From contig NC_057751.1 of NCBI RefSeq assembly GCF_004010195.1, positions 11,460,578 to 11,524,577 on the forward strand: a stretch of DNA of 64,000 nt. The letters are read 5' to 3'. The notes beneath the pieces are model-generated. The model had not been told where the DNA came from. It did not search any database and saw only the letters and a list, made by a program, of their open reading frames with translations. Positions 1-64,000 of this stretch are shown here, piece after piece. Positions within the stretch are counted from its first letter, which is position 1. Each line of letters starts with the position of its first letter. This DNA is from Chiloscyllium plagiosum. Lineage: Eukaryota. The translations under genes and the position numbers were made by a program.

Positions 1-1355
1 ATTAGGAGAAAGTGAGGACTGCAGGTGCTGGAGAGGCAGAGTCAAAAAGAGAGACCATATCGAGAGCAACGGACACAGGAGATGAGGTGGGTGGATGGGC
101 AGGAAAATCTCTGTCAGATGTGGAAGGATCCTTTGGGGCCTTGGATGAAGGTGAGGGGAGAGGTGTGGGTGTAGTATTTACACCTCTTGAGGTGGCAAGG
201 AAAGGTGCTGTGAGTGGAGGGTGGGTTGGTGGGGTGGGGGTGTGGATCTAATGAGAGAGTCACAGAGGAAGTGGTCTCTGTGGAACGTGGATAGGGGTGG
301 GGAGGGAAATATATCTCTGGTGGTGGGGTCTGATTGTCGGTGGTGGAAATGGCAGAGGATGATGCTCTGGAAGGTGAGGAACTGGGGGGGTTCTCTTCTT
401 GTTGCAGTTGGAGGGGTAGGGTTCAAGGGCGGAGGTGCGGGAAGTGGAGGAGATGCACTATGGGCGTGGTTGATCAGGTGGGAGGGGAAATTGAAATACA
501 AGGCCATCTGGGATGTCCTGGAGTGGAATTGCTCCTCCTGGGAGCAGATATGGCGGAGGCGGAATGGATAGCATTTTTACTGGAGGGGGGATGGGAGGTG
601 GTATAGTCAAGATAGCTGTGGGAGTCAGTGGGTTTGAAATAGTTGTCCATGTTGAGTCAGTTGCCGGAGATAGAGATTGAGAGGTCCAGGAGGGAAGGAG
701 GGTGTCCAAGGTGGTCCATGTGAAGCTGAAAGGTTGGGTTGGAAGGGGTTTGTGAAGTTGATGAACTGTTTAATCTCCTTGTAGGAGCACGAGGTGGTGC
801 CGACACAGTCATTGATGTAGTAAAGGAAAAGGTGGGGAATGGTGCCGGTGTCACTGCGGAAGGTGAACTGTTCCATGTTCCTGACAAGGGGGCAGGCATA
901 ACTGGGGCCCATGTGGGTGCCCATGGCTACCCATTTAGTTTGGAGGAAGTGGGAGGATTTGAAAGAGAAGTTGTTGAAAGTGAGGACCAGTTCTACCAAT
1001 TAAATGAGTGCATCAGTGGAAGGGTACTAGATAGGTCAGCGGGCGATGAAGAAACTGAGGGCTTGGAGGGCCATGGCGGATGGACATGTTCAGGGATTGG
1101 ATGTCCATGGTGAAGATGAGACATTGGGGGACAGGGTAGTGAAAGTCATGGAGGAGGTGGAGAGCCTGGGTGGATTCCTGAACGTATGTGTGGAGATCCT
1201 CGACCAAGGGGAACAGGACGTTTTCAAGACATGAGGAGATAATTTGGTGGGGCAGGAGTAGGCAGAGACAATAGGTTGACTGGAGCAGTCAGGTTGTGAA
1301 TTTTAGGTAAGAGGGAGAACTGGGTGGTGCGCGGTTCTGGGACTGTGAGGTTAGA
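1..1355 (-). mobile_element. Penelope-like retroelement, decayed RT region plus terminus (inverted arm)
   Basis: Minus ORF 625..999 has FLQTKWVAMGTHMGPSYA...FLYYINDC, a decayed PLE RT (GxAMG and YIDD motifs). Bases 1-50 are the family terminus ggagaaagtgaggactgcag. Confidence 0.85.
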
Positions 1356-2790
1356 GGCTGTGAACAGCCTTCAGTTCACCTGGACCATTTCTGACACCTC
1401 CCTCCCCATCCTGAACCTCTCCATCTCCAGCGACCGACTCAACACAGACATCTACTACAAACCCACCGACTACAAAAGCTACCTGGACTACACCTCCTCC
1501 CACCCTGCTTCCTGTAAAATTGCTATCCCAATTCCCAAATCCTTCACCTCCGCCGCATCTGCTCCTAGGAGGAGCAATTCTACTCCTGGACATCCCAAAT
1601 GGTCTCATATTTCAAAGACCGCAATTTCCCTTCCCATGTGGTCAACAATGCCCTCCAGCACATACAGTCATAGCGTTATAGAGATGTACAGCATGGAAAC
1701 AGACCCTTCGGTCCAACCTGTCCGTGCTGACCAGATATCCCAACTCAATCTAGTCCCACCTGCCAGCACCCTGCCCATATCCCTCCAAACCCTTCCTATT
1801 CATATACCCATCCAGATGCCTCTTAAATGTTGCAATTGTACCAGCCTCCACCACATCCTCTGGCAGCTCATTCCATACACGGACTCCACTTCCCACACCT
1901 CCACCCTGGAACTCCATGCCTCCAACTACAATAAGAATGCAATACTTCCCCCCACCCCTGGTCCTCATCTTCCACCCCACCAACCTCTGGATACAACACA
2001 TCATCCTCCACCATTTCTGCCACCTCTGTGACTCTTTCGTTAGGTCCACATCCCCCACCAACCCACCCTCCACTCCTGGCATCTTCCCTTGCTACTATAA
2101 GAAGTGCAAAATCTGCACCCACACCTCCACCCCCACCCCCCACCTCAGACCAAGGCTTCAAAGGATCCTTTCACATCTGACAGAGATATTCCTGAACATC
2201 CAAACACCTCACCTACTGTGTCCATTGTTCTTGATGTGGTCTCCTCTACATTGGGGAGACAGGACACCAAGTTGTGGAACTTTTCAGAGACCATCTCCAG
2301 GATATACTGCCCCACAATCCCACTGCCCTGTGGCTGACCACTTCCACTGTCCCTCCCACTCCATCAAGGACATGCAAGTCCTGGGACTCCTCCACCGCCG
2401 TATGCTAGCCACCCGACACCTGGAAGAAGAATGTCTCATTTTCTGCCTTGGGACACTTCAACCACGACTTCAGCATCAACATCGATTTCACCAGGTTCTA
2501 CATCTCCCTCCCCTCACCTCATCCCAGATCCAACCCTCCAATTTGGCATCACTATCCATCTTCCTTCCCACCTATCCACTCCATCCTCCGCTCTGACCTA
2601 TTACCATCACCCCCCCACACCTGCATCAATCTAATGCCTTCCCACCCCAACCTGCTATTTATCTCTCAGCCCCCTTCCCCTCCTCCCCACAATTCCTGAT
2701 GAAGAGCTTATGTCTGAAACATCAACTCGCCTGTTTCTCAGAGGCTGCCTGACCTGCTGTGCTTTTCCAGCACCACACCTTTTGACCCTA
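1356..2790 (+). mobile_element. Penelope-like retroelement 3' half: RT thumb, GIY-YIG remnant, terminal repeat with decayed hammerhead
   Basis: FTWTISDTSLP..TDIYYKPTD..YLDYTSSHP in ORF 1324..2031; tgtggtctcctctacattggggagaca = CGLLYIGET at ~2236; CTGATGA..GAAAC at 2696-2720. Interrupted by a CR1 tail. Confidence 0.85.
1661..1880 (-). mobile_element. CR1/HER1-type LINE 3' end nested in the Penelope element
   Basis: Minus strand reads RVWNELPEDVVEAGTIATFKRHLDGYMNRKGLEGYG followed by a (gactctat)-like tail. Confidence 0.9.
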
Positions 2791-3249
2791 TCCACCATGA
2801 GATGTAAGGACAGCCTAAAACATAGAGTTTTGGGGTTGGGTGAACTAAAACCATGGTCACAGAGATGGCTTTTCAGAAGGGCTTTGAAGAAACAGACAAA
2901 AGCTGGTGAGGTTTAGCCCAGGTTTTCTTGAGAATGGGACCCAGGCAGCTGAAAACATGACTGCCCACCCTCTCCTTTCAGCCATGAACAACAAGCCAGA
3001 GCCAATGGTACAGAGAATTGGGAAGGTGTTTGCTGATGCAGAGGAGAATATAAGTTTGGTGTAAGGCTTAGGAGGATTCAGGTTTGAGATATGAATGGAA
3101 CCTGAGTGAATTGGTGATCTGACGAAGGGGAGAGTTCAGTAATAAATGTTCAAATCACTCATTTTGTTTTATCCCTCCACTGGCTATTAATAAATAACAG
3201 AAAGTGTTGTGTCAAGCTTCCTGATTTGATCAAATGAATATCTCTCGTG

Positions 3250-5430
3250 CATAGAGTTATAGAGTCAAAAAGCTGTACAGCATGGAAACAGACCCTTCAG
3301 TCCAACTCGTCCATGCTGACCAGATATCCTAACCTACTCCAGTCCCATTTGCCAGCACTTGGCCCATATCCCTCCAAACCCTTCTTATTCATGCACCCAT
3401 CCAGATGCCTTTTAAATGTTGTAATTGTACCAGCCTCCACCACTTCCTCTGGCAGCTTATTCCATACACGCACCACCCTCTGCGTGAAAAGATTGCCCCT
3501 TAGGTCTCTTTTATATCATTCCCCTCTCACCTGAAACCTATGCCTTCTAGTTCTGGACTTGCCCACCCCAGGGAAAAAACCTTGTCTATTTATCCTTTCC
3601 ATGCCCCTCATGGTTTTACTGACCTCTATAACTCCTCAGCCTCCGATGCTCCAGGGAAAACAGCCACAGTCTATTCAGCTTCTCCCTCTCACTCAAATCC
3701 TCCAACCCTGGCAGCATCCTTTTAAATCTTTTCTGAACCCTTTCAAGTTTCACAACATCCTTCCAATAGGAAGGAGACCAGAATTGCAGACAATATTCCA
3801 AAAGTGGCCCAACCAATGTCCTGTACAGCCACAACATGACCTCCCAATTCCTATACTCAATACTCTGACCAATAAAGGAAAGCATACTAAACGCCTTCTT
3901 CACTATCCTATCTACCTGCGACCCTACTTTCAAGGAGCTATGAACCTGCACTCCAAGGTCTCTTTGTTCAGCAACACTCCCTCGGACCTCACCGTTCTGA
4001 TTTGCTTTCCCAAAATGCAACACCGCACATTTATCTGAATTAAACTCCATCTGCCACTTCTCAGCCCATTGGCCCATCTGATCAAGATTCTGTTGTATTC
4101 TGAGCTAACTTTCTTTGCTGTCCACTACACCTCCAATTTTGGTGTCAGCTGCAAACTTACAAACTATACCTCCTCTGTTCACATCCAAATTATTGATATA
4201 AATGACGGAAGGTAATGGGCTCAGCACCGATCCTTGTGGCACTCCACTGGTCACAGGCCTCCAGACTGAAAAGCAACCCTCCACCCCACCACCCTCTGTC
4301 TTCTACCTTTGAGCCAGTTCAGTATCCAAATGGCTAGTTCTCCCTGTATTTGATCTAACCTTGCTAACCAGTCTCCCATGGGGAACCTTGTCGAATGCCT
4401 TACTGAAGTCCATATAGATCATATCCACTGCTCTGCTCTCATCAATCCTCTTTGTTACTTCTTCAAAAAACTCAGTCAAGTTGGTGAGACATGATTTCCC
4501 ACACACAAAGCCCTATTAATTATCCCTGATCAGTCCTTGCCTTTCTAAATACAAGTAAATCCTGTCCATCAGAATTCCCTCAAACAACTTGCCCACCACC
4601 AACATCAGGTTCATTGGCCTATAGTTCCCTAGCTTTTCCTTACCACCCTTCTTAAGCAGTGGCACCACAGTAGCCAACCTCCAGTCTTCTGGCACCTCAT
4701 CTGTGATATCGATGATACAAATATCTCAGCAAGGGGCCCAGCAATCACTTCCCTAGCTTCCCACAGAGTTCTAGGGCATACCTGATCAGGTCCTGAGGAT
4801 TTATCCATTTTTACATTTTAAGACACCCAACACCCCCTCCTCTGTAATATGGATATTTTTCAAGATGTCACCACCTATTTCCTCACATTCTAGATCTTCC
4901 ATGTCTTTTTCCACAGTTAACACTGATGCAAAATACTTGTTTATTATCTACCCCATCTCCTGTAGCTCCACACAAAGGCTGCCATGCTGATCTTTGAGGG
5001 ACTCTATTCTCTCCCTAGTTACCCTTTTGTCCTTAATGTTTTTGTAAACTCCCTTTGGATTCTCCTTAACTCTACTTGCCAAAGCTATCTCATGCTATCT
5101 TTTTGCCCTCCTGATTTCGCTCAAGTGTACTCCTACTGCCTTTATACTCTTCTAACGATTCACTCGATTTCTCCTGTCTATACCTGACATATACTTCCTT
5201 CTTTTTCTTAACCAAAAACCTCAAATTCTCTCGTCATCTTGCATTCCCTATACCTTTCAGCCTTTCCTTTCACTCTAACAGGAATATGTTGTCTCTCTAC
5301 TCTTATTATCTCATTTCTGAAGGCTTCCCATTTTCCAGCCATCCCTCTACCTGCGAACATCTGCTCCCAGTCAGCTTTTGAAAGTTCTTGCCTAATACCG
5401 TCAAAATTAGCCTTGCTCCAAATTCAAACT
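3250..5430 (-). mobile_element. CR1/HER1-type LINE, ~2.2 kb 5'-truncated, frameshifted
   Basis: Minus ORFs GKSCLTNLTEFFEEVTK..DMIYMDFSKAFDKVPH and WQMEFNSDKC..LEYCLQFWSP are CR1 RT; tail repeat at ~3250. Confidence 0.92.
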
Positions 5431-6089
5431 TCAACTTAGTCAGTGGTCTGTTGGACCTATCATGTAAAGAGGGATGCACAGTCTTAGCCAGGCTTTTACT
5501 CAAAACTAGTTGCCCAAAACTAGTGATTTCAAAATCACTAGTTTGAAAGTGATCATTTCATATGAGTGAGGCCTGGATTGCAAATGTGGGAAGTGTGAAA
5601 CGTTCCACCTTGATGGAGTTCACAGAGGCCATGTCTGCTGAAAGTCCCAGCATGTGCTCCACATTTCAACAATCTGGGTGCCAGGTTCCAAGTTAGATCA
5701 ACCCAGCAGGAAATCTGCACCTTGCCTATCCATCAGTTAAAGAGGCTGCTTCTCACCAGCCACCTCCACTACTTCCACCTCCCTGAATGCCTCACCACCC
5801 CTCCCCCCCCCCCCACTCCAGGTGCCAGGCTCTCTCAATCTTTGCCAATCCTCTCCAGAGGGAAAGACAAAGGATCTCGTCACCATTCAGAGGCTGAGAT
5901 CAGATACAGCTCAACAAGGAATGAGAGACGGTGGAAGCTGCTGTCTTTATCTGCCTATTGTGTGGCTCTGTAACTCTGTAACCTGGTTGACCCTTGGAGA
6001 GTAAGTGTACAATATACACTGGCGTGCCCGAGACCTTCCTGCTTAAACACAGGAAGGGTTTGGGTCATTGAGTTGGAGTCATAAAATCC

Positions 6090-6650
6090 TTGTCTCATAG
6101 AGCTTTCATAGCCAGGAGAAAGGCTATTCAACCCATCACGTCTGCACTGGGCATCAAACATCCAACTCTTTCATCCCATTTTCCAGCACCTAGCCCATCA
6201 CCTTCAATGTTGTGGTGTTTTGATTGTTCATCTGAAATACTTATGAAATACCTTCAGGTCCCCTGTCTCGACCACCCTTTCAGACAGTGAGTTCCAGATG
6301 CCCACCACCCCCTTTTCCTCAAATCCCCTCTAAATCTCCTGCTTCCTACCTGTAAAACTGCCCTCTGCTTATTGATGCCTCTACCAAGGGGAAAGGCTTC
6401 TCCCTGTGAAGCCTGTTTATGCCCCTCAGAACTTTGTACACCTCAGCTGGGTACCCCTGCCCCCGTCAGCTCTCTGATGAAAACAATCCCAGTCTAGGAA
6501 TGATGAAGGGCTTTTGCTTGAAATGTGGATTTTCCTGCTCCTCGGATACTGCCTGACCTGCTGTGCTTTTCCAGCACCACTCTAATCTCGACCATGATCT
6601 CCAGCATCTGCAGTCCTCACTTTCGCTTTGAAAACAATCCCAACCTACCA
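6090..6650 (-). mobile_element. Old CR1 3' fragment, interrupted by a Penelope mini-insert
   Basis: Diverged similarity to the other CR1 3' ends in the window (cccattttccagcac..gccc, caccaccc, cccctctaaatct). Confidence 0.6.
6497..6628 (+). mobile_element. Penelope-derived mini-element (decayed hammerhead plus terminus) with target duplication
   Basis: tgatgaagggcttttgcttgaaatgt...cagcatctgcagtcctcactttc, flanked by tgaaaacaatccca at 6478-6491 and 6629-6642. Confidence 0.85.
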
Positions 6651-7267
6651 AGATTTGGGAGGACCCTGAACCTGTGCAGTAAGATTATTATTCCACTTAT
6701 TTGGTTTCCTCTTATCCAATGTATACTTTGGGTTTCAGTTGTTGTGGCATCCACGTTTACTTGGTGCTTTTGATGCTGGCTGTTCTCCTCTTGACATGGA
6801 CAGACCTGTTGTGTAGTTTCACCAATTCATGCTTTTATTTCAGTGGAGAGAAATTGCTGTGGCATTTTCCCAGACCTAAGGGGATGTGTGAGGCTGACAG
6901 TAGGACAGCCAGATTTATAAATAAGTCTCCTGCCTTTCTTTAAAAAAAAGTGACTTCACTGTACAAACTGCCAATTTAGAAGCACAATGGTTCCTTCAAA
7001 ACCTCCCAGCTTGTCTGCTGTAAAGTCTGATTATATTTAGCTGTGAGTGGGATGCTGCATTTTGTCATGTCTGTGACTTGGAGCTTCATCACATTTGACT
7101 CAGGAAACCTTTGTTTACCTGCACTGTTAGAACTTCAAACAAAATTATAAATTAACAACAATAATGTGCAGTTGTGTAGCACCACAAACATCGTGCAAAT
7201 CAAGGTTACACCACAGAAGCCTCATCGAACAAAATTTGATCTTGAACCATGTGAGGTGAAACTGACC

Positions 7268-8100
7268 ATAAGGAAAAGGAACAGAAGAGGCCATTCAGCT
7301 CCTTGAGCCTTCTGCGCTATTCAATAGGATTATGGCTGATCCAACATTCCCCATGTCCACTTTCCAGCCCTTCGCCTATCATCCTTGATTCCCCTTCTGT
7401 CTCAGCCTCAAAAATACACAAGGACTCTGTTCCCTAAGCTTCCTGTGACAAGGAGTTCCAGAGACTCTCAAAACTCTGAGAGAAGAAATCCCTCCTCACC
7501 TCGGTCTTAATTTGGCACCTCTCTATTCTGAGACTGTGCACTCTGATCCCAGACTGTCCCATGAGTGGAAACATTTGTGCAGTCGATCTCCTGAAGATAC
7601 CTCTATCTTTCACTGAGATCACCTCTCATCCGACTAAACTCCAGTGAGTAGAGTCCAGGCCAGTTTAATTTTTGCTCATGAGACAATCTCTCCGTATGTG
7701 GTCTCACCAGCACCTTGTACTGTTGTATTAAGATTTTTCTACTCTCATACTCCAATCCCCTTGAAATCGGGTCCAGCATTCTCTTAACCTTCCTGATGAC
7801 CTGCTGTACCTGAGTGCTCACTTCCTTGTTCACAAGTCCCCCAAGTCCCTGTGTTGTATTTTTTCTCCAGTTAAGTCCTTTGCTCTCCATTCCAAAATGA
7901 GCAACTTCACATTTTCCCACATTATTGTCCGCTTGCCAACTTTTTTGCCCACTTCTTTAACATGTTAATATCTCCCTGCAAATTGTTTGTATCCCTCTCA
8001 TAAGCTGGCTTTCCACTTGTCTTTGTGTTTTCTGTAAATTTGACTGCAGTTTCTTTCTCCAAGTTATTTGGACAAATAACCAAAATTGTTTGACTCTAAA
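7268..8100 (-). mobile_element. Older CR1 subfamily, 3' ~0.8 kb
   Basis: Minus ORFs GKCEVAHFG..QYKVLVRPH..GLYSLEFSRMRGDL and RRDFFSQ..LWNSL. Confidence 0.8.
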
Positions 8101-8119
8101 ATTAGGTTTTAAGTTACGG

Positions 8120-8450
8120 ATTAAAGAAGAGAGAGGGAGAGGGGGTAGAGACTGAGGGTGGGACTTCCGGAGCTGAGGACTCAGTGATAGATGAAAACAT
8201 GGCTGCCAGTGGGGGCGGAGCAATTTCAAAGGTGGATGTGCAAGAGGTCAATTTTTGAGGAGACCAGAGAATTTGGAGGATTGTACAACCAGAAGAGGTC
8301 ACACAGAGAGGGAGGAGTGAGACCATGGAGGAATCTGAAATCAAGAAGGAACATTATCACATTGAGACATTGCCTGGCCAGTGATTAATGGACATCAGGG
8401 AGCTTAGGGGTGATTGGTGAATGCGACTTTGTGCAATTGGGGCTCCAGAT
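8120..8450 (-). mobile_element. Degenerate L2-like LINE fragment
   Basis: Resembles recalled shark L2 RT-upstream sequence; heavily decayed with no intact frame. Confidence 0.4.
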
Positions 8451-8799
8451 GTGCATATAAACTAATTGATAATTCTTCAAAGAAGAAATATTAAAACTGT
8501 TCTCAAGTCAACCCATCAATAATCAAATAACACATCATCGAGTTTGCTCTTTAAATATATAATAATTTCTAGACATTGCAAGCCACATCTAAAGTAAGTA
8601 GCAAAGTTCAGTGTGCACAATCAGAAAAGTTAAATAGTGAATATCTGAAACCACAAAAAACGTTCAGAATACATGAAAAATAGATAAACATTTTGAAAGA
8701 AACAGAAAATACAATAAGTATAAACAGATGTGGAATTTCTAATTTATTATTTGTAAACAGCGTGGCTTTGCTTAATAATTTGACTGACTTAATTTTCTG

Positions 8800-8935
8800 T
8801 ATACACACAGAAAACACGGCAAAACACACACATGTAAAAACACACAAATATGGACAAACACACACAGGCATAAACACACACAAATATGTATTTCAGACAC
8901 ACACACACACACCCACACACACACAAACAAAACAG
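8800..8935. repeat. Imperfect (CA)n-rich microsatellite
   Basis: acacacacacac arrays seen directly. Confidence 0.85.
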
Positions 8936-9717
8936 TGAAATAGAAGTTTCAGAAATTTGTTCCACACAGCTGTCTAGTTGTGAGAGTCTACAACTATAAT
9001 ATGAGACATGACATGGAAAATAGTGTAGGCAATTAACAATTGGGAAAGCTGACTCAAAAACCAGGTTAGCAGGAAGTAAAGTTTGTGGAGAGGCGGGGAA
9101 CATTCTGTGTGCATGCTGTAAAAGCAAAGAAGGAAGCAAATCCACTAAAGGTGAAGAAGCTGAAATTGTACAAGCTTTTTCACTGTTATTAATGCTTTCT
9201 ACTGTTGTCTTCAGGAGTTTCCTGTTATTGGATTCATGTTGGCTGCACACCAGTATTGAATAGTGATGAATGAATGATAGCCATTCGAGGAATGAGGCTG
9301 GGTCATGTTTCCCTTTCGTCAAAGTATGGCTTGAGATCTGAAGACCTGATAAAACCCTGCTGGCTTCACTTATTTTTTTTCAATTTAGCCCATTTTCCAG
9401 TCAACCTGCTCAGAGATGTTATTACACACCACTGGAGCAGGTGGGACTTGAACCCCAGTCTCTTGGTCCAGGATCATGGACACCACCACTATGCTCTTGT
9501 TGTCTGTCACCGAATGAGAATTCTAGTTAACACCAGCACAGTGTACAAATTCCAACCTGATCAAGATTTGACAAGGAAGCCAGGCAAGGGGAATTAATCT
9601 AGTGCAGTGGGACCCAAGAGAGATGGTATAGGATTCCCCCAGGGCGAGCTTCCTAATCTCCGGAGAAATTGCAGCCTTTTTTATAGTATTAACAATGGAT
9701 TAAAATTATAATGTGTA

Positions 9718-10085
9718 AAAAGACTTGCATTTAAGATAGTGCCTTTCATGACCTCAGAACGTCCCTGAATTCTTTGTAGACAACGCAGTCATTTTAATGT
9801 CATGTGGGAATCAAGGCAACCAATTTGTGCACAGCAAGCTCCCAAAACAGCAGTGAGGTTTCAAGTGAGATGACAGGAATAAATATGAACCAGGCCACCA
9901 GAGATCAACACCTCTTGCTCTTTGTCAAGCAATGTCAAAGGATTTTTATGTCAAAGCTGACTGGGCCATATCTTAACTTCCTCAGGCCTACACTGGAGTA
10001 TTAGCCTAGAATTCTAAGCCCATTATCTGGAGCATGACACAAACCCTCAGATAACTGTTCTGAGTCAGAGACATGTATGCTGCAG
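9718..10085 (-). mobile_element. DeuSINE/SacSINE1-like SINE
   Basis: aaagacttgcattta..gcctttcatgacctcagaacgtccc..gcaaccaatttgtgcacagcaagctcccaaaacagc, i.e. a Deu-domain with L2-like tail. Homologous copies lie at 31.1, 37.3 and 43.1 kb. Confidence 0.65.
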
Positions 10086-11057
10086 TGAGTCACAGCTGGT
10101 GATGTGCTGACATATAAATAAAAGCAGAAGAAATAGGAGCAAGAGAAGAATAATTATGGTGTGTGTGACATTCCACTTGTCTGCCACTGAATGAACACAC
10201 CTCATGGCAAAGGAGTGTCCAACTTTTCTGTCTCTCTGAATCATTAAGAGTGTGCACCATTATCCCCCAGGGTAATAGATAACAGTACAAATTCCATTCA
10301 TTTCTTACAGTCTCACGTTGCTGGTGCTGACAGATCCTGATGTTCTGATCTGGGTTTTATGTCTCATCAAGGCCAAAAGAGCCAAAAAAATCGATTTTGA
10401 GCCCCCGGACCCATATCATTTAAACAGGATAATTCATTGAGTAAGAGATGTGTGCCCCAAGTAGAAATGAAATACTTGAGTTTTGAGAGGCAGATTGGCA
10501 AGCTTTCAAAGACTATGAAAGCCCAACTAACAGTCAGAACCACTCCGGGTGAGATCTTTTGATAAATGAGCAAAGAACTTTATGCAAATGCTCATTGTAC
10601 TTCCTCTTAACTATGTATGGGGCGGGTTCAGTCTGCAGGAGTTGTGGGGGATTTTTTGTGTTTGTTGGTTGGATGTGGGCAGCACAGATTCAGCCAGCAC
10701 TTTTTGCCCATTCCCAAGTGCCCTTCAGAAGGTGGTGGTGAGCTGCCTTCTTGAACCGCTGTCGTCCAAGTTGTATTTGGACACCCATGGTGCTGTATCA
10801 GGAGAAGATTTAAAAAGGCAATAGCCTCATGGACCCCATATTCCTGTTATCACTTCAGTGCGCAGTGACACTGGTAATGGTCAGTGAGCAGCTCTCCAGT
10901 GAACATAGACAATCACAGGTGGATGGAGAACAGGGAAAAGTACTTCTTAAAAACGAGATTGATATTAAACCCATAACAGTAGGCGGAATGAATTTGATTC
11001 TGATCTTACTTAGAATCAGATTTGATCTTAGGAAAGAAAAGACTTGCATACATGTGT

Positions 11058-11350
11058 GGACAGCACAATGGCACAGTGGTTAGCACTGTTGCCTCACAGC
11101 ACCAGGGACCTGGGTTCAATCCCCATCTCAGGCAACTGACTGTGTGGCGTTTGCACATTCTCCCCATGTCTGTGCGGGTTTGCTCTGGTTTCCTCTCACA
11201 GTCCAAAAATGTAGAGGTTAGGTGAATTGGCCATGATAAGTTGCCCCTAGTGTCAGCGGCAAATGTAGGAGTCTGGATAGGTTGCACTTTGGTGGGTCGG
11301 TGTGGACGTGTTGGGCCGAAGGGCCTGTTTCCACACTGTAATCTAATGTA
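11058..11350 (+). mobile_element. HE1-type tRNA-derived SINE
   Basis: A box TGGCACAGTGG, B box GGTTCAATCCC, body tgtgtgg.gtttgcacattctcccc, and CR1-like tail gggccgaagggcctgtttccacactgt+aatct. Confidence 0.9.
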
Positions 11351-11749
11351 ACAGCTGTTATGGGCATTTTGGAAGAAAAGTGACGTTCCCAGTGAGCTAC
11401 ACCAATTTTAATGGCTTGGCAAGTTCTGAACTAATATCTTGAATTTTGAAAGGAGAATAATCTGGGATCTGTTAAAGACTACTGAACAGACATCTACCTT
11501 GACATTCTGTGAGAGTAGAACCAGAGGTTGTGAAGTTATAACAATCAGCAATCGCCACTAGATGGTTATAGCACTGCCTCCAACAGCAGGTGGCAATAGT
11601 GGGGGAGAGAACATCAGTTTCTCTGGACCTGTTCCTGCAGCGAGCAGTGTGTTTGTAAACTGGGGAGCTCAGAGACGGGTTGACTATGGGCAAGACATGT
11701 AGAAGAAGGAAAGATATGAAACCTGCAAGGGTGCAGAATATTTACAAGG

Positions 11750-12045
11750 ATATAGAATATAGAAAAGTACAGCACAAAACAGACCCTCTGGCCCACGATG
11801 TTGTGCCGAGATTTAATCCTAATGTAAAATATAGTAAATTAACCTACACACCCCACAACTCACTGTTAGCCATGTGCATGTCCAGCAGTCGCTTAAATGT
11901 CCCTAATGACTCTGCTTCCACCACCTCAACTCCATGCATTCACAACTCTCTGCATAAAGAACCTACCTCTGACGCTTTATACCTTCCTCCTAATATCTTC
12001 AAACTATGACTTCTCATACCATGTCAATCCTGCCCTGGGGAAAAG
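11750..12045 (-). mobile_element. CR1 LINE 3' end (second subfamily, ttctata tail)
   Basis: tagaatatagaaaagtacagcac..cagaccct.tggcccacgatgttgtgccg, the reverse complement of a CR1 3' UTR. Confidence 0.75.
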
Positions 12046-12047
12046 TC

Positions 12048-12497
12048 AGGGTTGGAGGGTTTGAGCTGTAGGGAGAGGCTGAATCGGTTTGGGCTGTTTT
12101 CCCTGGAGCATCTGGGGCTCGGGGGTGACCTTATGGAAGTTCACAAAATCATGACGCGTATGGATTGGGTGAATAGCCACGGTCTTTTCCCCAGGGTAGG
12201 GAAGTCTAAAACGAGAGGGCATAGGTTTTCAGGTGGTAGGACAAAGAATGAAAAGGGACCCAGGTGGCAACTTGTTCACCAGAGCTTGGTGTGTGTGTGG
12301 AATGAGCTGCCAGAGGAAATGGTGGAGGCTGGTACAATGACAACATTTAAAAGGCATCTAAATGGGTATATCAATAGCAAGGGTTTAGAGGGATATGGCC
12401 CAAATACAGGCAAATGGACTAGATTATGTTGGGATATCTGGTTGGCATGAACGAGTTGGACCAAAAGGTCTGTTTCCGTGCTGTACATCTCTATGAC
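12048..12497 (+). mobile_element. CR1/HER1-type LINE 3' end
   Basis: EGLSCRERLNRFGLFSLE..VWNELPEEMVEAGT..FKRHL followed by a ctctatga tail. Confidence 0.9.
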
Positions 12498-13644
12498 GAG
12501 AACTTGTGAGCCGGAATGCTCTGGTGCAATCAATAGAACAAGGAAGCAGATTTGTGGCAGGGCGTGCAACTTCTGGATACCAAACCAGACTAACTGGCGG
12601 TCCCCTTGAAATGGTGAAGCCTCCTGAAGTGAGAGGGAGAGGGGGCAGCAGCCAGGAGTTGGAGCAGGTTGAAAGAGTGATGTATCAGCATTAAAGAACG
12701 AGGACTACAATTAGAGCAGAAAACAGCCTCTGAAAAATAGCAAGAAAGTTGGTATGTGGTAGTAGAGCTACAGCAGACCAACATAGATCAGTGGGGCAAA
12801 ACCATGGAGTTTGAGAGACCATGAGGGGAGAAAGATCTTCTAGATGTCTGTCAGATAAAGTCATGGGAAGTCACTTGTCAGAATTTCTGCAACTAAGCTC
12901 ATTATCCAGCTGATTGGAGATCAGGTGTTAAACTCTGCAACAATTGCCTGATGGATCTGCAATGGAAGGTGAAGGTTCATTGTAAATAGTTCATCCCTCT
13001 AAGATACACTTTTCTTGTCATATCTGTGAAGATTCTTTGCCAATGCAACCATGAATTCCTCTTTTATTACTTTGTGCAGTGTGTGTTTAAGCCAAAGCAT
13101 ATTACATGTATTCACCGATGGGTGTGGCTGCACTGTCTGACACTATCTGAAGAATTGCCACTGCACCTTTTTCAGGGAGCATTGTGCACCAAGGGAAATG
13201 AACAAGGAATCATGAAGGAGCCATTCTGCTTCACTCTCCAGCTGATGGCAGATGCATTCAAATCTATGGAAATGAGGCAAGAAGCTTATCTGGTCCATTT
13301 CCAGTCACATTCACCTTTGTAATCTGAGATGCAAATGATGTTTATTGCTCAAGCGGACCTTGAATGGCCAATCTGTGTGTGTTTCATGGCAGGGTAATCA
13401 TCTCTATGTGTATGTGTGCCCTTTCCATCTCTCTTTCTCTCTGCTCCTTTCAGAACCTCCTTGTTTGATTAAATGTAAGTGACGTGGTGTGAAACATAGT
13501 TTGATAATACTCCAGTGAAACACTTTGGTATGTTCGGATGCAGCAAGGATCAAAGGGTCCTTGGGGTGCAGGTACACCAGTCTCTTAAAGTAGTGGGACA
13601 GATTGATAAAGCAGTTAAGAAGTCATATGGGATAATTGGATTCT

Positions 13645-13960
13645 GCCATTGGCAAGCTTTCAGCTGCCTGGCCCTAAGCTAAGGAATTCACCCCTTCAAT
13701 GTCCCTACCTCTCCACCTAAGCACATTATGATTTATCTGTCTTTGCCTACTATGATCCACCTGTACTGCTCACAAATAAAACTTTTCACTGAACTTAAGT
13801 CCACATGATTATAATAAATCAAATCAAATCAAACTACTCTATGCTCCTCTGAGACATCACTTAATTCCAACATATTTGACTCCGCCTTTGGTCACCAGTC
13901 CCTAATGTATGGGTTGGTGTTTGATCATAATTCTGCCAGGAGTCTGTGCAGATATTAAGG
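13645..13960 (+). mobile_element. Decayed L2-like 3' region
   Basis: ccattgg..ctttcagctgcctggccctaagct..ggaattc resembles the L2 3' ORF end (AFS..GP.LWNSL). Confidence 0.45.
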
Positions 13961-14399
13961 GAGGTTTCACTGAACTGGAAAATCCTTGAGTCTGCATCCT
14001 TGAGTTATGCCACCTGGGGTGCTTCAGAGTTGGGACATCTCAAAACTGTAGCTGATCTTAAAATCTACAGTCTGCTGTGGACTTAACTAGCAGAATTGGT
14101 TTTCAGCCTCAACGTTAGAGATGGCAAGACAACATCAAAAAGGATAGTAATTGGCAGGTAAACATATATGACCTCATGTGATTGATAATACAAACTGACT
14201 GTACAGAAACACCAACTAATTAATGACCGAATGTCAAGTCTGGAACCTGTCAATGTTGTTCAATTCCGGTTGGAGGTTGGCTTTTGTCTACCAGCACCAG
14301 CCATCTTTGAAGCTCTTTGTCATTGCTGCCATAGAAATGCAGTTATGTTGTTGTTTTCTTTCCCCTCATTCGGATCTGTTGTTTCTCATGAAGCTGGGT

Positions 14400-14899
14400 A
14401 GCAGTGGGGTTTTTCAGGGTGCTGGGATTTCACCGCAGAGACAGGACCAGGGGGAGTGAACACACTGACAGACGCCACTCCCCCCCTCCCTCCTCCAGCC
14501 GCGATAGTACAATCTGAAGGGGGCGGATCTGCTCTTTGCTACCCAGCTGACTCGAGTTTGGCATTTCGATGTTGGAAACGGGGTATATTTTTTCCCCTTT
14601 GCTCTGGTGGGCACTGAATCCCGTCCTTTTTTTTTGAGAGGGGAGAGAATTGCTGGAGCCGAAAGATCAGATAAGGGCGGCAGTGAGCAGGAGCGAGAAG
14701 GAACTGCAAGTGCCGTGTAAAATTGCAAGGGGAGGCAGAGGAAGCTGATTTGATGTTTCACATGTAACCACATCCGTGATTTTAGCAGAAGACATTCAGT
14801 TACTCTCCCTGACAGACACACACGTCTCTCTTTTTTTAAAGTTTCCCTCCATTTTGTGACAAGCTACAGGATAATACATCAGCAAAGCGTTTGTTTCTG
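14400..14899 (+). promoter_or_regulatory. Putative TACC1 promoter / 5' UTR region
   Basis: Locally raised CpG content, GC boxes (GGGGCGGA ~14520, AAGGGCGG ~14673), free of recognisable TEs, immediately upstream of the ATG. TSS not determinable. Confidence 0.5.
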
Positions 14900-15024
14900 A
14901 TGGCTTTCAGTCCATGGCAGATCCTGTCCCCCATTCAGTGGGCCAAGTGGACATGGTCTGTGGTGAGACCAGGGCCAGGAGCTGAGGACAATGAAGGGGA
15001 AGACTCCAGCCCTGAAGAGAAAAG
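14900..15024 (+). CDS. TACC1: TACC1 first coding exon (transforming acidic coiled-coil protein 1)
   Basis: Hand translation from ATG 14900 gives MAFSPWQILSPIQWAKWTWSVVRPGPGAEDNEGEDSSPEEK(S), matching the recalled vertebrate TACC1 N-terminus MAFSPWQILSPVQWAKWTWS. Donor AG|gttaag at 15025, phase 2. Not present in the ORF track. Confidence 0.93.
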
Positions 15025-15218
15025 GTTAAGTTTCACACAAGTTGCTGTTTATTAAGCACCGAGAGGGCGAGTGTGTGCGTGAAGGTGGGGTGGGGGAGGC
15101 TTGCCGTGTTTTATTTTATTTTTTTACTGAGAAATGCGTCAGAGGGAATCGATGACAGTCGATTTCCCTCACCCCTCCCCAGTGCTCATTTTCCTCCCCC
15201 CTCTGTGTCTCCTCACAG

Positions 15219-15319
15219 TTCGGACTCCGAAGCGAATTTCGAGACGCCGGAGGGTGAGACACCTGTCCGAGACCAGCCGGAGATAGGTGAGGAAGGAAAG
15301 CCAGCGACACACCAGGCAG
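15219..15319 (+). CDS. TACC1: TACC1 coding exon 2 (SDSExxFETPE motif)
   Basis: Pyrimidine tract plus cag acceptor ending at 15218. Phase 2 joins exon 1 (AG+T=Ser) and encodes SSDSEANFETPEGETPVRDQPEIGEEGKPATHQA. Donor CAG|gtaagg at 15320, phase 1. SDSExxFETPE is the conserved TACC-family N-terminal motif. Confidence 0.93.
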
Positions 15320-15385
15320 GTAAGGAGACTCAGCCAGAAAAAGCTTTTCTCCTGTGCTATTTCTGGTGCTCGGAGGCAAGGTTGC

Positions 15386-15424
15386 GGGGGGGGGGGGGGG
15401 GGAGAGAGAGAGAGAGAGAGAGAG
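15386..15424 (+). repeat. G homopolymer plus (GA)n tract
   Basis: About 17 G followed by (ag)11, ~65 nt downstream of the exon 2 donor. Confidence 0.9.
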
Positions 15425-16097
15425 GTGGTGAGGAAGAGGCAGCAGTACATGTTATTGTCGTAGAACTTGACAGTGTGCCAGCTGCAGTTGGCCGGACTGT
15501 GCTTGCAGGTTTAACCGTTTTTGAGAGCAATGCGCTGAGTCCAACGTGCAGTATCGAATGGGGGAAACTGTGTTAATTCCTCTCTTCCTTGTTACACAAC
15601 AGAAATCTTCACAACCTTGCTTGATCCCTAACCCCCTCGCAGCCACGCCAACCCCCGAAGCCATTATTTTTCAGCAGAGATGCAAATGCCTTGGATCTTT
15701 TTTTAAAAAAATTGTTCCAGCCTGCCAGCGTTTATTTAGTGGAGATTACTAGTGAGTGCATTTGCAGCAAGGGTGTACACTGAAGATTTATCTCAGTGCT
15801 CAGGATTTACTGAAAAAATTCTGGGAATATTTTCAGAAAGTTGCACAAAATTCCGTTTTCCAACTGTGAATGAAAGGGAACCTTGAGCTTTCACGCTGCA
15901 GGTAGTTGGTTGCATTATGACAGCTTAAAATACCTGCGTTAGGATTTTGCATACTTTCCCTCACCACTCTCAGCATCACAAATAATTGCTTTTGATTGCT
16001 GCACAGTGTGATTTTACAGGAATGGTCATTCATCTCCAATATCAAGATCCTGATAAAAGTTTAGACAATTGTTTGGAAATATTTCCGATTTTCACCA

Positions 16098-16970
16098 ATG
16101 TGGATGTGAGCATAAGAGGTACAGTTAGTAAGTTTGCAGATGACCCCAACATTGGAGGTGTAGTGGACAGCGAAGAGGGTTACCTCAGATTACAACAGGG
16201 TCTTGATCAGATGGGCCAATGGGATGAGGAGTGGCAGATGGAGTTTAATTCAGATAAACGGGAGGTGCTGCATTTTGGGAAAGCAAATCAGAGCAAGACT
16301 TATACACTTAATGGTAAGGTCCCAGGGAATGTTGCTGAACAAAGAGACCTTGGAGTGCAAGTTCATAGCTCCTTGAAAGTGGAGTCACAGGTAGATAGGA
16401 TAGTGAAGAAGGCATTTGCTATGCTTTCCTTTATTGGTCAGAGTATTGAGTACAGGAGTTGGGAGGTCATGTTGCGGCTGGACAGGACATTGGTTGAGCC
16501 ACTGTTGGATTATTGCGTGCAATTCTGGTCTCCTTCCTATCGGAAACATATTGTGAATCTTGAAAGGGTTCAAAAAAAGATTTATAAGGATGTTGCCAGG
16601 GTTGGAGGATTTGAGCTATGGAGAGGTTGAATTGGCTGGGGCTGTTTTCCCTGGACTGCCAGAGGCTGGGGGTGAGGGAGTCCAGAACTAGAGGGCATAG
16701 GTTTTGGATGAGAGGAAGAAGATGTAAAAGAGACTTAAGAGGCAAACTTTTCAGGCTGGTGTGTGTATGGAATGAGCTGCCAGAGGAAGTGGTGGAGGCT
16801 GGTACAAATACAATATTTAAAAGGCATCTGGATGGGTATATGAATAGGAAGGGTTTGGAGCCACGTGCTGGCAGGTGGGACTAGATTGGGTTGGGATATC
16901 TGGTCAGCATGGATAGATTGGACCGAAGGGTCTGTTTACATGCTGTACATCTCAATGACTCTATGACTCT
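16098..16970 (+). mobile_element. CR1/HER1-type LINE, 5'-truncated
   Basis: SKFADD..WQMEFNSDK..LDYCVQFWSP..VWNELPEEVVEAG followed by a (gactctat)2 tail. Confidence 0.93.
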
Positions 16971-17019
16971 TTGTTGAGGTGTCATAGAAGGTGTTCACCA
17001 AGTCTTGGGTTGAGCTCAT

Positions 17020-18110
17020 GTATTGTCACAGACTGATACATCAAGAGAAAACAGAAAATCATTGTTAAGAGTATTTTTCAGGGCATTGGACTGATTTACC
17101 ACAAGGTTCAGTGTTCGGACCCTGCGTTTGAGTTAGTAAGATGGATGATCTGGATGAGGGGTGAAGGGTTGTTCATGTTTGTTGGTTGTCTCAAGTTAGG
17201 TGGGAAACTAAACTGTGAAGATGATGCAAATAGGATGTTAACATCACAACAAAGTGAGCAAGAACAGGGGCGATGTTTTCACAACGTATTGCAATGACCA
17301 GTTTTCAAAAAGTGGAATATTTTTAAACGGTGAGTCACTGGGAAATGTTGATCTTAAGAGAAACCTGGGTTCTCGCTTTGAGCTGGAGCAAACAAGTTGG
17401 GAGGTAATGACATAGAATTATAGAGATGTACAGCATGGATCAGACCTTTCAGTCCAATCCGTCCATGCCGACCAGATATTCTAAATTAATCCAGTCCCAT
17501 TTGCCAGCACTTGGCCCCACTTGGCCCATATCCCTCTAAATCTATCCAGATGCCTTTTAAAAGTTGTAACTGTACCAGCCTCCACCACATATTGGCCTTT
17601 ATTACAAAAGGTAAGTAGAGTAAAGAAGCCTTACTGCCAATGTACAGCACCTTAATGAGACTGTCACTCAAGTTCTGTGTCCAGCCTTGCCTCAGGATGG
17701 ACGCAGTTGCCTTCCATGCAGTGTGGGCAATGTTGACTGGAATGTTTTTGGAGATAAGGGAATTGTCCTGTGAGCAGAGATGATGAGTAACGATACACAT
17801 CCACTGCAATTAAAAAGCATGAAAGGCAAAGATTGTTATGGGGCTAGTCTGACGTACAAAATGCTGGAGTGAACTGTATCTCTGACCAGGGCGCCTCGAC
17901 AGCTGGACGTGAACTGAGGTGCAGAATTTTTTCACTCTGGGCATAGTGAATATTTGGAATTTTGTACTCCAGGAGGTTTGTGGATGCTAACTAGTTAAGC
18001 TCTGATTGATGGATTTTGGGGTAGGAGAAGAATTGTGATGTGGGGATAGTGCAGCGAAGCTCAGTTCAAGTGAATTGTGAGGCCAAATGGCAACTCCTAC
18101 TTGTTCTGCT
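17020..18110 (+). mobile_element. Old CR1 remnant split by a younger antisense CR1 tail (17412-17588)
   Basis: Decayed ccacaaggttcagtgttcggacc (PQGSVLGP-like) and later CR1 motifs. The inner piece tagagatgtacagcatgg..ccagcctccaccac matches the young CR1 3' end on the minus strand. Confidence 0.65.
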
Positions 18111-18452
18111 GTTATTTTGAAATGAATAATGCTCCTGGGGCATTAGCCATTGGTAATTTTGATGTTTTGAATGGCTAAATCCTTTTGGGTTAATAGGATT
18201 TAAGAGGCTTTATGATTTAAAGGGATGCCTAGTAGATTGGGCTTGATGACCTCCGTTCATATTAAAATGCCTGTTTCTTAATGGCTGCTTTACTGAATCA
18301 AATTCCTAATTTCAGCCCTATCATAGATAGTCCAGACAGGCTGTCTACAGTCTCAAATCAAACTCCAGAACCGTGTACAAGGCTCTGGCAACTTGTCTGA
18401 ATGGCATTATGGAGCTGGGGATAAATATTGGATCAGACCTGAGTTCTATCAG

Positions 18453-19025
18453 AGAGTCATATACCGTAGAAACAGACGCTTTGGTCCAGCCAATCCATGC
18501 AAACCATGTTCCCAATCTAAACTAGTCCCACGTGTCTGTTCCTGGTCCATATCCCTCCAAACATTTCTTATTTATGTACTTATCCAAATGTCTTTTAAAC
18601 ATTATAACTGAACCCACAGCCACCAGTTCCTCAGGTATTTCATTCCACATGTCAACCACCCTCTGTGTGTTTAAAAAAAATGCCACTCATGTCATTTTTA
18701 AATATCTCTCCTCTAACCTTAAAAAATGTATCACAGTGTTGAAATTCCCCATCGTAGAGAAAAGACACTGATATGTCGTTCTGCTATAACATGACAGTTG
18801 TGTTTCTATGCAACCTTGTGCTATAGGAAATTGCACTATGGAAAACTGCTATAGAAACTCACGCTGTGGAAGATCGCTAATAGAAAATCGCTATACTCCT
18901 TCAGTAAAAAGTTTGTGTTATCCAAACAATGTCTACAATTTGTCAATTGCATTGCAGCCAATTCGCAATGACATAGCGCGCATTATAGCAGAATGACCTG
19001 TACCATGAACTCTATATCCATGTCC
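18453..19025 (-). mobile_element. CR1 3' end interrupted by a MITE
   Basis: agagtcata..gaaacagac..tttggtcca tail; the host resumes after 19002. Confidence 0.75.
18772..19000. mobile_element. ~230-bp Tc1/mariner (Tigger/pogo-like) MITE
   Basis: Left tatgtcgttctgctataa versus reverse complement of the right end caggtcattctgctataa. TA at 19001-19002; left TA mutated. Internal repeated gctatagaaa motifs. Confidence 0.75.
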
Positions 19026-19892
19026 TTTGAATCCTCATGAAGGGACCCTGGTCTAATACCTCGACTGAAAGGTGGCAGTTTGGATGTGCAGCACTTTCAC
19101 AGCAGTGCACTGAAGGCTCCGATTTAATCGGATCTGTGGAGTTGGACTTGAACTCTGAATGTTGTGATTTAGGAACAAGTATGACTTTAAATTGATGTTT
19201 AGCTCAGAATTCTACTGGCAGCTGCTATGCTGTACATTCACGCATCTTTATATTCAGTGCAGAATATCATGTGCTCAGAGATAAATTTTAATGTTTGCTG
19301 GAAGTGGGTCAAGCAGTTGCTTTATTTTTACAATCTTATTTAGGCTGAAGTAGATAGTGAAACAGACACAACCTGAGCAAGATTCAGATATCAGATCCCT
19401 GGAGGGAGCATGGAGGAGTTGAGGACAAGTTTTGTGGGTGCAGAGAGATAATCACCTAAATCTGGCCAATGTGACCATCGATTGGATTCATATCTTTGAA
19501 TTATACCTCCCACTTGATCATCTGCCGACGTGGAAAGTAACACTCTGGGATGTGAATCTGATCCAGTGAATACCTTGCTTTGTTAGTTAACTAATGCTAT
19601 TTGAGGGGGTGGTGTGGTGTTTGTGGTTGTCTGATGAGGGACTGCAGCCTCTATCTAGTCCTTCCTGGTCATTGCTTGTCATTGAGCAGTGAGTTAGCAC
19701 ATTGTCAGGTGCGTGTTCCCTGACATCCATTGCTGACATTTACTGCCAACACTGATGACACCAGTGCTCATGTGGACACCTGCTCAATTTTATTGTTCAG
19801 CTTTAGGATGGGCCAGCAAATCCCATCTGGTTGAGCTGGTGTGATGGAAAATACAGGAGGAGACGAGGATCAGAGAATCCCTCCAGTGCCGA

Positions 19893-20430
19893 AGGAGACC
19901 ATTCAGCCCCTCGAATCTTCACCAACCCTGCAAAGCGCATCACATCCAGACCCACCTGCCCAACCTATTCTCATAACCCTTTCATGGGCTCTTTACCATG
20001 GCCAACACACGAATCTTTACATCTGTGGATAGAATCAGACCAATCCATCTAAACTGTATGTCTTTGGTTAAAAATAAAACAAACAGCTGCGGATGCCGGA
20101 AATCAGAAACAAAAACACAAATTGTTGAAAAAGATCAGCAGATCTTGGCAGCATGTGTGAAGAGAAATCAGAGTTAACATTTCGGGATAAGTGAGGAAGG
20201 GTCTCCAGATCCGAATTGTTAAGTCTCGTTTCTCTTCACGGATGCTGCCAGACCTGCTGAGCTTTTCCAGCAATTTCTGTTTTTGCTTCTGCCCGTCTTT
20301 GGACTGTGGGAGGAAACCTATGCAGACACAGGAAGAACATGCAAACTCTGCATGGACAAATTGCCCAAGGCTGCAATCAAATTCTGGTCCCTAATGCTGT
20401 GAGGCAGCAGTGCGTCAATGTGTCACCCTA
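19893..20430 (-). mobile_element. HE1-related SINE split by a fold-back Penelope insert
   Basis: gtctttggactgtgggaggaaacc..tgcaaactc..gctgtgaggcagcagtgc is the HE1 body and head on the minus strand. Confidence 0.75.
20068..20294. mobile_element. Inverted pair of Penelope termini (fold-back mini-element)
   Basis: Arm 20105-20185 is the reverse complement of arm 20211-20290 (~80 bp, imperfect); gtctttgg is repeated at 20060-20067 and 20295-20302. Confidence 0.8.
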
Positions 20431-21666
20431 TTGTTTCAATATTATTTTAATGATATCTGGACATCACTTGTAATGTCAGCATTTGTTGCCCAATCCCTAA
20501 TTGCCCTTAAGCTGAGTGGCTTGCTAGGACATTTAACAGGACAGTTGCTGTGGGGCTGGAGTTATATGGAGGTCAGAATAGATGAGAATGGCCACTTTCC
20601 TTCCAGACAGCATCAGTAGCAAGTGATAGACAGAGCCAAGTGATTCCACAGCCGACAGATAAGATTGAAGCTCTGCAGTCCTGCCACGTCCAGTCGTGAA
20701 TGGCCCTCACAACATTCCGGCAAATAGTACTGAAGTTCCCCTCCAAGTCACTCGCTATCCTGACTTGGAAATATGTAGCTGTTCCTTCACTGTCAGCGGG
20801 TCAACATCCTGTAATTCCCTCCTGAATGGTTTTGTGGGTTCAAGAAGGTAACTCGTGGGCACTTACAGACTGGCAATAAATGCTGACCCAGCCAGCCAGT
20901 GTCTCTCACATCCCACAAATGAACAAAAAGGTACAGTGAACCAGGTGAGTCTTTTCTGACATTTGATGGTAGTTTAATTCCTGATCCTCATTGTTAACAC
21001 ACTGACTTATAATTCTAGATTGTTTTAAATTTTAAAAAAGCTAAACCCACTTTCCACCCTGTCCCCAGAATAACCTCTGGATTACTTGTCCGGTGACATG
21101 ACCACCTGCTCTGGGGGGTTTTGTTCCCAAATCTAAAGCCTTTGTGAGTGCAAGTGCAAATGCTTCAATAGTATGCCTATTTTTTTCAAAAATATTGGAC
21201 TTCCTTCAATGTCAATCCTTCATCATGAAAGGAAAACATAGGCTTTGCTTTTGTGTGAGCTTTTCCCCAGTTCTGGACAAGTGCATACAAATGGAGAGCG
21301 AGGAACCTGGAGTTGTTAGTTTGTCACATTCCAAGTGAGAATGTTGCAGGATAAATCCTCGGTTCCCGAGACTTGTGTATTTGAGTGCACTTGTTTCCCT
21401 TGTGCCTCTTATTCCTGTTTTATTGAACACAAAGCCAGCTGTTTTTGGAATGTTGTTTCTCCTCACAGTCCCAATGCCTATTGCAGATTGTTGGCTGATA
21501 ATCTGTGTAATGAAAGGGGCACACTCACCTCTTGCAAAAAATGCTTAGTTTGTAAAAGGAGGAGAAGGAAGTGTTCCAACTGCTCCACTTCTTTGCATTT
21601 GGAATTTAAATTCTGTCACAATTTCTTGTCACTTATGTTTATGAAAATACTATGAGGTTTTTTTTC

Positions 21667-21738
21667 TTAGATTAGATTCCCTACAGTGTGGAAACAGGCC
21701 CTTTGGCCCAACAAGTCCACACCGACCCTCCGAAGAGG
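21667..21738 (-). mobile_element. HE1 SINE 3' tail fragment
   Basis: ttagattagattccctacagtgtggaaacaggcc..ggcccaacaagtccacaccgacc. Confidence 0.85.
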
Positions 21739-21879
21739 CCCCCGTGCTGCCTTCCCACCACTGCCCAGTGTGTGTAAGTCACCTCAATTTGGTGCTGTTT
21801 TAATTGCAGAAATGAAAAGAAATCCAAGGCCGTAAAGGAGTGAAAAATCTTTAGCTTGTGATCATGCTGCTGTAGGAAG

Positions 21880-21995
21880 AGAGTTTTGAAGAAGAATCAC
21901 TGAATCTGAAGCGTTAACTCTGCTTTCCTTCTGCAATGATGCTGCCAGTCCTGCTGAGTTTTTGTTTCCCCAGCAGCAATTTCTGATTTTGTTTG
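21880..21995 (+). mobile_element. Decayed Penelope terminus
   Basis: tgaagaag..tgaagcgttaactctg..gatgctgccagtcctgctgagttt, the same subfamily as 20190-20290. Confidence 0.65.
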
Positions 21996-22323
21996 GAAGA
22001 GAGCTTTGTTTCGGATCATCTGCTTTGGGATGTAACAGAAAATGTGACTCACTGGTGCTTGCTTTTTGTGGTGATACCACAAAAGATGATTCTGGAGTGT
22101 CTTGTGGCACCACAGTAAATGGAAGAATCTAAATATCAGCTCACAATTTCAAAAATTAACCTATGGGTGGGTGGGGTCACAGGGATACAGATTCAACCTG
22201 CCCCATGTTTCCTGTCACAGAGACCAAGGTTATGGAGGTGGGCCATTGTTTTCCACTTATTCTCTGCCATTTCCTAAGACCTTGTTATCACACTGCCCTG
22301 ACAATGCTGCTGATTGAGCATAA

Positions 22324-22945
22324 TTTAGAGATGCCAGTGTTGGACTGGGGTGTACAAAGTTAAAAATCACACAACACCAGGTTATAGTCCAACAGGTTTA
22401 ATTGGAAGCACACTAGCTTTCGGAGCGTCGCTCCTTCATCAGGTGATTGTGGAGGGCTCAGTCCTAACACCGAATTTATAGCAAAAATTTACAGTGTGAT
22501 GTAACTGAAATTATACATTGAAAAATTGATTGTCTGTTAAGCCTTTCATCTGTTAGAATACAGTGATAGTTTCACTTCTTTCATATGTAAATCACAAAAC
22601 CTTTTTTTAAAGTTGCACTCTCGGGTTAGCTGTTAACAATGGTGATAGCAAGACAATAAATTGAAGGCGTTGGCCCCCTGTGTTCTCTGTCTATGCCATG
22701 ATGTTTAGATTGATTCTAATTTTAAAAAGTGAGATAACAGAGTATTAAATAAATTCATGCAGTTTTTGACCTCCGAGTTCTACATGAATGCATGCAGTTT
22801 TTGACCAAAGTACAATGTAACTCTGCAAGTACAAATTCACCCCACAAAATATATGTGTGCATGTGGGTCTTTGTCTGTGTGTGTGTGTCTGTCTGTCTGG
22901 GGTGGGGGTTGTGAGTGTGAGAAAGTGTGTGTGTGTGTAGTGAAT
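22324..22945 (-). mobile_element. Young Penelope-like element 3' end (second family) with intact hammerhead and CA-rich tract
   Basis: Minus strand cacctgatgaaggagcgacgctccgaaagctagtgtgcttccaattaaacctgttggactataacctggtgttgtg; (TG)-rich run at 22850-22940. Confidence 0.75.
22411..22445 (-). ncRNA. Minimal type I hammerhead ribozyme motif
   Basis: CAC-CUGAUGA-A-GGAGC(GAC)GCUCC-GAAAGCUA-GUG: stem I CAC/GUG, 5-bp stem II, palindromic AGCU in place of stem III, predicted cleavage after CUA. Confidence 0.75.
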
Positions 22946-23064
22946 GCAGAATGTCTTACGTCTGTGATTGAGCATGGATGCATGCAAATGAGGGTAAAAT
23001 CAGGCCAATTACAGTCCCAAACATCATCCTCTTATGTTACAAATAGCAAACGCAGATTCCTACA

Positions 23065-23402
23065 ATTAGATTCGATTACTTACAGTGTGGAAACAGGCCC
23101 TTCGACCCAACAAGTCCACACCGACCCTTCAAAGGGCAACCCACCCAGACCCATTCCCCACCAGACCCATTCCCCTACATTTACCCCTTCACCTAACACT
23201 ACGGGCAATTTAGCATGGCCAGTTCACCTAACCTGCACATTTTTTGAACTGTGGGAGGAAACCGGAGCACCCAGAGGAAACCCATGCAGAACACTGGGAG
23301 AATGTGCAAACTCCACACAGACAGTTGCCTGAGGTGGGAATTGAACCCAGGTCTCTGAAACTGTGAGGCAGCAGTGCTAACCACTGAGTCATCATGCCGC
23401 CC
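23065..23402 (-). mobile_element. HE1-type SINE, full length
   Basis: Reverse complement of the 11058 copy including A/B boxes and (attag) tail. Confidence 0.9.
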
Positions 23403-24349
23403 ATGGCATTACCATCAGTTAGTCCCCTTTTTAAAAATGTACTCTGAAAAGTGCATGTCCTTAAGGTATATCCGATTACTAGCCTTTGGGAGAGTATTTA
23501 TGATGGGTGTACCTTTTGATGTAAAATTTTTGCTTCTATTTTGAAATACGTTTGGGTTTTGCATGTGGTTCTGGTTAGTTAAGGCTGACTCACAGAGGAT
23601 TCCTGAGTTTAGTTGCTGACCTGTCGTGAGAAAGCTGGCATAGTGGGATGTGGTATTGTCGTGGAACTGATGACTCGCAAGCTAGTTTGAGAGCTGAGGA
23701 AGGGGAATAAATGTTGGAAAAAAAATTAACTCGGGGGTCCCCAGAATTTTTGGCAATGTCAGGAACAGGATGGGTGTCAGTATGAACATAGGATTTAACC
23801 AGCATTGCCTCTGAAATTTCCTGACGCTCGGTACTTAAAAGTGAAGCGAACAGTGGCAATTTATACCAAACTGTAGCTGGCAAGGAGCTGGCTGTTAGAG
23901 GGCAGAAGCAGAACCAATTGCAGATGGTAGTGAAGAGGTTAATTGACCCCGTGCGCCAAACAAAGATGTTATACAGGATGCAGCAATTTACTGGGATTGT
24001 GACAAAGGTCAGCCGGGTGGAAGTCTAAACCACAACACAATGCTATAATTTTCTTGCCATAACCCATGTTCAAAGTATGGATAAAAATAGTTGATCCACC
24101 GGAACGCACCATGAACTCTCATGAGGAACAAAATGTTTGTTATGGGCTGGTGCGAACTACTTCAAGGGACATAAAACATTTTGTCTGGTTTTTGTGGGGG
24201 TGGCAGAAAGTCATGTGTCATCCTCCTTCTGTTGGAATGAACTGTTTGTTACAGAGTGGATGCATTTCATTGTGATTCACAGATCATAGTTTTGTAAATA
24301 AGTACTTCTCCACACAAGTAAATGGTTCAAAATTCAGAACTATACATCA

Positions 24350-24900
24350 ATAGAGAGACCCGAATGTTCGCGCAAGTGCTGAAAGGTGGCAGGGCAAATT
24401 GATGAGGTGGCCATAGTTTGGGTTTCTTGGGTTCATGAATCGTGAAACTAAATACAGCAGGCAAGACATGATTCCTGAAATGTTTAAGTCACTTGTTGGG
24501 CCTCAGCTTAGCATTTGTGGTCACCGCATTATAATTAAGATGTCAGGATTTTAGAAAAGGTGCAGCAGGAGACGTTAGCCAGTTTGTGACTCTGAATGTG
24601 GAACTTCAGTGATCCAACCATTTGAATTATTTACTGGCAAATGGGAAAGAGTGAAAGGTGATCCAGAGGTCCTGGATTTAAAATTATTGGACAAGAATCT
24701 GGACTTAGATTTTTTTTTCCCCACGTGAAGTTTGAAATGTGAAGCATTGTTCATGGAATCAGTTTTTCCTGAAGAATTTCAAAGGAGTTGGGCAGTTATT
24801 TGAAGATGAGCCACATGCAAGAGTATGGGGGGGAAAAAAGCAGGGACCTAGAACTAAGCATGGCATTTGGAAAGAGAAATTACAGAAACAGTTGACTGGC
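24350..24900 (+). mobile_element. Old decayed CR1 3' region
   Basis: Residual CR1 motifs (gctgaaaggtggcagggcaaattga, gttgggcctcagctt, tggtcaccgcattat). Confidence 0.55.
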
Positions 24901-25354
24901 AAAAAACATGTCTTTTCCTGTCATTTTAGGTTTACAGCTTGATCATCATTCTACTCTTGATGGACACCTTAAACAAGCAGATAATCTCTAAGCACCTATT
25001 TTGGATGCATCTGAGATGTTTATTTTGTTTCACACATGCTTTGTTAATCAGTTTGTTGATGGGTTTTAGTGCAGTTCAATATGTGGATTTCTGAGGTAGG
25101 GATCTACAGTTGCTGAGCACCACTAGTTGTGGAGTGTTTCATTTCGAGATGCTATGATCTACTTGGCACTATTCTGATGCCAGAGGATGGGACAGCATTT
25201 CAGCAAATGATCAATGGGCTATGTAGGGCCGCATGTGACCAAACAAGAAACACAACCCCCATTACAAGAAAATGAGTATATTCATCCCAGATTCTTCACT
25301 GGAGAGCACAAGTTGGTTGTTCAAATGTATTCACTGCAATCACGAAAGGGTGAA

Positions 25355-25930
25355 TTGTGTCTGTTCCCGAGGGTGGGGCATTTCAAGGCAAGACACATTT
25401 TTAAGGTGAAAGGCAAGAGAATATAAAAAAAAATAAGACATGAGGGGCAAATGTTTGACATAGGGAGTGGTCCGTGTCTATGCTGAACTTCCCAACGAAG
25501 TGGTGGATGCAGGTGCAGTTAGTGTTTAAAAGACATTTAGAGAAGTACATGAATAAGAAAGATTTGGCGGGGGTGGGGGGGGGGGGCGGAGAAGAGATGA
25601 TATGGGCCAGGCTACAGCACAGACGTTGGCCATTCAGTCCACTGTATCTGTAGTTTCTCTTCCCAGTAGCCAAGCTTAATTTCACGTCCTTGCTTTTGTT
25701 ACATAATTTTGCACGTGGGATTAGTTTAGAGTTTGGGATTATGGCCGGCAAACTGAAGGGTCTGTTTCCATGCTGTATAACTCTATGACTTGAGATAGAT
25801 ACACGTTTGTTAAGCAAAGATATTAAGGATGTGGGCCAAAGGCAGGTATATGGAGTCAGATGACAGATCAGCCACGATCTCATTGCATGGCGCAACAGTT
25901 CCAAGAGGTTGATGAGCCTCATCCTGTTCC
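25355..25930 (+). mobile_element. CR1 3' end plus adjacent older CR1 tail
   Basis: tttaaggtga..gtggtggatgcaggt..tttaaaagacattt..gaagggtctgtttccatgctgtataactctatgact; a second tail occupies 25790-25930. Confidence 0.75.
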
Positions 25931-27767
25931 AGATCCAGTGCTGCTCGCATATATTGTTTGAAGTTAACCAAATGACGACTGGGCATTGTAGAAGTTTTTA
26001 GTGAGTTAGTAGGATGCTGGGCAAGTTGGTCATGAACAGGTCCAGGCAATTGTGGCAGCAGGGATGTGGTCAAGGCTGCCAAATATCTGCCTCTCTTGCA
26101 CAGCTACGGTTGGGTCTAGGTTTCATTTGGAGAGGGAGAATGTTGCGTCCTCAAGTGCTCTTGATGTCTTCAGAGAGAGTTGGGCACCGCAGGGGTAGAG
26201 TATTTTATCTCCCCTTTGAACTGTATTTTGATTTTGTCCCTTTCTTCTCTCCCTCCCTCCCCTCTCCCTCACCTTTGATTTGCATCACCCTTAGTGGGCT
26301 TTGCATCTAAGTTAATCAGATGGAAATCATGGCTGGTTTACTGGTGATGGAGGCATGGAGAATTAAGTTCATTTGTGTCAAACAGCATTTATGGATTTGA
26401 AGGAAGAGGGTCAAAAAAGCCACTGGACAATTATTTGTAACGTGGGAAGCCATGTTACAGGGGTTCATTCATCGAAGGAGGCACGATGGATAAATCCATG
26501 GCTTCCTCAAACTCCTATCCAATCGTTTGTTGGAAAACCCACAGTGAACCTTCGGTTTTGTAATGCCGCCTGTCTCATTGCACACTTTGCCACACAAATC
26601 AGGTGCAGTACTCGCAATCTGGGCTGTTGCAAAGAATTTCCATCTTCAAGAAGAATTGCAGCTTTTCTGCACACCCGTGTCAGAGTGAGATTTATTCAGA
26701 ATAAGATGACACATTGCAAATCAAAACACTCCACTGCGTTCCTGACATTTCAGTGTGGTGTTTCATTGCACGGTGACCCACAGATTCAGCCCCCTGTTAC
26801 CCTGTATGGCATCTCACTGTCCTGTAGAGGGCCATTGTGGTCCTGTGTCCCACTGCACAGTGACAAGTGCCACACACATTGATTCCATTTTGGTTCGCAG
26901 CACTGCGCAACCCCATGTCAAACGACATGAGGAAATATCTTGATCAGGAAATGACAGGTCAAAGAAATGAGGGAAAAAACACAACCACCAGGAATGAATG
27001 ACGTTCCAGTAAACAATGCCTGCTGTCATGCTGTCTGCTCAGGTGCATTGAACGACACATGATTCAGTTGTAATTTCTGTAATTGAGCTCATCTATTTTC
27101 TTATCTTTTGACAATAAAAATGCTGAAGATAATCCTGGTGTTTATATTTTATAAATCTCCAGTAAAAGATCAAGACCTCTCTGATCAGATGTTTATTTCA
27201 TGAGCTGCTGACTAGAATCTAATGGCACAATTTTAATATTTATGATGAATAGTTCAGCAAGAGCTTTTAATCATGATTTCTGTATTGTACACTTCATTTC
27301 CAGTTGATACAGAGCTGCAAATTGCAACTTTTGTCATCTAATAGGACCTAAATCACCTTGCAACGGTGAATGAATTCATTAAAAAACCTCATATTGCTCC
27401 TCACTGGAATTAATTAATCCTTGGACTTTGAGTGTCAATTCTGATTTGTCTGAAACCCACAGTCGTTGGTCATCCTGGGCTCTTGCTCAACAATCCGTAG
27501 CAGAGGGAAGGGTAGGGTGGGTGAAACACAGCAGCAGGTACAGGAAGAGGACGGAGACCACGATTCTGGTTGAGTGAATTTGATCTGTTTGAAGGCCAAT
27601 TGGATCATACAGTTGGTTGTACCTATGGTGAAGTGGAAGAAACATTGATTTACGTTTGGCACAAAGGGAGGTCAGAATGCATGTTCCCTGTTTTGAAGGA
27701 ATCATGATCGACACTTTATCGGGCGGTGGGGGTTGGAGTTTTGGCACTGGGTACTGGGAGAGAGAAG

Positions 27768-27858
27768 CTGAAAATGTGTTGCTGGAAAAGCGCAGCAGGT
27801 TAGGCAGCATCCAAGGAGCAGGAGAATCGATGTTTCGGGCATGAGCCCTTCTTCAGGA
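27768..27858 (-). mobile_element. 91-bp Penelope hammerhead mini-element with 15-bp target duplication
   Basis: Minus strand tcctgaagaagggctcatgcccgaaacatcgattctcctgc...; actgggagagagaag at 27753-27767 and 27859-27873. Confidence 0.9.
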
Positions 27859-28845
27859 ACTGGGAGAGAGAAGACATGGGGGAAGAGGGTATAGAAAAGT
27901 AAGGGAGAGAAAGTAATGTCTCGGACTTTGGGGAGGGAGCGGGTACAGTATATATGTATGAGGGAAGCGAGTGTGTCAGTGATGGGTTGGAGAGGTACAG
28001 GGTGTTTGAGAGAGGGAGTAACCAGTGTGCGGATGATGGGGTGGTGTCAGCAAGAGAGGAATACAGGGTATTGGTGATGGAGCAGAGAGGGAGCCAGAGG
28101 GTGTGTGGGTGAAGGGGAAGTTGATTATTAAAAAAGAAAATAGCAGCTGCAATTCAACAGAAAATAATAATTTTCCATTAAATTCCAGCTGCAGCTTGCT
28201 GTGGTAACACCGGTCTTGTGTCTTGTAATTTAATGATTTTAGCAAGGAGTGACAATTCTTGTCAGTGTTATTTATGGAAGATTTAATTGGCCATTATTTG
28301 ACCTTCTAAGCTATATTTGTCTGTAATGAGCAGTATAGTAAAAGATTGAGTGGCGAGGCTGATTGTATGTCTGCTGTATTGTGACTCTGTTCTAGAGTTG
28401 TGGTAAGATGGTGGATGTGTAGGGCGTCTGAGCCCAGGCGTTCCTCCACTCCATCTGCTTTTCATTTTGCTTCTTTTCTATCTTTTCTCTCTTTTTTTTC
28501 TGTTTCTTCATTTACCTCTTGTTGAAGAGCATGGTGACAGCACCAGTGACGGTGAGGGAGCCCAGCAGCATGGACTCAGTGGTGTCAGAGGCATGTTTGG
28601 GTTCCCATCTGCTTTGGTATCTTTGAGGCAATCCCCACACTGCCTCATGGCTGTTGTGGGGGAAGCGAGTCTAGGCCCACTATGAGACTGGCAGCATCAG
28701 CAACAGCTGTGTTGGTGGGTTTCAGCAAAAACTCAGTGGCATGCTTGTCGCTGGAGGTGAGATGGCGCCAGCATCCATGGCATTTTGATGGAGACTTGTG
28801 CCAGCCCACCAGCCCATGGTGGACCACTTAACAAGAAGGACTGTA

Positions 28846-30125
28846 AAGTCATAGAGATGTGAAGCACGGAAACAGATCCTTCGATCCAACTTGTCCATGC
28901 CATCCAGATATCCCAACCTAATCTAGTCCCATTTGCCAGCACATGGCCCATATCCCTCTAAACCCTTCCTATGAATGTACACGTCCAGTTGACTTTTAAA
29001 TATTGTCATTGTACCAGCCTCCACCACCACTTCTGGCAGCTCATTCTATACCCGTCCCACCCTCTGCGTGCAGAAGTTGCCCCTTCGCTCCCTTTTACAG
29101 AGGAACCTCCATTGTCTGAATATCCGTTATCTGAATTTCAGATTATCCGAAGGAGATCTCAAGCTCCTGATAGAAACATTATATCAAAGAGGTGTTTCCA
29201 ACACTGATCGTACCTTTTGTTTACAATGATTAAAAATGAATCCGGCTTACTGAAATGCTGGTGAGAACAGTCCTGGACATCAGTGGGAACCCAGGCACGT
29301 TCTCCAAATGACTGGCCGCCAGCCCTCTCTCTTTCTCCCCATACTTTCCCTGGAGTTCTGCACAAGGGTGTACTCCTGAATGCCCCACCCCCCCTTCCCC
29401 AGATAATCTTGCCAACATTGTCCTATTCAGGACAAAGATGGAACTTGTTATGGGGTGTGTGTGTGTGTGTGTGTGTCTGCGTCTGCGCGCTATTTGGAGA
29501 CTCCTCTCCCCCAAAGGCAGCAGCACTCTTCCTGTTGGTGTCCAGTTGGCTGCCCGGGAGATGGGAGGGAGGGGTGGAGTGCAAGTGGGGGCAGACAGGG
29601 AGGTGGGCTGGTGGGAGGATGGTGGGTGGGGCAGATGGAGCGCAGTTGGACAGGGTTGGGGGGTGTCGCACGTGGTGTGCTGCTGCCTATTCTTCTGAAC
29701 AGGGGGCGGACTTTGCAAGTGTTCGCTGTGTCAACCCAATTGAACTGAATGGGGAAACGCTGGAAGCTTCAGCAATGCTGCAGGTCCCTTACACACAAGT
29801 GTGTGTCTGCTCAGAAATAAACCCTGAGACAGAGAGAGGGGGCAAGGCAGGTAGAGCGAGGGAAAAGGAAACTTCACAAAACTCCAAACCCCAGGGGAGA
29901 AGCACTGAATCAATTGTCCCAACGAAATAGCGCCCACCCGTCTCGTTCGGATAATTGAGGTTCCTCTGTATATCTTTCCCTTTTCACCCTCAACTTATGC
30001 CCTCTAGTCTTGTACTCCCCTACTCCAGGGAAAAAACACCTTGTGTATTTATCCGATCCATACCCCTCATGATTTTATAAAACTCTATAAGGTCACCCCT
30101 CAGCCTCCAATGCTCCAGGGAAAAG
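28846..30125 (-). mobile_element. CR1/HER1 3' end split by a DNA transposon
   Basis: 28846-29097 and 29969-30125 rejoin as cccttttatatctttccc, colinear with the CR1 copy at ~3500. Confidence 0.88.
29098..29968. mobile_element. 871-bp non-autonomous Tc1/mariner (Tigger/pogo-like) DNA transposon
   Basis: TIRs CAGAGGAACCTCcATTgTCtGAA and CAGAGGAACCTCaATTaTCcGAA (20/23), TA duplication at 29096-97 and 29969-70, subterminal ttatc(c/t)gaa repeats, no transposase ORF. Confidence 0.9.
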
Positions 30126-31129
30126 AGCAAAAGTTGAACACTTTTTCTTGTTTTCATTTTTCTCCTGTTTGTATTCTGTGGTTTGGTTTGTTTTTCTGGG
30201 TTTTAAGACGGTGCTTTTGCACTACTTTGTAAGAAATGAGTAATTGAAATCAAACCAAATCAAGTCAGAATTACTGCCATGCAACTGGTCCGGGTAGAAA
30301 CCTTTGCTCCAAAATGGTGCAGTGAACCTTTCACTGGGACTCCACTCCTGCAGCTGTGAATTACTGCTGCCCCTTTCACTGAAAGAATCAAGTGATGAGA
30401 ACCAATCAGGGTGCTCAAAATGTGAGATTAAACTGAGAGCCCTGAACTGGGTTTCACCTCCTGAGCATCCATCTCGTCACTGTGAAATGGATGGCCGTAC
30501 TGAGAACACGACATATTGTACAGGATTGCTGGCAGTGATTAATAACCATTCCAACACTGTTAGGGAGCAGGAGAATAGCCACAAGAAGCAGGGGAAGTGG
30601 TTATCCCTTCTCATACTAGTGGGCTTGTTGGTTATCTCATTTAGCAATTAGTCAGGTAAGTATGAGACAGAGACACTTGCATCTGGATTCAAATGTAATG
30701 TTGTGATGTGTCTGATGCTTTGTAATGAATTTACGTGCGTGCTTGCCTCCTGGATTGAGCTGGTCGTGTTTCCTCTTTGGTGAGGGAAGATGAAAATTTG
30801 TGGCATTTTGTGGGTTCAGGTTAGTTCTCGGGTGAAGCAAGCTTTGTTTATTATGCAGGGAGAAGTGCTGGATGATCCCATTGAGTGCTGAGTTCAGTCT
30901 GTGCATTGTTGACCAGAGTCTCAGAAAGGCCTGTCTGGAAAATAGCTCAGCAGTTCCCTGGAGAACAGGAGTGTGTAGACTGTATCCTTTTTTGCTCTCT
31001 GGTGGTTTAGTGGTCAGGGTTTTCCTGGTGCCAGCGACTGTCACATCTCCTGTTGATGTGATTTTTTTTTAACAATGTGGAGCTCATTGCTGCCGATACA
31101 GGAAGATGGGACTGTCATTTGTACTGAAT

Positions 31130-31445
31130 CCTTTACAACCCCATAGTATCTCATTGCTTTACAACCATTCCGTACTTTAAATGTTGTTTCTGTTTATAAC
31201 TAAGGAAACCTAGCAGCCAAATTGTGTGCAGCAAGACCCCACAATACCTCTTTGGTAATGATGGGCTAATATATTTTCATAATGTTGACTGAGGCTAAAC
31301 AATTCAAAGGACACTGGGTTGGGAGCAGAGAGTACTCAATGTAATGCCATATCATCTTTCACAGCTTTCATTTGTGTGCAGTAATCACCTTTTGGTTTTA
31401 ATATCTCATCTGTATCACTGATGGCGCAGTACTCCATCAGTACAG
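31130..31445 (-). mobile_element. Decayed DeuSINE-like SINE
   Basis: ggaaacctagcagccaaattgtgtgcagcaagaccccaca matches the 9718 copy. Confidence 0.55.
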
Positions 31446-32459
31446 TAAGTAAACCAAGTGCAGCAATGTAGCTATTTTTAAAAAGAGAGCCCACTTGGGA
31501 GAATGAAGAAGCTGTGTAGCATGAAGCTTTGTGTGAACTGTATACTGTAGTGAAGTGACCTAAAATTACATTCAGAACCTTTCACTGAACCTCCGGAGGT
31601 TTGAAACATCATTTCTGCAAGTTGTTGAGAATCTCGGTTTGTCCACAGATTTTATGTGCTGTCACTGAGTAATTCCATCCGCAAAGCTGAGTCGACTTCT
31701 GAAACCAACCTTGTTCAAGCTGAAGAGTAGCACTGCCAAGTGTGGGTGAGAGGCAGCACAAATTGTCCAGCCTGAAATGTTGGACCGACAGGTCCTTGGC
31801 CATCAGAGAGACTTAGTGAAGGGTCTCTGGGGTAATGTGACACAGTAGCAGGATTGCTGATCAATTTGTCTTGAGGGCAAGGGGTCACAAGTAAGTCCAA
31901 GTGGTAATTTGGAGAGACAAGCTAAGTGTGCTGTAGATTTGAATCTGCATCAAAGAATCAAAGTGATTTCCAGTCTGTGCCTCTTCACTCCAATTATATG
32001 GTAACTGTGCTTGAGCATCGGATTTGGAAATAATTATGATATATCCAACAAGGATGCCTGTTTCCCAATGGGCTATTTGTAAAACCACAGGGTGAACTCC
32101 AGCTGAGTGAACATCAAAATAACAATGACCTTTGGTCAGAAAGATTCCAGTTGCACTCACTCATGAGTGCAGTTTTCAGATTTTGCTTCCTTACTATGTG
32201 TTTGCATGTGTCTATGAGTGCACGCACTTGGAGGATATATGAATATGTAAACAGGAAATGCTGAGAGGAGTGCTTTCAGTTAACTGTTCTCGTGTGTCAA
32301 GCCTTTTTTGAAAAAGGTATCTTATTTTGCAACTGGATTTGTCACTGCCAGGTTAGCTTAAGTAGCATTTGGTGGGTATAGACTGGTGGTGCCCTTGCAT
32401 GAGAGAACTTAATTCAGTGGTTCCCCTAAGCCATGCCTTGGTCTGGATTCAGTTTCACG

Positions 32460-32660
32460 TATGAGAAATGTGTGCGCTGGAAAAGCACAGCAGATCAGGC
32501 AGCATCCAAGGAGCAGGAGAGTCAATGTTTCGGGCATAAGGTCCTCATCACATTCCCGATGAAGGTCTTATGCCCAAAATGTCGACTCTCCTGCCGTGCT
32601 TTTCCAGCGCCACACTTTTCGACTCTGACTTTCCAGTACACTGCAGTCCTCACTTTCTCC
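32460..32660. mobile_element. Inverted pair of Penelope hammerhead termini
   Basis: Minus arm 32465-32550 (gctggaaaagcacagc..tttcgggcataagg.cctcatca) abuts plus arm 32551-32660 (cattcccgatgaagg.cttatgccc..ctgcagtcctcactttctcc). Confidence 0.85.
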
Positions 32661-33214
32661 CAATTTCACTGATGGTTTGGACTTGTCACGTGTGGTGACG
32701 ATGGTCTTGGTTTCTTCGTTCAGTTTTGGCCCAGACTGCTGGGTTTGACCAGGTCCCTTTTCCCCTCCCTTTCCTGAAAGGGGGGGGGGGGGGGGATAAC
32801 AGAAGCCGGCAGCATGGGAAAATATCAGTTCGAACATAGAGGAAAATTGGGTATCGCTGTCTTGGAACTATTCTTCTCCAGCAAGTGTGTCCAGCAGCAA
32901 GATCAGGGATCAGAATCACAGGCCCATAAGCAGTACCCAGACCCATCCCATGTTCCCCAATCCAAACATGGCAGTCCTAGGAGCCAGTGTCTGAGCCACA
33001 ATATCCACACCATGTCGCACTGAAAATGGTCAAAGCACCTTCATGGAACATGTCTGTGGTAGAGGGAGACAGGTACTCAGCTTGTAAGAGGTTGTCTATA
33101 AAATGGAGTTGAGACCACAACCCAACCAACCATAATATTAATCGAGGAGCAGCTTGAAGGGCTGAGTGGCCTACTCCTCCTTATTCATATGTTTGTGACA
33201 AACAGTGAGTATTA

Positions 33215-35250
33215 AGATAACAATGCGGAGGAATGGGATTGTGGGAGACATAACAGTTTGGATCAGTAATTGGCTTGCTGAAAGAAAACAGAGGGTTGTA
33301 GTTGATGGAACATGTTCATCTTGGTGTCCAGTTAGTAGTGGCGTACCGCAAGGGTCAGTGTTGGGTCCACTGGTGTTCGTCATTTTTATAAATGACCTGG
33401 ATGAGGGCTTAGAAGGGTGGGTTCATAAATTTGCAGACGACACCAAGGTCGGTGGAGTTGTGGATAGTGACGAAGGATGTAGTAGGTTGCAGAGAGACAT
33501 GGACAGGATGCAGAGCTGGGCTGAGAGGTGGCAAATGGAGTTTAGTGTGGACAAGTGTGAGGTGATACACTTTGGACAGAGTAATCGGAATGCAAAGTAC
33601 TGAGCTAATGGTAAGATTCTTGGGAGTGCAGATGAGCAGAGAGACCTCCGTGTCCATGTACACAGATCCTTGAAAGTTGCCACCCAGATTGATGGGGTTG
33701 TTAAGAAGGCATACAGTTTTATGGCCTTTATTAACCGAGGGATTGAGTTCCAGAACCAGGAGGTTATGCTGCAGCTGTACAAAGCTCTGGTACGGCCGCA
33801 GCTGGAGTATTGTGTGCAGTTCTGGTCACCGCATTATAAGAAATTACAGACCAGTGAGTCTCACTTCAGTTGTTGGTAAAGTGTTGGAAAAGGTTCTAAG
33901 AGATAGGATTTACAACCATCTGGAAAAGAATAATCTGATCAGGGACAGTCAGCGCAGTTTTGTGAAGGGTAGGTCGTGCCTAACGAATCTTGTTGAGTTT
34001 TTTGACAAAGTGACCAAACAGGTAGATGAGAGAAAACAATTTGATGTGGTGTATATGGATTTCAGCAAGGCGTTCAATAAGGTTCCCCACAGTGGGCTAT
34101 TATACAAAATATGGAGGAATGGGATTGTGGGAGACATAGCAGTTTGGATCAGTAATTGGCTTGCTGAAAGAAAACAGAGGGTTATAGTTGATGGAACATG
34201 TTCATCTTGGTGTCCAGTTACTAGCGGGGTACTGCAAAGGTCGGTGTTGGGTCCACTGCTGTTCGTCATTCTATAAAAGACCTAAATGAGGGCTTAGAAC
34301 GGTGGGTTAGTAAATTTGCGGATGACACTAAGGTCGGTGGAGTTGTGGATAGTGACGAAGGATGTAGTAGGTTGCAGAGAGACATAGATAGGATGCAGAG
34401 CTGGGCTGAGAGGTGGCAACTGGAGTTTAGTGTGGACAAGTGTGAGGTGATACTCCACTCCAAGGAGCAGGAGAATCGACGTTTCGGGCATAAGCCCTTC
34501 TTCAGGAATGAGGAAAGTGTGTCCAGCAGGACTGGGCTAATGGTAAGATTCTTGGTAGTGTAAATGAGCAGAGAGATCTCGGTGTCCAGGTACACGGATC
34601 CCTGAAAGTTGCCACCCAGGTTGACAGGGTTGTTAAGAAGGCATACAGTGTTTTGGCCTTTATTAATAGAGGGATTGAGTTCCGGAACGATGAGGTTATG
34701 CTGCAGCTGTACAAAGCTCTGGTACGGCCACACTTGGAGTATTGTGTATAGTTCTAGTTACTGCATTATAAGAAGGATGTGGAAGCTTTGGAAAGGGTGC
34801 AGAGGAGATTTACTAGGATGTTGCCTGGTATGGAAGGAATGCCTTAAGGGAAAGGCTGAGGGCCTTAAGGCTGTTCTCGTTAGAGAGGACAAAGTTGAGA
34901 GGTGACTTAATAGAGACATACAAGATAATCAGAGGGTTAGATAGGGTGGACAGGGAGAGTCTCCAAGTATGGGGACTGCAAACACGAAAGGACACAACTT
35001 TAAAGTGGGGGGAGATAGGTATAAGACAGATGTTAGAGGTAGTTTCTTTACTCAGAGTAGTGAGGGTATGGAATGCTTTGCCTGCAACGGGAGTAGATTA
35101 CTCAAGTTTAAGTGCATTTAAGTCGTCATTGGACAGGCACATGAACGTACATGGAATAGTGTAGGTGAGATGGGCTTCAGATTGGTATGACAGGGCGGCG
35201 CAACGTCCAGGGCCGAAGGGCCTGTACTGTGCTGTAATGTTCTATGATCT
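33215..35250 (+). mobile_element. Young CR1 LINE RT region with ~630-bp internal tandem duplication
   Basis: RNGIVGDI.VWISNWL..GVPQGSVLGP..KFADDTK occurs at 33222-33841 and again at ~34110-34772. NYRPVSLTSVVGK starts at 33842. 3' tail ctgtactgtgctgtaatgttctatg. Confidence 0.93.
34474..34510 (-). ncRNA. Minimal hammerhead ribozyme motif in a 77-bp Penelope patch (34454-34530)
   Basis: CAUUC-CUGAAGA-A-GGGC(UUAU)GCCC-GAAACGUC-GAUU: intact core, ACGU palindrome, GUC triplet, short and imperfect stem I. Confidence 0.7.
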
Positions 35251-35894
35251 AATAAGCCGCACTGTTAAACATTATGAATATGAGAACATGCAAGGTTAAA
35301 AATACATGTTTTGTAAGAGCTTTTTAAACCACTGTTAAGCTTTGATCAAGATTGTGATATGATTGCTACCTCCAGTACTGCTTTTAAAGATTACTGCTGC
35401 TGTAACCTTCTGTCCTGTTTGTACTGTGGGAGTGTTGCCATGACCAAGACCTCCATGTTTATCACCAGAATAATATTTTGGGGTGTTTCTTTCAGTAAGT
35501 AGTTTTATCAGATCTGCTACATTTTCAATGCTTTAGTTTCCTTGATATGCTACTGAACATAACTGAGCAGCGTTTGTGTGTGTGCGCCCGCGATAGATGT
35601 TTCCTGTGAATAAACTATATTTTGAACAGGTTTTAAAAAAAAATCAGTTCTGTGTTGAGGGCAGTTTTGTAACTTCAGCTACCATCTGACTTTCCAAAAA
35701 GCACTCTCCAAATGTGACCAGTCTCTCTTTTGTTTTGATGCTGACTATTATTGGAGAAAGGGTACATTTCACTTCTCAGTGAACTACACCTTGGACACCT
35801 AAATGGATATTTGACAATCTTCACCTGACATTAGCAGCTTCCGAATGGCATTGCCAGCTTAAAACATCGGGAGAGCTGGCCATTGGAGCTGGTG

Positions 35895-36120
35895 CCATTT
35901 TAAGAAAGCAAATCTTAGCAGGACTTATACACTTAATGGGAAGGTCCGAGGGAGTGTAGCTGAACAAAGAGATCTTGGCATGCAGATTCACAGCTCCTTG
36001 AAAGTGGAATTGCAGGTGGATAGGATCGTGAAGAAGGCATTTGGTATGCTTTCCTTTATTGGTCAGAGTATTGAGTACAGGAGTTGGGCGGTCATGTTGC
36101 AGCTGTACAGGACAGTTAGA
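35895..36120 (+). mobile_element. CR1/HER1 internal fragment
   Basis: QIHSSLKVELQVDRIVKKAFGMLSFIGQSIEYRSW, the same family as 16098. Confidence 0.88.
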
Positions 36121-37329
36121 CTAGTCCTTGCTGTATATTTTACAACATCAAGGCCTTCTCTAGCTACAATTAGCTTGTATTCCAGTATTTAGTATTATTG
36201 GACAATAAATGGTATTATTTTGAAGTCTCAGCCCGAAGATACATCTTGACTTTGCCCTCTCCTTGATAGGCCTATTTTGAATCATCAAGCCACATGGTAA
36301 ATGACACATGACAAAAGTAGACATTCCAGCTTTGACCAGGGTTCCTGTCCCACATGACCAGTTCCCTCTAGATTAAACTGGCAGCTGATAGTCATTGTCT
36401 TCACTGCTTTGGGGCGAAAGGCCATAGCTCATGTGCAATGAAATGGTCCATGCCTCTGAGCCAGGAGGTTTCAAATACCACCTGCTCCCAGGGGTGCGTA
36501 ATGACATCTCTAAATGGGAAGAATGGCTACTATTGAAGAGACCAAGATGGGAAAGGGTCAGAAGAGCATGGAAAGGCAATCAAAAAGCTTGTCTTGTCCA
36601 TCTCTCTGAACAGAAACTGTCCCATTGGAAGATGCAACTCCTTACACAAGTCTGCTTCAGATCAGTGATGATCTCCACACATGGAAACAATAGTGACAAA
36701 ATTGAAACTCACCGGTGTGAGGATTTATGTGTGAACTAAAAGAAAATACAAGATTCTGTGCTTGTTAAGCATCACAACAGTTGGAAACAATTTGGGTTTA
36801 CAAATTGTTGACAATACGTTTTGTTTCCTTGAGTGCTAATCACACTTGCAGATTTTGTTGTTTAGAGAACAAACAGTGCTGGAAATATTCAGTAGGTTAG
36901 ACAGCATCAGTTGACAGAATAAGCAAGCTGATATTTCAGGTTGATAACCTTGTGGATATCTGAAGGTTCTCCAAACCCATGGCTCCGTCATCCTCAGTTG
37001 CACCAAATATTTAACTTTTCCCCATTTTCAGGGGTGGCATTCAAGCCTTGGCCCACAGGACCCTGAAACCAAATGAATTTCCTGGTTATGTGCGGTTACA
37101 TTTCTCTGTCTGCTGTAAATCCTGCTCTCAGTCATAGACAAAGGCTGTGCTATTTCTGTCTTAATTACTGTAAAATAGAAGCCTTTTCATCTCATGATGC
37201 TGTAAAATGAAACCCATGATAATGTTACAATCCTTACGATATACAAGACAAAGAAATGAAGTTGAGACATAAGGATACTCAGTCGGTGTAATTATCAGAA
37301 AGCTTCCTGTTCCATTAAATTGAGAGCAA

Positions 37330-37740
37330 GGTTGCCTTTATATTTACACCTTTTTGTGAGTATAGGATGTCCCAAAGCAATTCACTATCGAGCAAGCATT
37401 TCTGATTTTTGTCAGTATGTTTGGGGCAGCCATTTGACACACAGATACTTCCCATATACAGCAATCAGATAAACCGGATCATGTGTTTTCAGGGAAGGGT
37501 AGGTGTTGGTGAGGATGCTGGGGAAGCATGAGTGCTGTCAGACAATTTACACTGACCTGAGAGGGCCGATGGGAACTTGGGTCCATATTGTAGCCAAAAG
37601 GTGGCATCTTTGACCATGCAGCACTCCTTCGGTATTGCACAGAAGTGTCAGCTGAGACTTGGTGCTCAAGTCTTTGGATTGGACTTAAGTCCACAATCAT
37701 CTCGCTCAAAGGTGAGGGTGCTTGCCACAGTGTGCTGTAA
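37330..37740 (-). mobile_element. DeuSINE-like SINE
   Basis: ggatgtcccaaagc..gcagccatttgacacacag..gcagcactccttcggtattgcac.gaagtgtcagct..ggacttaa. Confidence 0.6.
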
Positions 37741-39402
37741 CTGGGAACAAAACCAAGAAAGAAGAGGACTTGACCAGGCTCAGTTCTTCAGTCAAAGGGT
37801 TGTGTATTTTGAGTCATTAAGCATACTGAAGAACATTTTTCCATGATTGGGGTAGTTTGAGAATGTGTAGCTGAGGTTGAGGTTCCTAGTTCTTATGTTC
37901 TTTGTAGCTGTCTTGTTAGTGGGCTTCCCAAGATAAGCAACTGGTGTGTGTTGTCATGTCAACTGATCTCTCTACTTACTTGGTCACTTCCCTCCCTTTT
38001 CAAAGTATGTACACCAGCTCATCGTTCTGTGTGGAATGAAAGGTTGGTCATGGCTTCAATCCATTTGAGACCCATGATTCCACCTTGCAGGATGTCCTCT
38101 TCATGGTTCATACGCTAAGAAATGTCACATGTTGGGAGGAAGGAAAGAGGAAACTGACTGTGTCGCTGTCTGATTCCTGCTCAGTTCACCAGCTTGTTTG
38201 TTTGATAGTTTAAGTGATGTTGTGTTGGAAAGAAAATGCTTAAATCTGCCAAACCTTGCAGGCGGAGAATCCAAACTGGCTGCGATTTATGTTGCACACT
38301 GTTGTCTCGGGGTTGGAAATGAATGTTACTACTTTCAGTTGACCGAGGTATGGTAACAGTGTCCTGGCACTTGCACCCAGGCACACAAACTTACCTTTCC
38401 CACTTTCAAGCTTCAAGAGTCAACAGTGGGCATTGAGTAAAGTGAATGGAGAGGAAGTTTTCAAGCAGCGTTGAAAATTTTCATCTGGGTTATCTTAAGG
38501 GATGAATCAAAATTTCCTTCAAGCTGCATCCTATACACTATTGTAACATGCAGGCTGAGAAGAGCTGAGAACCTCACCAAAGTATCAGCTGAATGAATAA
38601 TCTATGCAGCATCCCATACCAGCACTTGGAATGCCTATTCCCAAGTCTGCAAAATAGCTTTCAGCCTGTTACCTACCCACTGCACAGTACATATATTAGC
38701 ACGTATAATGAAGCCAGTGCATTAGTTATGCTGAATAATTGACATTTCAATTGAATTAATAGGGATACATTTCACCAGACTTTCAACTACTGACCAAACC
38801 CGCTTCACATGGCACTGTTGCTTCCTTAGTAGTTCAGTTGAGAGTGGATCAATCACTATCACTTATACAGACAAGGATCTGAATTTTTCACGTTTGTCTT
38901 GGGAGGGTGGGGTTGGAGAGAGCAGGGAGGTTCTGGTTGTGTCGAGATGTGGGTAAGGATGGGAATAGGCTGTTGGAATTCAATTTGTGAGAATTCCAAT
39001 TATCGTATTTGAGTTTTGTTGACAAACAATACATTTTGTTGAACGTTTTTATCCTGTGTTCATCAGGACCTGCAAGCATTAGCAGTGTGAAAGGAAAACA
39101 ATATTTTAAATTGTATGGAAAAAAATGTGTTTTCTTGGTTGGTTGGATCCTGATGGATAGAAATGATCTGGACAAACAGTCAAGTCCAATTCCTCATAAA
39201 TTGAGCAATATTCTGTGCCCGTTTAACATTCTTTGTAAAACCGGTGGGGCCTGAATCTGCAAGAAGGTTAGGTGTCCACTTTGAAAACAGTCTTTAAACT
39301 CTCAGACCAGGAATTAAGAAATGCTTTTCAGGAAAATTTTCCAAAAGTTTACAATATTGTGACTGCCTGTCATTATGCTGAAGACTTAATTCCCACGTAG
39401 CT

Positions 39403-39428
39403 TGTGTGTGTGTGTGTGTGTTGTGTGT
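39403..39428. repeat. (TG)n microsatellite
   Basis: Seen directly. Confidence 0.85.
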
Positions 39429-40299
39429 ACATGTTGGGAGGGGCATGCTACCCAGCCTGTTTCTGAAAGTGATGTGAATTTGACATAGTGAAGAGTGTCA
39501 GTCTTTTTGTGAGGCAAATTACTTCTTCAGAATGTAAGTGGTCGGGTTATTGATTGAAAGGTGTTGCCTTTTCCTTTGTCTACCTCATGCTGTCAGATCC
39601 AACTGCAAGAGGGACAGCTGAGCTTCACTGAAATCTCCTGGTACATACGATATTTCAGATGTTGGATGCAGAGATCAAGGAGTCCAATAAGCACAGCTTT
39701 TCAGAACTAACCTCCGGAACTGTGGCAGTCACTCTGTAGAATGAAGCCAGGTTATTAACTCAGTGCTAGATCATTGGTGATATGGATGCAAACAGCATGC
39801 TGCTCTGGGAGATTAATAAGGTCTCTCACACACAGTCAAAAGAGTGTGCATTCCAACACCATTGCTGCTGTGATTCCAACAACTGAGTTCCCAGAGTCAT
39901 TTCAGGGATTTCACATGGACAATCAGTCCCTTGATGCACTCCTGTGAAGGATTGAAAGCATAACGTCGAAGACAAGATAGTGTGCATGCAGCAGAATGAG
40001 CACCCTGCTTCAGAACTTGGTGTGTCCTCATGAGCAGGTTGATTGTATACTGCCCAAGCTGGCATTTGTTGACCTCTACAGTGAGAGAAGAGAGAAAAAG
40101 TACACCCATGAAAGCCCCTTTGTATATGTATAATGGAGGAGTCTGATGAATAAAGTTAGAAATTGCTTATTTTTTCAAACACCATGACTGGTCAACAGGT
40201 AGGTTGACCTTTTGAAATATCATGTTGCTTATGTACTTTTCGGCTGTCATCAACCATGACCAAGTTGTCACAATCTCGCTGAAAAGAACATAGACATTC

Positions 40300-40556
40300 T
40301 CCACGTGGCAGGGTTGGTTTCTCCAGGTGCTGTGGTTTCATCCCATTGGCAAAAGATGTGCAGGTCAGGTGGATTCATTGTGCCAAATTGCCATGTAGTG
40401 TCCAGAAATATGCAGCTTAGAGGATTAGCCATGGGGAATGTGGAGTTACAGGGATAGGGTAAGGAGATGGGTCTGGGTGGGATGCTCATTGGCGCATCAG
40501 TGTGGACTCAATGGGCTGAATGGCCTGCTTCCACATCGTAGATACTCTATGATTCT
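40300..40556 (+). mobile_element. Older HE1-related SINE, headless
   Basis: ggtttctccaggtgct..caaaagatgtgcaggtcaggtggatt..gggctgaatggcctgcttccac..ctctatgattct. Confidence 0.75.
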
Positions 40557-41303
40557 GGGCTGGTTGCCTGGATGTTAAGATAGCAATGATCACACTGAAT
40601 GTTTCATTCATTCAGAAAGGTGTTAGAAATTATTCATTTTTCCTCATCTATTTAATTACAGACGGGCAGTAAGTGCAGGCTTAGCCATCAGTGTCCACGT
40701 TCCATGAACAAATAAAATAAAATTCAGCAGGTTCTCTGTCTTATCCCAGAAACTAGCTGAGTGTGAAAGAAAAGGGAGAGATTGATTATCAATCTGAATT
40801 GTTCTGATGCTTTACGGCAGATGGCAAAATTGCAAAAGTTTCCTGTCAGCCAGAACCGTGTAATAGTCGATTGCCCTTGAGGTGGCCTTGGGGAGCTTTC
40901 ACTTGAACTATAGCAGTCCTTGGGGGTATACAGATATCCACAGTGCTGTTAGGAGGCAAATTTCAGAAATTTGACTCTGTGATAATAGAGGAGTGTTTGG
41001 CCGTATCATAACACTCCTTCCATAGTCATCAAGTGAGCCTCTGTCACAGGGGTAGGGACACCATCGCTGCACCACATGGGGGAAATGGGTCTTGAAATCA
41101 CAACCTGCCAACAGAACATTGCAAATGCCAAGAACCCCAGGAGGTGGTGTTCTGGAAGAAATGCAAAGGCCGAACTGGAACCGAGAAGAAAGCAGCTGAC
41201 CCGAACTTGACAACATGACATTCTGACCTTTTGTTGAGCAGGGGTTTTCACCAGCATTAACATTCCCTTATCTGTGACATGAAATAAAATCAATGACACA
41301 GAT

Positions 41304-41616
41304 GTGTGGCACGGTGGTTCAGTGGTTAGCACCGTTGCCTCACAGCACCAGGGACCCAGGTTCAATTCCAGCAAACTGTCTGTGTGGAGTTTGCACATTC
41401 TCCCTGTGTCTGTGTGGGTTTCCTCTGGGTGCTCCGGTTTCCTCCCACAATCCAAAGATGTGCAGGTCAGATGAATTGGCCATGCTAAATTACTCATAGT
41501 GATAGGCGCATTAGTTAGAGGGAAATGGGTCTGGGTGGGCTACTCTTCGGAGGGTTGGAGTAGACTGGTTGGGCCGAAGGGCCTGTTTCCATACTGTAGG
41601 TAATCTAATCTAATCT
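41304..41616 (+). mobile_element. HE1-type SINE, full length
   Basis: TGGTTCAGTGG A box, GGTTCAATTCC B box, (aatct)3 tail. Confidence 0.9.
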
Positions 41617-43119
41617 CAAAGGTTTGTTGATAGGATTCACTTTCCAAGATGTTCAATCTGGATATTTTTGAACCAACCTGTTCAAGGTCATTATTGCACA
41701 CCTCTGGAACGGGTGGGTCTTGAACTCAGGACTATTAATCCAGTGGCAGGGCACTAACTACCATTACACCACAAGAGCCCCAAAACTTATCCAATCAATG
41801 TTTTTCCTCAGGCAATCAGAACTTAAAGTGCATCTCACCCGCCCAGGTCTAATTTGTAATTTTCTGCAAATGTGCTGGCTGTGAGTAATGATCCATGATT
41901 TGTCAAAAATCCAAGTTCACACTGTCTGAGAATTCAGTCTTGCTGGCATTAAGTTGTCATGCCTTCGACATTGCATTACTATGATTATGGCTCAGTTCAG
42001 AAGAAAATGAGCAGAAAACAAATGGTGCTTGTGTCTCTGCAATGTTAGATGGCTTTGAGCTGTCTTACTGGCTCCAGTTTCCTCTCCTCTGCTATGTTTT
42101 CCTGTAATGTAGAGTAGACTTGAGAGGACAAGGGCTAGCAGACCACCTGCTCCCTGAGGCTTATCAATGAAGTCTTGTCATTGGTCATGTACAAGTAGTT
42201 AGGAAGACTGTGTGTGTGTTTTGGGAGAGCACCACTGAATTTGCTGCATTTCTGCAGTGATGGATACATGGGCCCTTCCATCATTCTGCATTACTTTCTT
42301 GGCAAGGAGAGGTTAGTGGGGCTTTTGCAACGATACATTTCAAATTGGTTCCTGAATTAAAGAAAGAACTTGTCTATTTCTGGTTTTAGATATTTGTCTG
42401 GTTTTCACTGCAAGATTATCAGTAACACATTGCCATCCCAGAACAACAGAGTAAGGTGCCAGACAAGAAGGGAACCACTTTTACACTTGTGTCTATATGT
42501 GAGTGAGCATGAGTAATGGAAGTGTCTTTTTCCTGCAGTCAGAGTGGGTACTATTTGTTGACCCTTGTTCAGCCAAGCAGGCTCACTGGCTGGATGTTCT
42601 GATAAAGCAGTCCCTCTGAACTGATGACTGATGCACTGAGTTGTATCATGTTGCTAGTTTTGTCTCCCTAAACAGTTTTGTCTGGAATACCCACTCTTGG
42701 CAGGAGATGAACTGACCATCTCTGAGCTTTCAGACCGAAGGGCAGATTCCAAAGAAGCGAGGCCCAGTCACTAAACTCTAACCTCTTCGTGTTCCATTTG
42801 ATGTGATTCTTCCAGTGTAATTTTCCAATTGTCATTATTCTTCCTTTCACAAGTGATGCACTGATCCAGTTCTGCAATCATCCGTGCAATCCTCTGCACT
42901 ATTTATAGCTTTTGGATTCAGAACATGTTTGAGGCTCAGCCAATACAATCTGGTTCATACTAAACCCATACTCCTGCACTCGTGCCCCTGTAAGCTGGCT
43001 GTCGGGAAGCAGATTATCAAAAACTGTACACTTAAAATTCAGGGACAGCAGATTAGAGTTTGAGGGAAAGTACATCTTTTCCCAAGTTGCCTTGGTAAGG
43101 GTTATTCTTGTGAAAGGTG

Positions 43120-43570
43120 CTATGAAATAAAATGAGTGATGTCAAGAAGGTGAAAAAGACTTTTAAATATATTACATGCATCACAACATCTGGAGATTGC
43201 TAAGTGTCTCAGCCAATGGAAGTGCTTTGAAAATACAGTCCATGTTGTATTGTAGGGAATGCAGCAGTCAGTTTGTAGATAACCAGCTCCTACCAATGCT
43301 ATTGCATTGATGATCTGTTTCAGTTGTCTTGATTGATTGGCCACTTCACTGGGGTGATCCCTGTTGTTCTTGTTTGAAATAATGTCATTGGATCTCCTGA
43401 GAGGGCAGATGTGGCCTCAGTTTAAGGTCCCACTCAAAACTCAGCACCACCAGCAGTTGGGACTAAACTGGAGGAAGCCGAGATTCCTGTACTCTTGTTT
43501 TTTGGAGTGAAGTTCACGTTTGTCTTTTCAATCAGAGGTCAAGGTGTTACCAACTGAACCATGGCTGACA
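43120..43570 (-). mobile_element. DeuSINE-like SINE
   Basis: aaaagactttt..cagccaatggaagtgctttgaa..tgtagggaatgcagcagtcagtttg..cctgagagggcagatgtggcctcagtttaa. Confidence 0.6.
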
Positions 43571-44714
43571 CTTCTTGCTTGTGTGTGAGAGATGTTGGGA
43601 TTTTGCAACTGTTCTTCATAGAGGTGGATAGGTTACGGGAACTTGGTGCCTGACTTAGGGGTATTTTGTGTGGAGACATCCCAGGTCCATTAAAGTGTTA
43701 TTCTGCAACACTTCTCTTCCACCCCCTTAGTGTTTAAATGTAGTGGAAGATTAGATTCTGAGTTTGATTTGTTCATCCGTTTGCACCGCATTCAAAACCT
43801 GGCCTGGTTTCATGCTGTTTATGAAATGTCTTTGAGACTTCTGCTATGTTGTATGTTCAAACTTGCTTATCTTATAGTGGATGCATATAAGCTGTTTGAT
43901 TCATTATTCTCAACACAAGATCATTTTTACTTTTCTGTGAATGTTTGCTGATTGCCGTCTCATTGCGACAGATCCTAAAGGGGTTTCTCTGGCCTCTCGA
44001 CAGTCAGAAAATTAATTTTCGGTGCGATATTCGTGCTCATAAGTAAGACTAAGTCATACAAGCCAAGTGAAAGTTTGAGTGATGCAAATAATGGGGTCAT
44101 GTTTCTGTAGTGCAGTGGCAGTGTTCTTACTGCTGGACTAGGAGGTCTGGGATTACTTCCCACTCTTCCAGAGGTGTGTCATAGCATCCTTCAGCAGAAT
44201 GATAAGACAATATCAAAGTATGGAGAGACAGCTACAAAATAAGTGGAGGTTTGCTTTCTCCAAGTCATGCATACAGCAGAAAAGGTTAGATTTTAAAATA
44301 TGAAGAAGTGACATTGCAGAATTAGGTGTATTGCAGGTGCTGATACAAACGATAACTCATGATTTCTGAGTCCGATTTTTAAGTCTTTACAATCACCATT
44401 TTTGTGTCATTCCTAAGTACTGCACAACCATAATTCCCACTGAGTCCTTTGATTTGTTTACCTTGTTGGTTCACTGCTTAAACTGAAGGTTGTAAACTTC
44501 CAATAATCTGACTGTCACGTGGGGTCACTCATTGCATGAAGGGCATTGGGTCACTTATCAGGGATTTGGGTCTGATGATTGGTCAAATTATAGCTAAATA
44601 GGAAGATTTATTGAGCATCAAGTGTGACATGACAAGCAATTCACATTGCTGTACAGGTTCTTCTTCAGGTGTTGTTTCTGGACAGGCCAGTGCGCAAATT
44701 CCTGGACTTGATTA

Positions 44715-44990
44715 GGGGAGGCAATAGCCTTGTGGTAATATTACAAGACTATTAATCCAGAGATCCTGACAATGTTCCAGGTGCATAGTTTTCAATCCCA
44801 CTGCGGCAGATGGTAGAATTTGCATTTGATTAAAATCCAAAATTAAGAGTCTACTGATGACCATCAACCCATTGTCAACTGTCAAGAAAAACCTGTCTGG
44901 TTCATTAATGTCCTTCAGGAAAGGAAATCAGCCATGCTTACCTGGTCTGGCCTAGATCCACAGCCATTTGATTGACTCTCAACTGCCCTC
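44715..44990 (+). mobile_element. tRNA-derived SINE of another family (related pieces at ~20440-21110 and ~63040-63380)
   Basis: gggaggcaatagccttgtggtaatatt..gactattaatccag..tcaatcccac (A/B-box-like head); body ctggttcattaatgtccttcaggaaaggaaatc. Confidence 0.6.
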
Positions 44991-45130
44991 TTTCCGTCAG
45001 CCCATCAATGATTTTTTAAAAAAATCTCCTTGTAGGCTTCTCAACCTTGTGTGGTTTTTTTTCAGCATTCTGTAACCTGCTCAGACCTTTTGGACTTGGC
45101 TAATCCCAGCTGAATCAAGATGAGCACAGG

Positions 45131-45250
45131 ACATTGCTGATGAAGGGCTTTTGCCCGAAGTATCGATTTTCCTGCTCCTCGGATGCTGCCTGACCTGCTG
45201 TGCTTTTTCAGCGCTACTCTAACCTCCAGCATCTGCAGTGCCCACTTCCA
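45131..45250 (+). mobile_element. Penelope hammerhead mini-element (core mutated)
   Basis: ctgatgaagggcttttgcccgaagtatcgattttcctgctcctcggatgctgcctgacctgctg. Confidence 0.85.
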
Positions 45251-45984
45251 CCTGACCACAGCTGAGGACAACCCCTTCCATTTGGATCATTCTTTTCTTC
45301 ACTACAAGTCTCATGGATTTTACTCCTTTCTTCTATCCACAAATAATTAACCCTCTCAGTTCACAAATCTTTTGGAGTCCATTCTGCAGTTTTGAGGGCA
45401 AGCCATTGGATCTTGAATTGGTTCCTCCCATCTGGTATTGCCAACTAAGATATAATGTAGCTAGTTAACATGGCTCTCACACAGCCAGAGGTTCTTGGAG
45501 TGGATGCTGGGGAGAGATAGTTCACCTGCTCTTTGACCACGCTGACTGAAATCCTCCTCCCCAGCACCCCCCCCCGCCCAACCAGCAGCAAGTCCCAGCT
45601 GAGTCCAGTCTGATGGGTCAGTCTGTCTTCAGTTGTAGTCACTTCTGGGACTGTGGTCAGTCCCAAGAGTTGTGGATGCTGAAGTTGATGTAAACCCAGG
45701 GATTTTGGGCCAGTCCTTTTGATGGACCACTGGGGTAGGGGGTTGATGCAGACCAGGGTTTAGAGGTGTTGTGGGGGGATTTGGGGCTTGGGTTGTTCCC
45801 TCGATGGGCAGAGGAGTCTTTCCTTCTCAAAGAAGGTGTCTTGATCATCTGTTTCACTTGGTCCTCCCACTGCCCTTTTTGAGAGAGTTTTCATTAAATT
45901 GTTCAGACACATTATGACCCACCTCTGGAGCAGGTAGGACTTGAATCTTTTTTCTGCTATGTAAATCCCAGCACATGTCCTTGT

Positions 45985-46130
45985 CGTCTTCAGTTCTGAA
46001 TAAGAGTCATATTGGGCTTGAAACATGAGCTCCATCTCTCTCTGTACAGGTGCTGCCAGATCTGCTGAGTTTCTCTCAGACTGCCTTTTTTTGTTTCAGA
46101 TCTTCACTATGTACATATACTTTGCTTTTA
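45985..46130 (+). mobile_element. Decayed Penelope terminus (older subfamily)
   Basis: ttctgaataagagtca..ttgaaacat..tgctgccagatctgctgagtttct. Confidence 0.6.
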
Positions 46131-46344
46131 TTCTGTTTGTATGGGGGGGGTGGTTCTCGTCTGACTGTCATAACATGTAGGAATCATTACCACAGCTAGT
46201 GGTGTGACTGAACATGATCTTACACTCCCTCGCAACCTTGTGATAAGATGAAGCCACAGTAAGATGTTTTTTAAATGGAGCTAATTTTTTCATTGCTTCT
46301 GCACTATGACAAGAACATCAGTATTACATGAGCACAGCCCGATA

Positions 46345-46674
46345 TTAAAGTGCAGAATTAAAAATGTGTTTTAACTTCCTGACAAATTGTAATTCTGCAG
46401 CATGATTTTCTCACACTACTAACCCTGAGCTTCATCTCAACAGGGCTTTAGTCTGTCTTGTACTAGTTGCATTAGCCAGCGTTCCATTGGGCTTCAGAGA
46501 GGGAAGAGGTGGATTGAATTCCTGGGATGGTGTGCAACTTCCCCACTGTGTCTGTTTCTAACAGATGGGGAGCTCATTACACACAATATTTGCTGGGTAA
46601 GACACATGAGGCAGAATTTACATGGAATTCTGCACTGCCCTGATTTCCAGCTCAGTGACGTGTCACATCAACAT
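46345..46674 (+). repeat. Local ~330-bp direct duplication, copy 1
   Basis: Colinear with 49006-49337, roughly 85% identical by eye. Confidence 0.92.
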
Positions 46675-47534
46675 TTGCCTCTCCAGGATCCTTCCTTGAA
46701 ATGCATCAGCAACAGCCCTCCACTAAATCTACTCAGTCATCTCATTCAAATAAAATTGGTTGCAAAGCATTTGGAAGAATTTACAAATTGAAAACCAAAA
46801 GCACAGATGTTCTGATAAACTTGGTTCCTGCGACTCATTTCTCCTCTCTCACATCAGCGCCTGTGGCACATCCTGACAGCTGTCTCAACATCTTGGGACC
46901 TAATCTCACCCTTTTCCAGTTAGCTTTTAGCCCTTAACCCTGCCAAACAACTGGTCACAACTTGAACTGAAAAAGATGACTCACATTTCCAGTAGCCCTT
47001 ACAGCCCTCAATTCAAGTGTGTGTGTAGGAGTTAATCTCCAGGACTTGATTCATTTAAATATTGGTCTGCCTCTGAGCATTGAAGTTGCTCCAAGTTTCC
47101 TCATCACTCACCAAGAGTAAATGCTCAGTGATTGCTACTATTCCTCTCCCTTTCTCCGAGCTCACCCCCACATCCCACCACCCTCTCCTAATGTATTCTT
47201 TATTCCAGAATCAGATATGAAATACACTCACTTCAGACCACTGTCTGTGTAATTGGTAATTTGTGGATTTGACTGTCCAGGAGAAATGATTTCTTTCTTT
47301 TCGGTGACAGTTATTCTGGAATGGTGAAAGACATTGACTGAGAGACTGCAAAATGATATAAAGTGGAGTTCTTGGTGGGAACTTAATTTCAGAAGTCTGT
47401 TTGGACTAAATACAAGTTTCCCAGAGCTTGGAACCTCACTTGAAAGCAAGTCAAAAGGAAGTTAGTTGATTTGTTTAAATGCAATTTGCTACTTCTACAA
47501 GATTTGTATGGCTGATTGTGAGGATTTTGGTTAC

Positions 47535-47792
47535 ACAATGGCAAGAGGATTTCGCCTCTGGATTCATTCCTCCCATCGACCAGCCAGGTCGTACCCACTA
47601 CCTATGTTCACCTATCACTACTTCACCACTCTGCCCCTTCCCCCCCCACCAAACCTCCCTCCCTCCCAGACTTTATCTGCAGCTCCCCCTAACTCCACCT
47701 CCATTCCTGAAGAAAGGTTATACCCAAACCGTTGACTTCTCCACTTGCTGATGCTTGCTGTGTTCTTCCAGCCTCCTGCCTGTCTACTGTGG
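47535..47792 (+). mobile_element. Penelope-like 3' UTR/terminus (third subfamily), hammerhead decayed
   Basis: C-rich UTR, tttatctgcagc, then cattcctgaagaaaggttatacccaaaccgttgac. Confidence 0.65.
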
Positions 47793-47803
47793 AGATTGAC
47801 TGA

Positions 47804-48710
47804 CTAGGAGAAAGTGAGGACTGAGATGCTGGAGATCAGAGTCCGAACGTGTGGCACTGGAAAAGCGCAGAAGGTCAGGCAGCTTCCGAGAAGTAGGAGA
47901 GTCGACGTTGCAGGCGCAAGCCCTTCATCAGGAATGTTGGGGGTGGGGGAGATGTCCAAGGGGGCTGAGAGATAAATGGGAGGGGGTGGGACATGCAGGG
48001 AAGATAGCTAGGAAGATAGATAGATAGATGAAGGTGGTGGGTGATGGTGATAGGTTGGATCGGTTAGGTGTGAAGGAAGATGAACAGGTAGGACAGTTCA
48101 AGAGGGCTGTGCCGAGTTGGAGAGTTGGATCTGGGACAAGGGATGGGGAGCTGAGGAAACTGGTGAAACATCAATGTGGTCTTCTCTACATTGGGGAGAC
48201 AGGATGCCAGCTTGCAGAGCATTTCAGGGAACATCTCTAGGACACATGCACTAAACAACCCCACTACCCTGTGGCCGAACACTTCAATTCTCCCTCCCAA
48301 TCTGCCAAGGACATGCAAGTCCTGGGCCACCTCCACCACTAGATCCTAGCCACCCAACTACTGGAGGAAGAACACCTCATTTTCCACCATGGGACCCAAA
48401 TGGGATCAACATTGACTTCTCCAGTTTCCTCATCTGCCCTCCCCCCATCTTAACCCAAATCCAACCCTCCAACATGGCACCTCCCTCTTGAACTGTCCTA
48501 ACTGTCCATCTTTCTTCCCACCGATCCACTCCACCCTTCACTCCGACCAATTTCCATCACCCCCACTTGCATTTGCCTTCCTAGCTTTATCTCTCAGACC
48601 CCGTCACCCTCCACATTCCTAACAAAGGGCGTTTGCCCAAAATGTTGATTTTCTCCTCAGATGCTGCCTGATCTGCTGTGCTTTTCCAGCAATATACCTA
48701 TTTACTCTGG
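47804..48710. mobile_element. Penelope element with inverted terminal arrangement (minus arm 47804-48170, plus arm 48171-48710 with GIY-YIG remnant)
   Basis: CGLLYIGETGCQLAEHFREHL at ~48175; both arms carry the same 3' UTR and terminus in opposite orientation. Confidence 0.87.
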
Positions 48711-49005
48711 AGCAGGCACTGCTGTGTGTGGTCGGGCAGAGAGTTCAGTTCCATTGCACTGAGATTCTTCAACTGGCTTTTCTCCAGCTTTTGAGCAAGA
48801 ATCTGCACCTGGAACGTGAACTTATTTGCGCTCTGTACAGCAGTTTGTCAGAAGGAGATGCACAGAAACTCTGACTGCTCATAGTATCTGAAGTGGAGAG
48901 TTAACCTTTGGCCTGCTTAGTCCAAAATTCAATTGCATCTGTGCTATCGGGTGGACAGACCTGGCCTTTTCGGCACATTTTTAACCTTTGTGTACTGCAA
49001 TATAC

Positions 49006-49337
49006 TTAAAATGCAGAATTAAAAATAAATGCTTTAAGTTCCTGACAAATCATAATTCTGCAGCACGATTTTCTCACACCACGGACTCTGAATTTCATCC
49101 CACCAGGGCTTTAGTCTGTCTTGTACTAGCTGCGTTAGCCAGCGTTCCATTGGGTTTTAGAGAGGGAAGGGGTGGTTTGAATTCCTGGGATGGTGTGCAA
49201 CTCCCCCACTGTGCTTGTTTCATACAGGTGGGGAGCTCATTACGTGCAGCATTTGCTGGGTAAGACGTATGAGGCAGAATTTACCTGGAATTCTGCACTG
49301 CTCTGATTTCCAGCTCAGTGACGTGTCACATCAACAT
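49006..49337 (+). repeat. Local ~330-bp direct duplication, copy 2
   Basis: Colinear with 46345-46674; both end sharply at cagtgacgtgtcacatcaacat. Confidence 0.92.
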
Positions 49338-50390
49338 GAAGGTTAAACGTACAATGGCTTGATTAAAAATCTCAAGAGTCAAACTCCTTTTTAGCTCCTT
49401 GAAGACAGAGTTCATCCACAAAATCAGAGCAAAGGAATTCTGGCAGCACTGTTTGCAGTTTCACAAGACACACCAGGCAGTGTCCCAGTTGAAAAACTGA
49501 GGTCTCCTGTTTAACTTGCAGACAAGAATCTTTTGCTTGCAGAGGGTCTTGTACTTTCAGAACCCTCTTAGTCTGAGACTGGTGGATGTGGGGACAGAGA
49601 AATACATTTCTAATGCTCGAGTGGGTTGATTATTAACGACCTGGGAGGCTCCATGGATATCTGTGAGGAGGTGGAAATGTGGAGTTAAGGCTATGATCGA
49701 TCAGCTGCTATCTTATGAAATGGCAGGGCAGGCTATAGGGGCTCAATGTTCCACTCTAGCTTCAAATATTATTAAGATTACCCTTTACAGTATCACAAAA
49801 CACTGCTACTAAAGCAATTTTTCTCAAACAGTGTGACAAAGGTGCAGTGTAATCCCTTGACAAATTAACAGCTATCTTTAGAGTTGTCTCTCTGTCTGTA
49901 TGGTTTAGCATATTATGGAACAGAAGGTAAACTGAATCTAAGCTCTCTCGTTTTGAAACTTGGTCCACAAAGGCAATTGAAAGCTTGCACTCTGTAAATC
50001 ACTGCACATCAAAGTGAATGAAATGGAGGTTGATATTTGCAACTGCGTTAGGATTAAAAAAAGGCAAGCTCTGATGAGTGGATTTACTCCAGGATCAGAG
50101 CTGAGCAATTCATGTTTCAGCGAAGCTTCATTCATGGTATACAATGCAAAGTGAATTCCCAATATCCACGATGCAATGCAAGAGCCAAGCCAAGGTCAGG
50201 AACATGCTGGCAAGAAGGTGGACAGAAACTAGGATCATCGGCTGCTCAACTCTGAGCAGCCGAAACGTGGGATAAAGTCATGGGACCAGCCACGAATAGG
50301 TAAAATCAGATGAACTCAAAGGACCATGTCATGTTATGTCAAGGTTTTGGTGCTGACTGTGTGAGAATATTCTGGTGATTAGCAATTGAA

Positions 50391-50715
50391 ATTAGATTAG
50401 ATTAGATTACTTTAGATTAGATTACTTACAGTGTGGAAACAGGCCCTTCGGCCCAACAAGTCCACACCGCCCCGCCAAAGCGCAACCCACCCATACCCCT
50501 ACATGTACCCCTTTACCTAACGCTACGGGCAATTTAGCATGACCAATTCACCTAACCTGCACACCTTTGGACTGTGGGAGGAAACCAGAGCACCCAGAGG
50601 AAACCCGCATGGACTCTGGGAGAATGTGCACCCTCCACACACAGTCACCCGAGGGTGGGATCGAACCCAGGTCCCTGATGCTGTGGGGCAGCAGTGCGAA
50701 CCACTGAGCCACCGT
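50391..50715 (-). mobile_element. HE1-type SINE, full length with expanded (attag)n tail
   Basis: Reverse complement of HE1; B box GGTTCGATCCC on the minus strand; tail partly duplicated. Confidence 0.9.
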
Positions 50716-53080
50716 TAAGTGCTTTCTTGCCAGTTATGGCACCTAAAAGCATCAATCGGGCATGAGCAGTTCTGGGTACCACTTGAGAAAGGATATTTTA
50801 GCTCTGGGGGGCATGGATTTGCCAGAATTGTAAGACCTCCAGGTAAAATTGAAGACATTGAACTAAATAGGGTGGTATTTGTCAAATTTAGACTGTTTAA
50901 GTGATGGTGAACAAAGAATTGCAGGATATTAAGGAGAACAGAAATAAAAGCCATGTTTCAGGAATGAGATTCAGAAACCTGTTCGTGCACAGAGTGGCAC
51001 AAGTTTGAAATTCTTCTGCATGTGGTAATTGATGTCAAGTACATGGTACATTTTGAAGCTGTGATTGACTTGAGCTTTGTTTTCCAAGGCTATGAAGGGA
51101 CATAGGGCAAATTGAACACTTGGAATTTATTCACAGTTCTGCTGTGGTCTCAATAAATGGCAATACTGTGAACGGCTTCCTCCTGTTCCTGCATTGTATT
51201 GCTCTGTACCTGACTGTGGAATGGTCTTGATCATTGTTGTTGGTGTTCACGTTTTGCTTCATAAAGGCTGAGAATGTGGGGATAGTAGACCGTTACGCTC
51301 AATTATTGTTGAGTGTGGAGAAACATTCAACTTCTACTCATACGTTACTATTTAACATATTGAAATACAGACCCATGAACATCAATATTCTGTTCAGATT
51401 ATCCTTGGCCTTTGGTAATGATTGGCATTTAAGCTTGTCCTTGATCAAGCACAAATCTTTTGTGGTTTCAAACCAGCCTCTCAAGTGAAAGAGCTTTCAT
51501 TTTGTTGCCTTGAAATTATAATGAGCAACATTAAAAATACAAAAGTTGAGGAATGCAAGGAGATTTAAACAGTCTTTTCCTCCCATTAACTTGGTGCTTT
51601 TTCACTTGCTGTGGAACCCTGTTCCAGGAGCACAACAAACTTGGAAGTCATGGGGAACGGACAGGGCTTACTTTCCCTTTAAAGAAATATTATGCCTTAC
51701 ATGACAATCAAGCTGTCATTCGATTTTTATCTAACTTGCCTGACTAATAAATGTCAAAGCTTGAATAATTTTTAAGAGTCCAGTGTAATTATCCAACCAC
51801 ATTTTCAAGTAGACCCTCATCCAGCACCTGCCTTGCATCTATTAAAATGAAGTGGCAGATTGGTTTTCCAGGATTCTTCACAGCAGTACTCTGCACCAAT
51901 AGCTGTAAAAGGATTTCCATGACCATCTGTGACAAATGCACTGTTACTGAATTATTGATCTGGAGGCAGTGTGGTGGATTCTGTGACCAGCACCATTAAA
52001 AGCACGCTTTTGTGCACATTGATGAACCCCTTGCTTATGTTGTAGTTTTGACCACGGTTATAACTTCCTATCAGCTTTGAAATGTAAACTTGTACTTGCC
52101 GTTGTGCGAACAGTGGTTTGTTTGGCTTTGGTTGTGGCATATGTTGTCAGCTGTGTTGTTGATGGGATCCCATTGAAGCATCTTCTGGGTAGGATATGGT
52201 AGGAGTTCGATTTGAAGTAACCCTTTATTTTCAAATTGCTGGCTGTTAAACCTTACCTAGGGCTTGAGGAGGAGTGCTATTTTACTTGGGTTGGGGGCTG
52301 GGCCACGGTGCTCAGGTCTCAGTCTGGGGATCCATACAGCATTCACTTGAGAAAGTCATGACTTCTGTGCATCATCTTGTTTTTCCAGTAACTGTACAAA
52401 CACATTCCTGCCCTGATGTTCCTGTGCGCTCTTCATTTACCGTGAAAGACGCTCCTTGCAACTATTTGTGTCTCTCAGATCTGCAAGATTCTTCATTGCT
52501 CTGTATTGACTCTTTTTCCACATGGTGTATAAGTGTCCAAGTTTGCTGGCCAAACAGAGGTGATGGTAACACGCTTTGCTTTGGCTTTCGATGTACCTGC
52601 TGTGGAACAGAGGCTCTTTCTATGGAGGGAGCTATGTGCCTGAGGCTTTTCCCCTGCTGCAAGGAGGTGCTTGGGCTCACCTTGCAGATCCCTCAGTGAG
52701 GTGAATGAGGTCAGTTGGGCTCACCAGGGACATGGCTGACCAACTGGCTGCACATAGTGCCTCCTGAAGCCTCATGAAACTGATTGAAATACAGTCTTAA
52801 TGAGATTATAAACAGTGCATCTTTGCCTTTGTTTATTTTATAACGTGTCTGATTCTTTTCATTAAGCAGAGACCAGTTGATTCTTGGGCTGAAATGTTTG
52901 GGTAAATCAGTGTGCATTGAAGATTGATCTGTTCAATCTGTTATTTAGCTGGGCAGCTTGATGAAACTGCAAAGCCTGGGCAAATTGGACAAGCTCTTTG
53001 TGCTGATATTTAAGTTGCTGTATCCCAGTCATTGATACTTTTGTTCTCTTTTCCATTGACCACATGACCTTTGCCTGCAG

Positions 53081-54248
53081 TAGACTTGCACCCTGAAGAC
53101 GAGCAGTTGTTAACAGAATCGCCACTGCCTCTAAAGAGCCCGGCTGGGAGTCACTCATTGCTGGAGTCAACCCAGTATGATGCTTCACATAGCTTCAAGC
53201 CTCATGATCGAGTAGGACTTGGTATCACTGGCAGTACAGCTTCAGCCCACACCATCAGTGCCAGTCAGTGCTCTGAGGTACAAAACACTCTGGAAGTTAA
53301 GGAAATTGCAGATGAAGTAAGAACAGGCAGAGATTGTCCACCAATTTCCCTCACCGGTCCCTTGCTGCTGCCAGATAGCATATCAGAAAACCTGGGGACC
53401 AGTGTCCAAGGAAGAGAGATGACTGTGTCTGAGGAAGAAGTACCAGCCATGGACCAAAAGGCAGAGGCCTTGGATGTACAGACTCTACCTGGTATCACCG
53501 AGTCAAAAAAGGCAAAACCTCCTGTCCTGGAAGTTGAGACTGTGGAAGGTGGGGCATCAGTAAAAGATAATGTCGTAATGAAAAGGACATCAGGCTGTAA
53601 TTCTGACCCTAGTGATTTTCCTGAGATTAAGAACCTTTCTAACACGGAAATGTCAGGGATTCAGCCATCGCCCCCGGTTCACGGACAGCCCTCTCTCTCA
53701 GCGAATGCTGCAGACGTGGATGAGCCGGGACCACAAGCAGAACACAAAGACTTGGCACTTAAGCTGGAGTTTGACTTTTCGGAAGATAAGGAAAATGCAG
53801 AGGGGAGGGTGCCAGTGCCAAGGAAAGTGGGTAAAAAGCCTGGCAGCAAGTCCAGTGGGAAGAAACAAAGAACAGCAGTCTTGAAGGCCAGTGCTTCTGA
53901 AGAAAAAGACATTACTCCCACCACCAACTTTGATGACATTCCCATTCCAAACAAGTCCTACAATTTGGATTCTACCAAGTGGGATGATCCCGATTTCAAC
54001 CCATTCGGCAGCTCCTCTCATCTACAGAACTCTCCCATGCAGCCGAAGGCCTCGTATACATTTGATCCTGACTGCTTGGATTCAGTTGACCCTTTCAAGC
54101 CCACCAAAACGTTAGCTAACACATTGGAGCCCCCTGCTCCCTTGGAGCCGGAGACTGCCAGGACTGAACAGCCCACTGTGGAGGGAGCATCCGATGTGGG
54201 GAAAGCGGCACAAGAGTCACCCAAGAAGAACAAGCCCCGAGTGATAAC
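53081..54248 (+). CDS. TACC1: TACC1 large exon 3 (acidic Ser/Pro-rich region with SDP repeats and basic NLS-like patch)
   Basis: Lies inside ORF 53071..54252. Acceptor ttgcctgcag| is phase 1 (G+TA=Val), compatible with exon 2. Contains LKLEFDFSED, PRKVGKKPG, KWDDPDFNPFGS, ASYTFDPD..DPFKP and ESPKKNKPRVIT, all recognisable TACC1 motifs. Donor AC|gtgagt at 54249, phase 2. Confidence 0.93.
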
Positions 54249-57200
54249 GTGAGTTTTGCTAATTTAATATCTTTAACTCACTAACTGTCTCTTTGTCATG
54301 TAGAAATGCTGCAGCACACAGTGAGAAGTCATTTTTATAAACTTTGAGGTTTTTTAAAATTCAAACCCTCCATTTTGTTCAGAAGTCAGTCAGGTCAACA
54401 ATTTACTGTGGAAGACTTTTTTTTCTTTGTAACGCTTTGCTCTTCCCTTACACTATTTGCTGACATCACAGAGATCAAACAATTTCAGCCTCAACCCTCG
54501 GTCTTCCAAATCATTTTGTGCATTTGTGAGCCAGACACCTCAAACGCTTGAACTGTGGAGCTCAGAGAGGCCATTAAATCCACAGCGTGTGTGCCTGCAA
54601 GAGAAACTCTACCCCCATGTGATAGACTCAAACATTAATGTGAAATCTATCACTACTCAGGGCTTAGTTTCAGAGTTTTATTTCCAATTATGTAAATGTC
54701 ACCTGCTTTTGAACATAAATGCTAAAACCAGTCCTGATGCATGTCAGGGGAGGGAGAGGGAAGTAAACAATTATAGTTTCATTAAGTATTTAATCATCTG
54801 TCTGGACATTGCATTGCGATAAGTGGCTTCAAACAATGAGAGTTTTGGGAAAATGAACAGTCACAATTGTGTTTCGTGCAGTAATCTGACTACTTATTTT
54901 CTACCCCAGGTTTTGTTTTTCATACATTAACAGATACTACTTACTGAATTCGGCACTCACTTCTCCATCCCTCAGTCAATCGGGAACAAAGTGGGTGAAC
55001 TGGCTATTGTGCCGTTGAAAGCTCAGAGTTCTCACTGGAAGCTTTTGTCATAATTTACTGTGACATTCTACACTCTCCTTGGCTGCTGTCCATCCTGAAA
55101 AAGTACAACTCCCTAAAATAACTTGCACATTGACCAAGTGCAGCAGTCAGCCTGATGATTCACGCCCTATGATTTTCACGTCACCATGAAATACTCTCCA
55201 GATACCTTTCCAATTATATTCCAAGTTTTGTTTTTCTAAATTTATCAAATGTTCAAAGTATTTCTCTACATCTGTCTTGCCCAGTTGCCACAAGACAGAG
55301 GAGAGGCAGACTTTGGGCCAGTGACATCAAGTTGATTTTGGGGAATCATGAACACAGTTACTGAAATACAGGTGATTGACCATTTGTAAGCAATTTCAGA
55401 GTTTCTTGACTTTGTTAAGAAGCAACAGTTGAGATATGAAACATTACAATTAGGTCACGTGGACAAATATGACAACTGGGGTTGGTTCACTGACAGCAGA
55501 GGACAGACAAGTTGTTGGATGCACAAATGTGTTAGTCTTGTTCAGCGAAGATGTGAGGGAACTCTTTCCTGGGTTTTCTACCATCTGATCCATCTCCAAT
55601 CTGGAGAAAACAGCTCTCCACAAGGACTGCCCTCTGCCTCAGCACTTGCCAATGTATCCTATTTGTAGGGACCAATGCCACACATTGTGTCTGAATCCTT
55701 TTGGCCAATGACTGGAGGTAGCTACACATGAGATTGAATGACTGTTGTTCCCTTGCCCACCTCCATTTGAAGGTTAGTTTTTATTCTAAGAACACAAGGT
55801 TCTTTTTTTCCCAAAACACTGCGTTCAGAATATAATTGTGTGGCACTTGACAAATCTTCTGTTGATGCTTGTTAAAGATTAGCTACTACTGTAAATGTAG
55901 TTAAATGAGGTGTCATGCTCTAGAGGAAATACTAAATGTAGAATTTAAGAAAACACAAATTTCAAGAGGGCCTCCGTTTACACCAATCTCTGTTTCACTG
56001 TCATTGTGTTAATATGAGCTACTGACATATGTATGCTTCACCAGTCTCTTATATTCTTGCTCCCTCTATCTGGGTCAGGTGACAACATTTTCTCAAGTCT
56101 TTTCACAAGCTGGTGCAAGCCAAGAACCAAAACTGTTCACTAGTCTCAGGTATCAATGTTTTGAACGCCAGTCTTGGATTAACTTGCTCCCTCAACATTC
56201 TGCACTACCGGCAAGCCCAGTTGTGATCCAGATACATAGATACATTGCAGTCATATAGAAAGATCAAGCATGAAGCCTTCAGGGTTGAGACCTGTACCAA
56301 GTTGTGCACATTCCCTTTTTTGTTGAGGCAGAGGACTGGGAAACCAACTTGCATTATTCAGTACACTGGGGAGCAAGTCAGACACTGTCATCACAGTCAC
56401 AAGAATATCACTGGGATTAGTGACCAGCTTTTATGATTAAAGATTGAGCAGTAGATGCTGAGTAATCATTCAATCTGCCTTTTACTCACTCCCAAATAAT
56501 CCTTATCCTAGCCCATTGTCCTTTGGCATGCTCATCAACTCTACGAAACTGCCTTCCACCTATTCATACTCTCATCAAAGCTAAGTTTTGTGTGCATTGT
56601 GACTTGTACTAGGAAACCCAAGCTCACCAGCCAATTTCTCTGATACCCATTGAGTGAAAACTAGGGGAAGGGAAAACCTATGAACCTTGAAGCACCAACA
56701 CAGTCACACCTTAAGAATGTAGAAAGGAATGTATTCTGACAGTGAAATCTTTTGTGAACTGTTTAATGACAGATCATTTCAATAAATACCACCAGAAAAT
56801 ATTCGTGACCACTAACCTATACAAATTATGTTATGCTATTCCTGATCGTTGGGCCTTAAATACAAGACCTGTGTTCAGGACTGCTTTGCAATTCAGCAGG
56901 TATTTTTTTTGTATGTGGAATGAAGCATGTGGACCTAAATGCGCAACGTAAGTCACGCGGTGATGGCGTGATGTTGAAATGACTGTTCGATCCAATTGGG
57001 TCTTTCTGTAAAAGGGAAATAGATTAATGCTGAGGGATTCCAGGCAGCTCTCTGTGATGTTGACTCATGTGTGCCCTCACCTCAACCAATTTAACATGGT
57101 CTGGCCTTGGATTATATTCTGAGGTGCTGTACAAAAGTTGAATGAGGCAGCAAAATGCTTGCAGAGATTTATAAGTGTTTCTTATCAATTTATCCCTTCA

Positions 57201-57299
57201 TTTGGAACTTCACTTTTCACCTTCCCCCTCCAGAGCCTTTTCCTGTCCAGAAACCAACTCTCCCAATGGGGGAGGACCAATTTGCTTCTTTTTAATAAT

Positions 57300-57745
57300 G
57301 AACCTGCTTGGAGATGCCCCCAAGGTAGGTGAGACTTGGACCCAACTTTCCATCCCAGAGGCTGGGATGTTAGCATTAGACCACAGGACCCCAAAGAACT
57401 TATCTCTGTTTTGTTTTTACATTCTTGAATAACCCTAGTCAGTGATGTAATTTCATGCGTCTGGAGCAGGTGACATTTTTTAGCTTGGATCTCCTGGCTC
57501 AGAGGTAGTGAGCTACCACTGTGCTGTAAGAACTAAAGCATTTGCAGGACATATAAAATCTAATAACATCACAAACTATATTCAAGTCGGACACCTTACA
57601 CATTCAGAAAGAGTCTCCAAAGGCTCATCTCTTGGTAGAGTTTTTAATCGACCCATTCAGTGATGTTATTACACCTGTGGAGCGGGCGGAACTTGAACCT
57701 TGGTTTCCTGGCTCAGAGGACACTACCACTGTACCACAAGAACCC
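57300..57745 (-). mobile_element. Three adjacent short tRNA-head SINE fragments
   Basis: gatgttattacacc..ggagcaggtgggacttgaacc..cctggctcagagg..actaccactgt.ccacaaga, also seen at ~9415, ~41690, ~44095 (+) and ~45905. Confidence 0.6.
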
Positions 57746-59114
57746 ATTCCATCACATGTTCATCTTATTTCTTCTCCATTGGTCAGTTGCTTCTCTACAT
57801 TGATCCATTAAGAGCCCAACTGAGAACTCATTTCTTGAACACCAAGTCCAGTGAGCATTAACTGTTCTTAATCAATTCTGGAGTTGTTCTGATTGACCCT
57901 TGAAGGGACCAGCACTGACCAGGTGGACACAGCTATTCATTATTTCCTAAAAGAAGCAAATTCCCTTCACAGGTAGTCTGCCAGCAAATTCTTGTCAGTC
58001 TGTTTTCGCTAGAACCTATTCACCAGGGCACCTGTTACAATTCTTAAAGAATTGTACGCTAAGATGGGGATGTTAGTGAATTTGGAGTAGAACAGCCTTG
58101 GGGAGGAGACAGTCAGTAAGAAAGTTTCATTAAAATCTGAGCTGCAAAAACATGGTGCACTGTGAAACTGAGGATGATGTTTTCAGCTTGTTCATCAAAA
58201 TACTCCATTAGGGTATGAAAACCGGGGGGACAGGCACGTACAGTGGAAGCTGCCATGTATGCCAAGTTAGCTGAGGAGCCACCATGTTTGGAGAATGTGG
58301 ATGTCAAATAGTTTTGGTTTGGGTTATGGGAAACCCTGCCAGGGCAGTCTCCATTGGTCATCTGTCGCTTCCTTGATGGCATTAACAATGAATGATAGTG
58401 GAGTTTCATGTTATCTACAGACTAACCTTTGTAAGATGCAGCAGGTCTCTCCATTAACCAGATTCGTGATTGTGTACTCATCACAGCTATTTGCTTCCAG
58501 GGGTCCACTCTTTTTAAAATGAGCCGATTAATTTAATTCATTTTCATGACTTGCCACAACGGAGGTCTCTCCCAGTACCAGAAGCACAAGGCTGGTGGAT
58601 TTTAGAGATCAGCGTAGCCCATGAACACAGGATGCCCAGATTGTCCCAGGAAAGGCCACTTTCTATGAGATACCAGACAAATCGCACCACCAGTAAGACC
58701 ATAATCAAGGGGGAGGATGACCATTTGAGAAAGGAGGCAAAAAAGATGCTGAGGCCAGGGATCTGATCCTTTGCTATTCTTCAGAAACACAACCTTTGCT
58801 GCAGCCAAGTCAAGTGTACAGCCAGAGAACAACTCTTGGACTTTGCCTCTCACTGCTGTGGGAATTGGCACAGAGAATTGTGCTGAATCTTTAAACCCAC
58901 AGATTTTTGGCTTTTTTTTTGGTATCGGGGGAAAGGGTGGAGGGAGGGCAAGATGAAGGCTGTGACGGATTAATGGTCCGTAAAGAGAGAGTATTCGATG
59001 ACTGCCAGGAGAAGTCAGCTGTATCCAGTATGATTGACTTGGAACAAAGCAGTGTTTTCCCTGTGACACTTATTTTTTGAGCTGTGTGTATCTAATTTGC
59101 AGCTGGATAAGGTA

Positions 59115-59140
59115 ATGCAGGAGAATCGTCACGTACTCAG
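59115..59140 (+). CDS. TACC1: Candidate coding end of an alternative internal first exon of a short TACC1 isoform (MQENRHVLR)
   Basis: ATG at 59115 (G at -3), 8 codons plus AG, then a strong donor CAG|gtaagc in phase 2, compatible with the microexon ~0.5 kb downstream. In-frame stop upstream at 59064. No homology support. Confidence 0.3.
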
Positions 59141-59633
59141 GTAAGCGTGAGTGTTCTCCAGAATGTCCACTGTCCATTCTAGTCGGTTGCAGTTCAGAAA
59201 GATTCTTGTTGAAGTACCAAATCCCAGTGTTCTCCATCGAAAATCAATGCTGCTTGTATTTTGCAAGTTAATGGTACTGAAGGTTATTTTTAATCAAAAT
59301 CATGCACAGAAACATAGTTTAAATTTTGGGTTTATTGACTCACTCTGAAAGTCTGCAAGGGAAAACCTGTTGAAATATCAGGGAGCTGGTTACTGTCAAA
59401 TTAAGCTGAACCATGACTCCTATCTTTGTTCTCCTCAAACAAAGCGATAGTAATTCATCATCACAATGCACTGCTGAGGCTTCCTTTGACTAATAACCGT
59501 GTTGCACTTACCAGTTTTTTGTCTGTGACCTTTATTTTCCCCCTTTGTCTTTGTGAACCCTTTGATTCTCCATCTGTATGTGTGTCTCCTGTCTCTTTCT
59601 CTCTCTTGTGTTCTCTGTTTGCCTGTCCACCAG

Positions 59634-59669
59634 GACTATTGAACAAGTGAAGTTTCTCTGTTTTCTGAT
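59634..59669 (+). CDS. TACC1: TACC1 36-nt cassette microexon (T)TIEQVKFLCFL
   Basis: Long CT-rich tract then cag|G ACT ATT GAA CAA GTG AAG TTT CTC TGT TTT CTG AT|gtaagt. It is 36 nt, phase 2-2 and in frame with exon 3. It matches the recalled mammalian TACC1 insert TTEQVKFLCFLL that follows ...RLIT. Confidence 0.88.
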
Positions 59670-62647
59670 GTAAGTACTTGGAACTGTTTTGCACGATCAG
59701 AGTCTGTTCCTTATCTGTGCTAATTCATTGTATGCATTGTACAGTTCCTTGGTTACCATTTGTTCAATAGCGATGACCAGAAAGCTGCAATGCCCCATGA
59801 TGCGAAACGATATGACTTGATTCCACTTTCCAAGATTCAATAAACCATCAGGAACATGTTAGTTGTCACCTCCAGCTTTGCTATTTCAGCCAGGTCTGGC
59901 TTTTTAGTGTTTGCACGAATGATCAAGGGAGTCTGTGATCAGGTTCAAGAGAGGAGTTTGTAGCTGGCCTTCTTGCTGAAGAAACCCTGTGAACAAATAG
60001 ATCCCACTGTAGGGAATCACTGGGACTTAAGTCTGTTAGGAGACCTTACTTTGTATCTCAACTATCAGCTTCAACAAATGATAGTCAAATATAGGAAACA
60101 CGGGTCTGGCCAGGATGAGACTGTAAGGACTCCTAACCTCGTCCAGCCCCCTTGTCCTTTCCTGGTTGCTCCAATCTGCAGACCATCTGCAAATTCCTAG
60201 TAAGACACAGACAGGACTTCAAATCCGATAGCCATGCCATTGTCTCTTATTGACAAATACACCGTCGTGATGCACTCAAAGGGTGGGAGAGGTTTGCAGC
60301 ATAATCAGTTTTCAAGACCAGAGCTAGTCTCGATGGAAAAAGTTTCTTCATTTAAATGGAATGTCAGTGGCATTGTGAAGAGCAGAGGTCAGGTGTGTCA
60401 CTGGGGAAGCCATGGGCAGCCAGTGACTTTGTGGAACTCAGCAACTGGCGAGAGAGACAGAGGGGAGAGAGAGGAGAGTGCAGATATCCCCTCAATAACT
60501 CGGGAGTAATCTGGTTTAATTTATGTGATGGAAGCTTAAAACAAGAGCTTGGAACAGAGGGCAACTATTGACCTTGAAAAGAAGCAATCTTTAAACTCGC
60601 TCATGCCAAAGGTTTCGGGGTAATTTAACAGGATAATCACTTTTTAAAAAGGTTTTCAAGTTTCTCTGGGGCACTGCAGCTTTACTTTCTACTGAATCCT
60701 ACAATGTGTTCTGTGGTAGCTCATCGCTGATTGTGAAGTCACCTTCACACAAGGTATAAAATAGAACCCAAAGCACTAATTTGATACAAAGTGCATAAAA
60801 ATGCCAAAATTTCTGAGTGGAAGGAATGAAGTATTCCCTTCCAGGAATAGCTTTGTTAGTTATTTTATGCCTTACAAACATCTTTCTGCTATTTAATTTT
60901 TTTCGACATGTGTAAGTACTAATTTCTTAGTACGACACATGAGTACTGCTGTGATCTGAGCTGAACCAGAAAACGCTGGCCCAGAGACTACTGCTCTTTT
61001 TGCTGACTGATTTTAAACTAGATTAAAGAACAAAAACAAATCCCATTACATAAAACCTGTTTTTGAAATATTTATTCCTAAGTGTTAATCTTCAGGCAAG
61101 AAACTGTTAATGATAGATTTATCATGCATTTTAATATACATAGGGTGAAGTTGTGGCCTTATCTACTCAGGCAGACTGAGTGTGGGACAACTAAATGCAG
61201 GTCTTGGATGTAATAAGCTCACATTGCTTACACAATCATTATCTTCCTCAGTGTGGGGCGTCAGCTAATAAGTTGATTGTCGTTTTGTTATTTGAAATGA
61301 GGTTTTGCTCTTGCCCAGCCCATTGGAAAGTTTTCAGTACAAAGGCCAGTTTGAAGGCAGTAATGTTTATGTATCTGTACCTTTTTTTCTTTAGCAATGT
61401 CTGTTCCTCCTCCTGTTACCTCCCATCCTCCATTCCTGATGATTACAGGGTGGGAGGGGATAAACTGTTGGACCGGGGCCCATGGATCATTTCAAGTCAA
61501 GGCACTTGGCATGATTCGTGGCTTATTTGAGGTACAAGATCGGAATGCTTCCCTTCAACTATTGAGAGCATTGTGCCAGATAGTCAACCAATGAAGGCTG
61601 TTTAGAAGTTGAGGTCCTCCTTTTGACATACTCACTAGCTTCTGGTCTCATGCAGCTCGACAGCTGATGAGTAGGATGCATGTCTGGGGCCAGTTTGCTG
61701 TCTGAACTATGAATAGCAATGCTTGTGGTCATCTGTTACTCCTAATGGCCCAGTATGTGTGCAGACAATAGGAGACATAATTGCTGCAGGGTTATAGTGG
61801 CCACCTAATGATAGGTCAGCATGGTTTTGGAGTCTGTTATCTCAGATCAGGCACCTTCTGCATAATGTTAAGGGGTTTAAATTCAATGAATTGCAAGAAC
61901 AACTAAAGTAAACAAAATTGGTGCAGTAACATTTGAGGTCAGGGTACGTGTTACACCTTTTGAAGGTGTAATTCCGAGTACACAAGATTAGACTATTCCC
62001 ATAAACCAGCAAGCAAAAGTGAAGCAGAATGTTTTGTTTTAAAAACAGATGAAGTTCAAGAGGAAATGGAGAGTACAATTCCTGCAGAAGGAAAGGAAAA
62101 ATAAGAGTCACATGAAAAGGTTGATGAGGAGTGGTGAGAGAGACCTGGAGAAAGGTATCGCAGCTGGAGCTAAGTTGATTAATTTTGAAGGAAGTGAGAT
62201 GGCAGTTACAAATAGGCATGAAATGAAGAATGAGTGCACAATAGGAACTATCTCTTCATTTATGCATTCATAGAGATGATGTAAACAATACATCCTCTTC
62301 CAGCAAAGATACCCTAAATTAAATTATTAACTTTGACATCAAGGAGATGGAAGCCCAGGACAGACTAATTGTGCATGAAGCAAACAGCTCCCAAAGGACA
62401 TGGTTGTTTAACCTCTCATGTTGGAAAGGATTTGTCAATTATTTACATTCATTATTAGGGATTCGGTCAATGCGAGGGAGATATCTGCAAATTATGAAGA
62501 GCTGAATGTTCATGGACAGGGTGGCAAAATACACACGGGAATCCACAGGCCCATGAGTCTGCCTTCTAATGCATGTCAAATATTGCTGAAAAAGCATGTG
62601 TCAAAGAGTTTTGTCTGTGCTACCTTATGACAACATGTAAAATAATT

Positions 62648-62773
62648 TCCTGAAGAAGGGCTTATGCCCAAAACGTCGATCCTCCTGTTCCTTTGATGCT
62701 GCCTGATCTGCTGCGCTCTTCCAGCAACACATTTTCAGCTCTGATCTCCAGAATCTGCAGTCTTCACTTTCTC
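62648..62773 (+). mobile_element. 126-bp Penelope hammerhead mini-element with perfect 14-bp target duplication
   Basis: tcctgaagaagggcttatgcccaaaacgtcgat...tctgcagtcttcactttctc, flanked by catgtaaaataatt at 62634-62647 and 62774-62787. Confidence 0.92.
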
Positions 62774-63459
62774 CATGTAAAATAATTGGCTAGGTTATCA
62801 GAAGTAGATTTCAAAATGATCTCTAAGAATAACTTAGTTAACACCCATGAGAATTGATTCCAAAAATGGAAGATCTGACCGAATAAGCTTCTGAGATTTC
62901 AGGAACTGAATCACTTCCTCCCTCCCACACAGCAACACTGCCACCTTCTGCCTTCATTTGCACATGCTCCTCTGAAGCACATGGGACATTTCATGATGCT
63001 AAAGGCATGCTGTAAAGGAAAGTTGTTGTGACAAGGCAAGTGTTTTTTTTGCTGTTCTTTAGTGGGATATGCGCTGTGCTGGCAAGATCAGCATTTGTGC
63101 CCATCCGTAATGGCCCTTGACCTGAGCGGGAGGCTAGGACCCTGTCACTGAGCATTTGAGAGTCAATTATATTGCTGCAAATCTGGAGTTAAAATATAGG
63201 CCAGATTGTGTAAGGATGTGTGTTGCCTTTTTGCAACCATTGAGGAGATTTTCAGGGCTCCGTTCCTGAGAAAAGGTCTCGCTTCCAGATATGTGCAAAG
63301 AAATTGAAATCCCACCACCTGCTCTGCAATGCAGTGAACAGGACCTGGGTCACTAGTCCAGGAATGTCACCAAAACATCAAGGGTTCTGCCCCGCCCTTC
63401 CCCTATCACAACAAAGTTTACAACATTGAGCTTAATTCAAGCTGAAGTTCTGAGGCTGG

Positions 63460-64000
63460 AGTAGATGATGGAGGAGTGGATAATAAGCTGGTTGGAGGTG
63501 CGGCAAGTACCTGAAGCAGAATTGTTTTACAGTTGGGGCTTAGTTCCAATGGGTGAGTTGTGTGGTGCTGGGACCACTGCAGTTTCTATTTAAATAATGG
63601 AGCTCTGTTCAGAAACCTAAATCAAAGTGATCAAATATGCTAAAAAGTAGAAAGGTCTGTAGAACAAGGCATGCTGCATAGAAAGCACAAAATTAACTGG
63701 GCAAAATGTGGAGCATTGGCTTTCAATGCAGAGACGTCAAACTGAGATTGATGCGAAATCTATTCTGCCAATGCGAAGTAGCAATCTAAGAAATCAACAG
63801 GATGTTCAACTACATTGCGAAGACAGTGGAATATCAATGAGGAGATGTCATGGTCACATTGTCCAGTGCTCTTGTTAAGGTGCTAACTTGAATACTGGTT
63901 GCCATGATACCAGACATATGTATAAGCACTGGGAGTAGGACAGTGAAAGCTACAAGTTTGATCTCTGGGGTCAGGAGAGGCCTGACAACAATGGGCTGTT
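63460..64000 (+). mobile_element. Very old CR1 RT remnant, runs off the window
   Basis: Residual motifs gtggtgctgggaccactgc (VLGPL), tcaaatatgct (KFA-like), actgggcaaaatgtgg, cttgaatactg. Confidence 0.5.

What the first reader, a model, noticed from the sequence alone, without database searches (positions are those of the whole stretch)
2691..62773. Swarm of minimal hammerhead-ribozyme motifs carried by Penelope-like termini across the TACC1 locus
Seen: the motif (AUUC)CUGANGA-A-GGGC(4-nt loop)GCCC-GAAACGUC(GA) or decayed versions recurs at ~2696, 6500, 20190, 21885, 27830, 32530, 32555, 34480, 45137, 45995, 47705, 47910, 48615 and 62650, plus a second-family version at 22411. At 2696 and 48615 it follows a GIY-YIG (YIGET) remnant, which ties it to Penelope-like elements. 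Established: PLE terminal repeats carry minimal type I hammerheads in which stem III is reduced to a palindromic tetranucleotide, proposed to work as dimers. Inference: about one copy per 4-5 kb here implies a very large genomic ribozyme population in this lineage, in several subfamilies with co-varying stem II. The concept is known in other animals; its extent in this genome may not be described.
Basis: partly seen in the sequence, partly recalled or inferred. Interest (0 to 1): 0.75.

Follow-up and report, generated by a model that had tools for sequence, protein, structure and literature searches.

The report
Penelope retroelement stubs headed by hammerheads
These are mostly decayed end-pieces of Penelope-type jumping genes, which are already known to carry a minimal hammerhead motif predicted to self-cut; the genome holds over 100,000 intact-looking cores, and many copies begin just before the motif, which likely marks where the element's RNA starts rather than where it cuts itself.

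Summary
All 15 listed sites are copies of Penelope-like (PLE) terminal repeats, and the YIGET remnants lie about 430-450 nt upstream of 2696 and 48619. Only 2 of 15 (34505-, 22442-) keep core, stem II and palindrome intact. Exact intact cores genome-wide: 87,506 + 17,087 + 585 + 8,890 in four families (reversed controls 0); a random sample extrapolates to about 0.9 million copies, mostly decayed. Stems co-vary between families. This is the published PLE minimal hammerhead, at higher copy number, and is not specific to the TACC gene. Intact copies are not depleted on the sense strand of introns, and RNA reads show no ends at the cut site, so a large active ribozyme population is not supported. 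The lead worth keeping: in three Neptune-type families a TATA-like box lies about 30 nt before a sharp 5' truncation point just upstream of the core, with excess G before it. Insertions starting at the cut site are rare. Copies likely record reverse transcription of uncut, capped RNA up to its start. The Poseidon-type family lacks this pile-up. The scan reported the same reading before, on this and other genomes. No cleavage or start site was measured.

The parts
45..1371 (-). Inverted arm of a Neptune-type PLE insertion (decayed RT, linker and start of endonuclease)
   Evidence: ORF 625-999(-) with RT-like LVLTFNNF/YINDC; tblastn hits 516-45; inverted repeat 51-163 / 2131-2243
1372..2790 (+). 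Forward arm of the same insertion: RT thumb, CX4CxxC linker, GIY-YIG remnant (YIGET at about 2247), 3' pLTR; interrupted at about 1660-1880 by another repeat
   Evidence: 32,091 first-look candidates for its thumb peptide in the genome
2658..2663 (+). TATA-like TTTATC box, 38 nt before C3 of the 2696 copy
2692..2727 (+). Family A hammerhead motif, core boxes kept, stem II and palindrome decayed
6495..6630 (+). Family A stub, core broken, 14-bp target-site duplication
14900..15024 (+). First coding exon of the host TACC-family gene (TACC1 by recalled N-terminus)
   Evidence: TACC_C exons downstream on +
20123..20273 (.). Family C head-to-head pair, both decayed (+ arm C3 about 20190, - arm from 20186)
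21880..21978 (+). Family C copy, decayed
22411..22450 (-). Family B hammerhead, intact (C3 22442; stem I CAC/GUG; 5-bp stem II; AGCU palindrome; predicted cut 22414/22413; predicted RNA start 22450)
22475..22480 (-). TATAAA box, 30 nt before the predicted start of the family B copy
27768..27860 (-). Family A stub of about 93 nt, core boxes intact, palindrome lost (ACAU), 15-bp target-site duplication
32468..32660 (.). Family A head-to-head pair (arms at 32552- and 32556+), both cores broken
34459..34535 (-). Family A hammerhead, intact (C3 34505; predicted cut 34478/34477), inserted in a LINE remnant
36876..36940 (-).
45133..45250 (+). Family A stub, GAAA box broken
45992..46074 (+). Family C copy, decayed
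47640..47772 (+). Older A-related copy with upstream TTTATC, GAAA box broken
47810..47950 (-). Family A copy, stem II and GAAA broken
48172..48699 (+). GIY-YIG remnant (YIGET at about 48187), 3' UTR, TTTATC at 48586, decayed family A hammerhead (C3 48619)
53081..54248 (+). Large coding exon of the host TACC-family gene
62646..62773 (+). Family A stub of about 128 nt, G12A substitution, 14-bp target-site duplication

Best explanation
The motifs are end-pieces of Neptune-type Penelope-like retroelements that carry the known minimal hammerhead fold, most are decayed, and the short ones likely arose when the element's reverse transcriptase, likely primed inside the RNA, copied an uncut and likely capped transcript up to its start, which is predicted to lie at or a few bases before stem I. 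Shown: PLE context, copy numbers, co-variation between families, a TATA-like box 33-40 nt before C3, 5' ends piled at -4 (families A, C) or -8 (family B, few non-inverted cases), 3' ends at two sites about 37 nt apart, target-site duplications, excess G before the pile-up position, and few insertions starting at the cut site. Inferred: that the pile-up is the transcription start, that the G copies the cap, and that the ribozyme is under selection only in the active master element, where it cuts rarely, as a dimer or with help from the element's protein. The dispersed copies are then passengers with little or no activity.
For: Context: YIGET upstream of the motif with a CX2-5CxxC linker in families A and B; L166 shows pLTR-ORF-pLTR with the ATG right after the tail. 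Counts. Truncation: 110 of 190 A, 52 of 87 B and 66 of 89 C in-register copies end within 15 nt upstream of C3 (the control shows chance extension of a few to 15 nt). The element's own letters are kept to -4 and fall to background at -5/-6 in A and C; in B 7 of 10 non-inverted short copies keep -8. TATA-like box at -33 to -39 (A, 27 of 28 long copies), -33 to -35 (C, 7 of 7), -38 to -40 (B, 4 of 5), so box-to-pile-up distance is about 30 nt in all three although distance to the core differs. Letter just before the pile-up when not the element's own C: G in 54 of 100 listed A copies and 67 of 100 B, versus 12 of 100 one position further in; hand counts, tests. With resolved target-site duplications, 4 of 5 single extra bases in A are G. 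3' ends at +90-95 and +124-133 match the two internal priming sites and 30-40 bp tail of PMC11167929. Cut-site starts are rare: 953 matches, about 40 of 100 listed being true junctions, against 9,837 at +1; in unbiased stretches 43 of 144 arms end at -7 to 0 and 12 of 144 at +24 to +32. RNA reads from many copies give loose ends at the -4 position (123 reads) and no pile-up of molecule ends.
Against: No start site was measured. The Poseidon-type family D has a TATAAA box but no pile-up at stem I or 30 nt after the box (27 of 36 copies extend 52 nt or more), so the pattern is not general. Many G's sit at inverted junctions or inside the target-site duplication (6 of 10 G cases in A), where they can be templated. 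The two B cases with extra bases were A and AA, not G. The -4 control is dominated by inverted junctions. Family A's TTTATC is a poor TATA match, and the one PLE promoter studied in a paper I read (D. virilis, PMC2377424 passages) is TATA-less and internal. Stem I in the commonest A subfamilies has a U-U mismatch, and minimum-energy folds do not form the hammerhead.
Confidence: 0.7

Rival explanations
1. Same PLE stubs, but the 5' pile-up comes from the reverse transcriptase stalling or folding back after the hammerhead hairpin, or from microhomology between the element's ATT and AT-rich cut targets, not from the RNA start.
For: 65 of 110 short A copies and 42 of 52 short B copies have an inverted arm. 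Many TSDs overlap ATTC by 1-4 nt. The anole PLE endonuclease prefers ATT (PMC11167929).
Against: The pile-up sits at -8 in B and -4 in A and C, following the TATA-like box and not the core; B and C have no ATT there. G excess is specific to one position. Family D has a longer stem II and no pile-up.
Confidence: 0.18
2. The dispersed intact copies are an active genomic ribozyme population that cuts host pre-mRNAs.
For: At least 114,068 exact intact cores; motif-containing RNA is abundant on both strands; in the TACC introns both intact copies are antisense and all 8 sense copies are broken.
Against: Across 9 other genes intact copies were 9 sense vs 4 antisense; pooled with TACC and flanks 10 vs 7 (Fisher p 0.59). 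No read-end pile-up at the cut site (weak, as such libraries capture cut ends poorly). Published monomers of this type showed no cleavage (PMC4209133) or needed protein (PMC11167929). Intronic cutting may be tolerated, so the strand test is not decisive.
Confidence: 0.07
3. The stubs are a self-propagating non-autonomous family (SINE-like or retrozyme-like) copied from their own transcripts or circles.
For: Uniform 93- and 130-nt units with TSDs. PLE-derived retrozymes are described (bioRxiv 10.64898/2026.07.22.740005, passages).
Against: Stubs lack the upstream TATA-like box. The sampled copies are solitary or inverted, not tandem arrays. Each family's motif is the same as in endonuclease-linked long copies.
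Confidence: 0.05

Closest known systems
Minimal hammerheads in pLTRs of metazoan PLEs (Cervera and De la Pena 2014, PMC4209133; parts 1-2 of 4 read: abstract, results, discussion)
   Same: Type I layout, extra nucleotide between A9 and G10.1, G10.1-C11.1 pair, palindromic stem III positions, short stem I, many families with compensatory changes, mostly single copies from truncated PLEs, some close pairs on opposite strands; reported in fish Xena, Poseidon and Neptune PLEs.
   Different: Exact intact counts here (at least 114,068) exceed the about 4,000 (coelacanth) and 9,000 (Xenopus) reported there, with different descriptors. The parts read name no cartilaginous fish (supplements not seen) and do not tie the motif to a transcription start or to 5' truncation points.
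Poseidon element of the green anole (Frangieh et al. 2024, PMC11167929; parts 1-2 of 4 read)
   Same: Two internal priming sites giving the tail; hammerhead near the ORF start; uncut RNA is the dominant template; no RNA reads ending at the cut site.
   Different: Poseidon clade, with the ORF starting in stem II; here Neptune-type, and in family B the ATG follows the tail about 120 nt after the core. That paper maps 3' ends, not 5' ends.
Complex insertions of endonuclease-bearing PLEs (Craig et al. 2021, PMC8557442; Arkhipova et al. 2013, PMC3846280; passages read)
   Same: 5' truncation, partial tandems, inverted 5' copies, 30-40 bp tail, CX2-5CxxC linker in Neptune; a putative TATA box plus initiator noted in a rotifer pLTR.
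   Different: In the passages read, no link between the promoter motif, the hammerhead's first bases and a truncation hot spot.
Non-LTR retrozymes (bioRxiv 10.64898/2026.07.22.740005; passages read)
   Same: Hammerhead-bearing, derived from PLE pLTRs, found in one chondrichthyan genome.
   Different: Defined as tandem arrays with at least two consecutive units; the copies here are dispersed, solitary or inverted.

Membership tests
PLE minimal hammerhead (min-HHR) | CUGANGA and GAAA-NN-UH core boxes | tested here: met
   Intact at 34505 and 22442; 114,068 exact genome matches, controls 0. Broken in 11 of 15 window copies.
PLE minimal hammerhead (min-HHR) | Unpaired nucleotide between A9 and G10.1; G10.1-C11.1 pair | tested here: met
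   Bulged A in families A-C, bulged U in D; G-C closing pair in all family majorities.
PLE minimal hammerhead (min-HHR) | Palindromic stem III positions | tested here: met
   ACGU 185 and AGCU 85 of 337 core-intact motifs; ACAU/AUGU (55) fit CpG decay (set enriched by my searches).
PLE minimal hammerhead (min-HHR) | Compensatory changes in stems I and II between families | tested here: met
   Stem I: AUUC/GAAU, CAC/GUG, AGUU/AACU, AGCU/AGCU, GCA/UGC. Stem II: GGGC/GCCC, GGAGC/GCUCC, GGGUC/GACCC, GAGUC/GACUC, GUC/GAC. Read by eye from family majorities, no statistic; the commonest A form has a U-U mismatch in stem I.
PLE minimal hammerhead (min-HHR) | Located in the pLTR of a PLE | tested here: met
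PLE minimal hammerhead (min-HHR) | Self-cleavage as dimer or with protein help | not testable with these tools
   No assay; RNA reads show no end pile-up.
Neptune clade of PLEs | RT followed by C-terminal GIY-YIG endonuclease with CX2-5CxxC linker | tested here: met
   Families A and B by linker and domain order; C by endonuclease similarity and a linker in L068. Definition from PMC8557442.
Neptune clade of PLEs | Placement in the RT phylogeny (separating Neptune from Nematis) | not tested
Non-LTR retrozyme | Tandem array of two or more hammerhead-bearing units | tested here: not met
   Window copies and sampled loci are solitary or head-to-head; no dedicated tandem-array scan of the genome was run.

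The most novel reading that the evidence does not exclude
In these Neptune elements the hammerhead is the capped leader of the transcript: RNA starts at stem I, so self-cleavage removes the cap with a 32-37 nt leader. The ribozyme would then be a switch that sorts RNAs between an uncut, capped template (recorded in hundreds of thousands of stubs ending at the cap) and a cut form with another fate, such as cap-independent translation or decay.
Probability: 0.3. Interest if true: 0.72.

Novelty: new member of a known kind. Interest (0 to 1): 0.4.

Why it matters
The class is published, so the motif itself is ordinary. Two things add value. The intact count is more than ten times the vertebrate counts in the founding paper. 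And the genomic copies act as a natural map of the element's RNA: they point to a start at the ribozyme's first bases and to an uncut template. The role of PLE hammerheads is an open question (stated in PMC8557442 passages), and this gives one base-precise prediction that CAGE and an in vitro assay can test.

Tried and rejected
Rfam scan: no hammerhead family at E<=1. Pfam did not detect the short window remnants (0 families for 5 window PLE peptides, for the L166 RT fragment and for the TACC exon). Long 'open frames' were mostly runs of N; no complete PLE ORF was recovered. First truncation map by all-against-all BLAST was confounded by inverted arms and was replaced; 7 misregistered references were dropped, and 366 of 467 copies passed the register filter. 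The idea that intact copies avoid the sense strand, suggested by the TACC introns, failed in 9 other genes. The prediction that family D would pile up 30 nt after its TATA box failed. Energy folds of monomers and dimers did not give the catalytic fold and are uninformative. Run search: no listed holder is on record as RNA; run X19 laid no reads, and X1 and X5 are only guessed to be RNA. A second read lay on family B gave no result, so family B has no read-based check. Literature searches found no paper on hammerheads in shark PLEs or on a start site at the hammerhead; the library lacks most subscription papers, and I did not see the dimer-cleavage paper on PLE-associated small hammerheads that I recall from 2017.
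Full report
Observation. The window holds a dispersed repeat whose head is CUGANGA-A-stem-GAAA-NN-UH. A profile from six copies recovers the listed sites and two more partial copies, with no comparable hit on the reversed window. The 22411 site is a second family on the - strand. Of 15 copies, 34505(-) and 22442(-) are fully intact, 27856(-) and 2696(+) keep both core boxes but lose the palindrome, and 11 have core substitutions such as G12A at 62650. Rfam has no matching model at E<=1. The host gene is a TACC-family gene on the + strand; TACC1 is my recalled reading of its N-terminus, and 'shark' is inferred from recalled repeat content and was not tested.

Context. At 2696 and 48619 the motif follows a GIY-YIG remnant by about 430-450 nt. 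Window 45-2790 is a head-to-head unit with decayed RT, a CX4CxxC linker and endonuclease. Genomic copies show the same order for families A, B and C. L166 gives pLTR-ORF-pLTR for family B, with the ATG just after the tail and the endonuclease deleted. The linker marks Neptune-type elements (PMC8557442 passages). A fourth family, D, follows an endonuclease without that linker (Poseidon-type) and is not among the listed sites.

Scale. Exact intact cores in the 3.56-Gb genome: A 87,506, B 17,087, C 585, D 8,890; all reversed-pattern controls 0. In 60 stretches of 10 kb taken at fixed coordinates on 30 contigs (578,219 non-N bases) there were 199 copies of A-C, 151 covering the core, 44 descriptor hits of which 33 palindromic, against 1 in the reversed control. 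This extrapolates to about 0.9 million copies (0.76-1.05) and about 196,000 intact (135,000-275,000). The window's density is therefore the genome's. Cervera and De la Pena report about 4,000 in coelacanth and 9,000 in Xenopus with another descriptor (PMC4209133).

Structure. Family majorities keep the core, the bulged nucleotide after A9, the G10.1-C11.1 pair and a palindrome (ACGU or AGCU), while stems I and II change on both sides. This shows selection on the fold in the master lineages. Within families, departures fit neutral CpG decay (ACAU, AUGU, G12A). Stem I is only 2-4 bp and carries a U-U mismatch in the commonest A form.

Ends of the copies. 110 of 190 A, 52 of 87 B and 66 of 89 C in-register copies stop within 15 nt upstream of C3, and many have an inverted arm. 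The element's letters persist to -4 in A and C and drop to background at -5/-6; in B 7 of 10 non-inverted short copies persist to -8. Long copies carry a TATA-like box about 30 nt before those positions in all three families. The base before the pile-up, when not the element's own C, is G in 54 of 100 listed A copies and 67 of 100 B copies, against 12 of 100 one base further in (hand counts of the first 100 rows, nearly all from contig 1; tests). Among 29 TSD-flanked non-inverted A stubs, 4 of 5 single extra bases are G, while 6 other G's lie inside the TSD; in B the two extras were A and AA. 3' ends fall at +90-95 and +124-133, like the two internal priming sites shown for the anole element (PMC11167929). 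Junctions at the predicted cut site are scarce: 953 matches with about 40 of 100 listed being real junctions, against 9,837 at +1 (the patterns are of similar but not equal stringency). In unbiased stretches the commonest 5' end is -4 (14 of 144 arms); 43 fall at -7 to 0 and 12 at +24 to +32. Family D shows no such pile-up.

Activity. Single-cell RNA reads laid on a long A copy cover the motif on both strands, give 123 loose ends at the -4 position with unrelated flanks, and show no pile-up of molecule ends; this fits read-through of many genomic copies and says little about cutting. Intact copies are not depleted on the sense strand: 9 sense vs 4 antisense in 322 kb of nine fn3-domain genes, 10 vs 7 with TACC and flanks. 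The TACC pattern (2 intact antisense, 8 broken sense) is thus likely chance. Published monomers of this type did not cleave or needed protein (PMC4209133, PMC11167929).

Mechanism. Most likely a promoter in the upstream pLTR starts a capped RNA at or just before stem I. The element's RT primes inside the RNA at the tail, and when it uses the 5' pLTR it reaches the cap after about 93 or 130 nt, sometimes copying it as G, often after folding into an inverted arm. The template must have been uncut, since both sides of the cut site are present. Start site, cap and priming are inferred; rivals are stalling or microhomology at the hairpin (0.18), an active host-cutting population (0.07) and a self-propagating stub family (0.05).

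Novelty. Searches found the class described and no paper on shark copies or on a start at the hammerhead; supplements were not seen and subscription papers are mostly absent. I had noted the start-site reading before looking up the scan's earlier notes, which report the same on this and other genomes; they are not independent support. A 2026 paper shows self-cleavage promoting cap-independent translation in viral UTRs (PMC13725137 passages), a parallel for the novel case only. Verdict: new member of a known kind, interest 0.4.

Noticed in passing
L123, L129, L306-L320: A fourth, Poseidon-type hammerhead family (bulged U, stem II with an A-G mismatch; 8,890 exact copies) with a TATAAA box about 53 nt upstream and no 5' pile-up.
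   Followed up: partly
L092:+ and L235:-: A fifth, related motif (stem II starting RUUACC, ending GGUAAU) with different flanks.
   Followed up: no
L166:3250-6300 (-): Family B pLTR-ORF-pLTR unit whose endonuclease is missing: the ORF jumps from the linker cysteines into the 3' pLTR.
   Followed up: partly
window 1660-1880, 3250-4200, 11870-12500, 15990-16970, 28840-29100, 33200-35160: Many LINE RT remnants and their 3' ends, on both strands; the intact 34505 copy is inserted in one.
   Followed up: no
window 11050-11340, 21667-21753, 23066-23400, 40318-40549, 41381-41614, 50412-50641: A SINE-like family resembling the shark HE1 SINE (name recalled, not tested).
   Followed up: no
G000 C1, rows: Several perfect head-to-head palindromes centred on the predicted start (both arms meeting at GAATTC).
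   Followed up: no
L172:7751-8961 (-): Minisatellite-like repeat giving long repetitive open frames, just upstream of the window.
   Followed up: no
window 46360-46659 and 49023-49322: 300-nt direct repeat at 88% identity, not identified.
   Followed up: no
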